NCBI GenBank assembly: GCA_965226795.1 | Contig: CBDDDZ010000005.1 | Location: 2,336,001-2,400,000, forward strand | Source: Candidatus Latescibacterota bacterium | GTDB taxonomy: Bacteria; Latescibacterota; UBA2968; GCA-2709665 | Direction of reading: 5' to 3' | Length of the DNA stretch: 64,000 nucleotides | In this document: positions 1 through 64,000 of the stretch, one piece after another | Position numbering within the stretch: position 1 is the stretch's first letter | Layout: the number at the start of each line of letters is the position of its first letter | Notes under the pieces: generated by a model | What the model was told of the DNA's origin: nothing | What the model saw: the letters and a program-made list of their open reading frames with translations, nothing else | The model's database searches: none | Made by a program: the position numbers and the translations under genes

Positions 1-39
1 TTTTGGGGTAATGTGGCTGGGAACACTTGCGCCGCTTTC

Positions 40-140
40 GGTTAACGGTTCTTGGCTTTACGACGTGGGCCAGTCCCAAAGGCCCATGTGCCCGCAGGGC
101 CGAGGGGCGGATGCCCCGAAGCGTAAAGCCGGTGTTAGCC
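40..140 (-). repeat. attC-like recombination site 1
   Basis: + strand GGTTAAC(40-46)...GTTAGCC(134-140); inner stem GGCTTTACG(54-62)/CGTAAAGCC(122-130); follows the 3' end of the PhyH gene. Confidence 0.8.
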
Positions 141-219
141 GTCGTTATTAATTCGTATCCGTTCATTGTCGGGGCCTTATGTATCAAAATGTAGCCGCTA
201 ACTCATTCAGACAGACTTC

Positions 220-1140
220 TCATTCACCAAAAAACGGGTACGGCTCGCCGGCTTCCACCAGCCTTTGTACCAGACTCGAGTACTTCAACACCTCCGTCAG
301 CCGGGCGCGCCAATGCGGGGCGTAGAAGCCGACGAATTCCTGGAAGAACGCTCGCGCATCCTCACTGACGCCATCGAAGTATTGCGGCAGCAAAAACCAT
401 GGCTGGTCACTGGCGTAGTTCAGCCCCCGCTGGCGCATCGCGAACTCTGCGGCGGCCCGTTTTTTTACCGAGATCATCAACGAGCGCCTGAGCTTGTCGG
501 TGTGATAGCGGCCCCGATGAATGCACAACTGGGTAAACAGCACCGCGTCACCGGGTTCCTGGTGGAGACGAACGGCGCCAGGCATATCGTTCGAGCGGTT
601 GTGGATCCCATCATCGGCGACGCAGATCGCGTGCTCTTCGGGGGAGTAGTCACGCAGGTGAGACCCCGGCACCACTTCGAGATCGTCGGTAGGGACCAAT
701 GCGATTTGCATCTGCAACCCGGCTCCGGTCTCCGGTCTCCGGGATACGTCTGCTTCTGCACCGATCTTGTCCTTGTGCCAAAATCCGTCCTGGCTTTCTC
801 CGGTCGGATTACAGTAGAGACTGCTCAAGGCGAAGAGGAATTCTTCATCCAAGGCTGCGCTCAGCGATTCGACAACTTGGGGCGACCCCATGGCATTGAG
901 CAGAAAGGCGAGATCGTCGGGGTGATCGCGGTGATATTCCGGGTCGTTCAGGTGCCTCATGTAATTGGCCTGGGGCCCCACCGGTGGATTGTCACAGCGA
1001 GGAGCGCGCCGCCACTGTTCCAGCACTCGCTCACAGATCTCGCGCAGCCGTTTTGTCGTCGCTGCGTCGAACAAACCGCGCACCACGGCGTAAGAGTGGT
1101 GGCGTAGCTGCCCAGGGCAGGGTTCAGTAGCAATACTCAT
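220..1140 (-). CDS. Phytanoyl-CoA dioxygenase (PhyH) family Fe(II)/2OG dioxygenase, cassette-borne
   Basis: WHKD (HxD), LEVVPGSH and PGDAVLF...HRG motifs; RBS GAGGA upstream. Confidence 0.85.
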   Translation of the reverse strand: MSIATEPCPGQLRHHSYAVVRGLFDAATTKRLREICERVLEQWRRAPRCDNPPVGPQANYMRHLNDPEYHRDHPDDLAFLLNAMGSPQVVESLSAALDEEFLFALSSLYCNPTGESQDGFWHKDKIGAEADVSRRPETGAGLQMQIALVPTDDLEVVPGSHLRDYSPEEHAICVADDGIHNRSNDMPGAVRLHQEPGDAVLFTQLCIHRGRYHTDKLRRSLMISVKKRAAAEFAMRQRGLNYASDQPWFLLPQYFDGVSEDARAFFQEFVGFYAPHWRARLTEVLKYSSLVQRLVEAGEPYPFFGE

Positions 1141-1251
1141 TATATCCTCTTGTGTTGCTGTAAGAATTGCGTCGCAATTGGACTGTAAAAGTGCGGACAG
1201 GCTGTCTCGTGCTGTCTAACTACGTATGGAAATCAATGCTCTATTAATTGC

Positions 1252-1335
1252 GGCTAACGTTTTCGCCGTGCCCGAACCGCGAAGCGGTTGCGCGAAGGGC
1301 CGTATGGCCCGTAGCCGGGCACGGACGTGTTATGT
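1252..1335 (-). repeat. attC-like site 2
   Basis: GGCTAAC...GTTATGT; stem CCGTGCCCG/CGGGCACGG; sub-hairpins AACCGC-GAA-GCGGTT and GGGCC-GTAT-GGCCC. Confidence 0.85.
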
Positions 1336-1454
1336 GTTGTGCCAGCCGGGGGGCGGGGGCGGCCTTGCCACGGATGGCAAGGCCGCTTTGTCGCTGAAAC
1401 AGAATTTCCGCTAAATGAATTATTCAGCGGAAATCTTGAAAGAAGAACGAGGGA

Positions 1455-1625
1455 TTATGTCTCCCGTTTCACCGATTCTTCTCTACTTTTCCGCACCAGC
1501 TTCTCAGGATGCTCTTTCTGGCGTCTTATGTAATACGCCACCAATTTCTCTGGGTCGTGATCACATTGCTCCGAAATCCTATGACGCACTTCACGAATCC
1601 TACGAATGGTCGGATCATCTTTCAT
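1455..1625 (-). CDS. 56-aa protein overlapping the PIN toxin stop; probable antitoxin (not in ORF track)
   Basis: Manual translation MKDDPTIRRIREVRHRISEQCDHDPEKLVAYYIRRQKEHPEKLVRKSREESVKRET*; start overlaps 3' end of PIN gene. Confidence 0.65.
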   Translation of the reverse strand: MKDDPTIRRIREVRHRISEQCDHDPEKLVAYYIRRQKEHPEKLVRKSREESVKRET

Positions 1626-2100
1626 CTTCAATATCTCCTAGGAGTTCCAGCGGAGTCACCAACGTGGGCACATATAAGCCAAGAATAGTGTTGACTCGCT
1701 TGATGTGGGCAAACTTATTCGCGTTAGCCAGATGATTGCAATTCCATGTGAGCAAAAATTCACACTTATGATAAGAGGCTGTCGCAAGATGGAGTGCATC
1801 GCCCAGGGGATCATTAGGCATCATCTGGTGTTGGATATATGCTTCTACAATCTCAGCGATTTCTCGTTCAATTGGCAGCAGTGGCAAAGGAGCAACCAGG
1901 GCCAATACTCGGTCCTTGTTAGGATACTCTCCTCCACTGAGTTCATCGATAACCGCTTCACTGGTGAAAATCTCATAACCCTCACGCCGTTCGTCCCACC
2001 ACTGGCGTGTCCAAGTCCGCTTTGCAGCCATCTCGGGTTCTGTACGTGTTTCGTAATAGAAACTGGGAATAGATATCTCGATGTAGACCTTAGGAATCAT
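1615..2100 (-). CDS. PIN-domain (VapC-like) toxin
   Basis: VYIE(T/I)SIPS start, SEAVIDEL, DALHLA, LLTWNCNHLAN PIN motifs. Confidence 0.85.
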   Translation of the reverse strand: MIPKVYIEISIPSFYYETRTEPEMAAKRTWTRQWWDERREGYEIFTSEAVIDELSGGEYPNKDRVLALVAPLPLLPIEREIAEIVEAYIQHQMMPNDPLGDALHLATASYHKCEFLLTWNCNHLANANKFAHIKRVNTILGLYVPTLVTPLELLGDIEDER

Positions 2101-2290
2101 TATATATCATATTGTTTTTAATATGGTAAAGACGGTTCAATTCTGCTGCGATTGGTCACCTATAGACCTGCTATAAATCTACATATCTTAATTAAGTTCT
2201 TCAAGCGAAATTTCCGCTACTGAAGAACGTAGTGAGATTCTCTTGGGCGGCCAGGACGGCCGCCTGCTTTTGGAGGAAGGCTGGCATGGC

Positions 2291-2378
2291 TTATAACGTT
2301 CCCGCGGGCTGCGAACCTGCGCCAGCAGGTTGCTGCGGAGGCCCGAAAGGGCCGGAGCCGCAGCCCGACGTGTTAGCT
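2291..2378 (-). repeat. attC-like site 3
   Basis: TTATAAC...GTTAGCT; stem CGGGCTGCG/CGCAGCCCG; very similar to site 12 (22980-23068). Confidence 0.88.
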
Positions 2379-2439
2379 GCAGTTGTCCCTAGCTAATGCG
2401 ATGCGTTAAGAATCTCGAAGTCGTCTTCAGTGTTTTTTA

Positions 2440-2979
2440 TTAAACGTTTTTGGTTGCCCGAATTCGAGCGAGTAAAACCGGAACCCAATGATCGCCGTAC
2501 CGAGTGCGAAGGATTGTTGACATCCAATCCTCTCCGGTAATCAGACCGCGGCACTCGGATGAATCACAATTGCAGTTCATCGCGAACTCAAAACTATCCG
2601 CCTGCGTGGCATAGTCTACTGAAATCTCTTCGTTTTTTAGTATGTCTCTCCGGGATTCCAGAGTGAAGGCATCAACGTGCCAAACAGTCGGATCACAGCT
2701 GTGATTCAAGAAATGGACTTGCTGTCTCGGTACAATGAACAGATCAAGACCTTCAGCAACGCTGATACTGTCAACGTAAGGCAGATCAGGGTTGCTTTCT
2801 CTTGCGGAGATCATCTTCAGCAGGTTATCTCGAGAGATAATCTCGCCGCCGAACTGCAGAATCCTCGTGCCGGCAGTGATTAAGGTCTCAGCGAAAAGAC
2901 CGGATCCCTCAATCTCGGATCTTCGGACTCCCACTTCGCTATGCAACCAACACTTCGATGGGGGTTGAGGTGTTTTCAC
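2440..2979 (-). CDS. SET-domain protein (putative lysine methyltransferase) with post-SET Cys cluster
   Basis: GSGLFA, FLNHSCDP, EEISVDY, CNCDSSEC. Confidence 0.9.
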   Translation of the reverse strand: MKTPQPPSKCWLHSEVGVRRSEIEGSGLFAETLITAGTRILQFGGEIISRDNLLKMISARESNPDLPYVDSISVAEGLDLFIVPRQQVHFLNHSCDPTVWHVDAFTLESRRDILKNEEISVDYATQADSFEFAMNCNCDSSECRGLITGEDWMSTILRTRYGDHWVPVLLARIRATKNV

Positions 2980-3008
2980 GTAGACATCGCGATCTCTGGG
3001 GCAATTGC

Positions 3009-3160
3009 AGATAACGTTCCCGGGCTATACGACGTTCCCCGGTCCGGCGAAGCCGGATTGGCGCGGCGCTTGCGTCTCTCAGCAAGCGACGTGACAAAGG
3101 GGAATGTGCCCGAAGGGCCGGAGGGAGCGAAGCGACCGGAGCGAATAGCCCGTGTTAGCA
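3009..3160 (-). repeat. attC-like site 4 (long, multi-branched)
   Basis: AGATAAC...GTTAGCA; stem CGGGCTAT/ATAGCCCG; sub-hairpins TCCGGC-GAA-GCCGGA and CGCTTGC/GCAAGCG. Confidence 0.85.
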
Positions 3161-3714
3161 GAAGTCGCATCGGGGTGGCGCCCCTCTCGGTCCTGGAGAT
3201 CGGGGCGTACATACAGCGTGCGACATAGGTTTGGTTCCTCTCATCTGATTGGGATGACCTGAGATCCGATTCGAAAAAATGGTTTAGCCCTAGGCAATAC
3301 CGAAGAGATCACGACATCTCTCCAAAACCTTCACGTCAGGACCAGCAAGGGCAGTGGCCCCTCCAAGCGGCACGCGAGCAAAGTGATCCCGAACTTAGCG
3401 GCATGCCCTCTGGGTAGGGGCGCAGCCTTCGGCATAGTCAAGTCATTAGCAAGTGAGCTTTTGGACAAGACGAAGGTGCATTCCGCCGGATATTCAGTTT
3501 TCTCCGTCGCCTTTTCGCCACTTCGATAGGTGTAAAAATCAAGCAACCGGTGTGACACAGGCCAATGTGTGGGTAGTGGTGTTGAGGTGGGTCCAGGAGC
3601 GCTTTATTTTGCGACGGCGCTCATGGCCCGACAATACAGATCTTCTACGTCGATGTCCGAGGCCGTCACTTCGGAGCACCACGCACGAAGTGTATGGGAG
3701 GCTCGATATGTTCG

Positions 3715-3834
3715 CTACGGCTCAAGTGATTCCTGATTGCGTTCCCGAATCCGCTTAGGTCTTCGAAATAAGAAATAGATAGAAGCACCAAGGACATTGG
3801 AGCCAAGAATTGTAATGCCCCAACCCAACTTCTG
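3715..3834 (-). pseudogene. C-terminal fragment of a PLDc_N-like small membrane protein
   Basis: Manual translation QKLGWGITILGSNVLGASIYFLFRRPKRIRERNQESLEP*; no start in frame. Confidence 0.45.
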
Positions 3835-4201
3835 CCCAGGCTACCACTGACATTGACGGGCGCCCAATGCCAGCAACAGCATGATGCGCTCGCAGGGGCA
3901 GATCAGAGACCCGAGGAAACGCGAGAAGACAGGACCAGGATGGCAACAAATGGTCAAGTCTCCCTTACGTGTCATATCTCTCTGAACGATACGTAAGGGG
4001 TCTCCTGATGTCAATGTGCCAGGGAGGAAACGCCGGCCGGGGATCAGGGCCTGTGGCGTCCGTTGCCAAGGGGTCGCGGCGGATCGGGCCTTCCGGCGCA
4101 TTGGGTGAATCACGTTGTGATTAGCCGGTTCCTGGGGACGTCGATTCCCCGAGTCGGCGAAGCGACGAATCCCGCAGATAAGTCCCGCAACGGGCGCATG
4201 C

Positions 4202-5578
4202 CTACCTGCTGAACGCGTCGGGCCTGCTGGAGTCCGAGGGCCAGTACCCGTCGCGGCTCGGGTGCCAGCGCTTGCCGCACAGGTCGGAGATCACGCTCCA
4301 TTCGGGGGCGCTCAGATCAGGGTCCGGCTGGAACAGGAAGCGCTGCAGGCCGGCCCGCTCGGAGGCGGTCAGGATGCCGTGCAGGTCGCGGGCGGTCATG
4401 GGCTCGCCCCCGTGCGGACGGCGCCCCGTCGACACCCAGGCGATCACCTTGTTCACATCCCCGATGGCCTCCAGCGCTCGGCGCGTCTCGTTGTACACCA
4501 GCTCCGAGTAGAACTCCTCGGGGAACCCCAGTTCCATGTCCGCCAGGGTCTGCACCCCGGGAAGCTCCAGCCCCAGGAAGGCCTTGACCACGGCGAAGCC
4601 GTCTGCCTCCAACAGGGTCGGGTTCCAGTCCAGGACCTGCTGCACCCAGCGGGCCATGGTGCCGTAGAGGCCGTCATTCCCGCGGTGCCAGAAGTAGTGC
4701 TTGGGGAAGACGTAGTCGAAGTACTCCGCCATCTCGCCAAATTCGTGCCCGGTCAGTGACGAGAAAGCGGCGGTGCGCGGAATGCCCCCCAGCTCCACCT
4801 TCCCTCCCACTCTCTGCATCTGCGCGTGCACGGCGCGCATGAACCCCCGCGCCGCTTCGCGGCGGGCGCGCAGCCAGTACAGGGCATCCTCGTTCAGGTC
4901 GAACAGGTTCAGTGCCCCCAGCATGCCGCCGGACGCGTGGTAGCGCACCAGATCCGGAGTCAGGTTGTGGAAACGCTCGTTCAGGTGCGCCATGCCGCGG
5001 GCGACGCGCTCCACATCGGCGCCGATGGCTTCCAGGCGGTGCCGCATGCGACCGTCCAGTTCCAGTAGGGCCTTACCCCGATGGAAGGCAAGTTCGTAGA
5101 AGGTCTCACCGGGCTGGTCCAGGATGACGCCGTGGGCCTGGGGATAGGCACTGGCCAGGTCGTGCACCCCGGCGGCCACCTCGATGGCCCCGAAAGGGTC
5201 CTCCTCCTCGGCTAGGCCGCTGGTGGTACCCTGGCCCCGCTGGTAGAGCAGCCGGAGCCCGTCTCTGGAGTCGAAGATCATGATGTGCCAGCCCCGGGAG
5301 GCGGCGTTGTCGAGGAGCGCGTGGAGCTGCTTCTCCCTCTCGGGGGTGCGGGCCGTTTCCGGGGGCGGCTTGATGCCGAACGCGGCGTACACCTTTGGGT
5401 CCGCCGCAAACGAGGGGGTGAGGGTGTCCCCCCACAACGGCATGCCGGCCTCGTTCCTGAGCCACATCCGTCCCACCACGATGCCGCCCACCCCTCCCGC
5501 CTCCCACGCGTCGAAGATGCGCGGGTAGTCGTCCAGCCAGTGCTCCAGGGGATTGTGCACGAAGATCCAGGGTACCAT
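4202..5578 (-). CDS. Hypothetical 458-aa protein, paralogue of 16927-18240
   Basis: Long high-GC ORF with RBS GAGGT; shares FPKHYFWHRG and AWVSTGRRPHGG blocks with the 437-aa ORF. Confidence 0.85.
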   Translation of the reverse strand: MVPWIFVHNPLEHWLDDYPRIFDAWEAGGVGGIVVGRMWLRNEAGMPLWGDTLTPSFAADPKVYAAFGIKPPPETARTPEREKQLHALLDNAASRGWHIMIFDSRDGLRLLYQRGQGTTSGLAEEEDPFGAIEVAAGVHDLASAYPQAHGVILDQPGETFYELAFHRGKALLELDGRMRHRLEAIGADVERVARGMAHLNERFHNLTPDLVRYHASGGMLGALNLFDLNEDALYWLRARREAARGFMRAVHAQMQRVGGKVELGGIPRTAAFSSLTGHEFGEMAEYFDYVFPKHYFWHRGNDGLYGTMARWVQQVLDWNPTLLEADGFAVVKAFLGLELPGVQTLADMELGFPEEFYSELVYNETRRALEAIGDVNKVIAWVSTGRRPHGGEPMTARDLHGILTASERAGLQRFLFQPDPDLSAPEWSVISDLCGKRWHPSRDGYWPSDSSRPDAFSR

Positions 5579-5598
5579 CGCGTCACCTCTCTCTGGGG

Positions 5599-5715
5599 TT
5601 ACCCCAGTTTAGTGGACGGTTCCTTAACTGCACATTCAATGAGCATCCACAGCCAGAAACCTATCATGCCCAAGAGGAGGACAAGCAGGATTTCCCAAAG
5701 ACCTATGCCGAACAT
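5599..5715 (-). pseudogene. N-terminal fragment of a PLDc_N-like small membrane protein
   Basis: MFGIGLWEILLVLLLGMIGFWLWMLIECAVKEPSTKLG*; RBS GGGAGG. Confidence 0.5.
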
Positions 5716-5906
5716 TCTCGCCTCCCTTGTTTTCGGTCAATCGAATGGTTGATAATTATCTCGAGCTTTGGATTTAGGGAAGATCTGACTCGGGATTTCT
5801 CCGCTGTCGCATAAATCCAAGTATAGGAACGAGTGTTGATGGTGGGGAGGGTGGGGCTATTTTTGCACGCAATCACGGTTCTTCTGGGGGTGGTGGGGGC
5901 GATTTC

Positions 5907-6040
5907 TGCTAACTACGGTATTACCGAACAGTTACGGTAATGCGTACCTGATCCGAAGATCTGCGAACGTTCGGGAACATTCCACGCTGAAGCTTGTAGC
6001 CCGAACATGTTCAGGAATGCTTCCTATGGTGGCATCGTCT
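5907..6040 (-). other. attI-like site, copy B
   Basis: Near-identical to 23814-23947; similarity stops at the TAAC (GTT core on minus strand). Confidence 0.75.
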
Positions 6041-6295
6041 CTAATCAAAAACTGCCTCCCTTTCTTCCATCAATGCATCCAGCGGGCTCTGGATTTTCGC
6101 GAGATCCCGATTCGTCACCCGAGTATAGATCTGTGTGGTCTTTGGGCTTACGTGCCCGAGCAACACCTGGATATATCGCAGGTCCGTCCCGCGTTCAAGC
6201 AGGTGTGTCGCAAAGGAATGCCGTAGCGTCGGTATCCGCTGGACAATTTTCGCTTTCTCGCAAGCCCAGTCAAACGCGGTCTGTACCGACCTCTC
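6041..6295 (-). pseudogene. Truncated second copy of the tyrosine recombinase C-terminus
   Basis: Nucleotide match to 23948-~24208; translates ...[38 protein letters not shown]...SPLDAL; a 6-nt deletion removes the His of HxxR. Confidence 0.9.
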
Positions 6296-6608
6296 CCTGT
6301 GCTATCGGATTTCGCCAACCCATTGCGCCCAAAAAACGGGAGCAACTTAGTCGTGAAACTGAAATCCCAAGTCTCAAATATCGCCACTCACTCGAACCGC
6401 ATCCATTCAACAATATCATCGAGAGCCTTGTCTTGATAGCTCACCGCGTCCTCCCGTCCTACAAAGCCATGAACAAAATCCGTGGAGGCAGTCGCCTTCC
6501 TTGGATCATCATTCCACACGTGATACTCCCTCAGCCCAATTACCGTCGTGGGCATACACATTATACGGGCTGACAATGCACTTGAAATCCAGCAGTATGC
6601 ATAGTTCG

Positions 6609-7040
6609 TCAGTTGTCGATCAGAGCTTGCCTGATCCGTTCTGCATATGAATCCAACTCTTGATCAGGTAGACGATCTAACCACCGTGGATAAACTCTCA
6701 ATAAACCATCGTCTATCATCCTTGGGTGGATATGAAAATGCACATGGGGGACTTCCTGGTGAGCGCCTGGCCCATTGCTCTGCCATATGCTTAATCCGTC
6801 AAGCGCGAATGCTTTTTTGACGGTTTGAGAAAGTAGGATCATAGCTTTCATAATCCCGAATCCTGCTTCCTCTGACAGGGCATAGATGTCCTGAAAGTGC
6901 TCTTTGGGAATGACCAGAATGTGCCCAGGAATTGCTTGCCTTGGATCTATCATCGCGATGACAGAGTCCGTCTCGTATACAATCCTTGCGCTCTTAGTTC
7001 CTTCCACGATCTCACAGAAAACACATTTCGTTTCATCCAT
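6609..7040 (-). CDS. HIT family nucleotide hydrolase
   Basis: MDETKCVFCEIV, PGHILVIPK, HVHFHIHP histidine triad. Confidence 0.92.
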   Translation of the reverse strand: MDETKCVFCEIVEGTKSARIVYETDSVIAMIDPRQAIPGHILVIPKEHFQDIYALSEEAGFGIMKAMILLSQTVKKAFALDGLSIWQSNGPGAHQEVPHVHFHIHPRMIDDGLLRVYPRWLDRLPDQELDSYAERIRQALIDN

Positions 7041-7136
7041 CCAGTCCCCACATTGCTTTGTGAAAAAGTTATTATGACATACGAAAAAGGAACCCCACGG
7101 TAGTCGGTGTGTGCCATTCTTTGATTTCTTGCGTGC

Positions 7137-7219
7137 AGTCAACGATCTCACGGGCCGTGAACCTGCGAAGCAGGTTGGGGGACGGGCGTAAACCCGAAGG
7201 CGGGGGCACGGTGTTAGAC
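7137..7219 (-). repeat. attC-like site 5 (somewhat degenerate)
   Basis: AGTCAAC...GTTAGAC; AACCTGC-GAA-GCAGGTT sub-hairpin as in sites 3, 10 and 12. Confidence 0.7.
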
Positions 7220-7255
7220 CTCGGGCAGTTTCGGAGAATGTCCCTACACCTTGGC

Positions 7256-7654
7256 CTATACGAATACTGAGGGCGAGACGCCAAATCGCCTGGACAAAGC
7301 ACGTATCTGCCGGACGTTTAGCTCTCGCTTACCTTCCAGAATCTCAGAAACCACCCCTTGCGAACCCACCTCCGGCAAATCCGACTGGGTCAATTCATGC
7401 TCCTCGATGAGAAGCCGGAGCGGATCGGCGCCCTCCAACCTGGGCATGGAATGGTGTTGTTCTTCCCAAGCGTGGACAATGGTGCCCAACGTATCGAGCA
7501 GAGAATAAAGCGGATGCCGTTCATCAGTGCCTACTTCATCGATCAGGCTGTTGAGCCGCGCCAGGGCCAGGTCGTATTCCTGCTCATTCTGAATCTTGAG
7601 TAACGCACTCACTTGCGTCCAGGATCGCTGAAGCTGTGGGGTAATGACACTCAT
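7256..7654 (-). CDS. higA: HigA-type HTH antitoxin
   Basis: IQNEQEYD...LTQSDLPEVGSQGVVSEILEGKRELN; ATGA overlap with the toxin stop. Confidence 0.88.
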   Translation of the reverse strand: MSVITPQLQRSWTQVSALLKIQNEQEYDLALARLNSLIDEVGTDERHPLYSLLDTLGTIVHAWEEQHHSMPRLEGADPLRLLIEEHELTQSDLPEVGSQGVVSEILEGKRELNVRQIRALSRRFGVSPSVFV

Positions 7655-7938
7655 GTCCTCCATCCTCCACGGTCGTAGGCTTGGTGTGTAAGCACATGAC
7701 GGATGTATACTTTGCCCCGGTTGAAGTGTATAGATACAATAAGACGTTACTTGCTGCCGGCGATGTTGAACACAACGAATTCGCCGACCTTGTCGGCCGA
7801 AGGAAAGGTGTGGCGCAATGCCGCGAAACTCCCAAACTGAGTTTGCCGCATGATCTTGAACCAGCGACTCAGAGGCTTCTCGCTTTCGGGATGCCGTGCC
7901 CAAAACGCTCGGAGGGCTTTGCGTGAGATTACGTGCAC
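7651..7938 (-). pseudogene. higB: HigB toxin with an internal nonsense codon
   Basis: MHVISRKAL...VFNIAGSK*RLIVSIHFNRGKVYIRHVLTHQAYDRGGWRT*; TAA at 7747-7749 where Tyr is usual. Confidence 0.85.
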
Positions 7939-8029
7939 CTACATAATATATCGTAATAAGCGATATGCCGCAAATATCCTGCCCCGCGTCCCAATCCACG
8001 GGCCTGACTCGACGCCATTGCTGCCTTTC

Positions 8030-8129
8030 GTCTAACCTTCTGGCCACTCGCGCATCCGCGTAGCGGGTTGCCGAATGGCCGACGGAGCGTCGCGACAGCA
8101 GCGCTCCCCGATAGAGCGAAGCATTAGAG
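8030..8129 (-). repeat. attC-like site 6 (degenerate)
   Basis: GTCTAAC left end, CCGC-GTA-GCGG hairpin; right end reads ATTAGAG instead of GTTAGAG. Confidence 0.55.
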
Positions 8130-8176
8130 CGGCTGACCTTCAACGCACACCATTGGAATTTTGTCTCGCTCTGAAA

Positions 8177-8411
8177 TTATCGCTGTACCCTGACATTGCC
8201 GATCGACACCTCAAAGGACTCAAATTTCGGCTCCTGCATTGTTGAAAGTTCCTTGTGCGCCGACTTGCAGAGGTTGTGGATGGTCCTTAGTCGGAAGTCG
8301 GCACATTCCAGAGGGTACCTGTAACACCTCGGATACTCTCTGGCAAACCTACAGAACTCGCCATACTTATCCGCATCCTTCCCTTCGAGTTCTCGCCATA
8401 TTGTATCCATG
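8177..8411 (-). CDS. Hypothetical protein, probably a fragment
   Basis: Short ORF (MDTIWRELEG...) between two attC-like sites; no recognisable motif. Confidence 0.3.
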
Positions 8412-8526
8412 GTCAAGACGACCCCAGGGGATCCCCGACGCATTGAATGCAAGCTGAGAATAGGATGGATTCCCGTGCTGTAACCTGGAAGGCTCATGTT
8501 GTCAGATTGGCTCGGAGTCTGATTGC

Positions 8527-8683
8527 AGCTAACGTTTGGCGTCTGCGAAGGGGACTGGCCCGGGGAAGCCGGATTGGCGCATTGCGACGAGGTCGTGAAG
8601 GGTGATGAAGTAGACGCGATGGCCGGCTTCGAGTGCTTTGAGTGCCAGTCCGATAGCCAGGTCGGGTGCAGCGTGTGTTAGGC
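8527..8683 (-). repeat. attC-like site 7
   Basis: AGCTAAC...GTTAGGC; stop codon TAA of the HAD fragment lies inside the R''-like GCCTAAC. Confidence 0.7.
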
Positions 8684-9200
8684 AGCCCCTGTCCAATCCT
8701 CCCGAATGAACTTCGCAACGCTATCCTCGTTGTTGCTGCCAATCACTTCGGTGGCATGCCTCTTCACTTCATCTGTTGCATTCGAGACGACAATCGCGCG
8801 GTCAGCCATTTGAAGCATACGAATATCGTTGTCACCATCTCCGAACACCACTAGCTCTGATCCTTCCAGACCCCACTCTCGCATCACAATGCGAATAGCC
8901 TGGTCTTTTGTGGCCTTCTCATCGTGCACTGTCAACCAGTACCATCCAGGAGAATACCAATTCTCGAAGCAATGTGTCTCCACCGCACCATTGCACCTTG
9001 TTTTGATTGCGCCTTCCAATTCCTGCAATGGCCCACCTCGCCCGATTATGGTCAGACGGATCACTTTGTCATGGAACGACTGCCTCACGTCGTCCACAAG
9101 GCGCAAACGTCCATCACCTTGATGATCATCCGTTGCGGATCACCTCGAACTGGATCGGATTGACTTCGGTCTTCGCATGCAACTACGGAATCTCCTTTAA
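8678..9200 (-). pseudogene. Cof-like HAD-IIB hydrolase, C-terminal fragment
   Basis: ATKDQAI, VVFGDGDNDIRM, SNA motifs; N-terminal DxD absent, cut off by the Kelch gene. Confidence 0.75.
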
Positions 9201-9211
9201 GAAATGCCCTG

Positions 9212-10339
9212 TCAGGCCGGTGTTCCGCGCCAGAAATCGTTGTACGCCGCCAGCGGCCCGTCCCCGTGCGGCCCGGTAGCCAGGTCCAGCCCCCCGAAGA
9301 GATATACGGACTCGCCCCCCACTGCCATAACGGGGATTCGCCTGACGCCGGGACGTTCGGCGCCATCAGAGGAATCCTCCGCACCGTTGTGTGGATATAG
9401 ACAGTCCCACCGGCCGGCACGAAGATCGTACTGCCACAGATCGTTCAGCTGGGGGTGCTCCCCTTCCCCTCCTGCAAATCCTCCGAACAGATACAGGTAA
9501 TCTCCGATCACAGCGTGTCCCAGCCCGTACCGAGGGGAAGGCCGTGCAACATCATCCGCCCGGTTCTCCTGAATGCAGGTCCAGGCGCCTCCGTCGGGAT
9601 CGTATTCCCACAGATCGTTGTAGAACTCCGGCGCCCGACCCTGACTGTCCCGACCGCCCCACAGGTAGAGCCTGCCGTTCCAGCCGACCAGCACGGGACA
9701 GTATCGTTTCGGCGGCCAACCGTTGCGCCCATTCGACGCAGGCCCCAGGTGCTCCCATTTCCCGGCCGGCGCCTTGTAGGTCCACAGCTGTGCGTGCGTC
9801 ATCGCGCCATGGCCCCCCATCAGATACAGGTAATCACCCAGAACGGCCGCCCCCATCCCGCCCGAACCGGCGGGACGATGCCCATCCGCCGTTATTCCTG
9901 ATGCGCGCCCGTCGTCGGGCTCTAACAGCTCCCACGAGGCTGTCTTCGGATCGTAGGCCCAGAGATCGTTCAGCTTGATCGCCCCCTTGCCGGGGCCCCG
10001 CACCGAGGACCCGCCGAAAAGATAAAGCCTGCCGTTCACGGGCAGCCAGGTCGTGAGCTTCCGGGTACACGGTCTGGTATCGGACGGCCTGAACCCGATG
10101 CGCCCATCGTGGTCTTCCAACCGCGTCCACCGGCCTCGACCCGGGTCGTAGCGCCACAGGTCGTTCAATGAGCCCTGGACGGAAAGATCTCCAGGCCCTT
10201 TCGGCCGGCCGTACATCACTTTTATCCCCCCGAACAGGTAGACGCATCCATTGTAGCTCAACATCCCGCCGAAGGCCGCCCGCCTACAGGGTACATCCTC
10301 GGCTTGCTCCTGGTCCGGATGCAGCAGTTCCCACTTCAT
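9212..10339 (-). CDS. Kelch-repeat beta-propeller protein
   Basis: Repeated LYLFGG...LNDLWxYD units; start MKWELL with RBS GGAGG. Confidence 0.9.
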   Translation of the reverse strand: MKWELLHPDQEQAEDVPCRRAAFGGMLSYNGCVYLFGGIKVMYGRPKGPGDLSVQGSLNDLWRYDPGRGRWTRLEDHDGRIGFRPSDTRPCTRKLTTWLPVNGRLYLFGGSSVRGPGKGAIKLNDLWAYDPKTASWELLEPDDGRASGITADGHRPAGSGGMGAAVLGDYLYLMGGHGAMTHAQLWTYKAPAGKWEHLGPASNGRNGWPPKRYCPVLVGWNGRLYLWGGRDSQGRAPEFYNDLWEYDPDGGAWTCIQENRADDVARPSPRYGLGHAVIGDYLYLFGGFAGGEGEHPQLNDLWQYDLRAGRWDCLYPHNGAEDSSDGAERPGVRRIPVMAVGGESVYLFGGLDLATGPHGDGPLAAYNDFWRGTPA

Positions 10340-10460
10340 AGTGGACCTCCGTACGGCCTGACTTGTGATTCTGCGGAGAAAGTTCGGCATATTCCATTCG
10401 TAGCCGAAAAAATCGATGCAGTTTATTCGCCGTGGATGATTGTTGAACCCCCAAATTACT

Positions 10461-11905
10461 TCAGGACGCATAAAGAGCAAATAGCTTGGCGCGGTCAAGG
10501 TACACTTTGACCTTGACCCCCCCGCGTGCCTGTGAGACCATCTTCTCTTCGAGCCCACCCTCTTTGTCCCCGACTGCGCCTGCCGGATCGCTTTTCCATT
10601 GTACCCGGTATTCTGTTTCATTCGCCGAGAAGAGTATGCAGTCTTCTTTGCCAAAACCCGGCACGACCCGGTCAAACGGATCGACTATCTCCACTCGCAG
10701 CGACCCACCTGTCGCATCGGCGTTGATCCACAATGCATTGGGCTCGATACTCAGCGGGACCGTGGTCACGACCCCCTGCGCCTCCGCCTTCAGACAGACC
10801 AGCCGGTCCTTTTCAATCTTTGCCAGATTGATTCCCCGCCGGGATTCTTCGCCGTAGCGCGTCCCCTCGCCGTGCAATTCGTTTGAGCAGCTGTGATAGA
10901 CCCAGATCTCGTCGCCGCGGACAAAGGGGGCATGAGACGGATAGACATTTCCACTGTCGTGGCTGCCGCGGGGGCCACACTCCAGAATGGGTTCGCGGTT
11001 GCCCGCCCGATGCCAGGTCCGGCCGTTCTTCGAGTAGGTCAACTGAATGTCCATCCGGTTCATCCATTCGGGCATCCAATCTTCGATCCGGTTTCGGGCG
11101 ATCCACCCCTCGTGGAGCGTATGAAACACGGACAGGAAGCCGATACGAAAGTCGCGATACGCCAGCGAACTCATGCCGTAAAACTCCTGGTCCTGCGGGG
11201 GATCGTGCTCATCGGGTGCGACGATGATCTTGCGCGGGGTCCAGTTTTCGAAATCATCGCTCTCGGCCATGCAAATGATGCGCACGTTAGGCCGGCCCCG
11301 CAGATAAACGACGTAGCGGTGAATTTTTGCATCCCAATAAGCGACCAGGTGGGTATCCGAGCCCTGTGGAATGATCGGGTTGAGCCAGCGTTGGGGCACG
11401 TTCCAATGAATCCCGTCGGCAGAATACGCCACACAGACCGGCTGGACAATGCCGGCGAATATCATGTCTCCGCTCTGGAACATAAAGAGCATCTTGTAGC
11501 GCTTGGCTGGGTCTGTTTCGATGGGGTCTTTCATGACTCCTGTCCCGGCCCCCCACCTCAAAAAGGGAAAGACCAGGTTATTCTCTTTCTGCCGCTGTCC
11601 TCGACGAGGTTGAGGACGGGTTTTTCCCAGTGGATCCCCTTGGGACACGGCGTAGGCCCCGTCCGCCACGTCGCCACACTTCGCTCAATCTTCGGCCCAC
11701 GCCGTACCACATCTTGAAGATATCTTCGTCGTCGTCGTACAGGACGTTGACGTAGCCGCCGATCAGCCACTCCTCTTCCCAGGCCCGATCCTTCTCAATC
11801 GCGGCTGTTGCGAAACCTTCTTTGCGGGTACGACCCCTTGCACGATCTGTCGAGATTCTCGATTAACGTATTGTCGAGAATTGAGGCCGCTTTCTCGTCC
11901 GTCAT
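10461..11905 (-). pseudogene. Glycoside-hydrolase-like beta-propeller protein, frameshifted in its 5' part
   Basis: SADGIHW, SDDFENW, SKNGRTW repeats; C-terminal NADATGGSLRVEI; several frame changes at 11540-11900. Confidence 0.65.
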
Positions 11906-12019
11906 TGGTTTCTCCTGGTATTGAATTACTCTTCGCCGTGAACCGGAATTCAATAGTTTGCTCGTTGGAATTTAGTGAGCAACTGATCATTCGATCGTAT
12001 TCTCAGGTCGGTTAATCCA

Positions 12020-12345
12020 CACTTCGTCCGGAACGCATGGCGGACGGATTACCGTTGACATTTCCACTGTCGTTGGATACCGCGTGGGCCAGCACTTCCA
12101 GTCTGGGCTTCACGGTGTGAGCCCATAGTGCCCGATGCCAGGTAACCCCGGCCCGGTGTCGAGTATTGTACCAAGGACTGAAGGCCTGTCCATCTGGTTC
12201 ATCGCATTCTTGCGGCATCCAATCTTCGATCCTGGTATCTGGCGCGATTTACCCCTCGTGAATTGCGCTTTCAGAATACACGGTCATCGGAAACGCCGAT
12301 ACTGAAAGCTCGCCGAAGATCCATCAGCAATGCCGTAAAACGTCC
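12020..12345 (-). pseudogene. Insertion-riddled duplicate of 10925-11190
   Basis: Shared blocks GACATTTCCACTGTCGT, GCCCGATGCCAGGT, GGCATCCAATCTTCGATCC, ATGCCGTAAAAC. Confidence 0.8.
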
Positions 12346-13336
12346 TGGCCGTCATCGGTGCGCCGCGGTCGTGCAGCGTCAGTTGTCCGGGTTGAATGCC
12401 CTGCTTTTGGCAAGCGTTGGCAATCAGGTGCTTGGCAGTTTGTGGCGCTCTCCCTTGCGCGACCATCCAGGCCACGACATAGCGGGAGAACAGATCCAGT
12501 ACCACGTAGAGGGGATAGGTCACCCACTTGCGCGGTCCGCCTGGTGATATCCCACGTCCAGACCTGGTTGGGCGCATTAGCCATCAGGCGGGGTGGTTCC
12601 AGACGTGGATGACGCCGCTGGTCGCGCCGCTCGCTCGTTCCCAGCAGACATACCGTCCTTCCTCTAGCAACGCGGCGTAGACTGCCGCTGGCGCCCGGTC
12701 TGAGAAGCGATCCTCGTCTCCAGCACGGCAGCGCGCTCGTGCGGAGCCAACGCACGTGGCGACGACCGGCGGGCGCCGCAAGGACCCCATCGCGATGGCT
12801 TACGCGCACGGTACACCGAAGCACGCGCCACACCCAACGCCCGGCACGCCCCCGCCAAACTTTCGGGACCAGTTGTTCGGCCGCACGTATCATCGTCGTT
12901 CGCCCGACGGACTGTTCAGGGGGTGCCCAGGACGGAGGCTTTTTTTTGGATCCGAGGATCTTGCGCCTGCTCCAGCCGACGCCGCAACCGGGCGTTTTCC
13001 GTCCGCAGTTGCTCGTTCTCGACGGCTACCTTCCCTCGACGACCCTTCGGACCCCGCGGCTTGGAAACGTGAGTACCCCTGTCGATGACGCCACTGGGTC
13101 AACTGCGAGGAAGTCAGCGCGCCTCTTCCCGGGGCCCGGACGCGTCGCTTCTCAGGATGTGGATGCGCGGTGAAGCGACTTCGCTTGCGGGCACGATCCC
13201 CTTCCGGATCAGGCCTCGACGCTGTCGAGATTCTCCAAAGTATTGCTTGAATTGTCTACAGGCATCGGTTCTCGTCCGTCATCACATGGTCTCCTCTCCA
13301 ATATACGACATTAAACTCGAAGAGAAAGTTGTCTCA
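12345..13336 (-). mobile_element. IS3-family insertion sequence remnant
   Basis: Fragments APNQVWTWDIT, LYVVLDLFSRYVVAW, LHDRGAPM (DDE core) and ACRALGVARASVYR; putative left end TGAGACAAC at 13336. Confidence 0.8.
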
Positions 13337-13492
13337 CCCTAATCTTCGCGTGAACTCGCAGAGCTTACAATGAGGTCTTCTCTTATTGCGCCAGGCACCA
13401 CAGCTGCTACATAGAAATCCCCAACATACGGTAGAATGTCGAAGATCAATTATCCGTGCTGGGTTGAAGCCGATTCCTCGCTCTTACACAAC

Positions 13493-14368
13493 CTATATCT
13501 CAACAGTCGTAAGCTCGTCAGGACGCACGATACAACCGCTATATCCATTCCCATGGTAGCCTCGGCGGAGCCTGCCGACGATGTCCTCACTGCGCGGCGA
13601 ACCGCAGTGGATGACCACGACCCTCGATATTCCAGCTTCATTAGCGATGTCAACGACCTCTGATATGTCCGCGCTGACGCCCCGGATCGGATGCGAAGCA
13701 TCTTCGTCATTCTCCTTGAAATTGCGCATAGAGAGCCCCGTAACGAATGTATCAACCCCCCTGGCCAATGGCCTCAGTTCGGGACAGTCCGCTGCATCGC
13801 ACAGGAAGAGCACGCTGCCGCTATCCGTATCGATCCGGTATGCTAGCTCGGTTAGGTAAGGCTCGACATGAGGAACCTGTACAGCCGTCGCCTTCCAACC
13901 TTTCCCCTCGACAACCGCTCCTGAACTGATGTCGGATACATCGACCTTCATGCCCGGACGGGGAAGCGTTCCGCCTCTCCCCACGTGCCCGTGGTGGCTG
14001 ATGTGGTGTTCTCGACGCGCAACGATGTCGGAAAGGAAAGCGCCGTCCTTGCCAAAAAGGCGATCGACGAATTCGACAGTCGGAGGCGGACCAAAGACTC
14101 TGAGGGGAGGAAGATCGCCGGGGTCTAGATCGAACCGTAGCAAGGCAAAGCACGGGAAATCAACGATATGATCCGAATGATGGTGAGTTAGGAAAACCGA
14201 ATTCACCTGTGTAGGACTCATTCCCATACGTGCCATCTTGTAGGTGGTGCCGGGGCCGCAATCAACCATGATACGATCGTCACCGATCTCGAGAATGCAG
14301 GAACACCCGTAGCGTTCACCCATACGGCTGGGACGCGGACCACCGTTACCGAGAATGTGTAGATTCAT
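13493..14368 (-). CDS. MBL-fold metallo-hydrolase (RNase Z-like)
   Basis: ILGNGGP, MVDCGPG, THHHSDH motif. Confidence 0.88.
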   Translation of the reverse strand: MNLHILGNGGPRPSRMGERYGCSCILEIGDDRIMVDCGPGTTYKMARMGMSPTQVNSVFLTHHHSDHIVDFPCFALLRFDLDPGDLPPLRVFGPPPTVEFVDRLFGKDGAFLSDIVARREHHISHHGHVGRGGTLPRPGMKVDVSDISSGAVVEGKGWKATAVQVPHVEPYLTELAYRIDTDSGSVLFLCDAADCPELRPLARGVDTFVTGLSMRNFKENDEDASHPIRGVSADISEVVDIANEAGISRVVVIHCGSPRSEDIVGRLRRGYHGNGYSGCIVRPDELTTVEI

Positions 14369-14573
14369 TTGACCGTCACCGGGTAGCCTTTCACTTATTG
14401 TGTACTCATATTGGTCTTCTCGCCGCCAACTCTTGCTTATACGGAAAAATCTGGTCGAAAAAACTCCGTATAGCTCATTCGCTGTCGAACAAATCCATCA
14501 AGCAAGAGAAGTGGTTCGAAGATTTTCCTGGCGGCCGGGACGGCCGCCTGTTTTGACTTTGGCGCGTGCTTTC

Positions 14574-14670
14574 TGTTAACGTTATGCCGGTTTGCGAGGG
14601 CCGAACTGACAAGGCGTTGCCGATGGCCAAGGCGGCGACCGCAGCAGCAGCGCAAACTGTGCTGTTATCT
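14574..14670 (-). repeat. attC-like site 8
   Basis: TGTTAAC...GTTATCT; stem GTTTGCG/CGCAAAC. Confidence 0.72.
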
Positions 14671-14722
14671 GACGTGCGATACCCAAATTGTATCGCCCGC
14701 AACGTAACGCGGTTCGACACGT

Positions 14723-15205
14723 CTACCTGGTGACCACCCAATAGGTGTTGGTTTCCTTCGCCGATCCGACGTATGGCTCACAATCTTGGCTTCCGAAGAA
14801 CTGCCAACGATCGAATCCTCCCAGACGCAACAGCAATTGGAACTCTTCCGGGTAGATCCATCGTGCACGCATCGGCACTTTGCTGTCTCACAGTCATGCC
14901 TAAAGGTCCAGGTGTAGCTTTCCGTTTGTGACGAATGGTCGCAGATCTTCGAGTAGCTTACCTCGATCTCTTTCTCGGTCTCGGGATTGATAAACTCGCC
15001 AAATCTCTCTTCAGCAGGTGGGGATTCTTGATGGAGGAGCAAATCGTCTACGTAGGACGGAACGTAGAAATTCAATAGCAAACGTCCCCCGGGAACGAGA
15101 CAGTCGTAGACACTCTGAAGGGGTCTTTCGTTTTATGTCCTTTCTTGAGGAAATCCAGTGCATGTCCAAAAGACATGGATATTATTGTCTTTGCTTGTGC
15201 CCCCT
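14723..15205 (-). pseudogene. Class I SAM-dependent methyltransferase, C-terminal fragment
   Basis: PGDVCYxLLNFYVP and, after a frameshift, RWIYPEEFQLLLRLGGF. Confidence 0.55.
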
Positions 15206-15284
15206 TTGATTTTCAAGTTCTACCCCTCAAGCTTTTCGTCCGTAACGGGTGGAATTGAACGCAAGAAACTTAATTGAAACAGTA

Positions 15285-15935
15285 CTAAGTTTGCATAAGC
15301 TCATGGATCAGCGGTGGGACCTGACGGATATCGGTCAGTTGCCGCAGGGCACCGGTGAAGTCCAGGCCGCGCGTCAGGCCCTGCGGTATGACGATGCAGC
15401 GCAGCCCGGCCGCCAGTGCGGCGCGCAGCCCCCGGTCCGAGTCTTCGATTACGACGCATTCGGCGGCGCTAAGGCCGTTTTGCCGCATAGCCGTGAGGTA
15501 GGGCTCGGGGTCGGGCTTGGAATGCCGGTAGTCTTCTTGCACGAGCGTGAAATCGATGCAGTCCAGCAGGCCGGTGGCGGCGTGGATGATCTCAAAGTGC
15601 TCCCGCCGCGAACTGGTGACGATGCCCATGCGCACCGTGCCGTGGAGTTGGCGCAGCACTTGGCGGGCGCCGTCGATGACGGGTACACCGGCGCGCAAGA
15701 GTTCGGTGTAGCGGGCGTTGCGCCAGATGCGGGCGGGCTCCAGCGCCTGTTCGTCTATGCGGTGTTCGGCGGCGAACCTGGTAAGGCCATCGCTGGCCTT
15801 GAGGAAGAGCTCGATAAAACGGGCTTCGCTCAGGCGGACGCCGAGGGGTTCCAGGGTTTCGCGGCAGGCCTGGAAGTACAGGCCTTCGGTGTCGACCAGG
15901 ACGCCGTCGTTGTCCCAAAGAATGGCTTTCAGCAT
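15285..15935 (-). CDS. HAD-IA family phosphatase
   Basis: WDNDGVLVDTE, SKPDPEPY, IEDSDRG. Confidence 0.92.
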   Translation of the reverse strand: MLKAILWDNDGVLVDTEGLYFQACRETLEPLGVRLSEARFIELFLKASDGLTRFAAEHRIDEQALEPARIWRNARYTELLRAGVPVIDGARQVLRQLHGTVRMGIVTSSRREHFEIIHAATGLLDCIDFTLVQEDYRHSKPDPEPYLTAMRQNGLSAAECVVIEDSDRGLRAALAAGLRCIVIPQGLTRGLDFTGALRQLTDIRQVPPLIHELMQT

Positions 15936-15962
15936 GGCGCTTTATTTCCTTTTCGCCGCTTC

Positions 15963-15980
15963 GCATAACGGCCTGTTAAC
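15963..15980 (-). repeat. Truncated attC-like half-site at the start of the HAD cassette
   Basis: CGCCGCTTCGCATAACGG resembles the left ends of sites 1 and 12 (GCGCCGCTTTCG..TAAC); no matching hairpin follows. Confidence 0.5.
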
Positions 15981-16050
15981 CGCTGGCAGCCCCATCACGG
16001 CGAAGCCTATCACGGGCAGAGATAAAGCGCGCACCATCAGGCTTCTGATT

Positions 16051-16812
16051 CTACATGACCGGCCTGAATCTGGTTTGAAGAATCCTTTGGGCTGACAACT
16101 CACCAAAAGGCGCACCACAACACCTGACATCCTCCACAACCTTGTGGTAATCGTAACTCAATCGGTGATTTTCCACATGCCATTCCTGCCCATCCCACCA
16201 CACTCTGGCATATCCAGCTCGATGATCCCCGTCAAACGGAAACCCAACTGAATCAATGATGCTATACCGCTGACCGCACGGAACGCCACAGGCCGCATAG
16301 TGCAGGTGTCCCGCCACAATCAGATTGGCCTCCGCATCCCCCAGCAGTGTCCTGGCCTCCTCTTCTGGCGTAACGGTCAGAAGCCTGAACGGATCCTGAT
16401 CAGGTTGAAGAACCAAAAAACCGGCCACATCAGTAGGCGTTGCGTGCACAATGAGAAGATCATCCTCCGGAGACTGCCCTCCCGGTGGCGTTATCCTGTA
16501 CTCAAAGGGCAGACCCTTCAGATAGCTCAAGCCATCTGTTCCCAGCTTCTCTCTCACCCAGTCCAGTCTTTCCCCGGAATGCTGTTCATCAAAGACCAAC
16601 AGGTCTGCGTTCCCGTAAATCGTGGGAGCGCCCAGATTTCGTATCGCGTCAAGACTCTCGACCGGGCGGGGTCCGTTCAGCACCAGGTCGCCGGCGACCA
16701 CCAGACGATCATAGGGTTGGCTTTGCAGATCCTCAAGAACAGCGTTGAGTGCAGCGACGTTGCCGTGAATATCTGCAATTACCGCAACTGAGTATGACGG
16801 GGAATCATTCAT
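16051..16812 (-). CDS. Metallophosphoesterase (YfcE/calcineurin-like)
   Basis: ADIHGN, AGDLV, GNAD, VHAT, GHLH. Confidence 0.9.
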   Translation of the reverse strand: MNDSPSYSVAVIADIHGNVAALNAVLEDLQSQPYDRLVVAGDLVLNGPRPVESLDAIRNLGAPTIYGNADLLVFDEQHSGERLDWVREKLGTDGLSYLKGLPFEYRITPPGGQSPEDDLLIVHATPTDVAGFLVLQPDQDPFRLLTVTPEEEARTLLGDAEANLIVAGHLHYAACGVPCGQRYSIIDSVGFPFDGDHRAGYARVWWDGQEWHVENHRLSYDYHKVVEDVRCCGAPFGELSAQRILQTRFRPVM

Positions 16813-16926
16813 TTCACATCTCCAAAATTTCGAGGTGGCGGGCAGTGGTTCTTGCGCGCCTTCAGTTTTTGCCGCTTATCGTTCGCGCCCGCGGGAAACC
16901 CTCCCGCAACGAGTCAGAGATCTTGC

Positions 16927-18240
16927 TCATATTCGGCCCCCTTCGGGTACCTCGCGCCCGCCGTCCCAGACGCCTGGCTTGTCGGTCCCCGTCGGCCAGT
17001 ACCCGTCGGCGTCTTCATCCCATTGGTTTCCGCACAGCGACGAGATGATGGTCCATTCCGCCGCCCCGAAATCCGGCTCGGGATGGTATAGGAAGCGCTT
17101 CAACCCCGCCTCCTGCGAAGCAGTCAGGATGCCGTAGAGATCGCGCGCCTGCATCGGGTCGCCGCCGTGGGGGCGGCGCCCCGTGGACACCCAGGCTATC
17201 ACCTTGTCGGGATCACCTATGGCCGCCAGGGCCCGCCGAGTCTCGTTGTAGACCACCTTGGAGAAGAATTCGTCGGGGAAACCCATCTCCATGTCCATAA
17301 GCGAGTTGATGCCAGGCAGCTCGATGCCCAACAGCGCCTTCACTACGGCGAAACACTCCGCCTCGCTCAGGGACGGATTCCACTTTCGCAATCGTCTTAC
17401 CCAGCGGGATATGGTTCCGTACATGCCGTCCATGCCGCGGTGCCAAAAATAGTGTTTCGGAAAGATATAGTCGAAATACTCCGCCATCTGACAGTAATTC
17501 TGTCCGGTGAGCGATGACCACGTCACGGCCCGCGGGATACCGCCCAACTCCACCTTGCGATCGACGGCGTCGACCTGTTGCCGCATGTACTGCCAGTCGA
17601 AGCGAGAGCGCTCCTGACGCTTGCGCAGCCAGTAGAGCACGTCCTCGTTGACGTCGAACAGGAGCATTGCCCCCAGCATCCCCCCGTCGGCGTGGTACCG
17701 CACCATTTCCGGTGTCAGATTGTGCAAACGCTCCCGAAAGTGGGTGATGCCGCGTTGTATTCGATCAATCTCGGCGCCGACCTGGGCGAAGCGGCCCTCC
17801 TCACCCGGACGGATCTCCAGGAGTTCGCCCCCGTGGTGGAAGGCAAGCTCGTAGTGGTTTTCGCCCGGACCGTCGACAATGACGCCGTGCACCTGCGGAA
17901 AGGCGTTCATTAGGTCCTGCACGTGGGCGGTCGGGCCGCCTCCGGCGAAAATCAGTAGTCGCCAGCCCCGCTCCGCGGCGTTGTCCAGCATTGCGTGCAG
18001 CTTCTTCTCTTTTGAGAGGTCGCGCGGACGCTGCTCCGGGACTTCCGCCCCCAGGGCCTCGTACACCTTCGGGTCGGGAGCCCACGCCGGAATGGTGGTG
18101 CCATCCTCCTGGAGGAATGCCATGCGGCCGACGGCCAGACCGCGCACGCCACCATCCGCCCAGGCGTCGAACCGCTCCTCGAACCCGTCGAGCCAGTGTT
18201 CGAACGGGCTGTCACTGCAGGTGAATACCCAGAGTTTCAT
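16927..18240 (-). CDS. Hypothetical 437-aa protein, paralogue of 4202-5578
   Basis: RBS GGAGG; starts 34 bp after attC-like site 9; conserved blocks shared with the paralogue. Confidence 0.85.
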   Translation of the reverse strand: MKLWVFTCSDSPFEHWLDGFEERFDAWADGGVRGLAVGRMAFLQEDGTTIPAWAPDPKVYEALGAEVPEQRPRDLSKEKKLHAMLDNAAERGWRLLIFAGGGPTAHVQDLMNAFPQVHGVIVDGPGENHYELAFHHGGELLEIRPGEEGRFAQVGAEIDRIQRGITHFRERLHNLTPEMVRYHADGGMLGAMLLFDVNEDVLYWLRKRQERSRFDWQYMRQQVDAVDRKVELGGIPRAVTWSSLTGQNYCQMAEYFDYIFPKHYFWHRGMDGMYGTISRWVRRLRKWNPSLSEAECFAVVKALLGIELPGINSLMDMEMGFPDEFFSKVVYNETRRALAAIGDPDKVIAWVSTGRRPHGGDPMQARDLYGILTASQEAGLKRFLYHPEPDFGAAEWTIISSLCGNQWDEDADGYWPTGTDKPGVWDGGREVPEGGRI

Positions 18241-18273
18241 TTTTCCCTCCTTTGGGGTAAAAGGGGCGATTTC

Positions 18274-18377
18274 CGTTAACGGCCTCGCGATACCCGACGT
18301 TGCCGGAGCGTAGCGGAGGTAATGTGCCCGGAGGGCCGAATGACCGAAGGGAGTGTAGCGGGCATCGCGTGTTAAGC
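18274..18377 (-). repeat. attC-like site 9
   Basis: CGTTAAC...GTTAAGC; stem CGCGATACCCG/CGGGCATCGCG. Confidence 0.85.
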
Positions 18378-18512
18378 GTCCGTGTTGTTTTTTGTCATCA
18401 GGAATGGAATAAAGGAGCGGACATCACTTTCTCTGTTTTTCCGGTTTTTCTGCTTTTCAACAAGAAGATTACTGTTGTACCGATTCCTCGCCAGATAGCA
18501 ACTTACGGAGGT

Positions 18513-18947
18513 CTATGTTGATATATTCGATACGCAGTCGAAACCAACGGATCGACACTGAATCTGAATTGTACCTTCCAACAGAATCTCCCTGTGCTCG
18601 TCCTTCCTCTCGTTCTGCCAGTATCGTCGCGCCCGCTCGAACATCGATTGAAGGGTTTCGAATTCTTCGAAGTAACTTATCAGGTTCATATCAGCAGCGA
18701 ACGCGCGCGAGCATTCAAGAATCTCGATATCATACAGTTCGCACGCTTCCCTATGGGAGTCGAATCGTCTGGCAGCACTCGCTTCTGGCCAGAGAAACAG
18801 GCAATCAAACCGACTTGGCCTATGGGGAAATTCCCGTAGACGAACAGTCTCCCACGCGAGTTCCATCATGACACGACCTGTCTCGGCGGCATTTGGAACC
18901 GTTACCGCGAGAGAGTCCGCTTGGACTTCGATCAGGATCTGACGCAT
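18513..18947 (-). CDS. Hypothetical protein, DUF2441-like, 5' end probably disrupted
   Basis: ELAWETVRLREFPHRPSRFDCLFL and ARRYW...EILLEG pattern. Confidence 0.5.
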   Translation of the reverse strand: MRQILIEVQADSLAVTVPNAAETGRVMMELAWETVRLREFPHRPSRFDCLFLWPEASAARRFDSHREACELYDIEILECSRAFAADMNLISYFEEFETLQSMFERARRYWQNERKDEHREILLEGTIQIQCRSVGFDCVSNIST

Positions 18948-19094
18948 TAAATGGGTCTGGAAGTCTCCAGGTCTTACAACGGCTCCAGAGCGAAGGCCAG
19001 ACTTCGCCGACCAAAGCAGGTGAGTTCCTGGACCAATATGTTGTAGAGCCCGTGCTCGCTGGCTCGGCGTCCATCCAGAACCCCGTCGAAATTC

Positions 19095-19345
19095 TCACTC
19101 ACAGAACTGAAATGCGTAGAGCTTCGCGTCGCGCATGATGAAGCGTATCCTGACCGGTTGGCCGGCGAGTTGGCGAAGGTCGCCAGCGGGCCACGAAACG
19201 GGCAGCCTGACGGAATTGCCGACGTGCCATATTGAATCTGCGCCACTATACCCCTCAAGCGGACTTCCGTCTTCGGCGAGTAGTTCAACGCGCACGCTGC
19301 CTCCGGCGGCTGTGTCGACATTGAGTTCGAGGCGCGATCCGTAAT
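19095..19345 (-). pseudogene. C-terminal fragment of a GH-like protein related to 10461-11905
   Basis: LELNVDTAAGGSVRVELL...IRFIMRDAKLYAFQF resembles LWINADATGGSLRVEI...KVYLDRAKLFALY. Confidence 0.6.
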
Positions 19346-20442
19346 TCGCCGGTGTTGGCGAATCGGCTGTGGTACTGGCACAGCACTCGGTCCGGTCGAT
19401 CCGCCCGTTTGCCGGCTAGTTCGGGCATCAGCGACACGCCGCCCAGGTCCTCCGGCGTATCGAGTTCGGCCATGTCCATAAACGTCGGATAAAGGTCTAC
19501 CAGGGACACCAGCGCATCGACCTCGTGCCCCGCGCGTACATCCGGGCCGGCGACGATCAGCGGCACGCGAGCGGACGCCTCGTACATCGCGTTTTTCAGA
19601 TGTTGGCGATGTTCCATATTCATCTCGCCGTGATCGCTGGCGAACAGTACATAGGTGCTGTCCATCAGCCCGAGCCGATCGACCGTGGCCATCACCTCAC
19701 CTACCATTTCGTCGACTTCCGTCACCATCGCGAAATACGTGCGCCGCACCGCGCGAATTTCGTCTTCGGTGAACGGATCGGCGCAACCCTTGGTCGCGCA
19801 CATGTAGTCCACCACGGGATGCAGATGGGCCTCATACGGTGGAATGGTCACTGCGTCGGGGTCAATTCTGTCGAGATAGTATTGCGAGGAGACGAAAGCG
19901 GGGTGCGGACAATCCAAACTGCAGTGCAGGATGAAGGGCCGGTCGCCCGCCTGGCGCGTCTCCAGGTAGGCGATGGTGTCCTCGACCTTAGCCCAGTCGC
20001 GCTGGTGTACGCGACGCTCATCCGTTGCGACGTGCTTCAGGCCCGGAAGCGGTCCGGTGCTGCGCGATAGCCGGATGTTGGCCGCGCGGGTCCAGGACGA
20101 TATTCGATTGTGCAGTGAATGGCGGCCTGACAGGTAATCCGTCTTGCCGTAGGCCTGGTGGATATAGCCCGCGTCCTCCAGGTCGGAGACATAGGTTCGC
20201 TCGTCCGGCTCGAGCCCCTTATAATTGTTCCATCCTTCGATGACGTGGGTGTGTTTGCCGCTCCAGCGACTGGAGCGCGACGGGCAACACTGGGGAGAGC
20301 TGCAATAGGTGTTGCGGAACAGAGCGCCGCGCTCCGCCAGATGGTCCAGGTGCGGCGTCTTCACCGCCGGATGGCCGACGCACCCCATCGCGCGCCCGTC
20401 CATGCTGTCGCATTCGATGAACAGGATGTTCCGCTTGCTCAT
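19285..20442 (-). pseudogene. Sulfatase (choline-sulfatase/ARSK-like), C-terminally truncated and fused
   Basis: NILFIECD, CCPSRS (CxPxR), SDHGE, RVPLIV; ends abruptly in an unrelated fragment. Confidence 0.8.
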
Positions 20443-21034
20443 GGCGTCGTCGGTGCGTCCTCGCTCGGATCCCAGATGGTCGCCGCGATGTGCTGCTGGG
20501 GATTCTCGGCGCTATTGAAGTAGTAGATCGTCACGAGCTTACCGTCCGGTCGTACGACCATGCGCGGATAACCCATGTCTCCGTACTGCGCCCCGTCACG
20601 GATCGCGATCTCTTCACCCCACTGGGTCCCGTCAGGGGACGTGAATCGGGCGCGTATCCCGCTCTGTTTGCCTGCCCGGTAGCCGTAGCCGCACACGAGG
20701 CGTCCGTCGGCGAGGCGGACCAAAGCCGGCGGATTGCCGTTGGAGGGGAGGTCGGGCGGGTGGGTGGCGGCGACCTTGCCCAAGAAGCGCCAGGAGACGC
20801 CGCCATATTATAGCTGGCCGCTTCTTCCCGCTGCCAGCTCTCGCCCCCGTCGCGGCTGCGCGAAAGGGCTGGGAAGGATGGTTGCTCACCACTGATTCGG
20901 TGGCCCTGTTCCTTGAACTCGTAGTCGCCGTTCGTATAGCCAACGACGATCTCGTCCGCCCAGCTCCATACCCCGTCGTTGGCCGGCCAGCCCAGGAATC
21001 GGCCTTCCTCTCCGGCTACGATAATATGCTTCAT
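20439..21034 (-). pseudogene. Sialidase/BNR-repeat protein with internal deletion and frameshift
   Basis: SRDGGESW, GNPPALVRLADGR, DMGYP motifs split over two frames near 20805. Confidence 0.7.
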
Positions 21035-21085
21035 GAGACGACCTTCATGATGGCGTACAATGTTCGGATCTTCTTTCCTCATTTC

Positions 21086-21176
21086 ATCTAACGTTTTCAC
21101 GGTTTACGAACCTGCGTAGCAGGTTGCCAAAGGCCAAGCCGCCGTAGGCGGCGAAGCGTAAACCGCTGTGTTAGAT
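21086..21176 (-). repeat. attC-like site 10
   Basis: TTCATCTAAC...GTTAGATGAA perfectly complementary; stem CGGTTTACG/CGTAAACCG; two GTA-loop hairpins. Confidence 0.9.
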
Positions 21177-21273
21177 GAAGTGGGATCTAAGCCAATGCCA
21201 AACACGCATAGATTACCGCCAGGGCTCAGCCGAGCCGTCCTCGGCGTCAGCTGCAGCCCTTGATTCGCCGGTG

Positions 21274-21741
21274 TTACTCAGGCCGCAAGTTCACTCTGTA
21301 CCGACACGTCGGCCCGAATTCTCCTGGCTCCCGTTCGGTTTCGATGGTGTCGACATACTCTGCGCCGATCAACTCACATGTTCTCCTGGATGCGAGATTA
21401 TCGGATCGGGAAGTGATTAACACCGAGTTGATCCCATGGCGCAGGGCAAGGGGAAACAGCAGGCGACAGCTGCGGGCAGCGTATCTGTTCCCGCGATATT
21501 CGTCGTCCACGTCGTGGCTCAGATTTCCTCCATACTGCTCGAGCCTTTCCGTGCACCGCGTTCTGAGGCGGATACTGCCGATCTTCACGTCGCTGCCAAT
21601 AAGCCGCATCTCGAAACGGTACTCCGGCACCCGTCCCGTGTCAGGATCAGATGGAAGCGTCTCGGTGAGGACGAGCTCAAGGTCTCCGTCGACCAAGTGT
21701 CCTGGATCGTGGAATTCACACTCGGAATTCTTTCGGGTCAT
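21274..21741 (-). CDS. GNAT family acetyltransferase
   Basis: IGSIRLR, GGNLSH, EYRGNRYA, DNLASRRTCE. Confidence 0.85.
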   Translation of the reverse strand: MTRKNSECEFHDPGHLVDGDLELVLTETLPSDPDTGRVPEYRFEMRLIGSDVKIGSIRLRTRCTERLEQYGGNLSHDVDDEYRGNRYAARSCRLLFPLALRHGINSVLITSRSDNLASRRTCELIGAEYVDTIETEREPGEFGPTCRYRVNLRPE

Positions 21742-21845
21742 CCGGTATTCTCTGCGGCCAACTTGTGATTGAACGGCGAATATGCAGTATATCTCCAGAA
21801 TATCGGGAGATACACTGCAAGACCCGACTTTACTTTTCCCATTTC

Positions 21846-21989
21846 ATCTAACGGTCAAGCACCCACGAACCTGCCCAGCTGGCACGGCGCTTGCCCCTCA
21901 CGATTCTCATCAAGCAAGCGCCCGTGACAGCGCCAGGCAGGTTCCGCGAAGGGGCGCAAGCCCCGAAGCCGGGGGTGCCGTTGTTAGCC
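21846..21989 (-). repeat. attC-like site 11
   Basis: ATCTAAC...GTTAGCC; GAACCTGCC/GGCAGGTTC, GGCGCTTGC/GCAAGCGCC, GGGGC-GCAA-GCCCC. Confidence 0.85.
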
Positions 21990-22079
21990 GATGCGGCGCG
22001 CCCCGGGTCCAGGCGCAGCCCTCAAAATGGGTCAGTCTAGCGCACACCATACACGGCCCCGCTTGGTTTTTCCTGACTC

Positions 22080-22883
22080 TCAATTGAGAAAGCTGATAAT
22101 CTCCACAGCTGATACGGAGACTACTCCGTGGTCATTGGTGACGTCACAAAATAGCATCTCCTGCTCGTTCAAAGAGGCCCTTTGGATAATTCGCCTGGCG
22201 GTGTCACAAACGACGGAACCGCCAAGAACACGGCCTTCAGGTATTGGGGTGACCTGGGAAACATAGTTGGACTGGATGACCGGCACATTGAACAATCCTG
22301 TAATCGCTTTCGCCCCCTCTCCGCACCCGTCTCGGGTCATCTCGCCATCCTGGTTCCTTTTGCTCGTCGCGACACTTGGCCACAGAATCACGTCGCTGTC
22401 CTCTAATCCTCGGCCTACCACGTGATCCAGAAAACTCGATTCGGCGCAGAAGACAGAGCCAAAAAGAATACCGTGGATGTCTACAGGAGACCGCTCCTCC
22501 GACTCTACAAAACCCCATAGTTTCTTCCAAGCCTCGATCAAGAATGTCCTGGAGCCAGCAAGTACCGGTCCTTCCCCCGGCTGCAGTAGCAACAGCGCAT
22601 TGAGGAATCCTCTCTTCGAGAGAAAGGGCGAGCCAACCAGTGTGTAAACTTCAATTTCTTGGGTAACCATGCTCAGCTCTTCCAAGCTCGTCTCGATTTG
22701 GCCGTACCAATCAGGCTCTTTGAAGAATTCGTGTAAGTGTTGATCATACCCGGTCAGCATCATCTCTGGGAAAACTATCAGCTCAGCCTCATGGGATGCC
22801 GCCCTTTGCATCCACGCTTCAACAGTCGCGGTATTTTCTTCAACTGTTGCCGACATTGCGGGTTGCATTGAACAGACTCTCAT
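22080..22883 (-). CDS. Carbon-nitrogen hydrolase (nitrilase superfamily)
   Basis: LIVFPEMMLTGY, FCAE, GGSVV; start MRVCSMQ. Confidence 0.85.
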   Translation of the reverse strand: MRVCSMQPAMSATVEENTATVEAWMQRAASHEAELIVFPEMMLTGYDQHLHEFFKEPDWYGQIETSLEELSMVTQEIEVYTLVGSPFLSKRGFLNALLLLQPGEGPVLAGSRTFLIEAWKKLWGFVESEERSPVDIHGILFGSVFCAESSFLDHVVGRGLEDSDVILWPSVATSKRNQDGEMTRDGCGEGAKAITGLFNVPVIQSNYVSQVTPIPEGRVLGGSVVCDTARRIIQRASLNEQEMLFCDVTNDHGVVSVSAVEIISFLN

Positions 22884-22979
22884 TTGATTTCTGGAAAAGT
22901 AGGGCTGAGGGGTGTCATGGTCTTGCTTTTGTGCTCCGTAACCTGGGTTGGGAGGGGTTCCGTATTCTGCGCCGCTTTC

Positions 22980-23068
22980 GCCTAACGTTCTCGCGGGCTG
23001 CGAACCTGGCGAAGCCAGGTTGCTGCGGAGGCGCGTATGCGCCGAAGCCGCAGCCCGTCGTGTTACAC
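22980..23068 (-). repeat. attC-like site 12 (closes the first cassette)
   Basis: GCCTAAC...GTTACAC; stem CGGGCTGCG/CGCAGCCCG; CCTGGC-GAA-GCCAGG. Confidence 0.9.
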
Positions 23069-23226
23069 GCTTGCGGCGCGCCCCTTCCACGGCGACGCCC
23101 GCAACGGGCTGTATTAAGTGCACACCATAAACGATGTTTTCTGGTTTTTCGTCCTGTTTCTCAGGTCAATCGGAGGCCCATCAATAGCACCAAGAAAACA
23201 CATATCTCCCGAGTTAACTTCGCCCA

Positions 23227-23721
23227 TTAAAGGGGATTCGCCTTTATGAGTTGGAAGAGGTCGCCTTTCCTGGGGCGTTCGGATGTCAAAATCTCCATCA
23301 ATCTTGCCAGGACGTCAGCCCGGTCGAAACGCTTGAATTCTGGGTACAGCCCGATACGCCAATGGAGATAACCTTCAAGCTGTTTCGGATCTGTGAAAAT
23401 CTGTTTGGCCGCCAGAAACTCTGCTTGTAAGGCACGCCGATGTGCATAGGCATGTGAGCGTGAGGCCAACTTGTGTTGAATTTCCACATGCTCGTGTAGA
23501 GCAAACAAACGCGCATACTGCTCGTTCAATTCGATTAGGTCTTCTGGGATGTAAATCGTCCCTGCTTCGTCGTAGAAAGCCAGATCGGGTGTATCGGCTT
23601 CACACCGAAACACCGCATAAGAGATGGGCGTGTCAGCTACGACTGCCTGCTCGGTGCGGATGACTGACTGCTCAATAGCATCGAACAACTCAGTGGCTTC
23701 CGGGTGTGGCAATCGGAGCAT
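23227..23721 (-). CDS. Hypothetical protein in the first cassette, HExxE motif
   Basis: ORF fills the cassette; TIYIPEDL...ALHEHVE; alternative start 23799. Confidence 0.65.
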   Translation of the reverse strand: MLRLPHPEATELFDAIEQSVIRTEQAVVADTPISYAVFRCEADTPDLAFYDEAGTIYIPEDLIELNEQYARLFALHEHVEIQHKLASRSHAYAHRRALQAEFLAAKQIFTDPKQLEGYLHWRIGLYPEFKRFDRADVLARLMEILTSERPRKGDLFQLIKANPL

Positions 23722-23813
23722 AGGTATGGCTCTCGGGTGGGGTGTGTTCAGGGTTTTTGCTTTTTGTGCACGATCTGCAGGGTGGGGTGGTTGGGCCATC
23801 CTGCGCCGCTTGC

Positions 23814-23947
23814 GTGTAACTATGGTATTACCGAACCGTTACGGTAATGCGGGCCAGATCGGAGAATTCCCGAACGTTCGGGAACATTCCACGCTGAAGC
23901 TTGTAGCCCAAACATGTTCAGGAATGCTTCCTATGGTGGCATCGTCT
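23814..23947 (-). other. attI-like primary recombination site, copy A
   Basis: GTTACAC core on minus strand; conserved with 5907-6040; contains ATTACCG/CGGTAAT IR and 18-bp palindrome TTCCCGAACGTTCGGGAA (23867-23884). Confidence 0.8.
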
Positions 23948-25080
23948 CTAACCAAAAACTGCCCCCCTTTCTTCCATCAATGCATCCGGCGGGCTCTGGA
24001 TTTTCGCGAGATCCCGATTCGTCACCCGAGTATAGATCTGTGTGGTTTTTGGGCTTGCATGCCCCAGCAACACCTGGATATATCGCAGGTCGGTCCCGCG
24101 TTCAAGCAGGTGTGTCGCAAAGGAATGCCGTAGCGTATGTATCGATATCCGCTTGTTAATATTGGCTTTCTTGCAAGCCCGGTCAAATGCTTTCTGAACT
24201 GATCGCTCGGTCAAATGCCGTCCCGGCCTTGCGCCCGGGAACAACCATGTTTCGGGTGGATATTGGCGCCTGTAGTCTTGAACCGCCTTCTGTGCGACCG
24301 CGGAGAGCATTGTGTAGCGATCCTTCCGGTGCTTGCCCTGACGAACATGAACCAGCTTTCGGTCCAGGTCGATATCTTCGACCTTTAGCCGGACCGCTTC
24401 ACCCAATCGGAGGCCTCCGGAATAGGTCAACAGGATGATCGCCCGATGCTTCAGGTTTTCTACCGCATCCAGTAACCGAAGCACTTCGGGCCGGCTCAAC
24501 ACAGTGGGCAATTTGTGCTCTTTTTTCGGACGGGGCAGGTTTTCAAGCGGATGCTGATCTTTTAACACACGGAGAAACAGGAATTTCAGTGCGCTCACGC
24601 ACTGATTGACGTAACTGTGCGAGGCTCCCGTTTCAAGGAGGTGATACACGTAATATCGGACCTCCATCTCCCCAAAAGATCGAGGTGCCTTGCCGCAATA
24701 ATTGGCAAATCGTCTGACGTGACCAAGGTAAGCTTTTCGCGCTTTTCGCGCGATACCCACCTGAGCCTCAACTCTTTTGCCATTTCTTCCAGAAACCCCT
24801 CAGGCTGATGCAGCGGTACTTCCAACCGGGTAATAGACACTGGATAAATAGATCCTGTCTCCGTGGGATCAACCCTGAACAATGTCGTCAGCTTTTCCAG
24901 CACCGCGCTTGTTCGGGGAATGCTCCAGAACCTGACAGCTGCCTCCCATCTTCGACCTGGTATCGTCTTGATTTTCTTGACACCATCCGTCGAATAAGAA
25001 AACCGTACGAAAAGACGGCCGTTCTTACCAGGAAACACGTGAGCTTTGGGTTTGTGCGATTTTGGATGTGGATACTCCAT
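23948..25080 (-). pseudogene. Tyrosine recombinase/integron-like integrase (HARP-like + SAM-like + catalytic domains), frameshift near 24760
   Basis: [34 protein letters not shown] all intact; N-terminal frame MEYPHP...ELRLR with RBS GAGGAG. Confidence 0.9.
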
Positions 25081-25546
25081 TGAGGTCTCCTCTCGGCATT
25101 GCAACTGAAAAAAGTGGATTGGCTTTGCTTTCAAACAAATCCCGTGCCGTAGAGACCGCCAATGGAGAACATTAAACGAACCTATTGTGAAACGGCGAGT
25201 TACGTGTTTCGTGTGTCAGATGGGAGAATATCCTTTTTTTACAGACCTTTCAGGTTGCTTGTTTGTTTCAAAACAGACCGTTCAACCCATCCAGAAAGTA
25301 CCATCCGAAGCGCCGCGAATATGAACCCGTAGCATTTCCAGGTCCTCGTATCGCCCCAAAACGACGTTCGCGGAACGGTTGGGAAGTTCGATATGTTAAG
25401 AAATCCGGACATATTAGATTTCCAAAACTGCCAGGAAAAGCGCCGATCATTCGCACGTCACCGGGAACGGAATTCCGGATCCCGTCGGCTGGCGCCGGGA
25501 TGCCTAAAGGAGCGGGCTTCTTTCGATTTCTCTTTTACAGCAGGCG

Positions 25547-26293
25547 TCACCGCTCCCCCCACCGGTTCCGCAACTCGATGACGGTCAGCATGGTCACCTC
25601 GCCGGTGGGTTCCAATCCGGCATCCGCCTGGAACTTTCTCAACGCCTCCCGGGTGGCCTCGTTCAGTTCGCCGTCGACCGGTCCGGTTTCGTATCCCATC
25701 CGATTCAGGATCGTCTGGACCTCGTAGTTGTGCTCCGGGCCGGCCGGCATATCCGACTCCTGTTCGGGTTCCCCCTGCTTCTCTTCAACCACCGCCGTAT
25801 CCTCCGAGATCAGCACCCAGCGCAGGAGCCGGACCTCAAAGAATGCGGCAACGATTCCGACCATCCATAGCAGGCCGAAAAGCAGCGCAATCCCCCAACG
25901 TAAAACCAGATCCCCTTCCACGCCAGCCGCAGGTTCGGAGAGATAGAAGACGTCAGGCGCAGCCAGAAAACGCAGGCATAACCAGAGCCCTACGTGCAGA
26001 AACACGAGAACGATCGGCGTGCGGACCGGGACCCTGAGAGGAGACCGTACCGGGCTCCATAGCCGCGCAATGGCCAGCGTCCAGAGATCGACCAGCGTCA
26101 GAAACAGAGGCCATACCGCGAGGAAGCCGACGGCCCGATCCGCGGTATCGGCGCTCCCCATCCATGCCCACCATGCCGCTGCCAGAAACGCCACCGCCAG
26201 CACGGTCCACGTGCCAACACGAAGCAGAAGGGCAGTCCGTGACCGCCCGGATTCCGACACGGACGGGTCCGCGGGAGGTTGAAATCGATTCAT
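25547..26293 (-). CDS. Membrane protein with C-terminal peptidoglycan-binding domain
   Basis: About four hydrophobic segments; VQTILNRMGY..GPVDG..TREALRKFQ..GLEPTG. Confidence 0.8.
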   Translation of the reverse strand: MNRFQPPADPSVSESGRSRTALLLRVGTWTVLAVAFLAAAWWAWMGSADTADRAVGFLAVWPLFLTLVDLWTLAIARLWSPVRSPLRVPVRTPIVLVFLHVGLWLCLRFLAAPDVFYLSEPAAGVEGDLVLRWGIALLFGLLWMVGIVAAFFEVRLLRWVLISEDTAVVEEKQGEPEQESDMPAGPEHNYEVQTILNRMGYETGPVDGELNEATREALRKFQADAGLEPTGEVTMLTVIELRNRWGER

Positions 26294-26408
26294 TTCCGCC
26301 AGTCCCTTGCGGTCAACCTGCCGAAACGCCCTTCCAGAACGCAGGTAACTTGGCTATATTTTAGATTGAATGACCTCATAACTTGAGCTTCGAATCGGAT
26401 TACGAACC

Positions 26409-28535
26409 ATGCGTCTACAATCCGAAATCCTGGCGGTCGAACTGGTGGACGGCAACCGGATGGCGCATTATACCCGCGCCGGACGCGAGACCCATCCTTT
26501 TTCGCCCTGGTTGCTTGTCGAAGCACCGGAAGAGTGCGACAGGGCCGGCCTCTCCGGCGTCCAAAAAATAACGCGTCTCAAGGGCGGCGGTCAGCTTCGG
26601 TTTCTCGTCCACTTCCACTCCTGGACCGATTATCTGGATGCCCGGGGACAACTGTCCGCGGACGGCATTGCCCATTTCGACTTCAATAATCCGGTTAAAC
26701 AGCACCTGCTGCTTTCCGGTAACACGCTTTTTCGGGGCCTGCGTTACAACGACGTCCACCGCCTTCAACTCGATATCGAGACCACCGGCCTGGACCCGGA
26801 AGCGCCTGGCGCACACATTATCCTGGTCGCGCTTTCCGACAACAGGAACTATGAGGAAGTGCTCGGTACCCGGGAGATGTCCGAAGGCGCACTCCTGGAG
26901 GTCCTCAATCAGCGCATTCGGCGCCGCGACCCCGATATCATTGAAGGCCACAACATCTTTGACTTCGACCTCAACTACATCCAGGTTCGCGCCCGGGCCC
27001 TCAACATCAGCCTGACCTGGGGTCGGGACGGCTCCGAACTGAAAGCCGGGAACGGGTTGCGCCGATACCGGGTCGGCGCCCGCAGTCGCACCTTTCGTCC
27101 GGCCTACATTCACGGCCGCCACATTGTTGACACCTATCACCAGGTGCAGCGATATGACATAGGCGGGCGCCTGGAGAGTTATGGCCTGAAGAACGTCGTT
27201 CGTGCGCTCGGCCTGGAGCGCGCGGACCGTGTCTTCGTCGAGGGGGCCGACATCCAGCGAATCTGGCGTAGCGATCCGGGCAAGGTGGTGAACTACGCGC
27301 TGGACGACGTCCGTGACGTTCACGCGTTGAGCGAAATTGTCGCCACCACCGAATTCTACCAGACCCAGTTGCTGCCGTACCGGTTGCAGGACGCCGCCAT
27401 GGCCGGGCCGGGCGAAAAGATCAACGCCATGATGATCGGGTCCTACCTCCGCCGGGGGCTGGCCGTTCCGCGGCCTCAGCACGAGCAGTCGTTCGGGGGT
27501 GGATATACGGCACTGTTCGCCTCGGGCATTTTCAGCCGGGTGGTCAAGGCCGACGTGGAGAGCCTTTATCCCTCCATTATGTTGAATTACGGTATACGAC
27601 CCGCATCAGACACCGAGAACGTATTCCTGCCCATGCTGCAGCGCCTGGCCCGGCGACGTCTCGACGCCAAATCCCGTCTCAAGGAAGCCACTGCCGATGC
27701 CGACCGATCCTACTGGGACGGCCTGCAGGGCAGCTACAAGATTCTCATTAATTCCTTCTACGGATACCTTGGGTATGGCCAGGCGAATTTCAACGACTAC
27801 AAGGCGGCGGAACAGATCACAACCCGTGGCCAGCAGATTGCCCGGCAGGTTGTGACGATGCTGCGGGAAAGAAAGGCCCGGCTCATCGAGGCGGATACCG
27901 ACGGCGTTTATTTCGTGGTACCCCCCGGAATCGACACGGAACGGGAAGAACATCTTTTCGTGGAAGCGTTGTCCGAAGAATTGCCCGAGGGCATCCACCT
28001 ATCCCACGACGGCCGGTACCGGCGTATGATCAGTCTCAAAGCCAAAAACTATATTCTGGTCGATTACGACGGGCGCCTGATCATCAAGGGCAGCAGTCTG
28101 CGAAGCCGGCGCGACGAGCGTGTTTTCCGTGAGTTTGTCCGGAAGCTGGCCCCGCTGCTTGTCAACCGACAGTCCGATGCCGCGTCGGCGCTCTACATGG
28201 AATTCGCCCACCGCTTGAAGGCGGGTCAATTCGATCACAGAGAATTCTGCCGCAGGGAGAGCATTACCAAGAAGACTTTTTCGAATCCCAACCTGCGTCG
28301 GCTGGCCGCAGCCGCAAAGGGATGTGAAGTGGGCGACAGGATTGCCGTGTACCAGAGAAACGACGGCAGCCTCGCGCGAATTGAAACCTACGCCAATGAC
28401 GAAGACAGGGGCTATCTGCTACGGCGACTGCACGATATGGCCGGACGCTTCCGCGGCCTCTTCGACGAAGCCGAATTCAATCGGCGGTTCCCTCTCCTGA
28501 AACCATCCGCGGGTGAGCAACTCAGCCTCTTCTAG
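26409..28535 (+). CDS. polB: Family B DNA polymerase with 3'-5' exonuclease domain
   Basis: LDIET, GHNIFDFD, YALDD exo motifs; DVESLYPS, KILINSFYG, ADTDG polymerase motifs. Confidence 0.92.
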   Translation: MRLQSEILAVELVDGNRMAHYTRAGRETHPFSPWLLVEAPEECDRAGLSGVQKITRLKGGGQLRFLVHFHSWTDYLDARGQLSADGIAHFDFNNPVKQHLLLSGNTLFRGLRYNDVHRLQLDIETTGLDPEAPGAHIILVALSDNRNYEEVLGTREMSEGALLEVLNQRIRRRDPDIIEGHNIFDFDLNYIQVRARALNISLTWGRDGSELKAGNGLRRYRVGARSRTFRPAYIHGRHIVDTYHQVQRYDIGGRLESYGLKNVVRALGLERADRVFVEGADIQRIWRSDPGKVVNYALDDVRDVHALSEIVATTEFYQTQLLPYRLQDAAMAGPGEKINAMMIGSYLRRGLAVPRPQHEQSFGGGYTALFASGIFSRVVKADVESLYPSIMLNYGIRPASDTENVFLPMLQRLARRRLDAKSRLKEATADADRSYWDGLQGSYKILINSFYGYLGYGQANFNDYKAAEQITTRGQQIARQVVTMLRERKARLIEADTDGVYFVVPPGIDTEREEHLFVEALSEELPEGIHLSHDGRYRRMISLKAKNYILVDYDGRLIIKGSSLRSRRDERVFREFVRKLAPLLVNRQSDAASALYMEFAHRLKAGQFDHREFCRRESITKKTFSNPNLRRLAAAAKGCEVGDRIAVYQRNDGSLARIETYANDEDRGYLLRRLHDMAGRFRGLFDEAEFNRRFPLLKPSAGEQLSLF

Positions 28536-29779
28536 GGGACGACGGCAGGTCGGGTATTCGCGATTCGCCGGCCCACAACCAGTTTCCAAAGAACCACTCC
28601 CAGCACGCATCCGGTGATCCCGGGTACAAGCGCCGTCAGTGTGGCGCCCTGGAAATGGTGTGTGAGAATGCCGGCGCTCATCCCCACCGCGACCATAACC
28701 ACCATCCACCACGCCGCTCGACCCTGCCGGTGGGCCGCAAGCAGCGTGGTATGCGCCAGGCCGCACAACACAAAGGGCGGCACACACCAGACAAGCAGCC
28801 TGGCCGAAATCACAGCCGGGAGATAGGACGGGCCCAGAAGCCAGGATACCGCGGGGACGAGCATGACGTGTACGGCGGCCGAGACACCGACGGCAATGCC
28901 CGTAAGGGTCAGGGCGGACCGGGCGACGAGTTTCATGAACGCCCGCCGATCGGACAGCCGGGTGCTCAGCGCGGGCAGGACGGCCTCAAAACTCGCGCCA
29001 ATCAGAATGAGCAGCGCTGCCGCCAAACGATACCCGACGGCCAGATAGCCGGATTCGGCGCCGCCTCCGGTCTGATAATAGGCCGTCAGGTAATTCAGAT
29101 TCAACAGATTAATCAGGAAATACACCGCGGGCACATGTTTCAACCCCTCCACGATCCGACGCCGATTGAATCCCGGACGAACAAAAAGACCGAAATCACC
29201 CGCCACCTCCCGGACACAAGCGAGCCCCGCCACGAGATACCCTGCACGGCAGACCAGGTAGCACATTCCGACGCCCACAAGATTCCAACCGGCAATCATC
29301 GCGCCGATCCCGCTTGCCAGCAGCAGGATGTTGAGCCCAAGCATCAGCAGGGCGCAGTATCCGGATCGCTGGAGACCCTTGAAAACCGCGTTAACCCCGT
29401 CTCCCATGCTCATCAACACCGTCGAAACGCCCACAAGAAGCGCGGCCAGCGTCACACCCGGCCCGGTTCCGAACGCCCAGGCGGCCCCCACCATCACCGC
29501 CATCGCCGGCAGGGCCAGGGCCAGCCTGAACGAAACGGCTTCCGAGCACGCGATCCGGCCTTCGGCGGGGCTTGAAGCCGCGGCCTTGATGATGCGATTG
29601 TTCAACCCCGCGTCCAGAAACGGAACGAAAAAAGCAGTCAGGCCAATCACGAAGACATAGTCGGCCAGTCCGCTCTCCCCGAGAAACCGGGCCACACCCA
29701 CCAGAAGCAGCATCCCACCCAGCAGGTGGGCGCTTTTTTCCGCGGTGAGTAAGATCGAATTCGCCGAAATCCGTGCCAA
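28532..29779 (-). CDS. Wzx-like flippase / polysaccharide biosynthesis protein
   Basis: Many TM segments; ARFLG, FLDAGL, LLGPSY. Confidence 0.8.
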   Translation of the reverse strand: MARISANSILLTAEKSAHLLGGMLLLVGVARFLGESGLADYVFVIGLTAFFVPFLDAGLNNRIIKAAASSPAEGRIACSEAVSFRLALALPAMAVMVGAAWAFGTGPGVTLAALLVGVSTVLMSMGDGVNAVFKGLQRSGYCALLMLGLNILLLASGIGAMIAGWNLVGVGMCYLVCRAGYLVAGLACVREVAGDFGLFVRPGFNRRRIVEGLKHVPAVYFLINLLNLNYLTAYYQTGGGAESGYLAVGYRLAAALLILIGASFEAVLPALSTRLSDRRAFMKLVARSALTLTGIAVGVSAAVHVMLVPAVSWLLGPSYLPAVISARLLVWCVPPFVLCGLAHTTLLAAHRQGRAAWWMVVMVAVGMSAGILTHHFQGATLTALVPGITGCVLGVVLWKLVVGRRIANTRPAVVP

Positions 29780-29857
29780 CGTCCCTCCGATACCGCCAGA
29801 AACAAAAAAAGCAGGTCAATGCCTGCTCCTCACACCATTGGCCGACGTGAAAACGTC

Positions 29858-30595
29858 TCAGAATCCAAATCCCAGGCGGTCGTCCACGCGAATAGTGACC
29901 GTGTCCGGTTCGCTTGTGATCGCGCCCTCCGCAACGACAACATCGTCGCGGACGCGTAATTCAAAAACGAAATCGGCCGGCGCGACGGCCCGGAAGGCCG
30001 GCATACTGTTCTCGGCATCGAAATCAACGCCGGGGCCGTCAAGCTGGGTCCAGATGTACCGGAGGACGTCCCGGTCCGGATCCGAACTGCCCATGCCGTC
30101 CAGTGTCACGCGGAGTCCGCTCGCATAGGCGATGGTGCGATCCATTCCTGCATCCGCCACGGGCGGGCCCTGGGTGACATGAATTTCAACCATCCCCTCG
30201 GTTTTGGTGCCGGACTTCCCGTCATCCACCTCAACCTTGAGCGTATAGACGCCCACCACGACGGGCGCGACCCAGACCACGGTCACCGAGTCCTGGAAGA
30301 GACCCCGCAACGAATCCAGTCGGCTGGCCTCGAACTGGCCACCCGCTTCACTTTTAAGATCCGTCCAGACGTAGTCCAGTTCGTCGTTGTCCGTGTCGTC
30401 TGTGAACAGTGAAATCTGGACCTTGCTTCCCCGACCTACGGATGGATACCCGTCCTGGTCCGTGGTGAGCGCCACAATCTGCGGCTGTTCCTGTCTGTCC
30501 AGAAGACCGCATCCCATTAGAGAAAACAGGCAACCCAATGCCAATGTCCAGCGCACGATATACCTCAGGGTAACCACAGCAGGGGGCAAAACCAC
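29858..30595 (-). CDS. Lipoprotein with PKD/REJ-like Ig domains
   Basis: Lipobox-like LMGC; PVADAG, LDGMGSSDPD, YIWTQ. Confidence 0.75.
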   Translation of the reverse strand: MVLPPAVVTLRYIVRWTLALGCLFSLMGCGLLDRQEQPQIVALTTDQDGYPSVGRGSKVQISLFTDDTDNDELDYVWTDLKSEAGGQFEASRLDSLRGLFQDSVTVVWVAPVVVGVYTLKVEVDDGKSGTKTEGMVEIHVTQGPPVADAGMDRTIAYASGLRVTLDGMGSSDPDRDVLRYIWTQLDGPGVDFDAENSMPAFRAVAPADFVFELRVRDDVVVAEGAITSEPDTVTIRVDDRLGFGF

Positions 30596-30780
30596 TTTGA
30601 CCGGGTATCGCCATTATGTCGGCAAGTCCGGGATTGCAACGCTTGTTCTAATTCCCTGGCAACTATCGGGTTCCATCAAACGGACGGGGTTGTCAGCGGA
30701 CACCTGCGCCGAATCCGTTACGTGTCCGAAAGACATAGGCTGAACGGGCGTTCGAACCGCACACCCGGATGCGGGGATGA

Positions 30781-31410
30781 TCAGTCGCTTTCCTTCAACA
30801 GCATCCTCAGTTCGGGGAGCAGTTTCTTTGGGAGACCCGGGTCGGTCCCGTCGAAGTACGCCCGAACCCGCCCCTTTTTGTCCACCAGTGCAAAGCGCAG
30901 GCTGTGCATAATCTGGTCGGTGCCCTCTTCCACGCCACCCACGCCCAGTTGAAATCCCTCGCGAATAACACTGTACACCCTGGCCTTGTCGCCCGTCAGA
31001 AACAGCCAGCGATCCTCATCTGCGAGGTAACGATCCGCGTACTCCGAAAGCGCGCCCGGCGTATCCCGCTCCGGATCCACCGAAAACGACACCAACCGTG
31101 CATCCGGCATCTCCTTCAGCGGCGCCTGAAGCGCCTGCATCTGTGCCGAAAGCAATGGACAAGGGCCCGCACAATGGGTGAAGATGAAATCCGCGACCCA
31201 GACCCGGCCCAGCAAGTCCGAAAGCGCGACGTCCGTCCCGCTGCGTTCCACGAGCATGAAATCCGGTACGTTGCCCAGAACCGGCAGCCGCGACTGCGCC
31301 CGTATCGCCTTGACTTCGCGCAAAAACAGAAACGCCCCCACCGTCAGCATCAACAGCGTTGCGCCTATCAGCACCAACCAGAAAACACGAACCTGTTTTG
31401 GTACGCCCAT
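30781..31410 (-). CDS. SCO family copper chaperone
   Basis: FIFTHCAGPC, SVDPERDT, IMHS. Confidence 0.92.
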   Translation of the reverse strand: MGVPKQVRVFWLVLIGATLLMLTVGAFLFLREVKAIRAQSRLPVLGNVPDFMLVERSGTDVALSDLLGRVWVADFIFTHCAGPCPLLSAQMQALQAPLKEMPDARLVSFSVDPERDTPGALSEYADRYLADEDRWLFLTGDKARVYSVIREGFQLGVGGVEEGTDQIMHSLRFALVDKKGRVRAYFDGTDPGLPKKLLPELRMLLKESD

Positions 31411-31415
31411 CGTGT

Positions 31416-32225
31416 TTATCGTGCTCCTTCCCGTCGCCTGATCACACCCATGGAAATGCCCAACGTCAACAGAACGAACAGGCACGTCACAAGAAGACAC
31501 GCCTCCAGCGACGGAACCCGCCCCGTCAATTCAGGCGCCTCCATATAAAGAGTATGCCGAACCCCCGCGACGCCGTACGTCAGCGGATTTATCCGCATCA
31601 CCCAACCGAGCCATTCCGGCACGCCCGAAAGCGGAAACAACGCCCCCGAAAGCGCCCACATAGGTAACAGGAACAGATTCATAATCGCATGGAACCCCGC
31701 CGTGGACGCCATTCGCCACGCGATTGCAAAACCAAGACCCGTTAGCGCCAAGCCAACCAGAAACAGAAACCCCACCGTTGCGGCGAGAGAGACAGGGCTG
31801 ACCGGGATGTTCAGCTGATAGACGAACAGCAGGAACACCACCCCTTCCAGCACCGCCAATGTCGTACCCCCCAGTACCTTTCCGAGAACCACGGCGCTCA
31901 GGGAAACCGGAGCGACCAGCACGGATTGCATAAACCCTTCTCGCCGGTCCTCGACGACCGAAATCGTCGAGAAAATAGCGGTAAAGAGCAACACCATAAG
32001 GAGCGTGCCCGGAAAAATATATTCCAGGTAACTCATCGTACCCGCCAGTCCTGCGGGCGCGAAAGACGCATTCATCCCAATGCCCAGCAGCAGCCAGAAC
32101 ACGAACGGCTGCAGGATGGCCCCGAACAACCGGTGCCGGTCTCTGGCAAATCGCACGAGTTCCCGCTTCCACAGCGTCGCCGCCGGCAGAAAGAAACTTT
32201 CGGCGTGCCTTGCGTCAGCTGGCAT
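31416..32225 (-). CDS. ABC-2 type permease
   Basis: EDRREGF..VLVAP, LSGALFP, NPLTYGV. Confidence 0.9.
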   Translation of the reverse strand: MPADARHAESFFLPAATLWKRELVRFARDRHRLFGAILQPFVFWLLLGIGMNASFAPAGLAGTMSYLEYIFPGTLLMVLLFTAIFSTISVVEDRREGFMQSVLVAPVSLSAVVLGKVLGGTTLAVLEGVVFLLFVYQLNIPVSPVSLAATVGFLFLVGLALTGLGFAIAWRMASTAGFHAIMNLFLLPMWALSGALFPLSGVPEWLGWVMRINPLTYGVAGVRHTLYMEAPELTGRVPSLEACLLVTCLFVLLTLGISMGVIRRREGAR

Positions 32226-33156
32226 CCCCACCCTCCACCGTCTCGAACGGACGCCCGGTCTCGCGAATAAACACATCCTCCAACGTGGGCCTTCCCAGTC
32301 TGATTGCAGATATCCGTTCCCGGAAACAGGCGTACAGAGAAGCCATCATCGCCTGTCCGTCGTCACACTCAATCCTCACGGTACCGTCCAGAAGTACAGT
32401 TGAAACGCTCACTTGCGCTTCAATATCGGCTCTCAATGCCTCCGTATGTTCCGCTTCTATCACCAACACGTCCTTGTTTATCGAACGCTTCAGCACTTCC
32501 GGCGCACCCTCCGCGACAAGCCGCCCCCGATCCAGAATGCCCACCCGGTCGCATCGCTCCGCTTCCTCGATGAAATGCGTGGTCAGCAAGACCGTGACAC
32601 CCTGTTCCTCGCGAAGCTTCTGCATATCGTCCCACAGCGCCCTCCGGGCGAGCGGATCCAGTCCACTTGAGGGTTCATCGAATAGCAACAGCTCCGGCCC
32701 GTGCAACAGCCCCCGTGCCAGATCCACACGTCTCCGAAGTCCGCCGGAAAGCTCCTCGATCCGGTCGTCTCTGCGATCCGTGAGGCGGACCCTCCCGAGA
32801 ACCGATTCGATTCGCTCCAGAAGGCTCCGCCCACGCAGGCCATATAGATGGCCCTGGTGACGCAGATTCTCAAGAACCGTGAGCTTGAGGTCCAGACTGG
32901 CATGCTGAAACACAACCCCCATGCGCGCCCGTATTCCCGCCGCATCCCGCAGGAGATTTCGGCCCATTATACGTACCGTTCCATCTGTCGGTGTAAGAAG
33001 CGTGCTGAGGATGCGGAACAGGGTCGTCTTCCCGCCGCCGTTCGGGCCGAGCAGGCCGTAGACTTCCCCCTTCTCAACTCGAAGGTCAATACCGTCCAGC
33101 GCTCTCCTTTCTCCGTAACAATGGCGCAACCCGGCGACTGCTATGGCAAGCGACAC
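32215..33156 (-). CDS. ABC transporter ATP-binding protein
   Basis: GPNGGGKT, LSGG, LFDEP. Confidence 0.93.
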   Translation of the reverse strand: MSLAIAVAGLRHCYGERRALDGIDLRVEKGEVYGLLGPNGGGKTTLFRILSTLLTPTDGTVRIMGRNLLRDAAGIRARMGVVFQHASLDLKLTVLENLRHQGHLYGLRGRSLLERIESVLGRVRLTDRRDDRIEELSGGLRRRVDLARGLLHGPELLLFDEPSSGLDPLARRALWDDMQKLREEQGVTVLLTTHFIEEAERCDRVGILDRGRLVAEGAPEVLKRSINKDVLVIEAEHTEALRADIEAQVSVSTVLLDGTVRIECDDGQAMMASLYACFRERISAIRLGRPTLEDVFIRETGRPFETVEGGDAS

Positions 33157-33188
33157 AGAGACTCCTTACCGGAAATCGTCATCTTCCG

Positions 33189-33222
33189 AAAAGAGAAAGG
33201 TGATAGGCTACCCCTATCACCT
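33189..33222 (-). terminator. Putative intrinsic terminator after heme o synthase
   Basis: AGGTGATAGG-5nt-CCTATCACCT hairpin followed by TTCTCTTTT on the minus strand. Confidence 0.55.
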
Positions 33223-33250
33223 GAAAATACCTGGTTTGCGGAGCCCGATC

Positions 33251-34156
33251 TCACAACAGGAACCTATCGAACAACAGGGCGATCCAAAGCAGAGGCAAAT
33301 GAATCAGCGTCGTGCGCAACAGCCGCCTCGCGTTTTGCTCGGACCGGGTTCTGGCAAACACAATACCTGAATACAGGAGGCAGAGCCCCGTTGCCGCGGC
33401 CACGGCAATGTAAAGCACACCGCCCAAACCCACCAGCATGGGGAGCATGGAAAAAGCCAGCAGGATTGCGCTGTATATGTTGATCTGCCTGGCCGTCCTC
33501 CGGCCCGCCGGATCGCCTGTCGTAATCATCTTGAATCCGCCGCGGACGTAGTCCGCCCTGTAGATCCAGGCAATAGAGAAAAAGTGCGGGAACTGCCAGA
33601 AAAACAGAATACCGAACAGCAGCCACGCGCCGCCGCCGATCTCCCCCTGCGCCGCGGCCCAGCCGCCCATGGGCGGCAACGCCCCCGCGATGGCGCCGAC
33701 GGTGGTATTGTGCGTCGATTTCCGCTTCAGCGGGGTATACAGGAAAAGATAAATGACCGACGTCAACGCCGCCAGAAAGCCCGCCAACCAGTTAATTTTC
33801 AGCCCCATATAAAGGATGCCGGTTCCGGACAACAGCAGCCCGAAAAGTAAGGCCTCTTCCGGATGCAGGCGGCCGGCGGGCAGGGGCCGGTTCGCGGTCC
33901 GCTTCATCCGGGCATCCATTTTGCGCTCCAGGAACTGATTCAGCACCGCCGAACCACTCGCGACCAGGACCGTTGCCAGCAGCGTATGCAGGAGTGGAAG
34001 GAACTCGAAGACACCGGCCGCGCCCAGAACAAAACCCACCGCTGTGCTCAAAGCGACGAATACGGTGATTTTGGGTTTGGTGAGGGCCACGTAGTCCATC
34101 ACGCGCACCCACGATAGCGCCAGACTCGCTGCCCCGGTCTCAACCTGCGGTTTCAT
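33251..34156 (-). CDS. ctaB: Protoheme IX farnesyltransferase (heme o synthase)
   Basis: LTKPKI, DARMKRTANRPLP, YTPLKR, WQFPHF. Confidence 0.95.
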   Translation of the reverse strand: MKPQVETGAASLALSWVRVMDYVALTKPKITVFVALSTAVGFVLGAAGVFEFLPLLHTLLATVLVASGSAVLNQFLERKMDARMKRTANRPLPAGRLHPEEALLFGLLLSGTGILYMGLKINWLAGFLAALTSVIYLFLYTPLKRKSTHNTTVGAIAGALPPMGGWAAAQGEIGGGAWLLFGILFFWQFPHFFSIAWIYRADYVRGGFKMITTGDPAGRRTARQINIYSAILLAFSMLPMLVGLGGVLYIAVAAATGLCLLYSGIVFARTRSEQNARRLLRTTLIHLPLLWIALLFDRFLL

Positions 34157-34176
34157 AATAGTAAAACCTCCAACAC

Positions 34177-35181
34177 TCAGCGTGCCGCGCCCGTGAATAC
34201 GATCCCCGTATCTGTAGCAGCATGCATCCGCCATACGCGAAGCGTAAGCACCAGGCTGGAAGCCAGCACCGCCGCACCCGCCACGACGTGTAACGTCGTA
34301 ACCGAGACGTCCTTACCGGTCCAGATCACCAGGGCGCCCAGAGCAAGCTGGACAAACAGCAGCCCCAGTAGCGCCACCGAGGGCCTCGTCAATTCGGGTC
34401 GGGTCTTGTGCGCGCGCAGGACGCGGCAAACACCCCAGATCAGAACACCAGACACAACAACGGCCCAGGCCCTATGGGCAAAGTGAATGGCCACACGCGT
34501 CCGGTACGTATCGATCGAGATGGGAAACGGGTCGGTAGCATCGACCGTCAATTCGGAAAACGGCGGAATCAGACGGCCAAAGGAAAGTGGAAAATCGGGA
34601 ATGGCCAGACCGGACTCGGTATGCCGCATCAGTGCGCCGATTACCAGTTGAACGAAAACCACCGTTGTGCCGGCCGCAGCCAGCCATTTCAGCGGTACAC
34701 CACCCGTCTCCGGTAACGGCTCGTCGGCCGTCCGCCACCCGGCCGACGTAAACAGCGCGATACCAACGGTTAGACAGAAAAAGCCCTGCGCCAGGCAGGC
34801 GTGGCTTACGGAAATCCACGTGGGCAGGAGATACAGCACCGTCAGACCGCCCAGCAGACCCTGCAGGACAATGGAGACCAGGGCCGCCACGCCCAGGGCC
34901 CGCAACCAACGCCGCGCTTCACGACGCCACAACCAGATCGCAAGAACTGTGGTAAGGATCCCCACAAAGGTAGCCACCATCCGGTGTCCGTGTTCGTAGA
35001 AGATCCCGCCGACCATGGGCGGAAAAACCATTCCGTATGAAAGCGGCCAGTCCGGAACCGCCAGCCCTGAACCCGTACTGCTGACCATTGCGCCGGCGAA
35101 AATTAAAAAAAGGGTCGCGCCGGCCGTGAACACTGAAAACCGGTGCAGCCAGCGATACCGCTGCGACATCGTGATATCCAT
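34177..35181 (-). CDS. ctaA: Heme A synthase (COX15/CtaA)
   Basis: GSGLAVPDWP, EHGHR, HFAHR, LHV. Confidence 0.9.
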   Translation of the reverse strand: MDITMSQRYRWLHRFSVFTAGATLFLIFAGAMVSSTGSGLAVPDWPLSYGMVFPPMVGGIFYEHGHRMVATFVGILTTVLAIWLWRREARRWLRALGVAALVSIVLQGLLGGLTVLYLLPTWISVSHACLAQGFFCLTVGIALFTSAGWRTADEPLPETGGVPLKWLAAAGTTVVFVQLVIGALMRHTESGLAIPDFPLSFGRLIPPFSELTVDATDPFPISIDTYRTRVAIHFAHRAWAVVVSGVLIWGVCRVLRAHKTRPELTRPSVALLGLLFVQLALGALVIWTGKDVSVTTLHVVAGAAVLASSLVLTLRVWRMHAATDTGIVFTGAAR

Positions 35182-35272
35182 TTCCGTCCGGCTCACCCGC
35201 CAGCCCCGCTTATTCCGCGTCGGCGGCAAGCCACTTGCCGTTTATATCGGGAAAACCGGATCCTCGCCTGGA

Positions 35273-35518
35273 TCAATATTGCACACCTGCGTTCCGGTAG
35301 CGGCGCGCCCGGCCCATCCAGAACACCGTCACGCCCACAATCCCGGCCAGCACGGACACGATGATGCCCATCAGCACCAGAACGCCCGCCGCCGCGCCCT
35401 TTGCCATATCCGATTCCGGATTCCCATAACACACTGCACAGGCCTGCACCATCTCGGGAACCATCACCGCCGCAACCACGGCCGCCGCAACACAGGTCCG
35501 CCTCACAGATAACTCCAT
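35273..35518 (-). CDS. Small membrane protein with CxxC (ACAVCYG)
   Basis: Signal-like N-terminus, CxxC, one TM helix; inside the oxidase operon. Confidence 0.65.
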   Translation of the reverse strand: MELSVRRTCVAAAVVAAVMVPEMVQACAVCYGNPESDMAKGAAAGVLVLMGIIVSVLAGIVGVTVFWMGRARRYRNAGVQY

Positions 35519-35709
35519 CCCTTGAGCTTCTTCAGGAACCACAGGCCGTACCAGACCAGCACGCCGCATCCCGCGAAGGAGCCGACACCCAGTCCGAGAT
35601 TCGTCCCGTTGCCCGTTGCGACATAGTCCTGTATAGCCCAGATGCCAAATCCCAGACAGCAGAGAATGGACACAATCACAAAGACCACGTGGAATGCTTT
35701 CAGAGACAT
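35503..35709 (-). CDS. Small two-TM membrane protein
   Basis: MSLKAFHVVF...WFLKKLK; RBS GGAG. Confidence 0.7.
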   Translation of the reverse strand: MSLKAFHVVFVIVSILCCLGFGIWAIQDYVATGNGTNLGLGVGSFAGCGVLVWYGLWFLKKLKGWSYL

Positions 35710-35868
35710 CGCGTTCTCCGGTTCAGGAGGATTAGTGTCCCGTCTCAGAAATATGTCACCATTCTTCCGCCGATTCATCCCGTCTCGCTGCGTTCGGCCG
35801 ACCTTGCGCAGGTCGCCTCGCTCAGGCGCCTTGCCAGCCGGGCGACTCGGCGGCCGAATTTCGGCAAT

Positions 35869-36198
35869 CTATTTCCGGGACAGAACACTGCCCATCAGCT
35901 CACCCACGCCCGAGAATTCGGTAACTACCGGAACCAGCATCAGTACGGCAAAAAACACGACCGTTAGCGCCAGCACCCAGTAGACGATCTGTTTTTCCGA
36001 AACCAGATGCATGAAATACCCGGCAACCAGCCCGCCCTTGATACTGGCGATGAATAGCGCGATCAGGACGGTAGCCGCCACCGACTCGATTTGGAGATAG
36101 GAGACGCCAACCGTCACGACTGTCAGCACGGCCAGAGCGGCAAACACCAGAATGTAAACCCGAACATGCTTTCTGATCTCTTCAGCGCTATCAGCCAT
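35869..36198 (-). CDS. Cytochrome c oxidase subunit IV family
   Basis: LAVLTVVTV, KGGLVAGYFMHL. Confidence 0.88.
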   Translation of the reverse strand: MADSAEEIRKHVRVYILVFAALAVLTVVTVGVSYLQIESVAATVLIALFIASIKGGLVAGYFMHLVSEKQIVYWVLALTVVFFAVLMLVPVVTEFSGVGELMGSVLSRK

Positions 36199-36208
36199 AC
36201 CAGGCTCC

Positions 36209-36808
36209 TTACAGCAGGTAGAGAATCGGGAACAGAAAGATCCACACCAGATCCACGAAGTGCCAGTAGAGTCCGGCGCATTCGATCCGGTTGACAAACT
36301 GCTCCGGCGCCGTGTGCCAGAGCTTGCTGCCCGGTAACAGCAGGTAGAGATTCACGACGATGCCACCGATCACGTGCAGTCCATGCAGGCCGGTCATCGT
36401 AAAATACGTGGCGTAAAACATGTTGGTGGACGGATAGATGCCAAGATGAAATTTGTGGGTGTATTCGAAGTACTTAACAACCAGGAACACAAACGCCAGT
36501 AATACCGTCAGGCCCAGATAAAGTTTGAACCTGCCGAAATTGTCCATTTTCAAGGATGCCCAGGACATCACCATGGTTACACTGGAGGCGATGAGAACGA
36601 ACGTATTGAGCGTGGCCATCGGCACGTTCAACAACTCCCAGCCATGCGGCCACGTCGGCGCGCCCACCCTGAGCAGGACCAGCGTTGAAAACAGCGCGCC
36701 AAACAACATCACCTCGGACGCCAGGAACAACCAGATCCCGAACTTCCCGTTATACACCCCCGTTATCGGATGCGGCTCCACCGTGTGGGGAATTTCTTCA
36801 ACGGACAC
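36209..36808 (-). CDS. ctaE: Cytochrome c oxidase subunit III
   Basis: FLASEVMLF, TGLHGLHV, YWHFVDLVW. Confidence 0.95.
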   Translation of the reverse strand: MSVEEIPHTVEPHPITGVYNGKFGIWLFLASEVMLFGALFSTLVLLRVGAPTWPHGWELLNVPMATLNTFVLIASSVTMVMSWASLKMDNFGRFKLYLGLTVLLAFVFLVVKYFEYTHKFHLGIYPSTNMFYATYFTMTGLHGLHVIGGIVVNLYLLLPGSKLWHTAPEQFVNRIECAGLYWHFVDLVWIFLFPILYLL

Positions 36809-36873
36809 CGTTTATCTCCTTTGCATTGTCGCGGGCCGACACCTCGGTTCCAACGCCCTCGCGGGCGGCGGTG

Positions 36874-38664
36874 TTAATCGTCGTCCGCGGGCGTGGGCGC
36901 TGGCTCGGGTTGGGCCACCTGCCCGTTTTCAGACGCGTATTGTGGCGTAAAGTCACTTGAGGCCCCGGGCACGCTGTATTCGTACGGCCCGCGGTAGACG
37001 GTGGGCGTAACCGCGAAATTCCCGTGCGGAGGCGGCGTGGGCGTGGCCCACTCCAGGGTCGTGGCCTGCCACGGATTGTCCGACGCCACCTTCCGGCCCT
37101 TCCGTATACTCATAAAGAAATTGACGATAAAGAATATCTGCGCCAGTCCAAGCAGCCATGCAGACCAGGAACTCATGGTTGTCAGGCCCTGCACCTGCGC
37201 CCCGTAAGCGTACTGTGTCTGGTCGTAAAGTCGCCTGGAAACACCGGCCATCCCTACGAACAACATCGGCATGAACACGCCGTTCATAAAGATCAGGCTG
37301 CACCAGAAATGCAGCTTGCCCAGTGCCTCGTTCATCATGCGCCCGGTCACCTTGGGAAACCAGTGATAGACCCCGGCGAACAGCGCGAATATCGTGCCCG
37401 GCGCCACCACATAGTGGAAATGGCCGATCACGTAATACGTGTCGTGCAAATGCAGATCCGCGGCCGTGAGGCCCAGCGGCAGCCCCGTCAACCCCCCGAT
37501 GGCGAACATGGGGATGAATGCCAGGCAGAACAGCATGGGCACCGAAAACCGGATTGACGCGCCGTGCAGGCTCAATGCGAACGCCGTCAGGATAATTACG
37601 GACGGGATGGAGATGATCATGGTCGTGGCCTGGAAGAAGGTACTGATTGTGGTTCCCATCCCCGTCATGAACATGTGATGCGCCCAGACGGTAAACGACA
37701 GGAACCCAAGAGCGATAATCGAGTAGACCAGCGCGCGATACCCCCAGAGCGGCCGGCGGGTATTGTTGGCCACAATCTCGCCGACGATGCCCATCGCCGG
37801 CAGAATCAGTACGTAAACTTCCGGATGCGCAAGGAACCAGAACAGGTGCTGCCACAATAGCGGACTGCCACCGCCGCTCACTTCCAGCGCCTGCCCTGTT
37901 ACGACCAGACCGCTCGGCATGAAGAAGCTGGTACCCCCGATCCGATCCATGAGTTGCAGCACCCCGGCGGCCTCGAGCGGAGGGAACGCCAGCAGCAGCA
38001 GGAACGCCGTCACGAACTGCGCCCAAACAAAAAACGGCAGCCGGAAGAACGACAGCCCCTCGGCCCTCATCTGAACCGTCGTTACGATAAAATTAACCGA
38101 ACCCAGAAGAGACGACGTGATCAGGGCCACCATGCCCCACAACCACCAGGTCTGGCCCGTTGGCGCGATAATGGACAAGGGTGGATAGGACGTCCAGCCG
38201 GACTGAGCCGCGCCCGAGGGAACGAAAAAGCTGGCCAGCATAATGATGCCGCCCACGAAAAATACCCAATAGCTCGCCATGTTGAGCTTGGGAAACGCCA
38301 TATCCGGCGCGCCGATCTGAAGCGGCAGCACGTAGTTCCCGAAACCGCCCACGGCCAGCGGAACCACGCCGAGGAACACCATGATGGTGCCGTGCATGGC
38401 CCCCAGCTGGTTGTAAAACTCGGGCACCATCACGCCTTCCGGCATGTTCACCGCACTGAACAACTTGCCTATCCAGGGCATTGGCTGTCCGGGATACGCC
38501 AACTGCCAACGCATCATCATCATCAGGCAGAAGCCGAAAAAAAGGAAAACCAGGGCGGAGACCGCGTACTGAATCCCAATGACCTTGTGATCTACGGAAA
38601 ACACGTACTTGCGCCAGAACGGCAACTCATGGTGTCCGTGATCACCGTGCGCTTGCTCAGCCAT
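36874..38664 (-). CDS. ctaD: Heme-copper oxidase subunit I, A1-like
   Basis: DHKVIG, MHGTIM, HPEVY, WAHHM, HFH. Confidence 0.96.
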   Translation of the reverse strand: MAEQAHGDHGHHELPFWRKYVFSVDHKVIGIQYAVSALVFLFFGFCLMMMMRWQLAYPGQPMPWIGKLFSAVNMPEGVMVPEFYNQLGAMHGTIMVFLGVVPLAVGGFGNYVLPLQIGAPDMAFPKLNMASYWVFFVGGIIMLASFFVPSGAAQSGWTSYPPLSIIAPTGQTWWLWGMVALITSSLLGSVNFIVTTVQMRAEGLSFFRLPFFVWAQFVTAFLLLLAFPPLEAAGVLQLMDRIGGTSFFMPSGLVVTGQALEVSGGGSPLLWQHLFWFLAHPEVYVLILPAMGIVGEIVANNTRRPLWGYRALVYSIIALGFLSFTVWAHHMFMTGMGTTISTFFQATTMIISIPSVIILTAFALSLHGASIRFSVPMLFCLAFIPMFAIGGLTGLPLGLTAADLHLHDTYYVIGHFHYVVAPGTIFALFAGVYHWFPKVTGRMMNEALGKLHFWCSLIFMNGVFMPMLFVGMAGVSRRLYDQTQYAYGAQVQGLTTMSSWSAWLLGLAQIFFIVNFFMSIRKGRKVASDNPWQATTLEWATPTPPPHGNFAVTPTVYRGPYEYSVPGASSDFTPQYASENGQVAQPEPAPTPADDD

Positions 38665-38676
38665 AAATTAGGCTCC

Positions 38677-39447
38677 TTAAAAGAAAAAATCGTCTTCCTC
38701 ATCCGCGGCGCCGGACTGTTCATCGAACCAGGACCGGAACGCCTCTTCCGACTCCACCGTCAACTGCCCGCGCATGCGATAGTGCCCCAGACCGCACAAT
38801 TGAGCGCACGCGATGTCAAATGTACCGGCCTTTGTTGCCTCGAACCAGATCTTGATGTCCTGACCGGGAATCGCGTCTTGCGTCAATCGCATCACCGGGA
38901 TCTTGAAGCTGTGAATGACATCCTTCGACGAGATATGCGCAATTACGGGCTTGTCCTTCACAATATGCAGGTTGTTGATGGCATTGAAATCGTCCTTGCC
39001 GTTCGGATCGTCCGGATCCAGCCCCAACAGATTGTCGGCGCGCACCAACTGCGGCGCCGTCCGTCCGAAAATTCCGTCTTTCCCTGAATAGTGGATATTC
39101 CATGCAAATTGCTCGGGCACCACCCGCACGACCAGTGCGTCGGATTCGTCGGGAAACGCATGTTTGAAATCCGCCCAGAGCGGCATGGAGAGTCCGATAA
39201 GCAGCACGGCCTCGACGACGATTACGCCGACCTCCACGTATTTGGCGAGTTTCCCCTTCACGGGATGATAGGTCGCCGAAGGGTGTGTCCTCCTCCGATA
39301 ACGGATAAGGCAATAGACGAAGAAGACCCCCCAACCCAGAAACAGCGCCACCATAAAGACATGCAGCCAATTGATCAGCCAATCCACGGTCGCCCCGTGG
39401 GTTGAGATATCAATTGGCAGCCAGTAACCGTACACCTTTTCTTGCAT
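38677..39447 (-). CDS. ctaC: Cytochrome c oxidase subunit II (CuA)
   Basis: DVIHSF, CAQLCGLGHYRM. Confidence 0.94.
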   Translation of the reverse strand: MQEKVYGYWLPIDISTHGATVDWLINWLHVFMVALFLGWGVFFVYCLIRYRRRTHPSATYHPVKGKLAKYVEVGVIVVEAVLLIGLSMPLWADFKHAFPDESDALVVRVVPEQFAWNIHYSGKDGIFGRTAPQLVRADNLLGLDPDDPNGKDDFNAINNLHIVKDKPVIAHISSKDVIHSFKIPVMRLTQDAIPGQDIKIWFEATKAGTFDIACAQLCGLGHYRMRGQLTVESEEAFRSWFDEQSGAADEEDDFFF

Positions 39448-39519
39448 TCGGGACCCCTCCCGTATTGTCGCTGGGCGGACCGGATAATCCGACCGCGCTG
39501 TCACTCCGACGATGTGTGC

Positions 39520-40269
39520 CTATTTTCTTGGCTTTCTCGGCTTGATTTTGAACATGAAATCCAGGGTTTTGGACTCGCCTTCGGCGACCGTGATCTCCTC
39601 GGTCATCGTGCCAAGCCGCTCGCTTTCGTGCCACGCCTCGACAGTATATGTGCCCGCGGGCAACCCCGAGATGTCGAATTTGCCGCCCTCTCCGCTGACA
39701 GCGAAGAACGGATGTTCCATCACACCTATATAGGACTGCATCCAGGGATGTACGTCGCATTTGACCGGTATCATTACCTCGGGATTCGCGAACGAAATCG
39801 TGGTCTTTTTCAAAAATTTCGGCATCGCTCTATTGACTTCGGCGGAGTTCTGCGGCTTCGGATGGATGTTGTGGAGAGTCCCGTCGCTGTTCAACACCGT
39901 AATCGACTGTCCTGCCATAACGCCCAGGACGTGGGGTTTGTATACGCAACCGTGCTGATCCAGGACGGCGCCCTCGGAGGGCGTGTCGAACTTCGTGCCC
40001 TCCAACCCCTTCTTGACGTAAACAAACACGTTGTGCAGACCACCGTCGTCCTCGACCACAACGACCTCGCTAAATGCCGGCCCGTCGGCGTGTTTTCCCG
40101 CGCAGACCGGATCGGCCGCCATCTGTATTTTCTTGCGGCCCGGCTTCTTGCCGCCCGGAAACTCCAGTTTGATGGTTCCGGAAACCGTCGCGCCCGCCAA
40201 CGCGTCGCCAGACGCGAAACAGGCGAAACCCAGCGTAATGAGCGTTGCGACAATCCCACGTTGTTTCAT
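39520..40269 (-). CDS. Exported cupredoxin-like/carboxypeptidase-regulatory-like domain protein
   Basis: Signal peptide; LDQHGCVYKPH, HNIH, KCDVHPWM, PAGTYTVEAWHE. Confidence 0.8.
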   Translation of the reverse strand: MKQRGIVATLITLGFACFASGDALAGATVSGTIKLEFPGGKKPGRKKIQMAADPVCAGKHADGPAFSEVVVVEDDGGLHNVFVYVKKGLEGTKFDTPSEGAVLDQHGCVYKPHVLGVMAGQSITVLNSDGTLHNIHPKPQNSAEVNRAMPKFLKKTTISFANPEVMIPVKCDVHPWMQSYIGVMEHPFFAVSGEGGKFDISGLPAGTYTVEAWHESERLGTMTEEITVAEGESKTLDFMFKIKPRKPRK

Positions 40270-40369
40270 TGTTATATCCCCTCTCTTCCGTTATCGATTG
40301 ATACTACGCCCGACGCGCCGGCGGCCATTCCCTCTCTGTTTTCAATACTGTAGAAACCCGAAGTTCCAA

Positions 40370-43300
40370 CTATCGCCTGGTCAACCGGGCATCCTGGTGC
40401 AAGCCGTAGATGATGTAGTCGGTGACCGCCTGGATGACCACGTCGGTCGGCAACACGAGCAGGCCATCCTCCGGCTTGACCCCTTCGGGCAGCTTCAGAT
40501 AGGCGGCCATCTCCTCTGGAAGGTATGTCATTTCGTCACCGAAAAACGTGGGCATTTTGGTGCCCGGCTGAATCTTCTGCGGATCCCACAACCAGTCCCG
40601 GATCCACGCCGGTTTCAGCCGCTCCCTCGCCAGCTTCAGGTCGGGCGCCCAGCTTGCCGGGTCGCCCCTGGGCTTGATATCGCCCTGCTGGTGACAGGTG
40701 AAGCAGTTGTAAATGTCCTCGCTGAACAGCTTTTTTGCGCCGCTCATCTCCTTTGGACTCAACCGCTTATGCACAAACGTCGCGTAAGGAAACTGCTCCT
40801 TGTCCAAACGGGAGAAATAGGTAACCAGATCGATGGCCTGCTGGTCTTCGAATCCGAACGTGGGCATCCGCGTCTCGAGCCACGGACGGATAGGCTCCAC
40901 GTTCTTCAGGAAAGCGAAGAACCAGTCCGGCTGAACTTTCCTGCCCTCGCTGTCCAGGACCGGCGGCACGAAACCCACGGCGTCGGAGGCGGAAACATCC
41001 TCAGCCCCGTAAGCCTCCACCAGCGGATCCCGGATCGCCCCGCCCTGATTCTCCACGACGTGGCAACCCTTACAATTCCTGTCGTAAACCAGCCAGCGGC
41101 CCTTCTCGATATCGACTTCCTCGGGTGCCAGGCGTTTGACAGCGTCGGCGCCCACCTGGGTCCTGTTCATGCTCAGTAGCGCCGTCGTTACCGCGTGCGC
41201 GTCCTCATCGCTCAGGCCGAACTGGGGCATACGCAGCTTATCGTCGAACAGCTTCACCTTGCCCTTATCGAAGACCCGGGGTTGTTTGAGCTTCTTGAAG
41301 AACCAGTCATGGCGGGTATAGGGAATGGCGTCGGGATCGGTGATGTCGGAACCATGCTTCCTGGTCAGCAGACCGAAATCCAGCTTGTCCACGTCCTTGC
41401 TGCCTTCCTCGGTCAGTTCCGTGCCGATGGGCGAGACATCCTCGAATCCCGCAATGAGGTGGCATCCGAAACAGCCCTGCCGGGAGATAATCTTCTCGCC
41501 CAGCCAGATGTCCCGCTCATGACTCGACATCTGAGCCAGTTGCTCCTTCGCGGTCTTCACGGGCAGCCGGCCTCGCAGGTAGTTCAGGACCAGGTCGTCG
41601 CGCACCTGCGGGTCCACCGGCGCCACCTGTCGGGCTTCAAAGTCCGTATTCCTAAGCGTGAGCAGATAGGCCGCAATGTCGGCGGCCTCCCGGTCGGTCA
41701 ACCGCAGATTCGGCATCCGGGTATCCGGGAAATAGGCCGTTGGATCCTTCAGCCACGCGAACAGCCAGCCCGCAGAAAGTTTACTTCCCACGCCGTTCAG
41801 GTTAGGGCCGAAATTCCGCAGCCCGTATTCCTGGCCCAACTGATCGTCCGCACCCACTACATGGCAGGCCTTGCAGCCCACCATTTCGACGAGGCGCTCG
41901 CCCCGCCCGGGGTCGCGCGGCACCGGAGGCGCGGGGTATGCGGGCCGCTCGGATTTCTCGAAAATATACGACACGACAGCGTTGACCGCGGCCGTATTGC
42001 GCGCGATATCCTCAGGTCCGCTAACGTTGGACAGATCGAAAATCTTGGGCATCTTGGTGGAAGGGCGGAACCCCTTCGGATCACGCACCCACTTAAGGAC
42101 CCAATCGCGATCCAGTTTGCCGGCCGCCTTTCGAAGATCCGGACCGACCCCGCGCAGATCCTGCAGCGTATGTTTTTCGATCTTGTGGCAGCCGTGACAG
42201 CCCAGCGTGCGCACGAGATGGATACCGCGATTCAGTCGATCACCTTGCGGGACATCCACAACGCCTGTGTGGCACTGCGCACACGTCGACTCGACGTAGC
42301 GACTGGGCAGCATCGGGTGGTCCCAGTATTTCATCCTCTTCCAGCCGTACAGCTTTTTCCAGCGGGCGGCCTCGACGTCGTCGCTTGGAGTATGGGCCGT
42401 ATTCTTGAACGTCACCCCCCGGTCGCGGCCGAGATGACAGGTGGTGCACCCCGACTCATCGATCGGATGGGGTGAGCCGTTGCTCAGGAAAAGGTCCAGC
42501 CTGGGGTGTGTGGCAAATGCCCGTACGCGGCCAAGCCGAATGTCTTCGTCCGCGTAGGCTTTTTCCATGTAAGTCCTGAGTGTCTCGTCCTCGAACCAGC
42601 CGGTTTCCGGATCGAGCTCGTATCCCGGACGATCGATGTTCAGATGGCACGTGGTACACCGGTCGACCCGGGGAACCCTGGTAAAGTTGAGTTCGTTTCT
42701 GAGTTCGGCCAGTACGACCTGCCGGACCTTTATGGACGGATCGATAAAGTCGACCATCGGCAGGTTTCGAAAAACGTTGGGAAAACTGGGTACAAGCCCC
42801 GTCAGTTTGCGCCTCAGATTTTCTTCATCCTTGCGCAACGAGCGCCGCCTTGACTCCAGCGCCTGCCGCTGCCCCGCCACCGCGTCGATGATCTTCTGCT
42901 GCGCCGCCTGCTTTTCCTCCACAGCCTCCCTGGCCAGCCGTAATTCGTAGATCTGGGCCTCCTGCGCCTCCATCTCGGCCTTTTTCTTCGCCGCCGTTTC
43001 CCCGTGCCCGGCTTTCGCCGCGTCTTCATACTCAAACTTCACCACGTCGTATTGCGCCTTTTCGAACTTGAGCTCCTGATCGGCGCCGTACCATTCCGCC
43101 TGCGTGAGCCGTTTCAACTCGCTCTGCGCCGTGTCGTATCTTTCCTGATGTGCCAGGATCGCGGCCTCGATCCCCGTGAGTTCGTCCTCAATCGCCTTCA
43201 GGGCATCCTGATCGATGTTCTCCTGAGCCGATCTGATTTCCGCCTCCGTCTTATAGGCCTCCAGCGCCATCGCTTCCTTCTGTATGCCCTTCCACTCCCG

Positions 43301-43423
43301 GTCGTAGTCGTCCCAGACCATCCAGAGCACGGCAACAACCAGCACCACGCTGGACAGGGCGAAAATCATGTTTAATTTATCTACATTGTAGACAAAGTCT
43401 ATGAAGCGCTTCGGCTCATTCAT
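40370..43423 (-). CDS. Membrane-anchored octaheme cytochrome c with coiled coil
   Basis: Eight CxxCH (CTTCH x2, CAQCH, CHGCH, CKACH, CFGCH, CKGCH, CFTCH); N-terminal TM helix. Confidence 0.92.
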   Translation of the reverse strand: MNEPKRFIDFVYNVDKLNMIFALSSVVLVVAVLWMVWDDYDREWKGIQKEAMALEAYKTEAEIRSAQENIDQDALKAIEDELTGIEAAILAHQERYDTAQSELKRLTQAEWYGADQELKFEKAQYDVVKFEYEDAAKAGHGETAAKKKAEMEAQEAQIYELRLAREAVEEKQAAQQKIIDAVAGQRQALESRRRSLRKDEENLRRKLTGLVPSFPNVFRNLPMVDFIDPSIKVRQVVLAELRNELNFTRVPRVDRCTTCHLNIDRPGYELDPETGWFEDETLRTYMEKAYADEDIRLGRVRAFATHPRLDLFLSNGSPHPIDESGCTTCHLGRDRGVTFKNTAHTPSDDVEAARWKKLYGWKRMKYWDHPMLPSRYVESTCAQCHTGVVDVPQGDRLNRGIHLVRTLGCHGCHKIEKHTLQDLRGVGPDLRKAAGKLDRDWVLKWVRDPKGFRPSTKMPKIFDLSNVSGPEDIARNTAAVNAVVSYIFEKSERPAYPAPPVPRDPGRGERLVEMVGCKACHVVGADDQLGQEYGLRNFGPNLNGVGSKLSAGWLFAWLKDPTAYFPDTRMPNLRLTDREAADIAAYLLTLRNTDFEARQVAPVDPQVRDDLVLNYLRGRLPVKTAKEQLAQMSSHERDIWLGEKIISRQGCFGCHLIAGFEDVSPIGTELTEEGSKDVDKLDFGLLTRKHGSDITDPDAIPYTRHDWFFKKLKQPRVFDKGKVKLFDDKLRMPQFGLSDEDAHAVTTALLSMNRTQVGADAVKRLAPEEVDIEKGRWLVYDRNCKGCHVVENQGGAIRDPLVEAYGAEDVSASDAVGFVPPVLDSEGRKVQPDWFFAFLKNVEPIRPWLETRMPTFGFEDQQAIDLVTYFSRLDKEQFPYATFVHKRLSPKEMSGAKKLFSEDIYNCFTCHQQGDIKPRGDPASWAPDLKLARERLKPAWIRDWLWDPQKIQPGTKMPTFFGDEMTYLPEEMAAYLKLPEGVKPEDGLLVLPTDVVIQAVTDYIIYGLHQDARLTRR

Positions 43424-43529
43424 CGAACGGCTCCAGAGAGGCGGCATTCACCAGAACAACCGGAGTCCTTCAACCCTTTCAGATATTCCTTAGCAGGCTG
43501 CAGCGGCGCCGGAAAACAGAAAAGAACCC

Positions 43530-44606
43530 TCAGATATTGAAAAAATATTCTGGAATGGCGACGATGTATTTCAGGTTGAAAAGCCAGCGAAGCAACATCT
43601 TAATGGGGAGGGCGACCATGCAGAGGAAGAATAAGATCATCACGCTATAGCGGGCGAATCCCATGGTCTTGTAGAATTCCTTGAACACAGTTTGCGCCAG
43701 TACAGGCGGCGGCACCAGAAAATACAGGATAACCAGCAGGAAGCCCCATATTTCGCGCGTCAACCAGAAGGATGGCAAACCCGTGCCCAGCCATTGGACG
43801 TAGATATATTCCGACAGATTGACGTTGACCAGCGCTACCAGTTTGTGTACGTCCCAGAATTCGTAGGGCCCGAAAAAGTTCCAGTTCGGTCCGCGCAGAA
43901 ACGTACCGATCATGATCAGCATCACCCACAACACCACAAAACCGAACAGAAACACCGTAATGGCGAACCGGCGTTCCTTGAACGTGTAGTAGCCGAGTCC
44001 CTTGGAATTCCGATCGATATAAGGAATCGCCATGAGACCCACAATAACAAGGGTGGGTAGAACAACCCCGGCGATCCATGGATCGTAATAAACCAGCATT
44101 TCCTGCAGTCCCAGGAAATACCAGGGCGCCTTGGAAGGATTGGGGGTTTTCGCGGGGTTGGCCGGCTCTTCGATAGGCGCCTTGATGAGCACGGACCAGA
44201 GAATCAGGAAGACCGTGGCAAGGGTCAGGCAGATCAACTCCGTGTAGACCAGATGGGGCCAAGTGAGAACCTTCTCTTTGAATTCGGCTTTCTCAACCGG
44301 TCCCTCGCCCCGTGCGATTCGCTCGTCGTTGTCGTACCCCTGCTTCAGGGCGTACCACACGAAAAAACCGACCAGGAACAGCAACATGACAATTGGGATA
44401 TTGTCGCCCTTGGTCACGATGATACGGAAATTCTCATCCTGAAAGCTTACCACGAAGAATACGATCGAGGCGATGAGAGCGAGGAGACCAAACCGGACGG
44501 TCCAGACCCAGCGGGTACGCAAAGCCAGAATAAAAAGAACGGCAAACAGCGGCAGGAAATATTGAGGCGTGAGAAGCCAGTTAACGAAGCCCTTGAGAAC
44601 GTCCAT
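43530..44606 (-). CDS. Cytochrome b subunit IV-like membrane protein (extended)
   Basis: TWPHLV, EEPANPAKTPNPSKAPWYFLGLQE, IPYIDR. Confidence 0.85.
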   Translation of the reverse strand: MDVLKGFVNWLLTPQYFLPLFAVLFILALRTRWVWTVRFGLLALIASIVFFVVSFQDENFRIIVTKGDNIPIVMLLFLVGFFVWYALKQGYDNDERIARGEGPVEKAEFKEKVLTWPHLVYTELICLTLATVFLILWSVLIKAPIEEPANPAKTPNPSKAPWYFLGLQEMLVYYDPWIAGVVLPTLVIVGLMAIPYIDRNSKGLGYYTFKERRFAITVFLFGFVVLWVMLIMIGTFLRGPNWNFFGPYEFWDVHKLVALVNVNLSEYIYVQWLGTGLPSFWLTREIWGFLLVILYFLVPPPVLAQTVFKEFYKTMGFARYSVMILFFLCMVALPIKMLLRWLFNLKYIVAIPEYFFNI

Positions 44607-44651
44607 CGTCTTCCTCGATGATTCCGCAAATCGGCCAGGCGGAGGCCGTTT

Positions 44652-45437
44652 CTACATCGGCCCGGAGATCCCGCCGTCTTTTCGGACCCGCCAGAAGTGA
44701 ACGGCCATTAATACAGCCGCTACAAACGGGATGAACAGACAATGCAGGACATAGAACCTCAGCAGCGCGCCCTCCCCGACAAACCGGCCCCCCAACAGCG
44801 CGAATCGGGCATCGTTGCCGGCGTGGACCAGGTTGATATCGCCAAGCATAAGGAACGCCGCTCCTGGCCCCTCGTGCCCGAGAAAAGGCGTTGCCCGCGC
44901 CATATTCGATCCTACAGTAATGGCCCAGATGGCAAGCTGGTCCCAGGGCAACAGATACCCGGTAAAGCTCAGCAGCAACGTGAGAAGAAGCAGTATGACG
45001 CCAATCGCCCAGTTGAACTCCCGTGGAGGCTTATAGGAACCCGTCATAAACACGCGCAACATGTGCAGCCAGACCGTGATAATCATCGCGTGGGCGCCCC
45101 ACCGGTGAATCTCCCGCATGATACCCAGCGGCACCTGCTCGCCCAGGTCGATGATGTCGGTGTAGGCGTACTCGAGTGTGGGCCGGTAGTAAAACATGAG
45201 CAGAATGCCGGTGATGGTCTCAATCAGGAAAATAAAAAAGGTGAGCCCGCCCATACACCACGTGTAGCGCACCCGGATACCTGATTTCGGGGTCCGAACG
45301 GGATGCAGGTGCAGAAATACATTGGTCAACACCACCTGCGCGCGGCCGCGTTCGTCTCTCGGCACGTCGTGCCTGAAGATGGACTTCCAGATCTGAGAGC
45401 GTTTGGTCCGGTCCAGGAGGCCGGAAATCTTCGGCAT
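44652..45437 (-). CDS. petB: Cytochrome b6-type N-terminal subunit
   Basis: [39 protein letters not shown]. Confidence 0.92.
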
Positions 45438-45519
45438 ACCGTGTTCTCCCGATTGTCGCGCAATCCCGTAACTGACAGAATTAATCTTGTAAACGCCGCA
45501 ACCGACGCCAGGTTGCCAG

Positions 45520-46452
45520 TTAGATCCGCAAAAAGGATTCCGGGTTGTCCCAGTGACCCTTCTCGTACTGGAACTTCCGGGTTTTGTCCACCAGCACCTG
45601 GCCATCCTCAGCCAGTACGATGCGGGCCCTTTCGAGCGGCCGCGGCGCCGGCCCCTCGAAATTAATGCCGGTCATATAAAAACCACTGCCGTGACACGGA
45701 CACTTGAATTTCTTTTCGTTGCCCAGCCAGTTGGGCGTGCAACCCAGATGGGTGCACACCGAAATGAGGGCGAACATATCCTGCGTGGACTTGACAATCC
45801 AGACGCTGAACTTGTCCTTCCAGCGTTCATCCACGCCCAGGTCGTAATCTTCCGGAAATCCGATCGTGAAAGACTGAGGGGGCTCGAAAAGGACATTCGG
45901 AAACAGGAAGCGCGCAAACCCCAGGAGCCCAGCCGCGGACGCGGCCGCAAACGCCGCCCAGGCCAGGGTCAACCACGTAAAAAACCCCCGGCGGGTGGTC
46001 ATGCCACCTTCGGCGACGGCCCGTGTTCTTTCCGGTCCTGGTCGGATTGCGGGCGGAGCCGGCGAGGTCTGCACGATCACGCGCTCTTCGGCCGGCGCAT
46101 CCGTTTTTTGCGTTAACGCCCGGGCGGCAGCGGCCCGGGCTGCCGTGGACGCGGCCTTTTTCGCGGGCGCGCCGGCTGGCGCCGCTCCACCACCCCCGCG
46201 CGCCTTTCGCATCAACTCGGCCTTGGCCTTTGCACGGGCAACGCGATCCTGGATCTCGTTCAGCGACGAAAGATCGACTTCGGCCTCACCGGAACCGCCC
46301 CCCGATTCGTCCGTAGCCTTCCCGGAAGCTCCCTCTGCCGGCGTTGCCGCGGCCTCTCTGGCCTTGCGCATCGCTTCCGCCTTGGCCCTGGCCCTGGCTA
46401 CCCGATCCGGAATTTCGTCGAATTCCGAGAGATCGATATTTTCTTCCGACAT
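45520..46452 (-). CDS. Rieske Fe-S subunit with long N-terminal extension
   Basis: TTRRGFF Tat-like motif, CTHLGC, CPCHGS, GPAPRPL. Confidence 0.93.
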
Positions 46453-46706
46453 GGAAAACCCCAGAAACCGGTCACCTGGTTTTCGAACCGAAACTCTTTA
46501 GGACTATATAATCGTATAAGTTAATGAAATACCGGAAATTGAACCACTTACAAGCCCACAGACACCCGGCCAATATATCGAAACAACCCCGGATTGTCAA
46601 GCTGGATTTTCTGTAGATTCGCACCCTCCTGGGAGAACAGGCGAGGGATCCGACGCGCGCCTGAAAGGGCGGGATCCCTCGCTGAATATCCATCGATTCA
46701 TGCGGC

Positions 46707-47615
46707 TCATTTCTCCCCCCATTCATTCAGGACTTCAATGGCCGCCTGCCTGACCCGCAGGTCCGGATCCTGCTGGCGGAGTCGCTGCAGCGAGGGAGCC
46801 AGGGACCTGGCGTCCAGAATGCCCACGGCCCTGATCGCTTCGACCAGAATATTACGCCGCCCCTCCCCGCTTATCCCATCGAAACCGTCCAGGTATCCCG
46901 GGCTAAGCATCTCACCCAGAACTTCAAAGCCCGCGATATTGCCGGCTGCCGCCAACTGCAGGGCGGCGTTCCAGCGAACGTCGGGTGCCCGGTCGTGAAG
47001 CGCCTGTTCGAGTGCCGGCGGCACTCGAGGGTCATCGAGACCCCCCAGTGCGTAAACCGCGGCTTTACGCAGGCCGGCATCGTCGCCGGACGCGATCCTT
47101 TTAAGGTTGGACACAGCGCTCGGGTCTCCCTGGGCCCTGAGCGAGAACATCGCGTTGATCCGGGTCTCGTCGTCGGGATCATCCAAAGCGGAAATCAGGA
47201 CACCGACAAGCTTGGGATCCTGCACCCTTCCCATTGCGGCAGCCAGGAACCGCCTCACGCGCGGGTCGTCCGAACGGGAAGCCTCAAACACGCGGATCAA
47301 CTCTCCAACGAACCTGCGGCCGATCCGACCCTCGCGCTTTTCCTTTTCGAGCACCGTGGCCAGTTCGTACGCCGCCTGCCAGCGGCTGTTGATGCCGCCG
47401 ACGCGAATCGTATTGAGATAGTCCTCCGCCGTTTTTTTCTCGGCCGTTAACAGCCCCAATCCCAGGTAGATTGCAAGCGCCACCAGGATAATGGCCACCG
47501 GAAAAATGACGAATTGGGAAACCAGCCTTGCCCGGGAGACTTCCGCGTCCGAAACCGGAGCGCTGGCATCTTCGGCGATTCTTCTGAGTTCCTCTTCGGG
47601 AGTCGGATGGTCCAT
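46707..47615 (-). CDS. Membrane-anchored HEAT-repeat protein
   Basis: TM helix followed by DDPRVRR, DDETRINA, DVRWNAA repeats. Confidence 0.85.
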   Translation of the reverse strand: MDHPTPEEELRRIAEDASAPVSDAEVSRARLVSQFVIFPVAIILVALAIYLGLGLLTAEKKTAEDYLNTIRVGGINSRWQAAYELATVLEKEKREGRIGRRFVGELIRVFEASRSDDPRVRRFLAAAMGRVQDPKLVGVLISALDDPDDETRINAMFSLRAQGDPSAVSNLKRIASGDDAGLRKAAVYALGGLDDPRVPPALEQALHDRAPDVRWNAALQLAAAGNIAGFEVLGEMLSPGYLDGFDGISGEGRRNILVEAIRAVGILDARSLAPSLQRLRQQDPDLRVRQAAIEVLNEWGEK

Positions 47616-47846
47616 TCGGCAACCTCTATCTTGAACAACGGCAAACGTTATCCCTGGAGTCGACGCGCGAAACCGCACGGTCCAATATATACAGAGGTGG
47701 CACGCGCTGTCAAGATTTTGGTCCTCGCCGAAGTTTGCCCGCCCCTGGCCCTTCGCCCTTGACAACCCTTAAGAAAGACCTTATTTTAGCGTCGGATCAT
47801 ACAAACCCTAATACACAAATTCCGCTCAACAGGAGATCTCGCCCCC

Positions 47847-48581
47847 GTGAACGTCGACCTTACCCAGTTTGACGGCATCACCGACCGGGTGGCGCGGGCA
47901 AGGGCCAAAGCCGAGGCCATGCGGAAAGCCAAGCAGGGCGCCGGGGACGCCGCGGAATCCGCACCCGAGGCGGCCGCCTCGGAACTGGAAACCGCACAGG
48001 CTTCCGTGGAGCCCGAAAAGGAGCCCGCTGGCCTTACCATTCTCGAATTCAGGCCCGGCATCCATTTCAAACTGAACGGACGGGCCGGCCGGACTGTGGG
48101 CATCCGTTATGACCTGGTCAGTTTCGTCTACGATGACGATCCGGACCAACTCGTCACCGCGGACCGATACCGCCTCAGCCACGCCCACGCCGAAGGTACG
48201 CTGGAATTCGCTCCGAAGTCGGAGGTCTACCGTCCTGAGCGATTCGCCAAAAAAGAACGCATCGACTTCCACGAACACCTCTGGCTGGAAACCCGCTCCG
48301 GCATGGCCTCCAAGAAGAGGCGGCCCCGGCATATCGCCATTATCAATCCGGACTATTGCACCGGTTGCAACGCCTGTATCGAGGTCTGTCCAACTGACTG
48401 TATCGAAGAAGTAGACGTGGCTGATGCCGGGCTGGACGGCATCGGTACTTTTTGTGAAGTCCGGCTCGAAGACTGCATCGGATGCATACAATGTGTACAT
48501 ATCTGCCCATGGGAAGCCATCGAAATGGTAGACACCCAGCGGGTTGAAGACGCATATGGCATTCCCGTCGGGACTTTGTAG
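47847..48581 (+). CDS. Dicluster 4Fe-4S ferredoxin-domain protein with N-terminal helical motif
   Basis: CTGCNACIEVCP and CIGCIQCVHICP; RBS AGGAG. Confidence 0.9.
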   Translation: MNVDLTQFDGITDRVARARAKAEAMRKAKQGAGDAAESAPEAAASELETAQASVEPEKEPAGLTILEFRPGIHFKLNGRAGRTVGIRYDLVSFVYDDDPDQLVTADRYRLSHAHAEGTLEFAPKSEVYRPERFAKKERIDFHEHLWLETRSGMASKKRRPRHIAIINPDYCTGCNACIEVCPTDCIEEVDVADAGLDGIGTFCEVRLEDCIGCIQCVHICPWEAIEMVDTQRVEDAYGIPVGTL

Positions 48582-48605
48582 ATCGTTATCGACCAAAGGT
48601 AAAAT

Positions 48606-48644
48606 AAAAGGAGCGTCAACCGGATCCGGTTGACGCTCCTTTTT
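48606..48644. terminator. Bidirectional intrinsic terminator
   Basis: Perfect palindrome AAAAGGAGCGTCAACCGGATCCGGTTGACGCTCCTTTT between convergent genes. Confidence 0.85.
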
Positions 48645-48823
48645 GTGGTGTGGAATACCGGGGCTGCCAGGCTGTGCGTGATGCCGTCGGTTTGTGATCC
48701 CCCGCTATACCGGTCCGTATTGTCGCGCCTCCGACAACTGGCATCAACTGCGGCATTTCGCCGAATATCGAGAGGAATCGCGAGATCAATCCATATCATA
48801 ATAACGGCTTGCGCCGCATACCG

Positions 48824-49792
48824 TCAGCAACCGCCGGCCGACAACGCCTCAGAGACGCTGCGCATGTCCTGCGGTACGGCCGCGCGGAATTCCAGCGTTT
48901 TGCCCGTGACCGGATGGTCGAATCCGAGGGACTCGGCATGTAACATCTGTCTATTCGCCATACCCATGACCGTCCTGGCCGCGTTCCTCAGAGGCGGTGA
49001 AATGCCTCGGATTCGTTTCGCGCCGCCACCGTACGTGGTATCTCCAAAGACCGGATGTCCGATGTGGGCGAGATGTACCCGAATCTGATGCGTTCGACCC
49101 GTCTCCAACTTCAATCCCAGCGTCGATGCGAACCCATGGAACGCTTTCACCTCGTAACTGGTGGCGGCGGTGCGTCCTCCTTCGTCCACAACTGCCATGA
49201 GCCTGCGGGCCTTAGGACTCCTGCCTATGGCCGTCTCGATGCGGCCGCGTTCCGGTTCAGGTTGCCCCCAAACAATCGCGATATATCGCCGGATCACGGT
49301 ACGCGCTTCGAGCTGCGCCGCAAGGCCCCGGTGAGCCACGTCATCCTTGGCCACCATGAGCAGACCCGAGGTTTCCCTGTCCAGCCGATGCACAATACCC
49401 GGACGCAGGACGCCGTTGATACCGGAGAGACGGTCGCAATGGGCGAGGAGACCGTTCACCAGCGTACCGGATCGCCTCCCGCCCGTCGGGTGTACCACCA
49501 TGCCCGCCGGCTTGTTCACGACAAGCAGATGCGCGTCTTCAAAAAAAATATCCAGAGGAATTTCCTCCGGATCATATCCCGAGGGTTCGGGGGCGGGCAG
49601 ACAGACGACGATCCGCTCGCCGGCCGAAACCCTGTAGTTGGATCGAACCCGTTTTCCCGTTACACGTACTTCCCCGGAGACAATCAACACCTGGATTCGA
49701 GACCGGGAGAGTGGTTCGCAGACGTCTGCCAGCATCCGGTCCAGCCGGCTGCCCGCGTGTTCCGAAAGGACGGTTACCTCAAATCGCCTCAT
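48824..49792 (-). CDS. rluD: RluA/RluD pseudouridine synthase
   Basis: S4 domain, NKPAGMVVHP, HRLDRETSG, TGRTHQIRVH. Confidence 0.94.
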   Translation of the reverse strand: MRRFEVTVLSEHAGSRLDRMLADVCEPLSRSRIQVLIVSGEVRVTGKRVRSNYRVSAGERIVVCLPAPEPSGYDPEEIPLDIFFEDAHLLVVNKPAGMVVHPTGGRRSGTLVNGLLAHCDRLSGINGVLRPGIVHRLDRETSGLLMVAKDDVAHRGLAAQLEARTVIRRYIAIVWGQPEPERGRIETAIGRSPKARRLMAVVDEGGRTAATSYEVKAFHGFASTLGLKLETGRTHQIRVHLAHIGHPVFGDTTYGGGAKRIRGISPPLRNAARTVMGMANRQMLHAESLGFDHPVTGKTLEFRAAVPQDMRSVSEALSAGGC

Positions 49793-50273
49793 CCTTTCTG
49801 CCCCTCAGAAGACCGCAGCCCAGTATTAACAGGACGGCCCCCACAGTAACGGAGGCGTCGGCCACGTTGAAAACCCACCAGCGAAGCGACCCGAATCCGA
49901 AATCCAGAAAATCAACCACCGCGCCAAAGCGGATCCGGTCTACGACGTTGCCGACGGCTCCACCCAGCACAAGCGCCAGACCGGCCGACGCCAGCCGCTC
50001 GTCAGGCGGCAGACGGAACCACATCACCGCCACCATGATCAATGCCAGCCCGGCGAAAATCAGGTGCGCGGCGTTTCCGCCCAACCTCAATCCGAACACG
50101 GCGCCGGGGTTCTGAATATAGGTCAACCTGAAGAAGGAGCCCAGTACGGGAATCGACTCTCCCCGGTACATCGATTCCATCACCATCCGTTTTGAAACCT
50201 GGTCCAGAAAAAGGACAACACCCGAAATCCAGAGGCCGCGCACAACGCCTCCTTGGAGATGGATCGAACGCAC
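49779..50273 (-). CDS. lspA: Lipoprotein signal peptidase
   Basis: DQVSK, NPGAVFG, GNVVDR, VVDFL, FNVAD. Confidence 0.95.
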   Translation of the reverse strand: MRSIHLQGGVVRGLWISGVVLFLDQVSKRMVMESMYRGESIPVLGSFFRLTYIQNPGAVFGLRLGGNAAHLIFAGLALIMVAVMWFRLPPDERLASAGLALVLGGAVGNVVDRIRFGAVVDFLDFGFGSLRWWVFNVADASVTVGAVLLILGCGLLRGRKDEAI

Positions 50274-50300
50274 CTGTTACCGTGAACGGGCCATGTGCGA

Positions 50301-50684
50301 TTACGAGGGACGAAACCTCTGCTGCTGCTCCCCTTCCTTGCAGGGAACGCACACCCGGGTTGTGGGAACGGCCTCCAGACGCGCTTTCGGGATCTCTTTT
50401 CCGCAAACCCTGCATTCTCCAAACGACCTGTCCTTTATGCGTTGCAGCGCGTCCCCCACCTGCGCCAGATAGGCGCCGTCTCGAGAAGCGAACATGAAGG
50501 CTTTCTCCCTCTCGATGGAGTCGCTACCCAGTTCCGGCATATGATCCGAGTAAATCTGTCCGCCCGAAGCCTCTTCGGATGTCGCATGCATGGATCGTTG
50601 CTCCAACATCCCCAGGTCCTGAACGACGGACAGCCGCTTTTTTTCCAGGATCTCCCGGAAGTATTTCAGTTCTTTCTCGGTCAT
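50301..50684 (-). CDS. dksA: TraR/DksA C4 zinc-finger protein
   Basis: CRVCGKEIPKARLEAVPTTRVCVPC. Confidence 0.88.
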   Translation of the reverse strand: MTEKELKYFREILEKKRLSVVQDLGMLEQRSMHATSEEASGGQIYSDHMPELGSDSIEREKAFMFASRDGAYLAQVGDALQRIKDRSFGECRVCGKEIPKARLEAVPTTRVCVPCKEGEQQQRFRPS

Positions 50685-50781
50685 CGTCCTCTCCGCCTGT
50701 CAATTCAAGCCGTACGCACCAGCCGGATGGCGCCACCAACGAGCGTCTGCGAATCCCCATCCACATAAGGTCCTGGGAGAT

Positions 50782-53700
50782 TCAAACGCGTGAAATACCA
50801 ATTGTGCCGCGCAAACCGTTTACCAGCCATTCCCGCGTCATCAGACAGGAATCGGGCAGTTGGCCCACCAGCACCTCCTCCGCCAGCGTCTCGCCGCTGA
50901 CATATGCCCGGTAGCGGGTAACCGCCCGCTCCAGACCGCATTCACCCAAGACCCCCGCGTGAATGCGGTCGACGATTTCCAATCCCATCTCTTTCCTCAT
51001 GTTCTGCACGCGGTTGACAAATTCACGCGCCGTACATTCGTCGATCAATTCTTCGTCGAGATGCACATCCAGGCCGACGCACAGGTTGCTCTCGACAGCC
51101 ACCACCACGTCGTCTTTCTTCCGCCGCTGGATTTCCAGATCCTCAAGAACGATTTCCCCTCCCGCGACCTCCAGCTTTTCGCCCGTCCGCAGGCGTTCGA
51201 CCTCCTCGGGCCCCAATCCTGCGATGCGCCCGACCACCTCTTTCATGCGTTTCCCGAATCGCGGACCCAACACCCTGAAGTTGGGTCTGTAGGAGATTTC
51301 GCTCAACTCGGTCTCGTCCTCCACCAGAACCACCTCTTTGATATTCAGTTCCTCGGCGATCAGGCCCTGCATCGAAGCAAGCGCATCGCGCCCGGCGCTA
51401 TCGGGCGGCAGCAGGTAGACCCGCCGCAACGGTTGACGCACCTTCAGGTCGTGCCTGCTGCGAAGCGACCGACCCAGAGCAACCGCGCGCATCGCCAGAT
51501 GCATCTGGGCTTCAAGATCCGGATCGCGCATCGACTCATCCGCCTGCGGCATATCGCACAGGTGTACGCTTTCGGGCGCCTCGGGATCGGCTCTTCTCAC
51601 CAGATTCTGATAGATATGTTCGGTCACGAACGGCAGTACCGGCGCCATGGCCTTAACCAATGCCACCAGCACCTCGTAGAGCGTTTTGTAAACCGCCGCC
51701 TTGTCCTCGTCGTCTACCGACTTCCAGAAGCGGCGGCGGCTGCGGCGGATGTACCAGTTCGTCAACTTCTCCACAAATGAAACCATTACCGGCACGGTCC
51801 TGTACAGCCGGTAAGCCGACATCTCGGCATTCATGTCGTGCAGCAGAGTCTGCAATTCCGACAGGATCCAGCGGTCCAGTTCGTGGGTGCGCACCGCCCC
51901 TCTCGCCGTGGCCGGCGTCCAACCGTCGATATTGGCATATGTGACGAAAATTCCGCCGTACGCGTTCCACAGTGGAATAATCACCGAACGCAGGCTCTCC
52001 TGAATACCCCGTTCGCTGATTCTTAACTCCTCGGCCTTGAGCGCCGGAGAGTTCAACAGATACAACCTCAACGCGTCCGCGCCGTATGCTTCGAGCATTT
52101 CGGTGGGTTCCGGATAGTTCTTCAGCCGCTTGCTCATCTTGCGTCCGTCCTCGGCAAGCAGCATCCCGGATACGATGCAATTCCTGAACGCCGGCTCCTC
52201 AAACAACGCGGCAGCGAGAACCGTCAACGTATAAAACCAGCCCCGGGTCTGATCCAGTCCTTCGGAAATGAAATCGGCCGGAAAATTCGCCTCGAAAAAC
52301 GATCGATTCTCAAACGGATAGTGTGTCTGGGCATAGGGCATGGCCCCGGACTCGAACCAGCAATCCAGCACCTCGGGAACACGCCTCAACATTCCCCTCC
52401 CCGTGGGACTGGGAATTTCGATATGATCTATCAGATGCTTATGCAGATCCTCCACTCGCTGACCACTCAGGCGCTCCAGTTCTTCACGGCTGCCGACACA
52501 AATCGTCTCCTTCGTGTCCTCATTGCGCCATACGGGTAACGGCGTGCCCCAGTAGCGGCTCCGGCTGATCGCCCAATCGCGCGCATCCTCCAGCCAGCGT
52601 CCGAATCGTCCGTTCTTTATGTGTTCCGGCACCCATCGGACCCGCTGATTCGAGGCGATCATCTTTTCCTTGATCGGTTCAATGGCCACAAACCAGGTTG
52701 AGATTGCGCGATAAATCAGTGGAGAATCACACCGCCAGCAGTAGGGGTAGCTATGAACCAGCGTTCCCTCGGAAAACAGCGAACCGCCCTCACGCAGTCG
52801 CCGCACGATATGACGGTCGACCTCCTTCACAAACTGTCCTGTATAGTCCGGGATCGCATCGGTGAACGCACAGTCCTCGTCGATCGGACACACGACCGGG
52901 ATTCCCTTTTCAACGCCCAGTTGATAGTCGTCTTCACCGAAACCGGGCGCCACATGCACGATCCCGGTGCCGTCTTCGGTCGTCACGAAATCGGCCGCAA
53001 CCACGCGATACGCGCCCTCATTTTCCAGATCTGAAAAATAGCCGAACAGCGGCTCATAACGCATCTCCAGCAGCGCCTCTATCGGTTCCGCCTCCACCCG
53101 CGCCACTTCCCCGTTGCGCCCCGAAAACAGGGCATCGAAGCGAGGCTCCGCAAGGATTAACTGCTCTCCGTTCCCCAGATGGACGCGCAGGTACGGGATG
53201 TCTTCCCCCACCGCGAGCGCCATGTTCGAAGGCAGCGTCCACGGTGTGGTCGTCCAGGCGAGAATCGACGTATTCGCCTCTCCCTGCACGCGGAAACGCA
53301 CCGTGATCGAAGGATCCTGGGTATCCCGGTAGCCTCCCTGATTCACCTCGAAATTCGAAAGCGGCGTGGCGCATCTGGGGCAGTAGGCCAGGGAATAGAA
53401 TCCTTCATAAATCAGTTCCTTCTCCCACAGGCTCTTGAACACCCACCACACCGACTCCATGAAATCCGAATCCATCGTGCGGTACTCGTGGTCCCAATCC
53501 ACCCACCGCCCGCATCGCTGGATCACCTGTTTCCACTCCGCCGTGTACTGAAGCACCTGTTCCCGGCAGAACTCGTTGAACCGACTCACTCCGAACGCAA
53601 GGATGTCTTTCCGGGACTTCAGTCCCAACTGGCGTTCGGCCTCGTTCTCGACCGGCAGTCCGTGACAATCCCATCCGAAACGCCGGTCCACCCGGTAACC

Positions 53701-53952
53701 GCGCATCGTCCAGTACCGCGGCACCACGTCCTTGATTATGGAAGCCAGCAGATGCCCGTAGTGCGGAAGCCCGCTCGCGAACGGCGGTCCGTCATTGAAG
53801 ATGAACAAATTTGATTCCGGGCGGGTTGCCACCGACTTCTCAAACGTCCGGTTTTTCTCCCAGAACCGAAGGATTTCCTTCTCCATTTCGGGAAAGTTCA
53901 TCCTGCCGGAAACGTCCTCAAACACCCTCTCTGCCGTTTTCTCCACCGCCAT
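50782..53952 (-). CDS. ileS: Isoleucine--tRNA ligase (type 2)
   Basis: DGPPFASGLPHYGH, GWDCHGLP, DQTRGWF, KMSKR. Confidence 0.97.
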   Translation of the reverse strand: MAVEKTAERVFEDVSGRMNFPEMEKEILRFWEKNRTFEKSVATRPESNLFIFNDGPPFASGLPHYGHLLASIIKDVVPRYWTMRGYRVDRRFGWDCHGLPVENEAERQLGLKSRKDILAFGVSRFNEFCREQVLQYTAEWKQVIQRCGRWVDWDHEYRTMDSDFMESVWWVFKSLWEKELIYEGFYSLAYCPRCATPLSNFEVNQGGYRDTQDPSITVRFRVQGEANTSILAWTTTPWTLPSNMALAVGEDIPYLRVHLGNGEQLILAEPRFDALFSGRNGEVARVEAEPIEALLEMRYEPLFGYFSDLENEGAYRVVAADFVTTEDGTGIVHVAPGFGEDDYQLGVEKGIPVVCPIDEDCAFTDAIPDYTGQFVKEVDRHIVRRLREGGSLFSEGTLVHSYPYCWRCDSPLIYRAISTWFVAIEPIKEKMIASNQRVRWVPEHIKNGRFGRWLEDARDWAISRSRYWGTPLPVWRNEDTKETICVGSREELERLSGQRVEDLHKHLIDHIEIPSPTGRGMLRRVPEVLDCWFESGAMPYAQTHYPFENRSFFEANFPADFISEGLDQTRGWFYTLTVLAAALFEEPAFRNCIVSGMLLAEDGRKMSKRLKNYPEPTEMLEAYGADALRLYLLNSPALKAEELRISERGIQESLRSVIIPLWNAYGGIFVTYANIDGWTPATARGAVRTHELDRWILSELQTLLHDMNAEMSAYRLYRTVPVMVSFVEKLTNWYIRRSRRRFWKSVDDEDKAAVYKTLYEVLVALVKAMAPVLPFVTEHIYQNLVRRADPEAPESVHLCDMPQADESMRDPDLEAQMHLAMRAVALGRSLRSRHDLKVRQPLRRVYLLPPDSAGRDALASMQGLIAEELNIKEVVLVEDETELSEISYRPNFRVLGPRFGKRMKEVVGRIAGLGPEEVERLRTGEKLEVAGGEIVLEDLEIQRRKKDDVVVAVESNLCVGLDVHLDEELIDECTAREFVNRVQNMRKEMGLEIVDRIHAGVLGECGLERAVTRYRAYVSGETLAEEVLVGQLPDSCLMTREWLVNGLRGTIGISRV

Positions 53953-54106
53953 GAGGTTCTTTCGCTTCTCTGGTATGTTCTGGAATGTCGCGGATATTTT
54001 CTGTTGCTATGTCCTGTCAGTCCATAGACCGCGACCGCCAGGAATCCTTCCGCGCCGTGCAGAAAAACGGTTCAGGCGGAAGTATCGTGCTTCGAGTCGC
54101 TCGTCG

Positions 54107-54577
54107 TTATCGAACCGATTTGCCATTCACCATTGCGACAATCCGGTCCCCGTTCTCCCCCAACAACGCCTTCTGTTCCGGCCACATCATCACCGGCAGC
54201 CGATCGATGGGAAACCAGTCCACGACTTCGTGATGTTCCACGTCCGTGGGCACGACATCCACCTGCTCGGTCCGATACAGAAAATAGTGCGTGGTCTTCC
54301 ATTCCGTCCGATGATAATTCATCCGTGCCCTTACGCCCATCGACTGGATCAACTTCAATTCCGTAAACCCTGCCTCTTCCTCAATCTCCCGCCGCGCAGC
54401 CTCCTCGACGGACTCGCCCCTGTCCACGTGTCCCTTGGGCAGCACGTATTCCTCGTAGGACTGCTCGCGAATCAGCGCCACCATCACCTGTCCATCCGCC
54501 ACCGTTACAACCACGCCCCCCGCCGAAACGGCTTCCGGCATGCCATCGGGTCTCCGGTACCATCGTTCATCGATCAT
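54107..54577 (-). CDS. NUDIX hydrolase
   Basis: PKGHVDRGESVEEAARREIEEEAG. Confidence 0.92.
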   Translation of the reverse strand: MIDERWYRRPDGMPEAVSAGGVVVTVADGQVMVALIREQSYEEYVLPKGHVDRGESVEEAARREIEEEAGFTELKLIQSMGVRARMNYHRTEWKTTHYFLYRTEQVDVVPTDVEHHEVVDWFPIDRLPVMMWPEQKALLGENGDRIVAMVNGKSVR

Positions 54578-55461
54578 CCTGACCCACCCAGATAGTGTCC
54601 ATACAACACGCTCAGCCGCTGTCTTGCCTCATTCGGAATGGCGCCCGGCGCCGTAATGATCGCATCCCGCGCCGCATGGTGACATTCGCAATCCGACGCC
54701 TCAGGCAGCAACCCTGCGATTTCTTTCACGACCGCATTGGCCATCCGTGTATTGGCCTTCAGAATGGCCAGCACGGCCTCGATGTCCACGTCCTCTTCCC
54801 GCCCGTGCCAGCAGTCGTAATCCGTGCCCAGGGAAAGCACGGCATAGCACATCTCCGCCTCCCGGGCCAGTTTAGCCTCCGGAAGCGCCGTCATTCCGAT
54901 CACCGTGGCATCGGCGGCCCGGCGATAAAACTCCGACTCGGCCCTCGTCGAAAACTGAGGCCCCTCCATGCAGACATACGTGCCGCCGTCATGAACCGTA
55001 GCGCCTCTGTTCCCCGCCGCTTGAACGACAACGCCGCGCATATCGGCGCAGAACGGGTCTGCGAAGGCAACGTGTCCCACAACCCCGTCACCGAAAAACG
55101 TGGACGGCCGAATCCCCCTTGTGCGATCGAAAATCTGATCCGGGACGACCATGTCTCCCGGCCTGATGTGTTCTTTCATAATTCCCACGGCGCCTACCGC
55201 AAGTACGTGGGTGACATCCAACTGTTTCAACGCATGGATATTGGCACGGTATCTCACCTCGGACGGCAGCAACCGGTGTCCGCGCCCGTGGCGGGGCAGG
55301 AAAACAACTGTACGTCCGTCGATATCCGTTTCCACCAGCAGGTCGGAGGGCTGGCCGAACGGCGTGTCCACCTCGTGTTCCCGCACCACCGCGACGCCAT
55401 CCATCTCATAGAACCCGGATCCGCCAATCACACCCAGACGCAACGGCTTTGTCTCTTTCAT
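54574..55461 (-). CDS. mtnP: S-methyl-5'-thioadenosine phosphorylase
   Basis: GVIGGSG, PRHG, EGPQFSTRAES, GMT, TDYDCW. Confidence 0.93.
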   Translation of the reverse strand: MKETKPLRLGVIGGSGFYEMDGVAVVREHEVDTPFGQPSDLLVETDIDGRTVVFLPRHGRGHRLLPSEVRYRANIHALKQLDVTHVLAVGAVGIMKEHIRPGDMVVPDQIFDRTRGIRPSTFFGDGVVGHVAFADPFCADMRGVVVQAAGNRGATVHDGGTYVCMEGPQFSTRAESEFYRRAADATVIGMTALPEAKLAREAEMCYAVLSLGTDYDCWHGREEDVDIEAVLAILKANTRMANAVVKEIAGLLPEASDCECHHAARDAIITAPGAIPNEARQRLSVLYGHYLGGSG

Positions 55462-55527
55462 TGTTCCGCTCCGCTACCGCCGGTAAAGTCCCGTCTTGCG
55501 ATTGCGAGCCGCCACGAAGGCGGAAAA

Positions 55528-56100
55528 TCAGTCCTCCGTCTCCGCGTTTTCGCCATCCGTGATCTGGCCGTTTCCGCCCTTCACGTACGCTTCCTCGTCT
55601 CCTTCATTCGTGCGCACGTCGTCGACGCCGTCGAATTCATCGCCTGACAGCTGCGCCAGAAAATCGGACTGCGCCTGCAGAAGGGACTGAAACCTGGCTA
55701 TGAACATGTCCCGCCGACTCTTCAGATTCACCAACTCGCTCCGCATCTGCCGCACGAATGAACGTGCTTTCTCCACGGCGCGATTCCCCAGCGCTTCGGC
55801 CTCCTTCACAATCAACCTGCCTTCCGTCCGGGCATTTTCACGCACATCATCCGCGGCCAGTTGGGCTGTTTTCAATATTTCCTGCAACGTCGCTTCCATC
55901 TGCGTGTACCGCTCCACTTTCTCCAGCAAATTGGCCTCGCGCTCCAGTGCCTGCAGGCGCTCGCGGTTCAGCTCTTCGAACGCATCGGCGATCGTTTCCA
56001 GAAAGGCCATCACTTCCTCCGGGTCCAAACCTCGAAAGACCCGTTTAAACTCCTGCTTCCGGATATCCAGAGAAGTCATCTTCATGGGAACCACCTCCAT
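55528..56100 (-). CDS. divIVA: DivIVA-domain protein
   Basis: MTSLDIRKQEFKRVFRGLDPEEV followed by coiled coil. Confidence 0.9.
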   Translation of the reverse strand: MEVVPMKMTSLDIRKQEFKRVFRGLDPEEVMAFLETIADAFEELNRERLQALEREANLLEKVERYTQMEATLQEILKTAQLAADDVRENARTEGRLIVKEAEALGNRAVEKARSFVRQMRSELVNLKSRRDMFIARFQSLLQAQSDFLAQLSGDEFDGVDDVRTNEGDEEAYVKGGNGQITDGENAETED

Positions 56101-56251
56101 ATCCGTCCTCGGCGCCGGCAGCGCCGGGATACCTCAAGCGGGCGGCAGGGGAAACCGCCACTCGGGGAGAGGGAAGGCGGGATTCAGGATCCAGAACCGG
56201 GTCGGGAGGAACGCGTATCCGATATGCACGTCCTCATACCCGACGCCCGCC

Positions 56252-56854
56252 TTACGTCGTGCTCAGTCCGAAAACGACGAGAACCGCGCCTTTGGCGAAA
56301 TTCAGCAACAGGATCAACAGAATCGGCGACAGATCGAACATGCCTAATGGCGGGATCAGGCGCCGGAAGGGCGCCATGACGGGCTCGGTAAGCGAATAAA
56401 GCGTCCATATCATTCGCCCGTTTCGAAAAAAGGGCATCCAGGAAACAATGATGCGAGCGAGAATCAACACCAGGAAAACTGATATTGCGCCGTAAAAGAG
56501 CCAGCCAATGACCTGAAGAAATGCCACGTTCAACAACGCCCGAACCACTCCCTCCAAAGCCAGAAGCACGTCGTTGCTGATCCACTTAAGAAAAAACGCG
56601 GCCAACAATGTTCCCAGAATCACAAACAAAGGCGCAATGCCGAGACTGTTGGGCGCGGGCAGGCTCTGGGTGATTGGCCAGATCATGGGATCGGTCCATC
56701 CCCGAACCACCTGAGACAACCGGCCGAACGGTTGCGCCTTCAACAGAACCCATCGTGAAAACATTAACAGAGCGACAACCACAACCGCCGAAAACGCCAC
56801 AAAATTAACCGCTGCACGCATGTAGTCGATCACCTGCAACAAGACGTATAACAT
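56252..56854 (-). CDS. yggT: YggT family membrane protein (two YGGT repeats)
   Basis: WTDPM and LTEPVMAPFRRLIPPLGMFDLSP. Confidence 0.88.
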   Translation of the reverse strand: MLYVLLQVIDYMRAAVNFVAFSAVVVVALLMFSRWVLLKAQPFGRLSQVVRGWTDPMIWPITQSLPAPNSLGIAPLFVILGTLLAAFFLKWISNDVLLALEGVVRALLNVAFLQVIGWLFYGAISVFLVLILARIIVSWMPFFRNGRMIWTLYSLTEPVMAPFRRLIPPLGMFDLSPILLILLLNFAKGAVLVVFGLSTT

Positions 56855-56963
56855 GATTACCCTTCATTATCCTTCGCTGAACCCTGTCACCTCAGACGGA
56901 AGGACGCCAAACCGGCGGTGGATTATACGTTCTAACGCCCCGAAGCGCCCTGCACCCGCGTCA

Positions 56964-57650
56964 TTACCTGGAACCGAAAATCGCCGAGCCGACTCGCACC
57001 ATTGTAGCGCCTTCCTCAATTGCCACTTCAAAATCCCCTGTCATCCCCATTGAAAGGTGTGTCATCGATACATCCGGCATTCGCGCCGCCGCAATCTTCT
57101 CACTCAGTTCCCGCAGCTGTACGAAACAAGGTCGCACCGCCTCCGGGTCCGGCAGAAACAAGCCGATCGTCATCAACCCCTCCACATCCACACCTTCCAC
57201 CTCCGAAATCCGCCCGACCTGATCGACCGTTGCGTCGGGCGCGGCCCCGAACTGGGCATCCGCCCCCGAGGTATTCACCTGCACAAGCGTCCGCGCGGAA
57301 ATCCCGGCCTGCACCGCACGTTTTCCAATCTCCCTTGCCAGCCGCAGGCTGTCCACCGAGTGAACCATTTCGAACATGCGGAGCGCGCTTTTCACCTTAT
57401 TCCGCTGCAAATGTCCCACCAGATGCCAAACCACCGCACCCGCGACGCTGCCAACCTTCGTCTCGGCCTCCTGTACTCTGTTCTCACCCAGCACCCGAAC
57501 CCCGGCCTCCACCGCTTCCTGGATGACTTCTACGGGCTTTGTCTTGGATACAGCGACAAGGGTTACATCATGCGCCTGTCGCCCCGCTCGCTCCGCAGCC
57601 CGGACAATGCGTTCACGAACCCGTTTGAGATTATCCGAAATCGACGTCAT
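56964..57650 (-). CDS. yggS: PLP homeostasis protein
   Basis: LVAVSKT, GENRVQE, GHLQRNK, LSMGM, VRVGSAIFG. Confidence 0.95.
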   Translation of the reverse strand: MTSISDNLKRVRERIVRAAERAGRQAHDVTLVAVSKTKPVEVIQEAVEAGVRVLGENRVQEAETKVGSVAGAVVWHLVGHLQRNKVKSALRMFEMVHSVDSLRLAREIGKRAVQAGISARTLVQVNTSGADAQFGAAPDATVDQVGRISEVEGVDVEGLMTIGLFLPDPEAVRPCFVQLRELSEKIAAARMPDVSMTHLSMGMTGDFEVAIEEGATMVRVGSAIFGSR

Positions 57651-57860
57651 TGGCGCTCTGCCGAATCGTGAAAATGGTCAACCCCGGTTCCAATGCAGAA
57701 TAGTAAACTTATATTAAAACGGATGATTTGGCAACCTATTCGCCGACTCGAGATTGCAAAGTTAGACCGGCGGCTTAAGCGACAATCATCTAAATAATTA
57801 AAATCAAGAGGATTACGCTAACGTTTACAGGAATTGGCTAAATCCAGCCCCGTGAATCAT

Positions 57861-60464
57861 TTAGTTTGCCCGCTCCGATGATGCCCGGTTCTCGCTCCCG
57901 TCACCGTGAATTTGCACAACACCTCGACTCCCATCCACGGTAACCCGGTCTCCCGTGCGAATGCGCCATGTGGCGCCTGAAACACCCACGACCGCCGGAA
58001 TTTGGTACTCCCGCGCGATCACAGAACTGTGGTTCAACACCCCGCCAATTTCCGTCACAACCGCACTCACGCGACGGAAAAGCGGGGTCCACCCCGGGTC
58101 GGTACCCAGTGCGACCAGCACCTCCCCCTGCGCCAGTGCCTCGAACTCCTCGGGTCCGCGTATCAGCCGGGCGATTCCGGTTGCCGTACCTGAGCTCGTA
58201 CCGATGCCCTTTAGCCGATCAGCATCCTGATCCTCGTCGGGAACCGGATTCTCGCCCCGCCCATCGATCCAGAAATAAAACGGCTGCCGACCGCGAGCAC
58301 GTTCGAAATCGGCGATCCGTCGATGAATCTCGTCCTCGAAAGCAACGGGAACGCCTTTGAACGCATTCTCTACCTCGGTACACGTCAGGAAAAAGACCTC
58401 ATCCTTCCGCCGCAGCAATCCGCGGGATACGAGATGGTCCCCCAGTTTCAGAAAAACCGTCCTGTACCCAGAAAACAGTCTATCCAGATGAAATCGCAAC
58501 TCCTCACGAAGTCCAAGATAGATCCTCGTATATTTCAACACAAACCGGAACATGACTGTCCGCGCCGACCCCCACGTCGTTTCGGACAGACGTTTCAACA
58601 CTTCCTTTTCGGCCGTCCGCATCAATTCCCGCGGCGCCCGTTGCACCGGAGCGGGTTTCGCGCCGAGGTTCTGTCGGACCATCTGCAAAACGGCCTCCGG
58701 ACTTTCCCGCCATCGCGCAAACGTAAAGTCCCGGTTCGCAGCGCGAATCCCATACGCGTTGATGAATGCGTTGAACCTGGACGCAAAGCCACCCTCGCCG
58801 GCGCGCATGTATTCGAGGAACTCCTCGTCCGTCCCGGTTTCCAGGCGCCGTCGCAGCCGGGAATCGCCTCGAACCACATCCGCCAATTTCTCCAGCGCGG
58901 CGTTGGCCTCCGAAGTCTTGTTGCGTTCGGGGACCAGTAACAGATCCTTGAAAGCGGCCATGTCGATACCCGCCCAACGGACCACTATCACACGCAGAAC
59001 CCAGATGCAGTTTATCGCAAACGCGTAACTCCACTGGTTGACATCCCGTTGCTGATGCACGGCGAGCGCCGTCAGTCGATCCGCGGCCAGGAGCAGCGCG
59101 TCCGGATCGCAGGCCGAGGAAATCTGCCGCTCGATCGAACGTATCCGCCGGTTGAATACCGGGAAAAACGCGCGTCTGACCCTTCGGTGATTGCTGTGAA
59201 CCAGTCCATAGGGTTCAGTCATCAGAAGGCCCGGCAGACGCAGCAGCGCCGGGATCAGCCGCCTCCAGGTCCGCGGCGCGCATTCGACCTCCTCCTGGAG
59301 TTTCCGGGGCAAAATAACCAGAGCATCGTCCATCAGCATTCTTTCCGGAACCAGCTTGAGCACCTGCGCCACGGCGTTCGCGTTCACGTACATATAGCAA
59401 TCGATCACCTTCACCATATCACGGCGTACCAACGCCCCCAGGCCCAGCCGCCGCGCGGGACGCTGAAATGTATACGCCTCGCTCAGGCGATCCGCAATAA
59501 TCGACGCCGCCATCGGACAAAGGGCCTCGGACCAGAGGTCGTCACAGATTCCCCGGGACCACATGCCGCGGGGCCGGGACACTGTGGTGGTAATCGGTCG
59601 TGTCTGCAGGAAATAGAGCCGGCCACCGGAAAACGCCCATTCGATATCCTGGGGGCGGCCACCGAAAAACGCCTCGACCTCGCTGCCCTGCCGCCACAGC
59701 ATATGAAGCTCTTCCGGGGAAAGCGCCTCCGCATCCCGAAGCCTCTCGGGCATGGGTTCGGCGCGGCTGTCACCCGGACGGAGCCTCCACAGCTTGTGCG
59801 CTATCTGTTTCTCGATGACCCGGCCCGTCTTCCGGTCCAGAACGTATGAATCGGGCGATACTTCCCCTCCGACCACGGTCTCGCCCAGCCCCCAGTTGGC
59901 CTCCACAAAAATACCCGGTGCGCCTGACGCCACCGGGTTCCGCGTGAAAAGGATACCTGACTTTTCGGCCTCGACCATCTCCTGAATCACAACCGCAATG
60001 CGCGGAACCAGACCCGGCGCATAGGTTCGCAGTCTGTCGTTCCACGCCGACGCCCAGCACAACCGGACGTGCTCGAGCACGGACGCGACATCCCTCTGGT
60101 TCAGATAGGTTTCGAACTGTCCGGCAAAAGCGAACGCGCTACCGTCCTCAGACGCGCCGGACGACCGCACCGCAACGGTTTTTGCTCCCTGATTGAGGAG
60201 CAAATCGGTGTGCGACCGAATGGCCTGTTCGACGTCGGGGGGAAACGAACCCCGGGCAACCGTCTCCTCGGTCACGCTTACGGGATCAAGTCCATTGTGA
60301 TCCAGAAACCGGACGCAGGCGTCAGCCGTTACGCAAAACCCGTCCGGAACACGGAATCCACCGGCAAGCAGGCGCCCCAGATTTCTCGCTTTTCCGCCAA
60401 CCTGTTCCAATGAAGCCCGGGACGCACGCGCGAGTTCAATAGCTATTCCCATTGTTTCTGCCAT
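57861..60464 (-). CDS. PEP-synthase-like phosphotransferase (PPDK_N + central domain + phospho-His swivel domain)
   Basis: VGGKA, AVRSSGASED, FAGQ, DIEWA, LQTRPIT; C-terminal TDPGWTP, GGVLNHSSVIARE. Confidence 0.88.
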   Translation of the reverse strand: MAETMGIAIELARASRASLEQVGGKARNLGRLLAGGFRVPDGFCVTADACVRFLDHNGLDPVSVTEETVARGSFPPDVEQAIRSHTDLLLNQGAKTVAVRSSGASEDGSAFAFAGQFETYLNQRDVASVLEHVRLCWASAWNDRLRTYAPGLVPRIAVVIQEMVEAEKSGILFTRNPVASGAPGIFVEANWGLGETVVGGEVSPDSYVLDRKTGRVIEKQIAHKLWRLRPGDSRAEPMPERLRDAEALSPEELHMLWRQGSEVEAFFGGRPQDIEWAFSGGRLYFLQTRPITTTVSRPRGMWSRGICDDLWSEALCPMAASIIADRLSEAYTFQRPARRLGLGALVRRDMVKVIDCYMYVNANAVAQVLKLVPERMLMDDALVILPRKLQEEVECAPRTWRRLIPALLRLPGLLMTEPYGLVHSNHRRVRRAFFPVFNRRIRSIERQISSACDPDALLLAADRLTALAVHQQRDVNQWSYAFAINCIWVLRVIVVRWAGIDMAAFKDLLLVPERNKTSEANAALEKLADVVRGDSRLRRRLETGTDEEFLEYMRAGEGGFASRFNAFINAYGIRAANRDFTFARWRESPEAVLQMVRQNLGAKPAPVQRAPRELMRTAEKEVLKRLSETTWGSARTVMFRFVLKYTRIYLGLREELRFHLDRLFSGYRTVFLKLGDHLVSRGLLRRKDEVFFLTCTEVENAFKGVPVAFEDEIHRRIADFERARGRQPFYFWIDGRGENPVPDEDQDADRLKGIGTSSGTATGIARLIRGPEEFEALAQGEVLVALGTDPGWTPLFRRVSAVVTEIGGVLNHSSVIAREYQIPAVVGVSGATWRIRTGDRVTVDGSRGVVQIHGDGSENRASSERAN

Positions 60465-60684
60465 GACGACGCTCAGCGTTATCTGCCGGCAGGATCGCAA
60501 CTGGCCCGGTCGGGGGGAAAGTCCTCCAGAATTCGTTTCGTCCGCATCCCCGAAACCGTGATCGGTCTCTTCGAGCGCTCAGGCGCGGAAGGGGGGGGTC
60601 GGGGCCCCGTCGGACGGACGGTAACACACCGCCGCGCGACGGTCATCCCTGCCCCATCGTAGAATTCCGGCTGCGAGAAAGCAA

Positions 60685-61716
60685 CTATCGGTCCGTCTCG
60701 AGCGCATGCAGGAACCCGTGCATCTGTCCCACGCAAAACGCTATATAAGCCCGACCAGCCGCGTCACCCGCCAGTTCCATGATATGGTCGTAGTCAATGG
60801 CGCCGTCAAATCCTGCTTCGTGCAACGCCCGAACCACCTGAAACATGTTCAGGTCTCCCAGATCCGGAATCACCTCCTCATACCCTCCGGTTTCTGGAAT
60901 GGTTCCCCTCACGTTTCGAAAATGCACGTGGAAAATTTTCCCTTGCCCCCCGAAACGCCGGATTCCCTCGAACACGTCTTCGCCCGACTCGTACCGCGTG
61001 CCCACGCAAAACGTCATCCCGTTTGCCGGCGACGCCACCTCCGAGAACAACCGATCGAATGCCGCGAAATCGTACAAGACCTGCGGCACCCCATAAAGGC
61101 TTGGTACGGGAGGGTCGTTCCCATGCATGGCGACCCGTGTGCCGGCCGCTTCGGCGACCGGCGCCGCTGCGCGAAAAATCCTCAGCGTTCGTTCCCAGAG
61201 TTCCTCGTGCGTGGGGGCGCCGTCCGGCGCCGGTCTGTTCAGCGCGTCGCGTAAATCGACCCTTAGGTGCCGGTAGCCGCCACGACCTTCCACCCACTCG
61301 AAAACACCACGGGGTAACCCGCCGAACTGGGCGGCCTGAAAACACTGTATCCCGACAACGGGGAAACCGTATTCCCCACAAAGCGCGACGTTCGCAACAA
61401 GATGATCAAGCTCCTCGCTTGCACCCGGTTCATCCAGAAAAACCGCACGCGTATAGTCGCTGGTCGAATTCGCCCGTTCGATCTTCAGGCCGGCGCCGTC
61501 AACCACCTCCACCACTGCCTCTACGCTTTCCCGCCGGAGTTGCCCGGACTCCTTATACCCCGGGAAAATATCCAGCGTCACATCTACCACATCCACACCA
61601 ATCTGCTTCAGGAACTGCAAATCCTTCGGCCGGTCCAGCCAGGTCGGATCGATCCGCGTTCCAATCTTGATCACGGGCCACCTCTCAGGACGAAATTTCC
61701 ATTTTTGCCTGGCCAC
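60685..61716 (-). CDS. Mannonate dehydratase (UxuA)-like protein
   Basis: AMHGNDPP, NGMTFCVG, HFRNV, DYDH. Confidence 0.8.
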   Translation of the reverse strand: MARQKWKFRPERWPVIKIGTRIDPTWLDRPKDLQFLKQIGVDVVDVTLDIFPGYKESGQLRRESVEAVVEVVDGAGLKIERANSTSDYTRAVFLDEPGASEELDHLVANVALCGEYGFPVVGIQCFQAAQFGGLPRGVFEWVEGRGGYRHLRVDLRDALNRPAPDGAPTHEELWERTLRIFRAAAPVAEAAGTRVAMHGNDPPVPSLYGVPQVLYDFAAFDRLFSEVASPANGMTFCVGTRYESGEDVFEGIRRFGGQGKIFHVHFRNVRGTIPETGGYEEVIPDLGDLNMFQVVRALHEAGFDGAIDYDHIMELAGDAAGRAYIAFCVGQMHGFLHALETDR

Positions 61717-61783
61717 GTGCTGGACTATATTGCTTCAGTCCCCACGATAACCGACTACCTGCTATCCACGGAGCTTTCCTGCG

Positions 61784-62701
61784 ATGTTTTCCGAGGACTT
61801 GAAAAATCGACTCAAAAACACACACGCGTTCGTTGTAACCCCGTTCGAAAGACAAGACTACGGACGGCTTGACGTGAACGCCCTTGAAAGGAACGTGGGT
61901 TTTCTGATCGAGCACGGAGTGAAAGTACTGAACCTCGGCGGAGGTACCGGCGAAGTCAACGCCCTCGCCAATTCCGAACTTGTGACGCTGACCAAAACCG
62001 CATTCGACATGGCGGGTTCCAGCCCGCTGGTCATTCCCACCCTGCCGGAAAATCTGGGCGCCGCCCTGGAACTTGCGCCCGTTTACGAACGAATGGGCGC
62101 CAGGGTTGCACTGGGAATGGCGCCATATATCCGAAACGATGTACCGGACGACCTGGCGGGCGTTCTCAACCACTATAGAGCCCTTGCGGGCGCCTCCGGC
62201 CTGGCATTAATGCCCTATAACACACAGGCCTGGCCCGCAGCGTTCTTTCTCCGGCTCGCGGAGGTCGACCGTATCATCGGGATCAAGGATCCCTGCCGGG
62301 CGCCTCACAATCTGTTCGCCGCCATTCAGAGCCTTGGCGACCGCTTTGTCTGGATCGGAAACAAACGCCACGACCCGGGTGTGCTCCACCTTCGCTTCCA
62401 GATGGGCATTGACGGATTCTCCGCCGGCATCGTCAACTTCGCGCCGCAACACGAACTCGAACTCTTCGACCTCGCCTGCGTGAAAAACTGGGAGGCCATG
62501 GTTCTCATCCAGCGCCGGCTTGCCCCTCTGGAAAGGCTGAGAGCCAGATACGGCGATGTCGCGATGATAAAGGCCGGCATGGACCTGGTCGGTCTGTCCG
62601 GTGGACCCGTTCGCCCGCCTCGCGTCGACGTTTCCGCCGAGGGTCGCGCAGAAATCCTGGCCGCCCTCAATAGACTCGGCATCGAAACGATCGGGGTCTA
62701 A
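61784..62701 (+). CDS. Dihydrodipicolinate synthase family aldolase
   Basis: VTPF, GGTGE, PYN, IGIKD, GGPVRPP. Confidence 0.88.
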   Translation: MFSEDLKNRLKNTHAFVVTPFERQDYGRLDVNALERNVGFLIEHGVKVLNLGGGTGEVNALANSELVTLTKTAFDMAGSSPLVIPTLPENLGAALELAPVYERMGARVALGMAPYIRNDVPDDLAGVLNHYRALAGASGLALMPYNTQAWPAAFFLRLAEVDRIIGIKDPCRAPHNLFAAIQSLGDRFVWIGNKRHDPGVLHLRFQMGIDGFSAGIVNFAPQHELELFDLACVKNWEAMVLIQRRLAPLERLRARYGDVAMIKAGMDLVGLSGGPVRPPRVDVSAEGRAEILAALNRLGIETIGV

Positions 62702-62749
62702 TCCTATACCGGCCGACGTCGGGAGACTCCACGTACCGTCCTTCGTGCT

Positions 62750-63991
62750 TCAACTCCCGCCAAATCTGACTGGGGCGGCATCGAAGTACCGTTCGTCGCC
62801 GAAGAAAGGAAACATACCGAACCCCGCCGCGAGGTCTCGATGCTCCCAGACGAGGCCGGTTTCGCAATAGCTCAGCGAGCCGTGTGCGGGCGGCGAGAAT
62901 TCCGGACGCCCCAGCAAGTCACTCCGGAACCACACGCTCCGGTGCCCGAAACACACGCCCTTCTCCAGATTTTCCTGAACGAATTCAACCATGTGCGGAA
63001 ACGTCTGCTGGTATTCCGCACCGGGGCCGTATTCAATATGGGCCTTCAGGTTCTCTCCTGCGGCCCGAACCTCGCCCATCGACATGGGCACCCCGTTTCT
63101 GACAAACAGCGCATCGGCGTTCGGATCCACCACCGCCCACTTGCCAGACTCGTCGAACCATACCTCCGCCACGAAATGCCCGTTGAATCCGTTTACCGCC
63201 TCGGTCAGAACGGCGCAACGGGCCGGAATGCCCACCGCCTGAGCGCAGCTTACGAAAGCCGCCGCATAGTGAACGCACATCGCCACCGGCCGTTTTCCGT
63301 TGTGTCCCGCCTGTCCAGGGGCCCATGCGAGCAGGGTTTCCGCGTCCCACGGCGCATATTGGCCCGCCCTCAACGAATTGGTGTGCTCCCAACTGGACGC
63401 CAGCCAGGCCGATAACGCACGGACCCGGGTGATCAGCGGCCCCTGGTCTCTTGCGACGGGCGGCAGCAAACGCCTCAACGATACCAGCTTTGGCGACTCC
63501 TCAACCTCCCATACCATGGCGGGAGGCGGTGGATCCTCACCCTCGGCCAGCCGTACCCGGATGACGTACTCACCCAGAACCGAATTGACGTAGCCCATCC
63601 GTTCACTCCGCCAGGTCTCTCCACCGTCGTCACTGACCCCGCTGTCGGGTTCGGCGTGGCCGGCCTCCATCGCGAGCGACCAGCCATCCATCGCCGTCAC
63701 GTCGGTCCACAGCTCGAAGGTGTTGTCGCCGGATCTCAGATCCGCCACCGAAAGTTCATACCAGGAATACGCGCCGGGCCGGTCGGGCTCGAGCGCCGCG
63801 ACCTCAAAGCCGTTCAGGGCCACTCGAAGCGGGGCTTCGTTTTCGGGATAGGGCCGGGCGAGGATATAAACCAGCCCGGGCGCGTCCGTCGCCGGCAACG
63901 TGAGTGTCTTGCGCGCCCGCCGGAAAGTCGTCAACTCCTCGCAGAGAGACGGCATGACCCGCCCATCTTCGCTGTAGTACAATCGGCTCAT
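62750..63991 (-). CDS. Transglutaminase-like domain protein
   Basis: MCVHYA, GHFVAEVW, VVDP (Cys-His-Asp). Confidence 0.8.
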   Translation of the reverse strand: MSRLYYSEDGRVMPSLCEELTTFRRARKTLTLPATDAPGLVYILARPYPENEAPLRVALNGFEVAALEPDRPGAYSWYELSVADLRSGDNTFELWTDVTAMDGWSLAMEAGHAEPDSGVSDDGGETWRSERMGYVNSVLGEYVIRVRLAEGEDPPPPAMVWEVEESPKLVSLRRLLPPVARDQGPLITRVRALSAWLASSWEHTNSLRAGQYAPWDAETLLAWAPGQAGHNGKRPVAMCVHYAAAFVSCAQAVGIPARCAVLTEAVNGFNGHFVAEVWFDESGKWAVVDPNADALFVRNGVPMSMGEVRAAGENLKAHIEYGPGAEYQQTFPHMVEFVQENLEKGVCFGHRSVWFRSDLLGRPEFSPPAHGSLSYCETGLVWEHRDLAAGFGMFPFFGDERYFDAAPVRFGGS

Positions 63992-64000
63992 CCGGACCTC

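Follow-up and report, generated by a model that had tools for sequence, protein, structure and literature searches.

Cognate pairing of cassette ends beyond the R box in a probable chromosomal integron of Candidatus Latescibacterota

Cassettes of a sponge-associated Candidatus Latescibacterota bacterium begin and end in complementary sequences, which raises the question of whether each cassette start matches its own R'' side past the 7-bp R box, and what such extended ends represent. The window, the whole stretch of 64,000 nucleotides that was analysed (GCA_965226795.1, CBDDDZ010000005.1:2336001-2400000), contains, on its minus strand, an array of integron cassettes with 11 attC sites. Sites were detected with a sequence-only model built from the window's own sites, supplemented by hand curation. 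The features are as follows, with coordinates counted from the first letter of the window and arm–arm pairs taken from predicted folds.

40..140, minus strand, attC (model and sequence)
134..1258, minus strand, cassette with a PhyH-like ORF (220-1140); ends with 8 bp in common, a bulge, then ATTAAT; 16 arm–arm pairs as a circle, 8 within the array
1252..1335, minus strand, attC (model and sequence)
1329..2297, minus strand, cassette with a PIN-domain ORF; ends with 5 bp in common, separated by 6 nt differing as A/G and C/T from an 8-bp outer helix TGCCAGCC; 18 arm–arm pairs as a circle
2291..2378, minus strand, attC (model and sequence)
2372..3015, minus strand, cassette with a SET-domain ORF; ends pair across 18 positions with 3 mismatches
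3009..3160, minus strand, long attC (model and sequence)
3154..5913, minus strand, first cassette of a second array, with an ORF (4202-5578) that matched no Pfam family; ends pair over 15 positions, sole difference A/G at position 11; 15 arm–arm pairs as a circle, none within the array
5914..6300, minus strand, second attI copy (5914 to ~6040) and truncated recombinase 3' end with one internal TAG
7137..7219, minus strand, attC (model and sequence)
7213..8036, minus strand, cassette with a HigB-like toxin ORF (7747-7938); ends with 7 bp, a 4-nt internal loop and a 5-bp outer helix; duplex energy -10.9 kcal/mol; 12 arm–arm pairs as a circle, none within the array; the attC at its right end (8036) is degenerate, with neither a model match nor a recognisable R''
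8527..8683, minus strand, long attC (alignment and sequence)
8677..14580, minus strand, decayed multi-ORF unit with transposase-like fragments; ends unmatched
14574..14670, minus strand, attC (model and sequence)
14664..18280, minus strand, multi-ORF unit with degenerate attC remnants; ends unmatched
18274..18377, minus strand, attC (model and sequence)
18371..21092, minus strand, multi-ORF unit (DUF2441, sulfatase, unknown ORF); ends unmatched
21086..21176, minus strand, attC of cassette 3 (model and sequence)
21170..21852, minus strand, cassette 3 with a GNAT-like ORF (21274-21741); ends pair over 15-16 positions, sole difference A/G at position 11
21846..21989, minus strand, long, branched attC of cassette 2 (model and sequence)
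21983..22986, minus strand, cassette 2 with a CN-hydrolase-like ORF; ends pair with one 1-nt indel, outer helix GCGGCGC; duplex energy -17.4 kcal/mol; 15 arm–arm pairs as a circle, none within the array
22980..23068, minus strand, attC of cassette 1 (model R1, 64.6 bits)
23062..23820, minus strand, cassette 1 with ORF 23227-23799; 18 positions of end pairing, broken by an AA/TT mismatch at 10-11; duplex energy -23.2 kcal/mol; 16 arm–arm pairs as a circle
23821..23947, minus strand, conserved attI-A, flanked by the recombinase stop codon and cassette 1; crossover ...CCATA G|TTACAC with the G at 23821
23948..25083, minus strand, frameshifted gene of an integron-associated tyrosine recombinase (N-terminal frame ~25083-24760, catalytic frame 24796-23948)

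Read along the minus strand, recombinase gene, attI and cassettes follow one another, and the region is likely a chromosomal integron in which the complementary ends form the outer attC hairpin of the free cassette. The window ORFs lie on the same strand as the attC sites, forming a same-orientation array of ORF-plus-attC cassettes; on contig C5, 29 of 32 attC model matches fall in three clusters on one strand, and in related genomes the arrays follow the recombinase gene with 31/31 attC matches on its strand. Six loci aligned at attI (A3) agree as far as ...CCGTA|GTTA, after which six unrelated first cassettes follow, so that a recombinase-adjacent attI conserved up to the crossover precedes variable cassettes. 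The second attI copy heads an array that runs leftward out of the window. The cassette boundary lies within GTT, as seen from identical cassette starts behind different attC sites across places and genomes; the PhyH-like cassette, for example, is also found behind a different attC in L012 and L019. In line with the first-pass annotation, which took the units to have been inserted as circles, they behave as cassettes. TAAC and CGTT are invariant in the attC alignment and GTTA occurs at 24-26 of 26 ends; the sites carry R'' (RYYYAAC) and R' (GTTRRRY) boxes with invariant AAC and GTT, the full RYYY/RRRY consensus being loosely kept. Predicted bottom-strand folds have a 4-nt unpaired stretch after the R box in the 5' arm and a single bulge in the 3' arm. 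Neither the G nor the T that is extrahelical in canonical sites could be recognised in these folds, and RNAalifold on a MAFFT alignment of the attC sites gave no consensus pairs.

The matching ends that had been annotated for the intact cassettes read as written in all eight pairs (134/1258, 1329/2297, 2372/3015, 3154/5913, 7213/8036, 21170/21852, 21983/22986 and 23062/23820), with duplex energies of -10.9 to -23.2 kcal/mol. Cognate specificity was assessed on 26 cassettes of the window's genome, delimited by adjacent attC or attI sites, by counting identical positions without gaps when each start (D) was compared with rcU, the reverse-complemented R'' side of the same cassette. Cognate ends were more similar than non-cognate ones at positions 5-7 (1.77 vs 0.96, permutation p 5e-5), 8-20 (5.88 vs 4.18, p 5e-5) and 13-20 (3.27 vs 2.16, p 1.5e-4; n=26 throughout), and the arm–arm duplex energy was -11.2 for cognate vs -6.6 +/- 2.6 kcal/mol for non-cognate pairs (p 5e-5), the cognate pair being the best of its row and column in 10/26. 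Extension by an X-drop measure reached at least 8 positions in 13/26 cognate and 64/650 non-cognate pairs, and at least 14 in 9/26 vs 2/650; lengths varied widely, from 5 to 20. Extension sequences vary from cassette to cassette, and the signal is therefore covariation rather than one repeated motif. It recurred in 16 cassettes from four related genomes (positions 8-12, p 1.4e-4; 8-20, p 4e-4; 13-20, p 0.028), after 5 of 21 pairs had been removed as duplicates or as sharing an end with the window's genome. The first cassette of the intact integrase locus L013 has 18 paired positions by eye, with A/G differences at 8 and 11. Cognate ends thus outperform shuffled partners past the 7-bp R box, and the earlier suggestion that the stem continues beyond the box holds.

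The novelty relative to a 7-bp core that the first-pass annotation implied is overstated: the observation it named as refuting, an equal extension in canonical cassettes, largely applies up to ~12-13 bp. A passage in Bouvier et al. 2009 (PLoS Genet, PMC2727003) describes pairing past 7 nt, over 9-11 consecutive nt, in most cassettes, and cites Rowe-Magnus 2003 and Sundstrom 1991 for extended pairing. We compared 20 class 1 resistance cassettes (aadA, aadB, dfrA, catB, blaOXA, arr-3, qacL and others) from 11 plasmid records, a small sample that includes related cassettes and covers mobile class 1 integrons only. Positions 8-12 gave an identity of 2.65 cognate vs 1.35 non-cognate (p 2e-5, n=20), and positions 13-20 carried no cognate signal in these cassettes (p 0.54, n=20). 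Extensions of 8-13 bp occurred in 16/20 and perfect runs of 8-13 in 15/20; they stop sharply at 12-13, five of the 20 at exactly 12. The aadA16 and aac(6')-Ib pairs, taken as they are, have rearranged 5' ends and score low; the inner attI-like junction of aac(6')-Ib matches at 12/12. Cognate-specific pairing past the R box is accordingly observed in the window's genome, its relatives and class 1 alike, and a long R arm is probably common to integron cassettes generally (literature, 9-11 nt; class 1, 8-13 bp) and exaggerated in this clade.

The finding is real and only partly new, since a shorter version is known for ordinary integrons. Canonical sites share with those described here an R'' ending in ...TAAC, an R' beginning with GTTA..., the boundary G|TT, an R'' partner supplied by the cassette's own start, pairing over more than 7 nt and, as far as predicted folds indicate, an imperfect hairpin that has a bulged base as well as an unpaired spacer. 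The extension up to ~12-13 bp is largely common to both; only pairing beyond position 13 and a conserved mismatch at position 11 go beyond the class 1 comparison and the cited passage. Extensions of at least 14 occur in 15/42 Latescibacterota vs 0/20 class 1 cassettes, whose maximum is 13 (Fisher p 0.0013). Perfect runs in Latescibacterota never exceed 10; in about a third of the clade's cassettes a second helix beyond position 11 takes the stem to 14-20 positions. Position 11 is nearly always A/G, with A in 24/26 starts and G in 21/26 R'' sides of the window's genome and in 14/16 and 13/16, respectively, of the relatives, and position 8 is a conserved G:C pair; neither G8 nor A/G11 is conserved in class 1. 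In XerC/D dif and Cre loxP core sites the binding arms measure ~11-13 bp of ordinary duplex DNA. The class 1 extension likewise ends 12-13 bp from the cleavage point, the arm expected for one monomer, whereas a cassette arm exists only in the folded single strand, and one of its halves is swapped at every recombination.

How such ends could act follows from the geometry of the site. With the crossover between the G and TT of the R' box, the first bases of the cassette (TTAnnn onward) are the true partner of its own R''. The two would be reunited only upon excision as a circle, and the complementary ends would therefore be the outer part of the attC hairpin of the free cassette. An R arm longer than the 7-bp consensus box may stabilise the R box beside the unpaired spacer, where the folded site is weakest, and may offer a full duplex arm to the monomer of the recombinase that sits at the cleavage site. 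Within the array, the neighbouring cassette would contribute the R' half, with pairing mostly through the conserved GTTA, G8 and the position-11 wobble; the in-array site would therefore fold less well, and folding would be biased toward the integration substrate.

Predicted folds of in-silico circles and in-array sites agree with the preference for the circle that the first-pass annotation had put forward. Bottom-strand minimum free energies were -32.8 kcal/mol in the circle, -28.5 in the array and -28.4 for non-cognate controls (32 per site; n=25, Wilcoxon p 7e-4), the R-box pairing probability was 0.51 in the circle vs 0.19 in the array, and the circle was better than all controls in 10/25 cassettes. 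In these structures the arms stack on the R box, and the eight window cassettes form 12-18 arm–arm pairs when circular, against 0-16 in the array. Rates of integration versus excision may be affected, and the extension may have been selected for folding or for binding. We infer that the bottom strand is the one folded and cut; on it the A/G difference at position 11 becomes a G.T wobble, vs an A.C mismatch on the top strand. The strand asymmetry of arm duplex energy is weak (bottom minus top, -0.66 kcal/mol, p 0.045), and wobbles outside position 11 number 20 of bottom type vs 13 of top type, with similar proportions in non-cognate pairs (702 vs 542). A stronger asymmetry would be expected if the bottom strand alone mattered.

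The recombinase itself departs from canonical integron integrases. Residues 1-107 of an intact 376-aa relative (L013 9680-10810) match the first frame of the window gene and 108-369 the second; the local gene is frameshifted, and there is therefore no movement at the locus now. The protein has Pfam domains PF13495 and PF00589, and its best PDB match is IntI4 (2a3v), with ~42 aa absent at the IntI-specific region, where residues 171-239 of 2a3v face only 27 residues of the window recombinase. It falls below the TIGR02249 cut-off (two partial matches of 105.9 and 99.5 bits that leave model positions 175-234 uncovered), as does the intact relative, which scores 214.2 bits where 265 is required (IntI1 control, 508.6 bits), and a BLASTP alignment with IntI1 shows 31% identity and places 48 gap positions at the insertion. 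By TIGR02249, BLASTP and the 2a3v comparison, the locus thus lacks an IntI-family integrase with the additional domain near patch III, one element of the integron definition used for IntegronFinder (IntI plus attC sites). In canonical IntI, the extrahelical bases are read by this 'additional domain', I2. We tentatively consider, as a minority view, that Latescibacterota integrons are run by a different kind of integrase, XerA/IntI-like with 376 aa, an extra N-terminal domain (~100 aa in the intact protein) and no I2 domain, and that the longer R arm takes over part of site recognition or strand choice. If so, extended cassette ends would define a second type of integron platform that has gone unrecognised until now and that current tools would file as an integrase-less attC cluster (CALIN), and the G:C pair at 8 and the fixed wobble or mismatch at 11, one helical turn from the cleavage point, would be the conserved features of its R arm. 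'Inverted integrase' chromosomal integrons, e.g. in Treponema, are those whose integrase gene is oriented like the cassettes; here, too, recombinase gene, attI and cassettes share one strand and the array lies behind the gene's 3' end, but this recombinase fails the integron-integrase model and is without the IntI-specific insertion.

The complementarity could also be a relic, an attC having arisen or been copied as one contiguous long palindromic module with a gene captured between its arms and the match inherited and not yet eroded. End families are indeed common to unrelated ORFs (GCGGCGC in at least 4 cassettes, GTTAGATGAAATG in 2), the GCGGCGC group has a conserved module of ~40-60 nt upstream of R'', and lengths of 5-20 are contrary to a fixed protein footprint; for these shared families and the 3' module, common descent fits as well as selection. 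As a general account we nevertheless regard it as improbable, because the start of an excised circle comes from whichever site lay upstream, so that a cognate match needs both sites to be copies of one module, because the sharp class 1 stop at 12-13 looks like a functional limit, and because diverse extensions covary in two independent cassette sets. Pairing in RNA, where the 5' leader of a cassette transcript would join its 3' trailer and bracket the ORF, with effects on stability, processing or translation, is far less plausible still: the arms do lie in non-coding leader and trailer (23800-23820 just before the ATG at 23799, 23062-23080 after the stop at 23227), but their stem runs without a break into the R box of the recombination site, 0.6-2.7 kb of RNA would separate the partners, and at position 11 the sense strand almost always has A in the start opposite C in the trailer, which mismatch (A.C) in sense RNA, whereas the opposite strand forms a G.T wobble. 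A family-wide end consensus (GTTAnnnG..A/G) or chance in place of any cassette-specific signal, to which G8 in 23/26 starts and 24/26 R'' sides, T or G at position 12 of both and the 64 non-cognate pairs with at least 8 positions might point, is refuted by the permutation, which kept column composition, and by duplex energies, X-drop lengths and replication in relatives.

Under the preferred reading, cognate pairing in the free cassette, the cassettes with unextended ends call for an account of their own. Thirteen of the 26 adjacency-defined cassettes of the window's genome had no extension of at least 8 positions; decay, together with attC sites that were lost or escaped detection, may account for these. 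The long multi-ORF units at 8677-14580, 14664-18280 and 18371-21092 have no end match past GTTA. The last of these has probably lost internal attC sites, because its ends mismatch. Contigs of three runs skip 11931-13336 within the unit 8677..14580, and contigs of runs X17 and X1 join 21182 to 19040, a weak hint of such losses, with sides of 28-32 letters.

The window (G000:C5:2336001-2400000, in a source genome of 5.4 Mb) contains an integron-type cassette array on the minus strand that extends leftwards from about position 23820. All substantial ORFs of the array are on the minus strand, and the window has 11 attC-like sites with the top-strand form ...CTAAC-A-CG...stem...CG-RRAAC-GTTA.... 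The head of the array has the order recombinase gene, 127-bp segment, and first cassette, which begins G|TTACAC (23821/23820). Among public records, the window is closest to chromosomes of Candidatus Latescibacterota MAGs, and sponge-metagenome runs contain DNA near-identical to the window.

Features of the array and its surroundings (L001 is another locus).
23948-25083, minus strand: tyrosine-recombinase gene at the right end of the array, oriented as the array
5914-6300, minus strand: second attI copy and truncated recombinase 3' end (last ~86 codons, one TAG inside)
21983-22110 and 23062-23240, minus strand, and L001 16208-16360: conserved module upstream of R''

The copy at 5914-6300 heads a second array, which leaves the window and reaches about C5:2318230; attI copy and gene fragment join two arrays head to tail. 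Arrays of relatives contain similar recombinase-gene fragments at L017, L020, L021, and L024, four loci that share one chromosome. A genome search with R1, an attC model built from the 11 window sites, gave 32 matches, of which 29 are on one strand of contig C5 in three clusters. Because RNAalifold yielded no consensus pairs, R1 scores sequence only. One site that it overlooked, the attC following the integrase of locus L013, was located by eye. Other approaches to site finding were discarded: the GTTRRRY pattern was uninformative (81 occurrences in the window vs 96 expected), generic AAC...GTT arm-matching genome scans were too unspecific and yielded one extra site (C5:2332090-2332214), and an energy-only finder picked long spurious stretches. 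A density-filtered energy finder recovered most class 1 sites and missed several, which were placed by eye and with short motifs; this finder, incomplete on class 1 sites, gave no sites in L013, L015, L016, L018, and L023 and one in L022.

Comparison among loci indicates that the units are indeed mobile cassettes with their boundary at GTT. The PhyH cassette (134-1258) is preceded by a different attC in loci L012 and L019 than in the source genome, with identity starting at GTTAGCC, and the cassette start GTTAGCGGACATCG... is found behind two different attC sites within the source genome. Six loci share the segment that follows the recombinase gene, with conservation up to ...CCGTA GTTA, and then continue into six unrelated cassettes. 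Of 24 public runs, all of them available as contigs, four were compared with the window and revealed strain variants and insertions; the contig joints 18286>21169 and 21182>19040, whose sides span 22-32 letters, are hints only. In contigs of three runs, 1406 bases (11931-13336) with transposase-like ORF fragments are absent, so this stretch is an insertion in the source genome that other strains lack. Contigs of three runs also have 1532 extra letters at 19342/19343, within or next to the region of the sulfatase gene, which is a strain difference.

The first-pass annotation had claimed that each intact cassette has its own extended complementary ends, and its eight end pairs, from 134/1258 to 23062/23820, are all present as written. 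For each cassette, we compared its start, read on the top strand beginning with the G of R', with its R'' side, taken as the reverse-complemented sequence up to and including the AAC of its own R''. The definition is independent of strand naming, because either choice of top strand assigns the two ends to a single cassette. Permutation tests that preserve column composition were applied to 26 neighbouring-site cassettes of the source genome. Identity between cognate ends, i.e., both from one cassette, exceeded that of non-cognate ends at positions 5-7 (1.77 vs 0.96, p 5e-5), 8-20 (5.88 vs 4.18, p 5e-5), and 13-20 (3.27 vs 2.16, p 1.5e-4), and cognate ends outmatched all other pairings when ends were shuffled, which confirms the initial observation. 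Two-strand duplex energies of 22-nt arms were -11.2 kcal/mol for cognate and -6.6 +/- 2.6 kcal/mol for non-cognate pairs (p 5e-5), and ranged from -10.9 to -23.2 kcal/mol for the eight window pairs. Extensions of at least 14 positions, by an X-drop measure, occurred in 9/26 cognate vs 2/650 non-cognate pairs.

Thirteen of the 26 source-genome cassettes lack the effect. Within the window, the non-matching units are three long, multi-ORF, and visibly decayed ones (8677-14580, 14664-18280, and 18371-21092), and for the window the wording "each intact cassette" is therefore fair. The remaining non-matching units lie left of the window; several measure 1.35-2.5 kb, and two are very short (305 and 531 bp). 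Loss of an attC or rearrangement may account for the non-matching units; non-matching ends could mark fused or decayed cassettes and help to recognise cassette boundaries and lost attC sites.

Cognate matching was replicated in relatives. Loci around recombinase relatives had 31 R1 matches, all on the recombinase strand and downstream of the recombinase. From 21 neighbouring-site pairs, five were dropped (one duplicate, four sharing an end with the source genome), leaving 16 cassettes from four genomes. These had a cognate excess at positions 8-12 (p 1.4e-4), 8-20 (p 4e-4), and 13-20 (p 0.028), and extensions of at least 14 positions in 6/16 cognate vs 1/240 non-cognate pairs. Read by eye, the ends of the first cassette of L013, the locus with the only intact recombinase gene seen, have an 18-position pairing in which positions 8 and 11 show A/G differences.

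In the source genome and in relatives, the end consensus goes beyond GTTA in both starts and R'' sides.

Conserved end positions in cassettes of the source genome and of relatives.
Position 8 = G, starts: 23/26 source genome; 15/16 relatives
Position 8 = G, R'' sides: 24/26 source genome; 16/16 relatives
Position 11 = A, starts: 24/26 source genome; 14/16 relatives
Position 11 = G, R'' sides: 21/26 source genome; 13/16 relatives

Perfect runs in the Latescibacterota sets are at most 10 positions long because position 11 is A in starts and G in R'' sides. This position forms an A.C mismatch on the ORF strand and a G.T wobble on the bottom strand, at a distance of eleven bases from where cleavage presumably occurs. 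Mismatches outside position 11 had no clear excess of strand bias (20 vs 13 cognate, 702 vs 542 non-cognate), and bottom arms were more stable than top arms by only 0.66 kcal/mol (p 0.045). An ATG at positions 11-13 was rejected as the cause of the conserved A, as only 7/26 starts have G at position 13. In the class 1 cassettes aadA1/aadA22, aadA2, aadA5, and aadB (L005, L008, L011, L036), an ATG occupies positions 11-13, counted from the G of GTT, and lies within the part of the start that is paired with the R'' side of the same cassette.

The first-pass annotation had further proposed that the units were inserted as circles and that an outer stem extending past the R box would favour folding in the circle over folding in the array. 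Bottom strands were folded with DNA parameters as attC plus 22-nt arms, with the R' arm taken from the neighbouring cassette (array), the cassette's own start (circle), or 32 non-cognate starts. Mean predicted MFE was -28.5 kcal/mol for the array, -32.8 kcal/mol for the circle, and -28.4 kcal/mol for non-cognate controls (circle vs array, Wilcoxon p 7e-4, n = 25), and the circle was better than every control in 10/25 cassettes. For the R-box C:G pair, the predicted probability of formation rose from 0.19 (array) to 0.51 (circle). These predictions support the proposed preference for folding in the circle. MFE structures of the eight window cassettes had 12-18 arm-arm pairs stacking onto the R box in the circle and 0-16 in the array, where high counts occurred at places where neighbouring cassettes have similar ends. 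The proposed mechanism is the best reading of these data. The in-array attC is predicted to be a weaker hybrid, which bears on what governs the rates of integration and excision.

Canonical cassettes were represented by 20 different class 1 cassettes, with their ends as found in 11 plasmid records. They had a cognate signal at positions 8-12 (2.65 vs 1.35, p 2e-5) and none at positions 13-20 (1.90 vs 1.91, p 0.54, 20 cassettes); perfect runs were 4-13 positions long, exactly 12 in five cassettes and never more than 13. According to a passage in Bouvier et al. 2009 (PMC2727003), most cassettes pair beyond 7 nt, to 9-11 consecutive nt; attC definitions in the other texts searched give the 7-bp core only. 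The novelty of the extension thus did not hold up to about 12-13 bp, which class 1 cassettes share, but did beyond, as extensions of at least 14 positions occurred in 0/20 class 1 vs 15/42 Latescibacterota cassettes of both sets (Fisher p 0.0013). Extended end pairing is a known cassette property and largely not new; the form found here is exaggerated and clade-specific, distinguished by a second helix beyond position 11 and by the fixed G8 and A/G11. While class 1 pairing stops abruptly at 12-13 bp, Latescibacterota pairing reaches 14-20 bp with a fixed mismatch, which suggests that arm length is tuned to the recombinase. Other tyrosine-recombinase sites have arms of 11-13 bp, which the abrupt class 1 limit fits. 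In quantitative terms, a free cassette has a functional attC longer than the 7-bp box of definitions and detection models; this length, too, bears on integration and excision rates and on the recognition of cassette boundaries and lost attC sites.

The most unexpected result of tracing the array to its head was the recombinase, an atypical integrase. A frameshift at residue 107/108 interrupts the window gene: the intact 376-aa relative (L013 9680-10810) matches one frame of the window with its residues 1-107 and another with residues 108-369. Its closest solved structures are integron integrases (IntI4, E 4e-41), with ~42 residues missing at the IntI-specific domain (for this region of integron integrases, see Cury et al.). 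The family has 31% identity to IntI1 with 48 gap positions at this domain, and an N-terminal extension of ~100 aa without a Pfam family. Scores against integron-integrase profile models were 214 bits for TIGR02249 (cut-off 265; IntI1 508.6) and 215.7 for NF040815 (cut-off 220). No gene in the source genome passes TIGR02249, and only one of 30 relatives does, with 464.5 bits, in genome G017 of another genus. There it is the first of three tyrosine-recombinase genes in tandem on one strand (L030 7504-10960; G017:C1:2493504-2496960), a trio that is repeated elsewhere in G017, has no R1 matches nearby, and resembles a recombinase-in-trio element. Numerous homologues of comparable length occur across many phyla, some named 'site-specific tyrosine recombinase/integron integrase' by NCBI; a copy on a Persicobacter (Bacteroidota) megaplasmid with 45.8% identity was set aside as a different system with repeated recombinase modules and no array.

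The gene-attI-array module is conserved in at least six loci, which argues that this recombinase, although it lacks the IntI-specific domain, does serve an integron. Such a module would widen the definition of the integron and could explain some 'integrase-less' cassette clusters. Judged by title and start of abstract, none of seven papers that mention both Latescibacterota and integrons links the phylum to integron structure.

Several cassettes have the ~40-60 nt conserved module just upstream of R''; the module includes the palindrome GGCGCGCC and terminates in GGGGCGCGCCGCA..TAAC. Just outside the integron, 26409-28535 (plus strand) encodes a DNA polymerase of family B that has exonuclease and RNase-H-like domains. 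Toxin-antitoxin-type genes, which are common in chromosomal integrons, are present in cassettes as a HigB-like toxin (7256-7938, minus strand) and a PIN-domain protein (1615-2100, minus strand).

Follow-up and report, generated by a model that had tools for sequence, protein, structure and literature searches.

Which enzyme moves the genes of an integron-like array when the recombinase encoded beside it lacks the hallmark of integron integrases? The question is raised by the window, the whole 64,000-nucleotide stretch of Candidatus Latescibacterota DNA analysed here, in which a tyrosine recombinase gene is followed on the same strand by some 23 kb of genes separated by hairpins. The initial annotation proposed that a non-IntI recombinase family runs this array, and that a tool based on an intI HMM would probably label it a CALIN or overlook it.

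A frameshifted recombinase gene and its attI

The recombinase gene begins at an ATG at 25,080 and is interrupted by a frameshift near 24,760. Its 5′ part (24760..25080, minus strand) encodes a HARP-like domain (approximately residues 10-72) and a linker in a frame that differs from the rest, and is 84% identical to residues 1-107 of an intact homologue, P0001. The 3′ part (23948..24760, minus strand), 94% identical to P0001, encodes SAM-like core-binding and tyrosine recombinase catalytic domains (PF13495 and PF00589), with the R, K, HxxR, H and Y catalytic motifs of a tyrosine recombinase. An assembly error is disfavoured as the source of the frameshift, which recurs in an independent RNA run from another study; its contig, a single one of depth 3.9 that is no evidence of transcription, matches the window without gaps over 24,270-24,803. 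Owing to the frameshift the recombinase of the window probably no longer runs the array, and with its enzyme disabled the array in this genome is probably frozen and decaying. A second recombinase fragment, comprising only the 3′ end (6044..6295, minus strand), is 86% identical to P0001 residues 291-376 and forms a 93% DNA repeat; together with its own attI it occupies approximately 5,907-6,295 within the array.

Immediately 3′ of the recombinase lies an attI-like region (23814..23947, minus strand), which has a canonical GTT core, a TA-rich box 5 nt upstream, and two preceding inverted repeats. Its crossover G|TT is at G 23,820, 128 nt past the TAG stop codon (23,948-23,950), in agreement with the array start first placed about 130 bp after the stop. 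Homology with four relatives (G013, G008, G003 and G038) and with the second copy in the window stops at this G|TT, and contigs of sequencing runs X3 and X14 cease to match the window at 23,820. As in known integron platforms, then, attI adjoins the integrase gene and insertion is at G|TT. The second attI-like region (5907..6043, minus strand; crossover G at 5,913) lies inside the array. The left end of the site at 3009..3160 agrees with it at all 6 variable positions, and in a contig of run X8 a different cassette continues from it. Inverted repeats upstream of attI reached z < -2 in 14 of 24 cases, versus 0 of 24 coding controls. A scan for a Pc promoter returned one 9/12 consensus match (24,186-24,158), which is at chance level, and a motif scan upstream of the recombinase found no LexA-type motifs.

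The cassette array and the build of its sites

Fourteen attC-like sites lie between positions 40 and 23,068, all on the minus strand and all intergenic. The twelve minus-strand hairpins initially reported are real, in that 12 sites carry both AAC and GTT cores; the other two lack the left core. Reading away from attI, cassette 1 (ORF 23227-23799, no Pfam match) ends in site 1 (22980..23068, fold z -4.6), whose left end is complementary to the bases following attI. Cassette 2, a carbon-nitrogen hydrolase (ORF 22080-23123 as listed), ends in site 2 (21846..21989, z -5.1), and cassette 3, with a weak GNAT match (21274-21741), in site 3 (21086..21176, z -5.8). The weak site 4 (18974..19046, z -1.8) is 3′ of a sulfatase gene (19285-20442) and an ORF without assignment, and site 5 (18274..18377) is 3′ of a DUF2441 gene (18513-18947). 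A degenerate site without a left core (15963..16040) was spotted by eye, and its fold is not significant; the genes before it are 16927-18240 (no assignment) and 16051-16812 (metallophosphoesterase). The next site (14574..14670) is 3′ of a HAD hydrolase gene (15285-15935) and a decayed stretch.

No attC was detected in the region 8684..14573, which has minus-strand genes for an MBL-fold protein (13493-14368) and a kelch protein, a HAD fragment, and a decayed insertion of ~1.4 kb (11930-13337) that is absent from three sequencing runs, where 11930 is joined to 13337. The loop of the site at 8527..8683 holds a foreign, coding-like insert, and the second degenerate site (8030..8127) has a mutated left core. 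The site at 7137..7219 is 3′ of a gene ending in HTH_3, and the gene pair before it is presumably toxin-antitoxin-like. Four sites complete the array in the window: 3009..3160 (z -4.3), 2291..2378 (z -5.5; 3′ of a SET-domain gene, 2440-2979), 1252..1335 (z -3.5; 3′ of a PIN-domain gene, 1615-2100) and 40..140 (z -3.3; 3′ of a PhyH dioxygenase gene, 220-1140). For one cassette protein, look-alikes in the atlas are commonest in Gemmatimonadota, no more than a hint.

The array continues ~21 kb to the left of the window with 16 further profile matches, giving ~30 sites in total. A structural detector found 9 sites in 1-25,100 and none in the remaining 38,900 bases of the window, as compared with 0 or 1 site in each of 20 shuffled sequences. 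Fold z was below -3 in 7 of the 14 sites and weak in the other 7 (-1.8 to +1.4). Searching 1-30,000 against Rfam gave no match, and a first genome-wide hairpin scan, with 9 matches, was insensitive. Since the covariance model of the sites came out without base pairs, it acts as a sequence profile and was used as one; it matches in relatives and almost nowhere in other phyla. The cassettes are co-oriented and end in AAC...GTT hairpins, as expected of an integron platform, and their ends carry a circular-cassette signature that was matched by 0 of 10,000 random draws. At the level of sequence, these features establish that the cassettes were once circular and entered at G|TT, at attI and likewise at every hairpin site.

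The sites are built in a manner of their own. Family sites have a one-sided bulge of 3-4 bases adjoining the crossover core, and an inner stem that is unbroken, without the extra base found in the L box of canonical sites. Their outer stem spans ~15-18 bases, more than in canonical integrons, and has a mismatch fixed at position 11 (circular form). Stem pairing runs on in 118 of 127 sites of the family versus 1 of 16 canonical IntI-linked sites, a comparison set of only 16 sites from 4 loci in which 15 sites have a left bulge. In this genome (G000) it continues in 19 of 23 sites, and the arm offset is +3/+4 in 15 of 23, as opposed to ~+1 in canonical integrons; 5 of 12 sites allow a single bulge placed nearer the core instead. 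They depart from the canonical attC build, in which the spacers are 5-6 bases long and L″ holds an extra base. Arm sequences vary while pairing is kept, the bottom strand is the more stable fold in 93 of 116 family sites, and G.T wobbles favour it by 86 to 37. The build of the sites is not enough by itself to exclude IntI, because in the available text of PMC5027507 some attC sites stripped of extra bases are still recombined by IntI1; in that of PMC2095811, complementing the extra bases of VCR lowered IntI1 activity from ~1e-1 to 3.8e-5.

A HARP-domain recombinase family distinct from IntI

Scored with the IntI model TIGR02249, the window recombinase reaches 206 bits, in two pieces, and intact P0001 213 bits, against a cut-off of 265. 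The enzyme carries the motif WLFPGARPGRHLTERSVQ where IntIs have a longer insertion (I2), as had been noticed at the outset, and is shorter there by ~41 residues: its GK..R motif and RH are 62 residues apart, versus 103 in four IntIs, and alignments with 2a3v and with L101 show a gap at the insertion. IntIs form a separate 100/100 clade in our tree, and an AU test rejects grouping the recombinase with them (p=0.0044; 7 IntIs sampled). Its nearest relatives are the IS91-associated integrases; IS91-type integrases fall among members of the HARP-recombinase family, which therefore does not form a clean clade. The recombinase is on separate branches from the Xer rows, and the XerC and XerD models score far below cut-off. 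The closest NCBIfam model, NF040815 for archaeal XerA, is just satisfied by P0001 (222.7 versus a cut-off of 220), and the best PDB match by both sequence and fold is VchIntIA, 2a3v. In the genome, which is 95.9% complete, no IntI was found above the TIGR02249 cut-off, and the I2 regions of four IntIs found nothing in it below E 0.38. It has a Xer-type gene of its own at C5:2.888 Mb.

An N-terminal HARP domain (PF07443) is recognised by profile and by fold, although the match of the single copy is weak. Single-copy profile matches were obtained in 10 of 24 family members at E up to 0.1. A family profile of the domain has the SMARCAL1 HARP structure 4o66 as its top PDB match (E 0.0014), and recovers SNF2+HARP proteins as well as multi-copy recombinases above the Pfam cut-off; the structure of a single domain scores weakly (Z 5.5; Foldseek E 0.04-0.08). 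By profile and fold together the top matches are the SMARCAL1 HARP, T4 UvsW N-terminal and XPB damage-recognition folds. In those proteins the domain is fused to a helicase, whereas here its partner is a recombinase. HARP domains bind branched DNA, at forks or junctions. None is present in the IntIs compared. The HARP domain and the distinct site build are additions to what was first observed at this locus.

Homologues of the recombinase head similar arrays in Bacteroidota and Bacillota. Among 38 family loci with enough sequence, 25 have at least two sites downstream (16 of 24 in the Bacteroidota clade and 9 of 14 in the window clade), and 13 have fewer; of 30 control loci only 1 qualifies (1 of 16 for IS91-type integrases, 0 of 14 for Xer-type). 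By the same measure, upstream sites occur at 2 of 43 loci in the Bacteroidota clade and 0 of 17 in the window clade. The first cassette traces to a GTT 48-198 nt past the recombinase at 22 of 28 loci, as against a mean of 1.0 and a maximum of 6 after shuffling. No IntI exceeded the cut-off in any of 24 Bacteroidota and Bacillota genomes picked for their sites, and both positive controls were detected; one relative, G017, also carries true IntIs. Several relatives retain only recombinase fragments, G000 itself has enzyme-less arrays or orphan attI copies at C5:2214737 and C5:2285123, and in G016 the tail of an array faces a HARP-less homologue of opposite orientation. Of the genomes sampled, 59 of 121 from Bacteroidia (one unpublished, G126) and 17 of 201 from Bacillota had a match to the protein, some of these matches being IS91-type integrases. 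A search of plasmids returned IS91-type neighbours for the most part. Four runs labelled sponge metagenome hold only 0.06-0.13 of the window's words.

A proposed second type of integron and its alternatives

We consider it quite likely, judging from sequence, that the locus is a second type of integron, of the HARP-recombinase kind, inactive here. It would be a sedentary chromosomal cassette platform, integron-like and served by a different enzyme, in which a HARP, SAM and tyrosine recombinase fusion is encoded upstream of its own attI in the same direction. The bottom strand would fold and serve as substrate, HARP may recognise the bulge or junction and so stand in for the I2 insertion, and the junction would be resolved via replication, as in integrons. 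The original proposal is supported, with corrections: the family is not IntI, its homologues head arrays and no IntI above the cut-off was found in this genome, but this copy is frameshifted and its action on the sites is deduced. With canonical integrons, especially sedentary chromosomal ones, the system shares co-oriented single-gene cassettes, AAC...GTT hairpin sites, the G|TT crossover, circular-cassette complementarity, an attI with a GTT core, a more stable bottom strand and a related recombinase (35% identity). It differs in lacking I2, in its HARP domain and site build, and in the inverted repeats upstream of attI, attI1 being described in the accessible part of PMC2095811 as without a palindrome. 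The co-oriented layout first singled out as 'reverse' holds, but the novelty does not lie there, since true IntIs can have it too: in the text available of PMC3607928, PMC4889954 and 10.1101/2022.02.06.479319, integrases of Treponema and others, and archaeal ones with attI downstream of intI, are co-directional with their cassettes. Inverted integrases are counted by Cury et al. with the IntIs that the intI_Cterm profile detects, the added domain absent from the recombinase here is present in archaeal IntIs, and Treponema attC sites retain a protruding G, unlike the sites here. IS91-associated recombinases share the short catalytic domain. They lack both HARP and arrays, and the gene that follows them reads, by eye, as transposase-like; here no transposase gene lies directly 3′ of the recombinase, attI and cassettes taking its place. 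XerA, XerC and XerD likewise have a SAM and catalytic core without insertion and no arrays, and the HARP family is instead patchily distributed.

Three other readings were weighed. The arrays could be ordinary CALINs, made by a canonical IntI in trans or since lost, with the HARP recombinase a neighbour or a source of attG-like secondary sites behind its stop codon. Such origins were proposed by Cury et al., as quoted in the portion of PMC8618304 consulted, and the GTT core and TA-rich box of attI, the tolerance of IntI1 for sites without extra bases, the two enzymes in G017 and the incompleteness of G000 are all compatible with them. We nevertheless regard this as quite improbable, as the array-bearing genomes and G000 have no IntI over cut-off, arrays hold a fixed position behind the HARP-recombinase family only, its sites differ systematically from IntI-linked ones, and IntI1 lost most of its activity on the complemented VCR. 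A different possibility, unlikely in our estimate, keeps the family enzyme in charge but has it act Xer-like on double-stranded or cruciform DNA by two strand exchanges, with HARP on the accessory inverted repeats of attI and not acting as the substitute for I2 on folded single-stranded DNA. The long, arm-like inner and outer stems, the repeats themselves and the XerA match suit it. Against it, arms change in sequence yet keep pairing, wobbles favour the bottom strand, and GTT, all that the partners have in common, would be too short a homology to support a second exchange.

Very improbable, finally, is descent from a deep branch of IntI in which the insertion was lost, which would make the locus an ordinary inverted integron. 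The match to VchIntIA points this way, as do the true IntI of L100, likewise co-oriented with its array, and the statement in the part of PMC8138268 seen that the insertion 'is not fully conserved' within the integron-like subgroup; it is countered by the separate IntI clade and AU rejection, the closeness of IS91-associated integrases and the lack of HARP in the compared IntIs.

Beyond this locus, we lean towards a broader proposal: that I2-less HARP-domain recombinases define a widespread second integron class with its own bulge-type hairpin sites, on which they act, that this class is the standard cassette system in Bacteroidota and in part of Bacillota, groups in which integrons had seemed almost absent, and that recombination of cassettes as folded DNA either arose on two occasions or is older than I2. 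A literature search that covered few subscription journals found no description of the pairing of HARP recombinase and array, and no occurrence of 'HARP domain' in the papers listed; family members may appear in supplementary trees or alignments of PMC4889954 and PMC8138268.

In practice an integron integrase is defined by its I2 insertion, and in surveys that rely on the insertion, as far as the text of PMC4889954 extends, recombinases without it beside attC sites are deemed not IntI. The near absence of integrons in Firmicutes and other clades is called intriguing in the available part of PMC9024848. If the HARP family runs its arrays, the integron gap in these clades is partly an artefact of detection profiles, and a large pool of mobile cassettes, so far unannotated, would become accessible. 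Swaps of I2 and HARP domains could then test how single-strand hairpin recombination originated, and the family would offer an orthogonal structure-specific recombinase for engineering.

The array and its broken recombinase

The integron-like array with its HARP recombinase, a tyrosine recombinase with an N-terminal HARP domain, is a real feature of this genome (5.4 Mb in five contigs, completeness 95.9%), of which the window covers C5:2,336,001-2,400,000. Reading the minus strand, we found 14 intergenic hairpin sites at window positions 40-23,068; intact AAC and GTT cores are present in 12, the number of attC-like hairpins proposed in the initial annotation. A structural detector recovered 9 of the 14; the remaining 38.9 kb yielded none, and 20 shuffles gave 0-1. 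Folding gave z < -3 in seven sites, the other seven being weak. From 11 sites we derived a sequence profile, whose 28 matches across 104 kb all fall on the minus strand, with 12 rows (11 sites) inside the window and 16 to its left. Since these reach out to ~21 kb, the whole array comprises ~45 kb and ~30 sites. Its gene content is a typical cassette mix (HAD, NUDIX, methyltransferases, SET, HIT, PIN, PhyH, CN hydrolase and many unknowns).

Decay is evident in lost cores, fragments and an insertion at 11,930-13,337. This ~1.4 kb segment is absent from contigs of three sequencing runs and heavily gapped against others; ~300 of its bases resemble 10,944-11,190. Three runs have contigs with 1,532 additional letters at 19342/19343, so this genome has shortened versions of the genes in that cassette region. 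The loop of site 8527-8683 holds ~100 bases with a coding-like translation, presumably resembling part of an IS21 helper ATPase; no second copy was found in the genome. Paralogous cassette genes at 4202-5578 and 16927-18240 (~70% DNA identity) lack a Pfam match; similar proteins in the Atlas are uncharacterised, GHL10 being a weak lead. A kelch-repeat gene occurs twice at 98% identity, at 9212-10400 and just left of the window (C5:2334735-2335923). Past the last detected site, ~32-33 kb beyond the left edge of the window, lies an ORF (L002) that we take to resemble an aminoglycoside 3-N-acetyltransferase, with IS21-like genes nearby. A family B DNA polymerase gene (26409-28535, plus strand) lies upstream of the recombinase.

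The recombinase gene, which starts at 25,080 and has its stop codon at 23,948-23,950, is interrupted near 24,760, where the reading frame shifts. The frameshift is probably real and not an artefact, because one contig (depth 3.9) from an RNA run of another study matches 24,270-24,803 without gaps. An intact homologue of 376 residues, P0001, is 94% identical.

The attI site and cassette traffic

The region of ~130 bases behind the recombinase is conserved in the relatives G013, G008 and G003 and in a second window copy, and more distantly in G038. It is closed by the attI GTT (G at 23,820), which agrees with the ~130 bp originally placed between recombinase stop and array. Homology among attI copies ends at GTT in each, usually with a different cassette next. 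Contigs of two other studies (runs X3 and X14) cease to match exactly at 23,820, and an X8 contig runs on past the second attI copy into the cassette that is first in G013.

If circular cassettes were inserted at G|TT, the left end of a site should complement the bases after the previous G. Across 23 sites of the genome, a mean of 3.8 of 6 variable positions match the predicted partner versus 2.4 when each site is compared with its own right end. The matches sum to 88, against a random mean of 56.7, and 0 of 10,000 draws reached this total. Seven weaker or partial sites were omitted and one right end was misassigned by the script, both of which bias against the result. At the level of sequence, circular cassettes are thus shown to have entered at G|TT via hairpin sites of a distinct build, with attI fixed behind the HARP recombinase family.

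Orphan attI-like copies without a recombinase occur at C5:2214737-2214873, which heads four attC-like sites (2,205,820-2,211,759), at C5:2285123-2285193, with attC-like sites nearby, and at C2:36276-36423. The 82 bases preceding attI fold with z < -2 in 14 of 24 cases versus 0 of 24 coding controls, an intergenic control being fairer; for the two copies in the window, z is no lower than -1.5 and -1.0. Between recombinase and attI, four Bacillota loci (L126, L127, L128, L131) carry CGAAC-N4-GTTCG palindromes, in our estimation similar to the Gram-positive LexA box, which could regulate cassettes or bind the recombinase.

Arrays and site build across the family

Locus groups were defined by tree, independently of sites, and were eligible with at least 5 kb of downstream sequence. 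The expectation that homologues head similar arrays was borne out: at least two sites lie downstream at 16 of 24 loci of the Bacteroidota clade and 9 of 14 of the window's clade, and upstream at 2 of 43 and 0 of 17. Among control loci, 1 of 16 IS91-type and 0 of 14 Xer-type had at least two downstream sites. At 22 of 28 loci the left end of the first site agrees in at least 8 of 11 positions with a GTT 48-198 bases past the recombinase (shuffled mean 1.0). Evidence against the link comes from 13 of the 38 eligible family loci, which have one site or none, from small arrays headed by orphan attI copies at other places in the genome, and from G016, in which the tail of an array faces an oppositely oriented, HARP-less homologue. 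P0001 has matches in 59 of the 121 Bacteroidia genomes sampled (including the unpublished G126) and in 17 of the 201 from Bacillota, counts that include some IS91-type integrases; 40 of these loci, selected for flanking sequence and with relatives non-independent, were taken for analysis.

Canonical, IntI-linked attC sites have an arm offset of ~+1 and a left bulge, whereas family sites have an offset of +3 or +4 (15/23 in this genome, 21/23 in Bacillota, 67/81 in Bacteroidia) and an inner stem continuous without left bulge (19/23, 23/23 and 76/81), with one bulged base placeable nearer the core in some. In the control set, which is small (4 loci, repeated sites), 8 of 16 had the +1 offset and 15 of 16 were better fitted with the left bulge. 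Pairing in the circular form extends to positions 13-18 in Bacillota (58 vs 27.6 shuffled), Bacteroidia (141 vs 88.4) and relatives (47 vs 34.1), but not in IntI-linked controls (12 vs 12.5; 10 pairs); position 11 is almost never paired.

Relation to IntI, mechanism and rivals

PF13495 and PF00589 both hit the catalytic part of the enzyme, whose motifs are preserved. Among PDB entries VchIntIA (2a3v) ranks first, and the insertion is described as not fully conserved in an integron-like subgroup (Smyshlyaev et al., PMC8138268). That the recombinase is a derived IntI is nonetheless highly improbable. The 2a3v alignment is split around the IntI insertion, where four IntIs exceed the window enzyme by 41 residues; on the integron-integrase profile TIGR02249 it scores 206 and P0001 213, below the cut-off of 265 and in two pieces. 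IntIs, of which only 7 were sampled, all from loci of this analysis, form their own clade (100/100) in a 135-row and a careful 42-row tree, and the AU test rejects joining the window enzyme to them (p 0.0044). The HARP recombinases are not one clean clade, IS91-associated integrases falling among them. The window array works like an integron, and its recombinase lacks the IntI signature, as first noted. An IntI acting in trans is a poor candidate for having made the arrays: a true IntI was found in one relative (G017) among 33 test genomes, and in none of 24 Bacteroidota and Bacillota genomes selected for their sites (many drafts), with both positive controls detected. The suggestion of a canonical intI elsewhere fared no better, as nothing in the window's own genome exceeds the TIGR02249 cut-off or matches the I2 regions of IntIs. 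In G017, loci L114, L115, L116, L022 and L024 comprise HARP-type arrays and true IntIs, the latter adjoining IS91-type integrase/transposase genes.

The initial view that a non-IntI family runs this array is supported, although in this genome the enzyme is broken, probably no longer runs the array, and the array is decaying. Quite probably, the family enzyme would recombine cassettes on the folded bottom strand, the stabler one in 93 of 116 family sites, with HARP reading a bulge or junction in place of the I2 insertion and extra bases on which IntI relies, and with replication resolving the product. HARP domains bind forked DNA and DNA junctions. That the same enzyme uses Xer-like chemistry on double strands appears unlikely. 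IntI contacts extra bases of attC, which affect activity (PMC2095811). Some attC sites work without them (PMC5027507), making site build a weaker argument.

The N-terminal domain is, judging from profiles and modelling, a HARP fold. The Pfam HARP match is weak and confined to 10 of 24 members; a profile of 24 N-termini had SMARCAL1 HARP (4o66) as top PDB match (E 0.0014), and the model (pLDDT 79) ranked XPB, SMARCAL1 HARP and T4 UvsW first with weak scores (E 0.04-0.08; Z 5.5). The profile matched 6,217 cluster representatives; among 24 hand-picked from the best 150, long ones favoured, 18 combine PF00589 with 2-4 tandem domain copies, some above the Pfam HARP cut-off, and 2 are SNF2+HARP helicases. 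Tandem copies (two to four) occur in recombinases P0142, P0144, P0147, P0160, P0166 and others. A HARP-bearing family member also lies on an Undinarchaeales contig (L030, archaeal MAG) that stops 22 bases beyond it.

Co-orientation with the array, shared by the window locus, is already described for true IntIs in PMC3607928, PMC4889954 and 10.1101/2022.02.06.479319, and a true IntI of this analysis (L100) is likewise co-oriented. Integron rarity in Firmicutes and other clades has been called intriguing (Neron et al., PMC9024848), and the main text of Smyshlyaev et al. never uses the word attC. Our literature search, outside subscription journals and supplements, found no description of a HARP-recombinase array system. 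The system is a variant within the integron kind, possibly a second class of integron, and the window locus is a decayed yet informative example of it.

What the first reader, a model, noticed from the sequence alone, without database searches (positions are those of the whole stretch)
1252..23068. attC sites are branched and carry GNA/GNNA mini-hairpin loops on one strand
Seen: inside the main stem most sites have two or more sub-hairpins, with loops that read on the + (bottom) strand as c-GAA-g, c-GTA-g, c-GCAA-g or c-GAAA-g. Examples: AACCGC-GAA-GCGGTT, AACCTGC-GTA-GCAGGTT, GCCGCC-GTA-GGCGGC, CCTGGC-GAA-GCCAGG, TCCGGC-GAA-GCCGGA. Stems vary with compensation while the loops persist. Known: d(cGNAg) loops are exceptionally stable in ssDNA, and canonical attC recombines as the folded bottom strand. 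Inference: strand choice here may rely on loop stability and a Y-junction rather than only extrahelical bases.
Basis: partly seen in the sequence, partly recalled or inferred. Interest (0 to 1): 0.72.

Follow-up and report, generated by a model that had tools for sequence, protein, structure and literature searches.

The report
Mini-hairpin caps on branched attC sites
The recombination sites between swappable gene cassettes in this soil-type bacterium fold into small branched DNA structures whose arms end, on one strand only, in loops known to make exceptionally stable DNA hairpins, which extends a rule already known from antibiotic-resistance integrons.

Summary
I find 10 attC-type sites in 1252-23068, not 12, plus one at 40-142. 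The family continues upstream, giving 31 sites in this genome.

Cassette ORFs lie on the - strand, so + is the bottom (folding) strand.
- 22 of 31 sites fold with two or more terminal hairpins.
- Perfect-stem hairpins closed C-G with GNA or GNNA loops: 24 on + and 0 on - in the 31 sites.
- Pooled with 24 sites from relatives: 39 vs 0 in 55 sites.
- In 89 further sites from five other genomes: 59 vs 0.
- The rest of the genome shows no bias (502 vs 479).

Branched attC tips and a conserved bottom-strand GAA tip are published. The sites still carry an asymmetric 5x1 spacer and a one-base bulge. A modelled loop bonus stabilises the + strand but does not raise the probability of the recombinogenic fold.

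The less expected result is the neighbouring recombinase. It is IntI/Xer-like but lacks the IntI-specific I2 insertion, and it is frameshifted in this genome.

The parts
40..142 (+). attC-type site (bottom strand on +), three sub-hairpins, cap GCCC-GCA-GGGC at 90-100
   Evidence: R1 33.6 bits, E 7.7e-08; fold; cap
1252..1337 (+). attC-type site; sub-hairpins AACCGC-GAA-GCGGTT (1275-1289) and GGGCC-GTAT-GGCCC
2291..2380 (+). attC-type site; caps AACCTGC-GCCA-GCAGGTT (2314-2331) and GGCCC-GAAA-GGGCC (2340-2353)
3007..3162 (+). long attC-type site with a multi-arm tip; caps TCCGGC-GAA-GCCGGA (3043-3057) and GCCC-GAA-GGGC (3108-3118)
   Evidence: R1 22.8 bits, E 0.00045
7138..7221 (+). attC-type site, weaker L box; cap AACCTGC-GAA-GCAGGTT (7160-7176)
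   Evidence: R1 26.9 bits
8527..8686 (+). probable long attC-type site (TAAC...GTTA ends, long tip), no GNA cap
   Evidence: found by inspection only; not reported by R1
14574..14672 (+). attC-type site, poorly folding tip, no GNA cap
   Evidence: R1 33.5 bits
18274..18379 (+). attC-type site; cap GCCC-GGA-GGGC (18326-18336); no bulge in the L box
   Evidence: R1 32.2 bits
21086..21178 (+). attC-type site, four-way junction; caps AACCTGC-GTA-GCAGGTT (21109-21125) and GCCGCC-GTA-GGCGGC (21138-21152)
21845..21990 (+). long attC-type site; cap GGGGC-GCAA-GCCCC (21951-21964)
   Evidence: partial R1 match 21861-21976, E 0.0051
22980..23070 (+). attC-type site; cap AACCTGGC-GAA-GCCAGGTT (23003-23021) and GGCGC-GTAT-GCGCC
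   Evidence: R1 97 bits
23817..23848 (+). end of the array: TAAC box (23817-23820), then the inverted repeat ATTACCG-N8-CGGTAAT (23827-23848); attI-like junction
   Evidence: read directly; repeated at 5910 onward (D1)
23948..24760 (-). IntI/Xer-like tyrosine recombinase, C-terminal 270 aa, lacking the IntI-specific insertion
   Evidence: TIGR02249 206 bits in two stretches, below the cut-off of 265; PDB 2a3v aligned 19-170 and 240-317 only; alignment A4
24595..25134 (-). N-terminal ~107 aa of the same recombinase in another frame (gene frameshifted here)
   Evidence: 84% identical to residues 1-107 of the intact 376-aa relative P0001; two 1-nt insertions versus three relatives
5910..6307 (-). 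second attI-like junction plus a remnant of the recombinase 3' end (1 TAG inside)
   Evidence: 300 nt 93% identical to 23817-24116; TIGR02249 positions 233-315 at window 6071-6307

Best explanation
These are attC-type recombination sites of a very large chromosomal cassette array. The closest named relatives are MAGs labelled Candidatus Latescibacterota.

Anatomy. The + strand is the bottom, folding strand. Each site has:
- a TAAC/GTTA R box;
- a 5-nt x 1-nt unpaired spacer;
- an 11-bp L stem, usually with one bulged base on the 3' arm;
- in place of a simple tip, a three- or four-way junction of short G+C-rich hairpins.

On the bottom strand only, those hairpins end in d(C-GNA-G), d(C-GNNA-G) or d(C-GAAT-G) loops. 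These are the sequence classes that form extraordinarily stable DNA mini-hairpins.

Reading. This is the multi-arm version of the conserved bottom-strand 5'-GAA-3' tip of mobile-integron attC sites.

Likely effect (inferred, not shown). The caps make the bottom strand fold faster, hold more tightly and resist SSB better than the top strand. They would compact a long tip so that the L and R boxes can meet. This adds to the strand asymmetry set by the spacer and the bulge; it does not replace it.
For: Site identity.
- R1 matches are all on +: 28 of 28 at E <= 0.01.
- 85.6% of cells are paired, against 30-39% when partners are slid.
- 10 of 11 L-box pairs change on both sides.
- TAAC and GTTA are conserved.

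Bottom-strand assignment.
- Family-matched ORFs are on the - strand.
- In 9 of 9 stretches, long ORFs lie mainly opposite the model strand.
- The bulge is on the 3' arm.

Caps.
- 24 vs 0 in 31 own sites, 39 vs 0 in 55 pooled sites, 59 vs 0 in 89 further sites.
- GNAB loops: 13 vs 0 and 35 vs 0.
- G1 and A3 are fixed while the middle base is A, C, T or G (GAA 11, GCA 9, GTA 6, GGA 3). This fits a sheared G-A requirement better than simple purine richness.
- The rest of the genome is unbiased.

Published stability (PMC13037366, passages).
- Of GCNNNGC, only GNA forms the mini-hairpin (Tm 70-76 C).
- GNNA variants melt at 71-76.5 C and GAAB at 67-70 C.
- GCTTTTGC melts at 33 C.
- An SSB-free hairpin is described at the phage G4 origin.

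Published attC biology (passages).
- Conserved bottom-strand GAA tip and a more stable bottom strand: PMC5027507.
- An apical G+C-rich stub survives SSB and is recognised by IntI: PMC5737091.

Folding here. The bottom strand is predicted more stable in 26 of 31 sites (mean -1.74 kcal/mol) and in 78 of 89 sites (mean -2.62). The parameter set scores GCGAAGC and GCTTCGC identically, so these figures exclude the cap effect.
Against: - No experiment here shows folding, recombination or strand choice.
- 24 of 55 and 38 of 89 sites have no perfect-stem cap.
- A modelled cap bonus leaves the probability of a paired L box unchanged: median 0.170 to 0.176, and bottom exceeds top in 18 of 28 sites at every bonus.
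- For VCR, replacing the whole branched tip by GAA or TTC changed recombination only 1.6- to 2.4-fold and did not alter strand choice (PMC2727003, passages).
- Branched tips are described as lowering the chance of a recombinogenic fold (PMC5371416, passages).
- The sites are paralogous, so part of the loop conservation is inherited.
- The only neighbouring recombinase gene is frameshifted in this genome.
Confidence: 0.6

Rival explanations
1. The capped arms are direct recognition elements. The neighbouring I2-less recombinase (perhaps its extra ~90-aa N-terminal domain) or a host protein reads the GNA loops or the junction, and this sets the strand.
For: - The recombinase lacks the insertion that docks extrahelical bases in IntI (PMC7790495, passages).
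- The bulged base is not conserved (T 9, A 7, G 5, C 3 of 24).
- Bouvier 2009 cites earlier work in which GAA to TTC in attCaadA1 severely reduced IntI1 binding in vitro (PMC2727003, passage; I did not read the primary paper).
- Hairpin 1 has a conserved AACC...GGTT base (97% paired).
Against: - Loop number, position and arm length vary between sites, and many sites have no cap.
- In IntI complexes the tip is not bound by the integrase (PMC5027507, passage).
- No binding data exist for this enzyme.
Confidence: 0.15
2. The one-strand loop pattern is inherited from a founder site and from the general purine skew of attC bottom strands, with no function of its own.
For: - All sites belong to one sequence family (alignments A3 and A6).
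- The attC + strand is G- and A-rich (G 1051 / C 872, A 586 / T 515).
- A purine skew of bottom strands is published (PMC5027507, passages).
Against: - There are 20 distinct stems and 31 distinct stem+loop combinations among 39 caps.
- The middle loop base is a pyrimidine in 15 of 29 triloop caps.
- None of 98 caps lies on the other strand, across 10 or more genomes of several genera.
- The local background GC skew of the + strand runs the opposite way.
Confidence: 0.12
3. Selection acts on the transcript. The hairpins sit at cassette mRNA 3' ends, and the loop bias reflects RNA stability, termination or avoidance of GNRA loops in the sense RNA.
For: The sites lie directly downstream of the cassette ORFs on the transcribed strand. 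This is inference only.
Against: - The sense RNA would carry UNC or UNNC loops, which are not a known stable class (from general knowledge).
- I saw no T-run after the sites that I read.
- The TAAC/GTTA boxes and the array layout are features of recombination sites.
Confidence: 0.06

Closest known systems
Integron attC sites: VCR-type sites of sedentary chromosomal integrons, and mobile-integron sites with a GAA tip (attCaadA7, attCereA2)
   Same: - Inverse core boxes ...AAC / GTT....
- An imperfect palindrome with a covarying stem, an unpaired spacer and a bulge on the 3' arm of the bottom strand.
- One site per promoterless cassette, with all cassettes in one orientation.
- Branched tips in long chromosomal sites, and a bottom-strand 5'-GAA-3' tip in most mobile sites (PMC2727003, PMC5027507, PMC5371416, passages).
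   Different: - The spacer is 5 x 1 nt, not about 5-6 nt on each arm.
- There is one bulged base of any identity in place of the conserved G and T.
- There are two to four capped arms per site.
- Caps include GCA, GTA, GGA, GNNA and GAAT.
- The neighbouring recombinase has no I2 insertion and is co-oriented with the cassettes.
d(GCGAAGC) / d(GCGAAAGC) mini-hairpins (Hirao and co-workers)
   Same: C-G closing pair, G first and A last in the loop, any middle base; also the GAAB class (PMC13037366, passages).
   Different: Here the motif is embedded in longer stems inside a junction of a recombination site. Its stability in that context was not measured. One search listed no paper linking the motif to attC.
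CALINs (clusters of attC sites lacking an integron integrase)
   Same: - No gene here reaches the integron-integrase model cut-off (best 105.9 bits per stretch).
- Many relatives have arrays and no such recombinase nearby.
   Different: An IntI-like recombinase, or its remnant, sits at the end of arrays in the same arrangement in several genomes. IntegronFinder was not run.
Integron integrase IntI (VchIntIA, PDB 2a3v; TIGR02249) and Xer recombinases
   Same: - The best solved relative is VchIntIA (E 5.1e-41).
- The columns of the catalytic R, K, H, R, H and Y are invariant in alignment A4.
   Different: About 40 residues of the IntI-specific region are absent, and there is an extra ~90-aa N-terminal domain of no Pfam family. 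The scores to IntI, XerA, XerC and XerD models are similar.

Membership tests
integron attC site | Inverse core boxes: R' 5'-RYYYAAC on the bottom strand and R'' 5'-GTTRRRY, able to pair | tested here: met
   Of 28 aligned sites: T 25, A 26, A 23, C 27 on the 5' side and G 28, T 26, T 28, A 26 on the 3' side. The outer three pairs are only about half paired.
integron attC site | Imperfect palindrome (L'/L'') conserved in structure, not sequence | tested here: met
   L helix 89.3% paired; 10 of 11 pairs change on both sides; 0 of 500 shuffles reach the score; slid controls 30-39% paired.
integron attC site | Unpaired central spacer between the R and L boxes | tested here: met
   Present but asymmetric: 5 nt (G-T-T-Y-Y) on the 5' arm and 1 nt (T in 25 of 28) on the 3' arm. 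The published norm is 5-6 nt per arm (PMC5027507, passage).
integron attC site | Two or three extrahelical bases on the R''-L'' arm, with a conserved G in L'' and a T | tested here: not met
   A single bulge in 24 of 28 sites, with base T 9, A 7, G 5, C 3. No conserved G or T.
integron attC site | One site per promoterless cassette, array in one orientation | tested here: met
   All sites are on +. ORFs are mainly on -. Some intervals hold several ORFs and no detected site.
integron attC site | Recombined as a folded bottom strand by IntI | not testable with these tools
   Needs strand-specific delivery assays.
integron (complete) | Adjacent integron integrase with the IntI-specific additional domain (I2 helix) | tested here: not met
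   TIGR02249 profile positions 175-234 are unmatched. PDB 2a3v residues 171-239 have no counterpart. Gaps against a canonical IntI of a relative. The gene is also frameshifted here.
d(GNA)/d(GNNA) DNA mini-hairpin | C-G closing pair with G at the first and A at the last loop position | tested here: met
   39 such hairpins in 55 sites and 59 in 89 sites, all on one strand.
d(GNA)/d(GNNA) DNA mini-hairpin | Exceptional thermal stability of the folded strand | not testable with these tools
   The ViennaRNA DNA parameters give GCGAAGC and GCTTCGC the same energy. Needs melting curves.
CALIN | Two or more attC sites with no integron integrase nearby, as called by IntegronFinder | not tested
   IntegronFinder is not available here. 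By the TIGR02249 cut-off no IntI is present in the genome.

The most novel reading that the evidence does not exclude
A lineage of IntI/Xer-like tyrosine recombinases that never acquired, or has lost, the I2 helix runs an integron-like cassette system in Latescibacterota.

Without I2 to dock conserved extrahelical bases, strand choice would rest on the 5x1 spacer, one non-specific bulge, and a bottom-strand-only set of mini-hairpin-capped arms.

This would show that single-strand attC recombination does not require the I2 innovation.
Probability: 0.3. Interest if true: 0.85.

Novelty: new variant of a known kind. Interest (0 to 1): 0.55.

Why it matters
How integrons tell the two strands of a nearly symmetrical site apart decides whether captured genes are expressed. 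The role of the tip of the site is the least settled part of that question.

This family offers a natural test set. The middle base is free, which points to mini-hairpin chemistry more than to purine content.

The sites sit beside a recombinase without the helix that is thought to have made single-strand recombination possible. The locus could therefore show which features are truly necessary.

If it is only the known GAA rule in a branched site, it is a useful but modest extension.

Tried and rejected
- Rfam: no family matched the window at gathering scores.
- Generic inverted-repeat search: it missed the sites because the arms are interrupted.
- My first strict fold-based finder found only 3 sites. 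A stem-based finder found 6 of the 11 window sites. The covariance model did better.
- Hypothesis that caps raise the equilibrium probability of the recombinogenic fold: not supported by the model.
- Reading the recombinase as a mobile element inserted into an attC site: rejected as the main reading. No attC remainder lies beyond it in the window, and it sits at array ends in the same arrangement in other genomes. Multi-copy 314-aa versions in G020 and G017 keep this open.
- Looking for an array of this family, or any obvious attC array, next to the canonical IntI of relative G017: none found within 40 kb.
- Column-wise covariation of the inner sub-hairpins: abandoned because loop-length differences misalign the columns. 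Distinct stems were counted in its place.
- Earlier scan notes for this genome: none near the finding.


Full report
**1. What is at the coordinates**

The five quoted strings are all present once, on the + strand: 1275-1289, 21109-21125, 21138-21152, 23005-23019 and 3043-3057.

They lie inside repeated elements that begin ...YTAAC-GTTYY and end ...T-GTTA. These elements were visible as direct-repeat families D5-D7 and by reading the intergenic stretches.

I built a covariance model (R1) from four similar copies. The given structure was the R box, the L box and the base of the first inner hairpin.
- With filters off, R1 finds eight full-length matches in the window at E <= 1e-5, all on the + strand, plus a partial match at 21861-21976. 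The best - strand match has E 0.02.
- With default filters it also reports 3009-3162.
- With 8527-8686, which rests on inspection only, the stated range holds 10 sites, not 12. An eleventh lies at 40-142.

**2. They are attC-type sites, and + is the bottom strand**

On 28 model-aligned sites of this genome:
- 85.6% of cells are paired, against 30-39% when partners are slid;
- 0 of 500 shuffles reach the observed score;
- 10 of 11 L-box pairs change on both sides.

The anatomy:
- TAAC and GTTA are nearly invariant;
- the spacer is 5 nt (G-T-T-Y-Y) on the 5' arm and 1 nt (T in 25 of 28) on the 3' arm;
- two base pairs follow, then a single bulged base in 24 of 28 sites (T 9, A 7, G 5, C 3), then nine more pairs.

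Strand assignment:
- ORFs with family matches are all on the - strand. They are a HIT protein, a Kelch-type protein, an MBL-fold hydrolase, a phosphatase, a sulfatase and a nitrilase-type hydrolase.
- In 9 of 9 array stretches from five genomes, long ORFs lie mainly on the strand opposite the model strand.
- The bulge is on the 3' arm, as in canonical bottom strands.

**3. Extent**

The family is not confined to the window.
- The genome has further sites upstream, at contig positions 2,205,825-2,334,455, all on +. I compiled 31 sites.
- The closest named relatives of the neighbouring recombinase are MAGs labelled Candidatus Latescibacterota.
- R1 matches at E <= 1e-5 occur in 27 of 41 related genomes searched, including 13 of 14 of the same genus. 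Those genomes are a sample, and some are incomplete.

**4. Branching**

In the + strand MFE fold (DNA parameters), 22 of 31 sites have two or more terminal hairpins with stems of 3 bp or more. So do 69 of 89 non-redundant sites from five other genomes.

The usual layout is:
- the L stem;
- a first arm with a conserved AACC...GGTT base (97% paired);
- a purine-rich linker, often CGAAGG;
- a second arm, and sometimes a third;
- a second linker, often CGAAGC.

**5. Loop motifs and strand bias**

I counted perfect-stem hairpins (4 bp or more) with 3- or 4-nt loops. The class of interest is C-G closed with G first and A last. Its mirror class (T first, C last) is the same motif on the other strand.

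| Set | Caps on bottom strand | Caps on other strand |
|---|---|---|
| Window, inside 1,214 nt of attC | 12 | 0 |
| Window, other 62.8 kb | 12 | 15 |
| 31 sites of this genome | 24 (in 19 sites) | 0 |
| 24 sites flanking recombinase homologues in other genomes | 15 | 0 |
| 55 sites pooled | 39 | 0 |
| 89 further sites, 5 genomes (94 matches, 5 dropped) | 59 | 0 |
| Rest of genome, triloops | 502 | 479 |
| Rest of genome, tetraloops | 418 | 460 |

For the 24-site set, three hits that were 90% or more identical to own sites were dropped.

Further detail on the pooled 55 sites:
- 29 of 50 triloops are c-GNA-g, against 502 of 24,654 elsewhere in the genome (odds ratio 66).
- The triloops are GAA 11, GCA 9, GTA 6 and GGA 3.
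- The 39 caps use 20 distinct stems and 31 distinct stem+loop combinations.

It scores 13 vs 0 and 35 vs 0.

Limits:
- The sites are paralogous, so P values overstate independence.
- 24 of 55 and 38 of 89 sites have no perfect-stem cap.

**6. Thermodynamics**

The bottom strand is predicted more stable in 26 of 31 sites (mean -1.74 kcal/mol) and in 78 of 89 sites (mean -2.62). G.T pairs contribute: 41 against 27.

The parameter set gives GCGAAGC and GCTTCGC identical energies.

Published measurements (PMC13037366, passages):
- Only GNA forms the mini-hairpin among GCNNNGC (Tm 70-76 C).
- GNNA variants melt at 71-76.5 C.
- GAAB variants, including GAAT, melt at 67-70 C.
- GCTTTTGC melts at 33 C.

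I added a bonus of -2 or -3 kcal/mol per cap.
- The mean ensemble difference grows from -1.64 to -3.34 or -4.31 kcal/mol.
- The median probability that the L box is paired stays at 0.170-0.176.
- Bottom exceeds top in 18 of 28 sites at every bonus.

In this model the caps stabilise the arms whether or not the recombinogenic stem is closed. Any role in strand choice would therefore be kinetic, through total stability, or through resistance to SSB. It would not be a shift of the equilibrium fold.

**7. What is already known**

- Bouvier 2009 (PMC2727003, passages): the tip ranges from 3 nt to a complex branched structure in VCR. Replacing the 65-nt VCR tip by GAA or TTC changed recombination 1.6- to 2.4-fold without changing strand choice.
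- Nivina 2016 (PMC5027507, passages): tip inversion has site-dependent effects. Bottom strands are on average 2.12 kcal/mol more stable. In most mobile-integron sites the bottom-strand tip is a conserved 5'-GAA-3', which the authors explain by purine stacking.
- Grieb 2017 (PMC5737091, passages): a G+C-rich apical stub survives SSB and is recognised by IntI.
[quoted passage not shown] Large chromosomal arrays have bottom strands on the leading-strand template.

In the window the + strand has negative GC skew in most 2-kb bins. I infer that this matches the arrangement Loot describes.

A search for attC or integron together with GNA, mini-hairpin or sheared listed only a generic use of 'mini-hairpin' for attC (PMC11641012). 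I found no paper linking the d(GNA) motif to attC in that library. That is not proof that none exists.

A search for Latescibacter with integron listed 7 papers (listing only). None of their titles concerns integrons of this phylum.

**8. The neighbouring recombinase**

The array ends at a TAAC box at 23817-23820, followed by the inverted repeat ATTACCG-N8-CGGTAAT. Next comes a tyrosine recombinase gene on the - strand, co-oriented with the cassettes.

Evidence that it is IntI-like but lacks the I2 region:
- Its best solved relative is the Vibrio integron integrase (2a3v, E 5.1e-41). Only chain residues 19-170 and 240-317 align.
- The integron-integrase model matches positions 14-174 and 235-315, scoring below the cut-off. 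No other gene in the genome does better.
- Aligned with a canonical IntI from a related genome (464.5 bits), this protein and its relatives lack about 40 residues of the IntI-specific region. They carry an extra ~90-aa N-terminal domain with no Pfam match. The columns of the catalytic R, K, H, R, H and Y are invariant.
- The literature holds that this insertion (the I2 helix) docks the extrahelical bases and was the innovation that allowed single-strand recombination (PMC7790495, passages).

In this genome the gene is split by two 1-nt insertions relative to three relatives. This may be real decay or an assembly error.

A remnant of its 3' end, with the same junction, lies at 5910-6307.

Recombinases of this type sit beside R1-type sites in the same arrangement as follows:
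- in 7 of 14 loci searched, all seven of them Latescibacterota;
- at two places in G017;
- at five of six copies in G020, in G013 and in G038.

G016 shows a different orientation. Many genomes have arrays with no such gene. The 314-aa copies next to the canonical IntI of G017 have no R1 site nearby. The listing was truncated, so these counts are minima.

**9. Verdict**

One-stranded mini-hairpin caps on a branched tip are real and plausibly favour the bottom strand. However, the classical asymmetries are present, the general principle is published, and my model gives no support for a shift in the equilibrium fold.

The finding is a new variant of a known kind.

Two earlier notes of this scan describe similar pictures in other genomes. 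One reports G-N-A caps beside a Xer-type recombinase in an archaeon. The other reports a 5x1 loop beside a simple recombinase in a phage. They are unchecked leads and were not used as evidence.

Noticed in passing
window 24595-25134 and 23948-24760 (-), about 24,740-24,760: The recombinase gene is split into two frames by two single-base insertions relative to three relatives. An intact 376-aa version exists in a relative (P0001). This is either real decay or an assembly error.
   Followed up: partly
window 5910-6307: A second copy of the array-end junction (TAAC plus ATTACCG-N8-CGGTAAT) with a remnant of the recombinase 3' end containing a TAG. It is 93% identical over 300 nt to 23817-24116. 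Similar 86-aa remnants with one TAG occur in G008 and G013, so the rearrangement predates this genome.
   Followed up: partly
window 4202-5578 (-) and 16927-18240 (-): Two paralogous cassette genes (458 and 437 aa, 73-76% nucleotide identity over about 1 kb) with similar upstream leaders (GGGG...GGGGCGATTTC...TAAC). No NCBIfam match for either.
   Followed up: no
window 8686-14574, 14672-18274 and 18379-21086: Long stretches with several - strand ORFs and no detected site. They are multi-gene cassettes, or sites too degraded for the model.
   Followed up: no
G017:C1:2493564-2495712 (locus L032): In a same-family genome a canonical integron integrase (464.5 bits) is followed within about 400 bp by a 284-314-aa I2-less recombinase gene. 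The same pair recurs at 2158606-2160397. No R1-type site lies within 20 kb on either side.
   Followed up: partly
G020: At least six near-identical copies of a 314-aa I2-less recombinase are scattered over one chromosome. Five have an array of this attC family 2-3.5 kb away in the same relative arrangement. This looks like multiple integron-like platforms or a mobile platform.
   Followed up: partly
alignments A3 and A6, linkers between the arms: The junction linkers are themselves conserved and purine-rich (CGAAGG after arm 1, CGAAGC before the closing stem). The c-GAA-g string therefore also recurs outside hairpin loops.
   Followed up: no
window 1-64000: The GC skew of the + strand is negative in most 2-kb bins and the cumulative skew falls steadily. 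This places the attC bottom strands on the presumed leading-strand template, as reported for large chromosomal arrays.
   Followed up: no

Follow-up and report, generated by a model that had tools for sequence, protein, structure and literature searches.

An attI-type site beside an insertion-less tyrosine recombinase heads a probable integron-like cassette platform in Candidatus Latescibacterota

In the chromosome of a Candidatus Latescibacterota bacterium, positions 23817-23947 of the 64,000-nucleotide stretch analysed here (hereafter the window) are very probably the primary recombination site, of attI type, in an integron-like cassette platform. The cognate enzyme most likely belongs to the family of the adjacent tyrosine recombinase, which does not possess the insertion specific to integron integrases (IntI). 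This reading is supported by a conservation break at GTTA in 12 copies, by partner swaps at this point in contigs of other populations, by covarying attC-like hairpins confined to one strand, by complementarity of the triplets that flank the cassettes, and by recurrence of the arrangement in relatives, including other genera and a metagenome locus (L089). A primary insertion site had already been proposed in an initial annotation made from the sequence alone, and the same evidence upholds that proposal; absent from it were the non-canonical nature of the integrase, the frameshift in its gene, and the position of the second copy of the site in the middle of the array. The coordinates of all features are given in Table 1.

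Table 1. Features of the platform in window coordinates (C5, contig coordinates of the same genome)
Feature	Position	Strand	Remarks
attI-like site	23817-23947	-	from integrase stop codon to GTTA junction, read on integrase strand; 131 bp
Exchange point	23817-23820	-	GTTA on integrase strand, TAAC on + strand
Second attI-like copy	5910-6040	-	within array
Integrase 3'-end remnant, 84 codons	6041-6295	-	adjoins second attI copy
Unit A, ATTACCG (23827-33) / CGGTAAT (23842-48) inverted repeat around AACCGTT	23827-23848		present in 7/12 copies by AAC-N0-2-GTT criterion
Unit B, perfect 18-bp palindrome TTCCCGAACGTTCGGGAA	23867-23884		direct reading
Unit C, third unit CCCAAACATGTTCAGG, imperfect palindrome (G/A)AACATGTTC	23907-23922		reading and 12-copy alignment
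Hairpin immediately 3' of stop codon, ATGCTTCC-TAT-GGTGGCAT	23924-23942		direct reading
Tyrosine recombinase, SAM-like and catalytic part, 270-aa ORF	23948-24760	-	PF00589 and PF13495
N-terminal part in other reading frame, HARP-like domain	24595-25134	-	MEYPH... start at 25080; comparison with intact L037
Frameshift zone	24740-24768	-	two extra bases relative to G013 relative, near 24742-24765
Cassette 1	22980-23816	-	leader 23727-23814, 190-aa ORF of no known family, attC 22980-23068; junction CAC pairs with GTG of own attC
attC-like site	22980-23068	-	closes cassette 1
attC-like site, cassette 2 (CN-hydrolase; Pfam CN_hydrolase)	21846-21989	-	R2 51.6 bits, E 3e-12
attC-like site	21086-21176	-	R2 62.9 bits
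attC-like site	18274-18377	-	R2 37.7 bits
attC-like site	14574-14670	-	R2 38.0 bits
attC-like site, terminates in GTTG	7137-7219	-	R2 45.5 bits
attC-like site closing cassette(s) behind second attI	3009-3160	-	R2 39.8 bits
attC-like site	2291-2378	-	R2 90.7 bits; ssDNA fold -27.3 kcal/mol, z -3.5
attC-like site	1252-1335	-	R2 89.8 bits; fold z -3.4
attC-like site	40-140	-	R2 40.4 bits
Leader copies	23727-23814, 5816-5906, 2891-2981; C5:2335950-2336040, 2333098-2333190, 2320131-2320223, 2314844-2314937, 2214650-2214735

Conservation break and exchange of partners at GTTA

The two copies of the site in the window are identical at 119/131 positions in an alignment without gaps, and the 60 bases to the left of their TAAC (23817-23820 and 5910-5913) agree at 18/60 positions, which is the random level. 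It is therefore confirmed that the copies diverge exactly at TAAC, and the junctions quoted in the initial annotation, cgtg followed by TAACTATGG... at 23817 and ctgc followed by TAACTACGG... at 5910, are correct. The near-identity on the other side is borne out as well, with the repeat being longer than claimed: it reaches into the terminal part of the integrase gene (23948-24208 versus 6041-6295, with 180/188 identical in the first 188 bases), so that copy 2 is joined to a remnant of the integrase only and not to a gene. Each copy is followed by the start of a different cassette, as had been noted, with the nuance that both cassettes open with the extended cassette-side box GTTA-nnn-G-M-M-A-K and have a leader motif of ~70 nt in common. 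Positions 6296-6610, which separate the HIT cassette from the integrase stub, contain neither an attC half nor any other trace of the origin of copy 2.

Three more genomic copies, at C5:2214737, 2285123 and 2292257, are all on the + strand and each begins at TAAC. Together with seven copies in relatives (two in G013 and one each in G003, G038, L037, L038 and L042), the five copies of this genome make up a 12-row alignment that spans at least six genomes. An alignment of the 3' flanks of homologous integrases had been suggested as a check in the initial annotation; conservation in the 12 copies runs up to ...CCGTAGTTA and breaks at GTTA, beyond which the sequence differs copy by copy, the exception being G003, which carries the same junction and cassette as the copy at 5910. 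The additional copies in this genome (the one at 5910 with its integrase stub and the three outside the window) look like relics of further platforms or of rearrangements.

For the population check, Logan contigs of four sequencing runs were aligned to positions 20800-25200; as these are contigs and not reads, they give no frequencies or strands. In two contigs from run X1 and one from run X16, the attI side is aligned rightwards from 23817 and is joined leftwards to other sequence, which in one of the three reads as a cassette of G013. Conversely, X1 record 4 and X16 record 21 contain cassettes 1 and 2 up to 23820, followed by 35 letters that do not align to the window, and X14 record 12 spans the junction with 0 differences. 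Since the X1 and X16 contigs diverge at 23817 from one side and at 23820 from the other, the partners are swapped within the four bases 23817-23820. Different genomes and populations carry different cassettes at the same junction, and GTTA contains the point of exchange.

If the integrase 3' end and spacer had simply been duplicated as a segment, with an edge falling on TAAC by chance, this would agree with the presence of only two copies in the window and with the entry of the repeat into coding sequence. The position of the break is more than chance, since these four bases also delimit three further genomic copies and seven in relatives, with different neighbours, and contigs of other runs break there too; such a duplication is thus extremely improbable.

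Cassette array and attC-like hairpins

The sites that close the cassettes were detected with a covariance model (R2) that was made from three hairpins of a direct-repeat family and one more, was then rebuilt from 31 matches, and is thus trained on this genome. In the genome-wide search at E<=0.01, in which 150 of 3509 candidates were scored, 29/29 matches were on the minus strand of C5 at 2205825-2359068, downstream of the attI-like site. When 204 kb was searched fully at the same threshold, 35/35 matches were again on the minus strand, ten of them within the window, and zero matches at E<=0.01 were obtained in the 38.9 kb beyond the integrase. No fewer than 35 attC-like sites are thus spread over 154 kb, with five attI copies in one chromosome. 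Because no match to the attC model occurs over 68.7 kb (C5:2211758-2280445), at least two arrays are suggested, the smaller being headed by the attI copy at 2214737. In the window, no Rfam matches and no tRNA genes were found. Three home-made hairpin scans were discarded, as they did not separate array from non-array DNA and their positive control gave 4 matches in the array versus 5 outside.

The attC-like sites are 67-152 nt long and follow the consensus 5' ACKTC-nnn-TAAC-A-CG... and 3' ...(R)(R)AAC-GTTA-nnn-GMMAK. All of them end in GTT; TAAC and GTT occur exactly at the model positions in 27/39 sites, which were used for the logo, and A follows GTT in 23 of these 27. As single-stranded DNA, the sites fold with z of -3.4 to -4.7, and in their alignment, itself fitted to the covariance model, paired cells make up 87.2% and two-sided changes number 111 against 37.7 +/- 7 in shuffles, with 0/500 shuffles reaching 111. 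Two features set them apart from the attC sites of integrons: pairing of the R box reaches ~12 bp (ACKTC-nnn-TAAC with GTTA-nnn-GMMAK), and an asymmetric 1x5 loop lies beside it, differing in form from the unpaired spacer of canonical attC.

The triplet after GTTN and the one preceding TAAC in the next attC are complementary at 86/77/77% in 22 adjacent pairs less than 1500 bp apart, against 31/32/27% in 1673 non-adjacent pairs. Three attI junctions pair at 3/3 positions, namely 23817 (CAC/GTG), 5910 (GCA/TGC, the latter from TGC-TAAC of the attC at 3009-3160) and C5:2285123 (GCT/AGC), and those at C5:2292257 and C5:2214737 pair at 0/3 and 1/3 with the next detected attC. Being complementary to the TAAC-side box of the same cassette, the bases 3' of GTT are cassette-derived, as in integrons. 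The pairing is silent on which strand is exchanged, since each gene is flanked by identical triplets whichever polarity is assumed.

The cassette ORFs are all on one strand and of varied kinds, including GNAT, sulfatase, HAD, MBL-fold, Kelch, HIT, SET, PIN and PhyH proteins. Two of them, with 458 and 437 aa (4202-5578 and 16927-18240, minus strand), are paralogous, their DNA being 73-76% identical in three blocks, and neither has a Pfam match. PIN and HTH_3 cassette ORFs at 1615-2100 and 7256-8143 (minus strand) may represent toxin-antitoxin-type cassettes, as in large chromosomal integrons.

In eight cassettes, a leader of ~70-90 nt follows right after the junction (GMAA-nn-GGCGCARG ... CCAACCACCCC ... 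AATCGTGCACAAAA). It is present at 3/5 attI junctions versus 5/~39 attC junctions, and nhmmer found no further copy elsewhere in the genome. The leader may act as a promoter or as an element of the 5' UTR. A match at C5:2333157, considered as a paralogous cassette, was rejected, as the common part is only the ~40-70 nt of the leader.

Sequence motifs within the 131-bp site

The elements that the initial annotation described within the site (the ATTACCG/CGGTAAT inverted repeat, the 18-bp palindrome, a third unit, and a spacing of about 40 bp) were all found in place, with centres 38-40 bp apart. Across the 12 copies, AAC-N0-2-GTT units number three in 4 copies, two in 4 and zero in 4, and in L038 the palindrome is kept through a two-sided change from CGAACGTTCG to CGCACGTGCG. 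The strict pattern CGAAC-N0-2-GTTCG occurs in the window only in the two attI copies; its enrichment is not significant when taken alone, at least two matches being obtained in 12/100 shuffles. The half-sites are separated by 0-2 bp, and the nearest AAC is 17 nt from the crossover GTT. The hairpin after the stop codon forms a perfect stem, GATGCCGCC-ATA-GGCGGCAT, in the G003 copy.

Units A-C are putative accessory integrase-binding sites. Single-strand folding of the attI-like sequence is no better than that of shuffles (z +0.16 and -0.27), and a promoter and terminator scan, whose coverage does not extend to the promoter types of this phylum, found nothing in the site and a lone sigma-70-like site inside the gene. 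In attI1, the layout consists of L and R boxes plus DR1 and DR2, whereas AAC-N0-2-GTT palindromes 38-40 bp apart are seen here. For the L/R boxes of attI, a spacing of 4-5 bp is described (PMC12614218), from which the half-site layout of the present site differs.

Recombinase gene

The recombinase gene and the cassettes share one strand, and the attI-like site lies directly 3' of the stop codon of that gene. The protein scores 206 bits against the IntI profile TIGR02249, whose cut-off is 265, with the match being split into two stretches and model positions 175-234 unmatched; against an XerD model it scores 181 bits. Its closest relative of solved structure is VchIntIA (2a3v; E 5e-41), in which residues 170-240 are opposite residues 153-181 of the recombinase, such that ~42 residues are absent at the IntI-specific insertion. 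In addition, helices H260-273 and H291-304 follow one another with no helix in between in an AF2 model of an intact relative. Profile, alignment to 2a3v and model thus agree that the I2 region, the additional domain specific to IntI, is absent. A separate Xer gene is present at C5:2887950.

In the intact 376-aa relative L037 (82% identical), both parts of the protein are encoded in a single frame, whereas they are in different frames here. The frameshift region is reproduced with 0 differences in the X14 contigs, one base is missing at 24742 in X1, and the N-terminal part has been lost in the 97%-identical G013 relative. Decay of the integrase gene was also observed across populations (24118-24511 and 24742-24768), with a 392-bp internal deletion whose joint is present in X1 and X16, and with a 5' part that has been replaced in G013 and X16. 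Since the integrase gene is frameshifted here, the platform is probably sedentary now. Past the integrase, an ORF of 708 aa at 26409-28535 (+ strand) reads like a family-B DNA polymerase, with a DTDG motif in its translation.

The N-terminal 75 residues are predicted to adopt a beta-beta-alpha-beta-beta-alpha fold (pLDDT 82-90). Matches to the HARP family (Pfam PF07443) are weak, with E 0.016 for L037, E 2e-4 for L039 and, for P0089, 26.7 bits (cut-off 25). Structure searches were likewise weak: Foldseek gave the XPB N-domain (E 0.1, the best) and 4o66 (E 0.14), and the VIA scores, all inside the noise range of that tool, were Z 4.7 for UvsW-N (rmsd 2.2, 59 aligned) and Z 3.6 for 4o66 (rmsd 1.7, 44 aligned), with a best Z of 5.1. 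A weak resemblance to MotA-C was also noted.

Distribution of related recombinases and attC-like sites

Canonical IntI was found neither in this genome nor in 14 other genomes of the genus, and is present above the NCBIfam cut-off in 17/168 Latescibacterota genomes. R2-type attCs are more widespread, being identified in 64/151 genomes of the phylum. It may be supposed that a canonical IntI acting in trans, either lost or residing in other community members, built the array, with the insertion-less recombinase as a bystander and the 131 bp as its 3' UTR or terminator. Besides the occurrence of canonical IntI genes in the phylum, this explanation can draw on the report that the IntI-specific domain is necessary for integrase activity, as one study is said to have found, and on the other genomes of the genus, of which 13/14 have kept R2-type attCs but only 3/14 any piece of an integrase (E<=1e-40).

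The neighbourhoods of the two kinds of integrase argue in the other direction. Within 8-kb flanks, R2-type attCs occur at 18/27 insertion-less integrase neighbourhoods versus 0/12 canonical IntI neighbourhoods, in a comparison of mutually related genomes by a model trained on this one; the remaining 9/27 have no R2 match. An earlier search of 1.5-kb flanks at 24 canonical IntI loci gave 0 matches, but these flanks were too short to count and were replaced by the 8-kb ones. In G017, the attCs follow insertion-less genes (L170 and L184), and no such attCs were found in the 17.6 kb adjacent to its canonical IntI with filters off. Furthermore, the attI sequence varies in step with the lineage of the integrase, and its position after the stop codon is constant down to 55% identity. 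In one study, attI sites are reportedly recognised by no integrase other than the cognate one (PMC2095811). A canonical IntI in trans is thus an unlikely builder of this array, and the cognate enzyme most likely belongs to the family of the adjacent recombinase.

For the 18 attC-bearing neighbourhoods, the array lies downstream on the same strand in 10, which include all members with the N-terminal domain that have matches; upstream and divergent in 7, whose integrases have 320-330 aa and no N-terminal domain; and convergent in 1. One-sided arrays were found in 9/9 same-strand cases with upstream coverage. L171 (G016:C1:1716000-1732000) is an exception to one-sidedness, in that its minus-strand integrase (54% identical) has plus-strand attCs to either side. 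The 320-330-aa insertion-less integrases without an N-terminal domain L177-L180, L183 and L185 (from G107, G102, G106, G105, G101 and G103) form a sister group, and they head attC arrays of the same type in the classical divergent orientation.

The whole design is repeated in the metagenome relative L089 (55% identical, ~47% G+C), in which the stop codon is followed by 67 nt and GTTA-TGT-GAAAT, and the subsequent attCs of 129-133 nt have pairing ACA-TAAC and TGA-TAAC. For metagenome loci selected by N-terminal coverage, by >=50% identity or by an R2 match, the junction-motif count is 8/19. Among ~77-80 broader metagenome relatives, the downstream junction motif was seen in 8 cases on the same strand versus 8 on the opposite strand; in the absence of a strand preference in this broad set, the rule is confined to the closer, N-domain-bearing subgroup and does not apply to the whole family.

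Relation to known recombination systems

As in integrons (attI1, attIVch), the site is located beside an integrase at the head of a one-way array, has only GTT(A) in common with the cassette sites, and is followed by bases that come from the cassette and pair with the inverse core. It also resembles attI in being a double-strand-type site with no single-strand folding signal and with inverted half-sites of integrase type. It differs in that the enzyme has no IntI-specific insertion and in that five attI copies exist in one chromosome.

An integrase on the cassette strand, with attI right after its stop codon, is a likeness to the reverse integrons of Treponema and to archaeal integrons, where the arrangement is already on record (PMC9668308, PMC4889954). 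The integrases of those systems are described with the IntI additional domain (PMC9668308), whereas here this domain is absent and intact relatives add an N-terminal HARP-like domain. The array would be filed as a CALIN by a tool that demands the IntI-specific profile, and most genomes of the genus do keep attCs without an integrase; unlike in a CALIN, an attI can still be recognised here and is tracked by a recombinase lineage.

With the Xer recombinases acting at dif and pdif, the enzyme shares an Xer-like catalytic core. Those sites are 28-bp XerC/XerD sites of alternating orientation, whereas the sites here are long hairpins in one orientation that have only GTT in common with attI.

The recombinases encoded upstream of IS91 transposases are related to the present one (45-51% identity) and likewise have no IntI insertion. 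Identical 314-aa relatives of this kind occur in six copies in G020:C1 and three in G017:C1, directly upstream of IS91-like transposase genes, and several lie within a few kb of R2-type attCs, which suggests that IS91-linked elements target or ride on cassette arrays. The recombinase and the 131 bp might accordingly be what is left of one end of a mobile element inserted in the array, for example an IS91-type element targeting attC, with TAAC as the terminus of the element. The location of copy 2 (5910-6295) in mid-array beside a truncated gene would fit an origin of this sort. A transposase gene starts only after the 314-aa relatives L014 and L028, whereas no transposase or remnant is found 3' of the gene here and cassette 1 begins 131 nt past the stop codon. 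In a quick tree, the IS91-linked recombinases, which are multi-copy and have no N-terminal domain, form a clade (SH-aLRT 99) separate from the attI-linked clade (98) and from canonical IntI (99), although the mutual order of the three is not fixed. Had an element inserted into an array, attCs would be expected to either side of it, whereas the array is one-sided here and in the 9/9 same-strand neighbourhoods, and the bases after GTTA pair with the attC of the next cassette. An element end is therefore very unlikely, and the attI reading is retained.

Proposed mechanism and implications

On the minus strand, the platform consists, in this order, of a recombinase gene (25080 to 23948), a 131-bp attI ending in GTTA, and the cassettes. 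An attC-like hairpin closes each cassette, with the general form 5'-nnnTAAC-A-stem...stem-(R)(R)AAC-GTTA-nnn-GMMAK. If the analogy with integrons applies, the recombinase may bind double-stranded attI, with units A-C as core and accessory sites, pair it with a folded attC, and exchange one strand between G and TT, the product of the exchange then being resolved by replication.

The I2 insertion of IntI has been held to be necessary for recombination of folded attC sites, and its gain is the accepted step from Xer-like recombinases to IntI (PMC4792948, PMC7790495, PMC4889954). Close to attC sites, Cury et al. found few recombinases that lacked the IntI region, and they judged these not to be IntI. 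In the literature searched, no description was found of insertion-less enzymes or a HARP-like domain linked to attC arrays. Integron integrases have been both defined and searched for by the very insertion that is absent here.

It is possible, if tentative, that a second integron lineage independent of I2 exists, in which a recombinase that, in the quick tree, is placed beside the IntI clade and outside the canonical Latescibacterota IntI clade takes up cassettes by way of folded attC sites, at an attI that follows its own stop codon. In such a lineage, an N-terminal HARP-like, structure-specific DNA-binding domain might replace the I2 helix in hairpin recognition, and the lineage might be widespread in uncultured phyla, missed by integron finders and filed as integrase-less. 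The 131-bp attI, the attC-like hairpins of 80-150 nt and the 376-aa enzyme provide a set of substrates at hand for asking whether I2 is required, what replaces it and which strand is used. Many "CALIN" arrays in uncultured phyla may have an integrase that has gone unrecognised.
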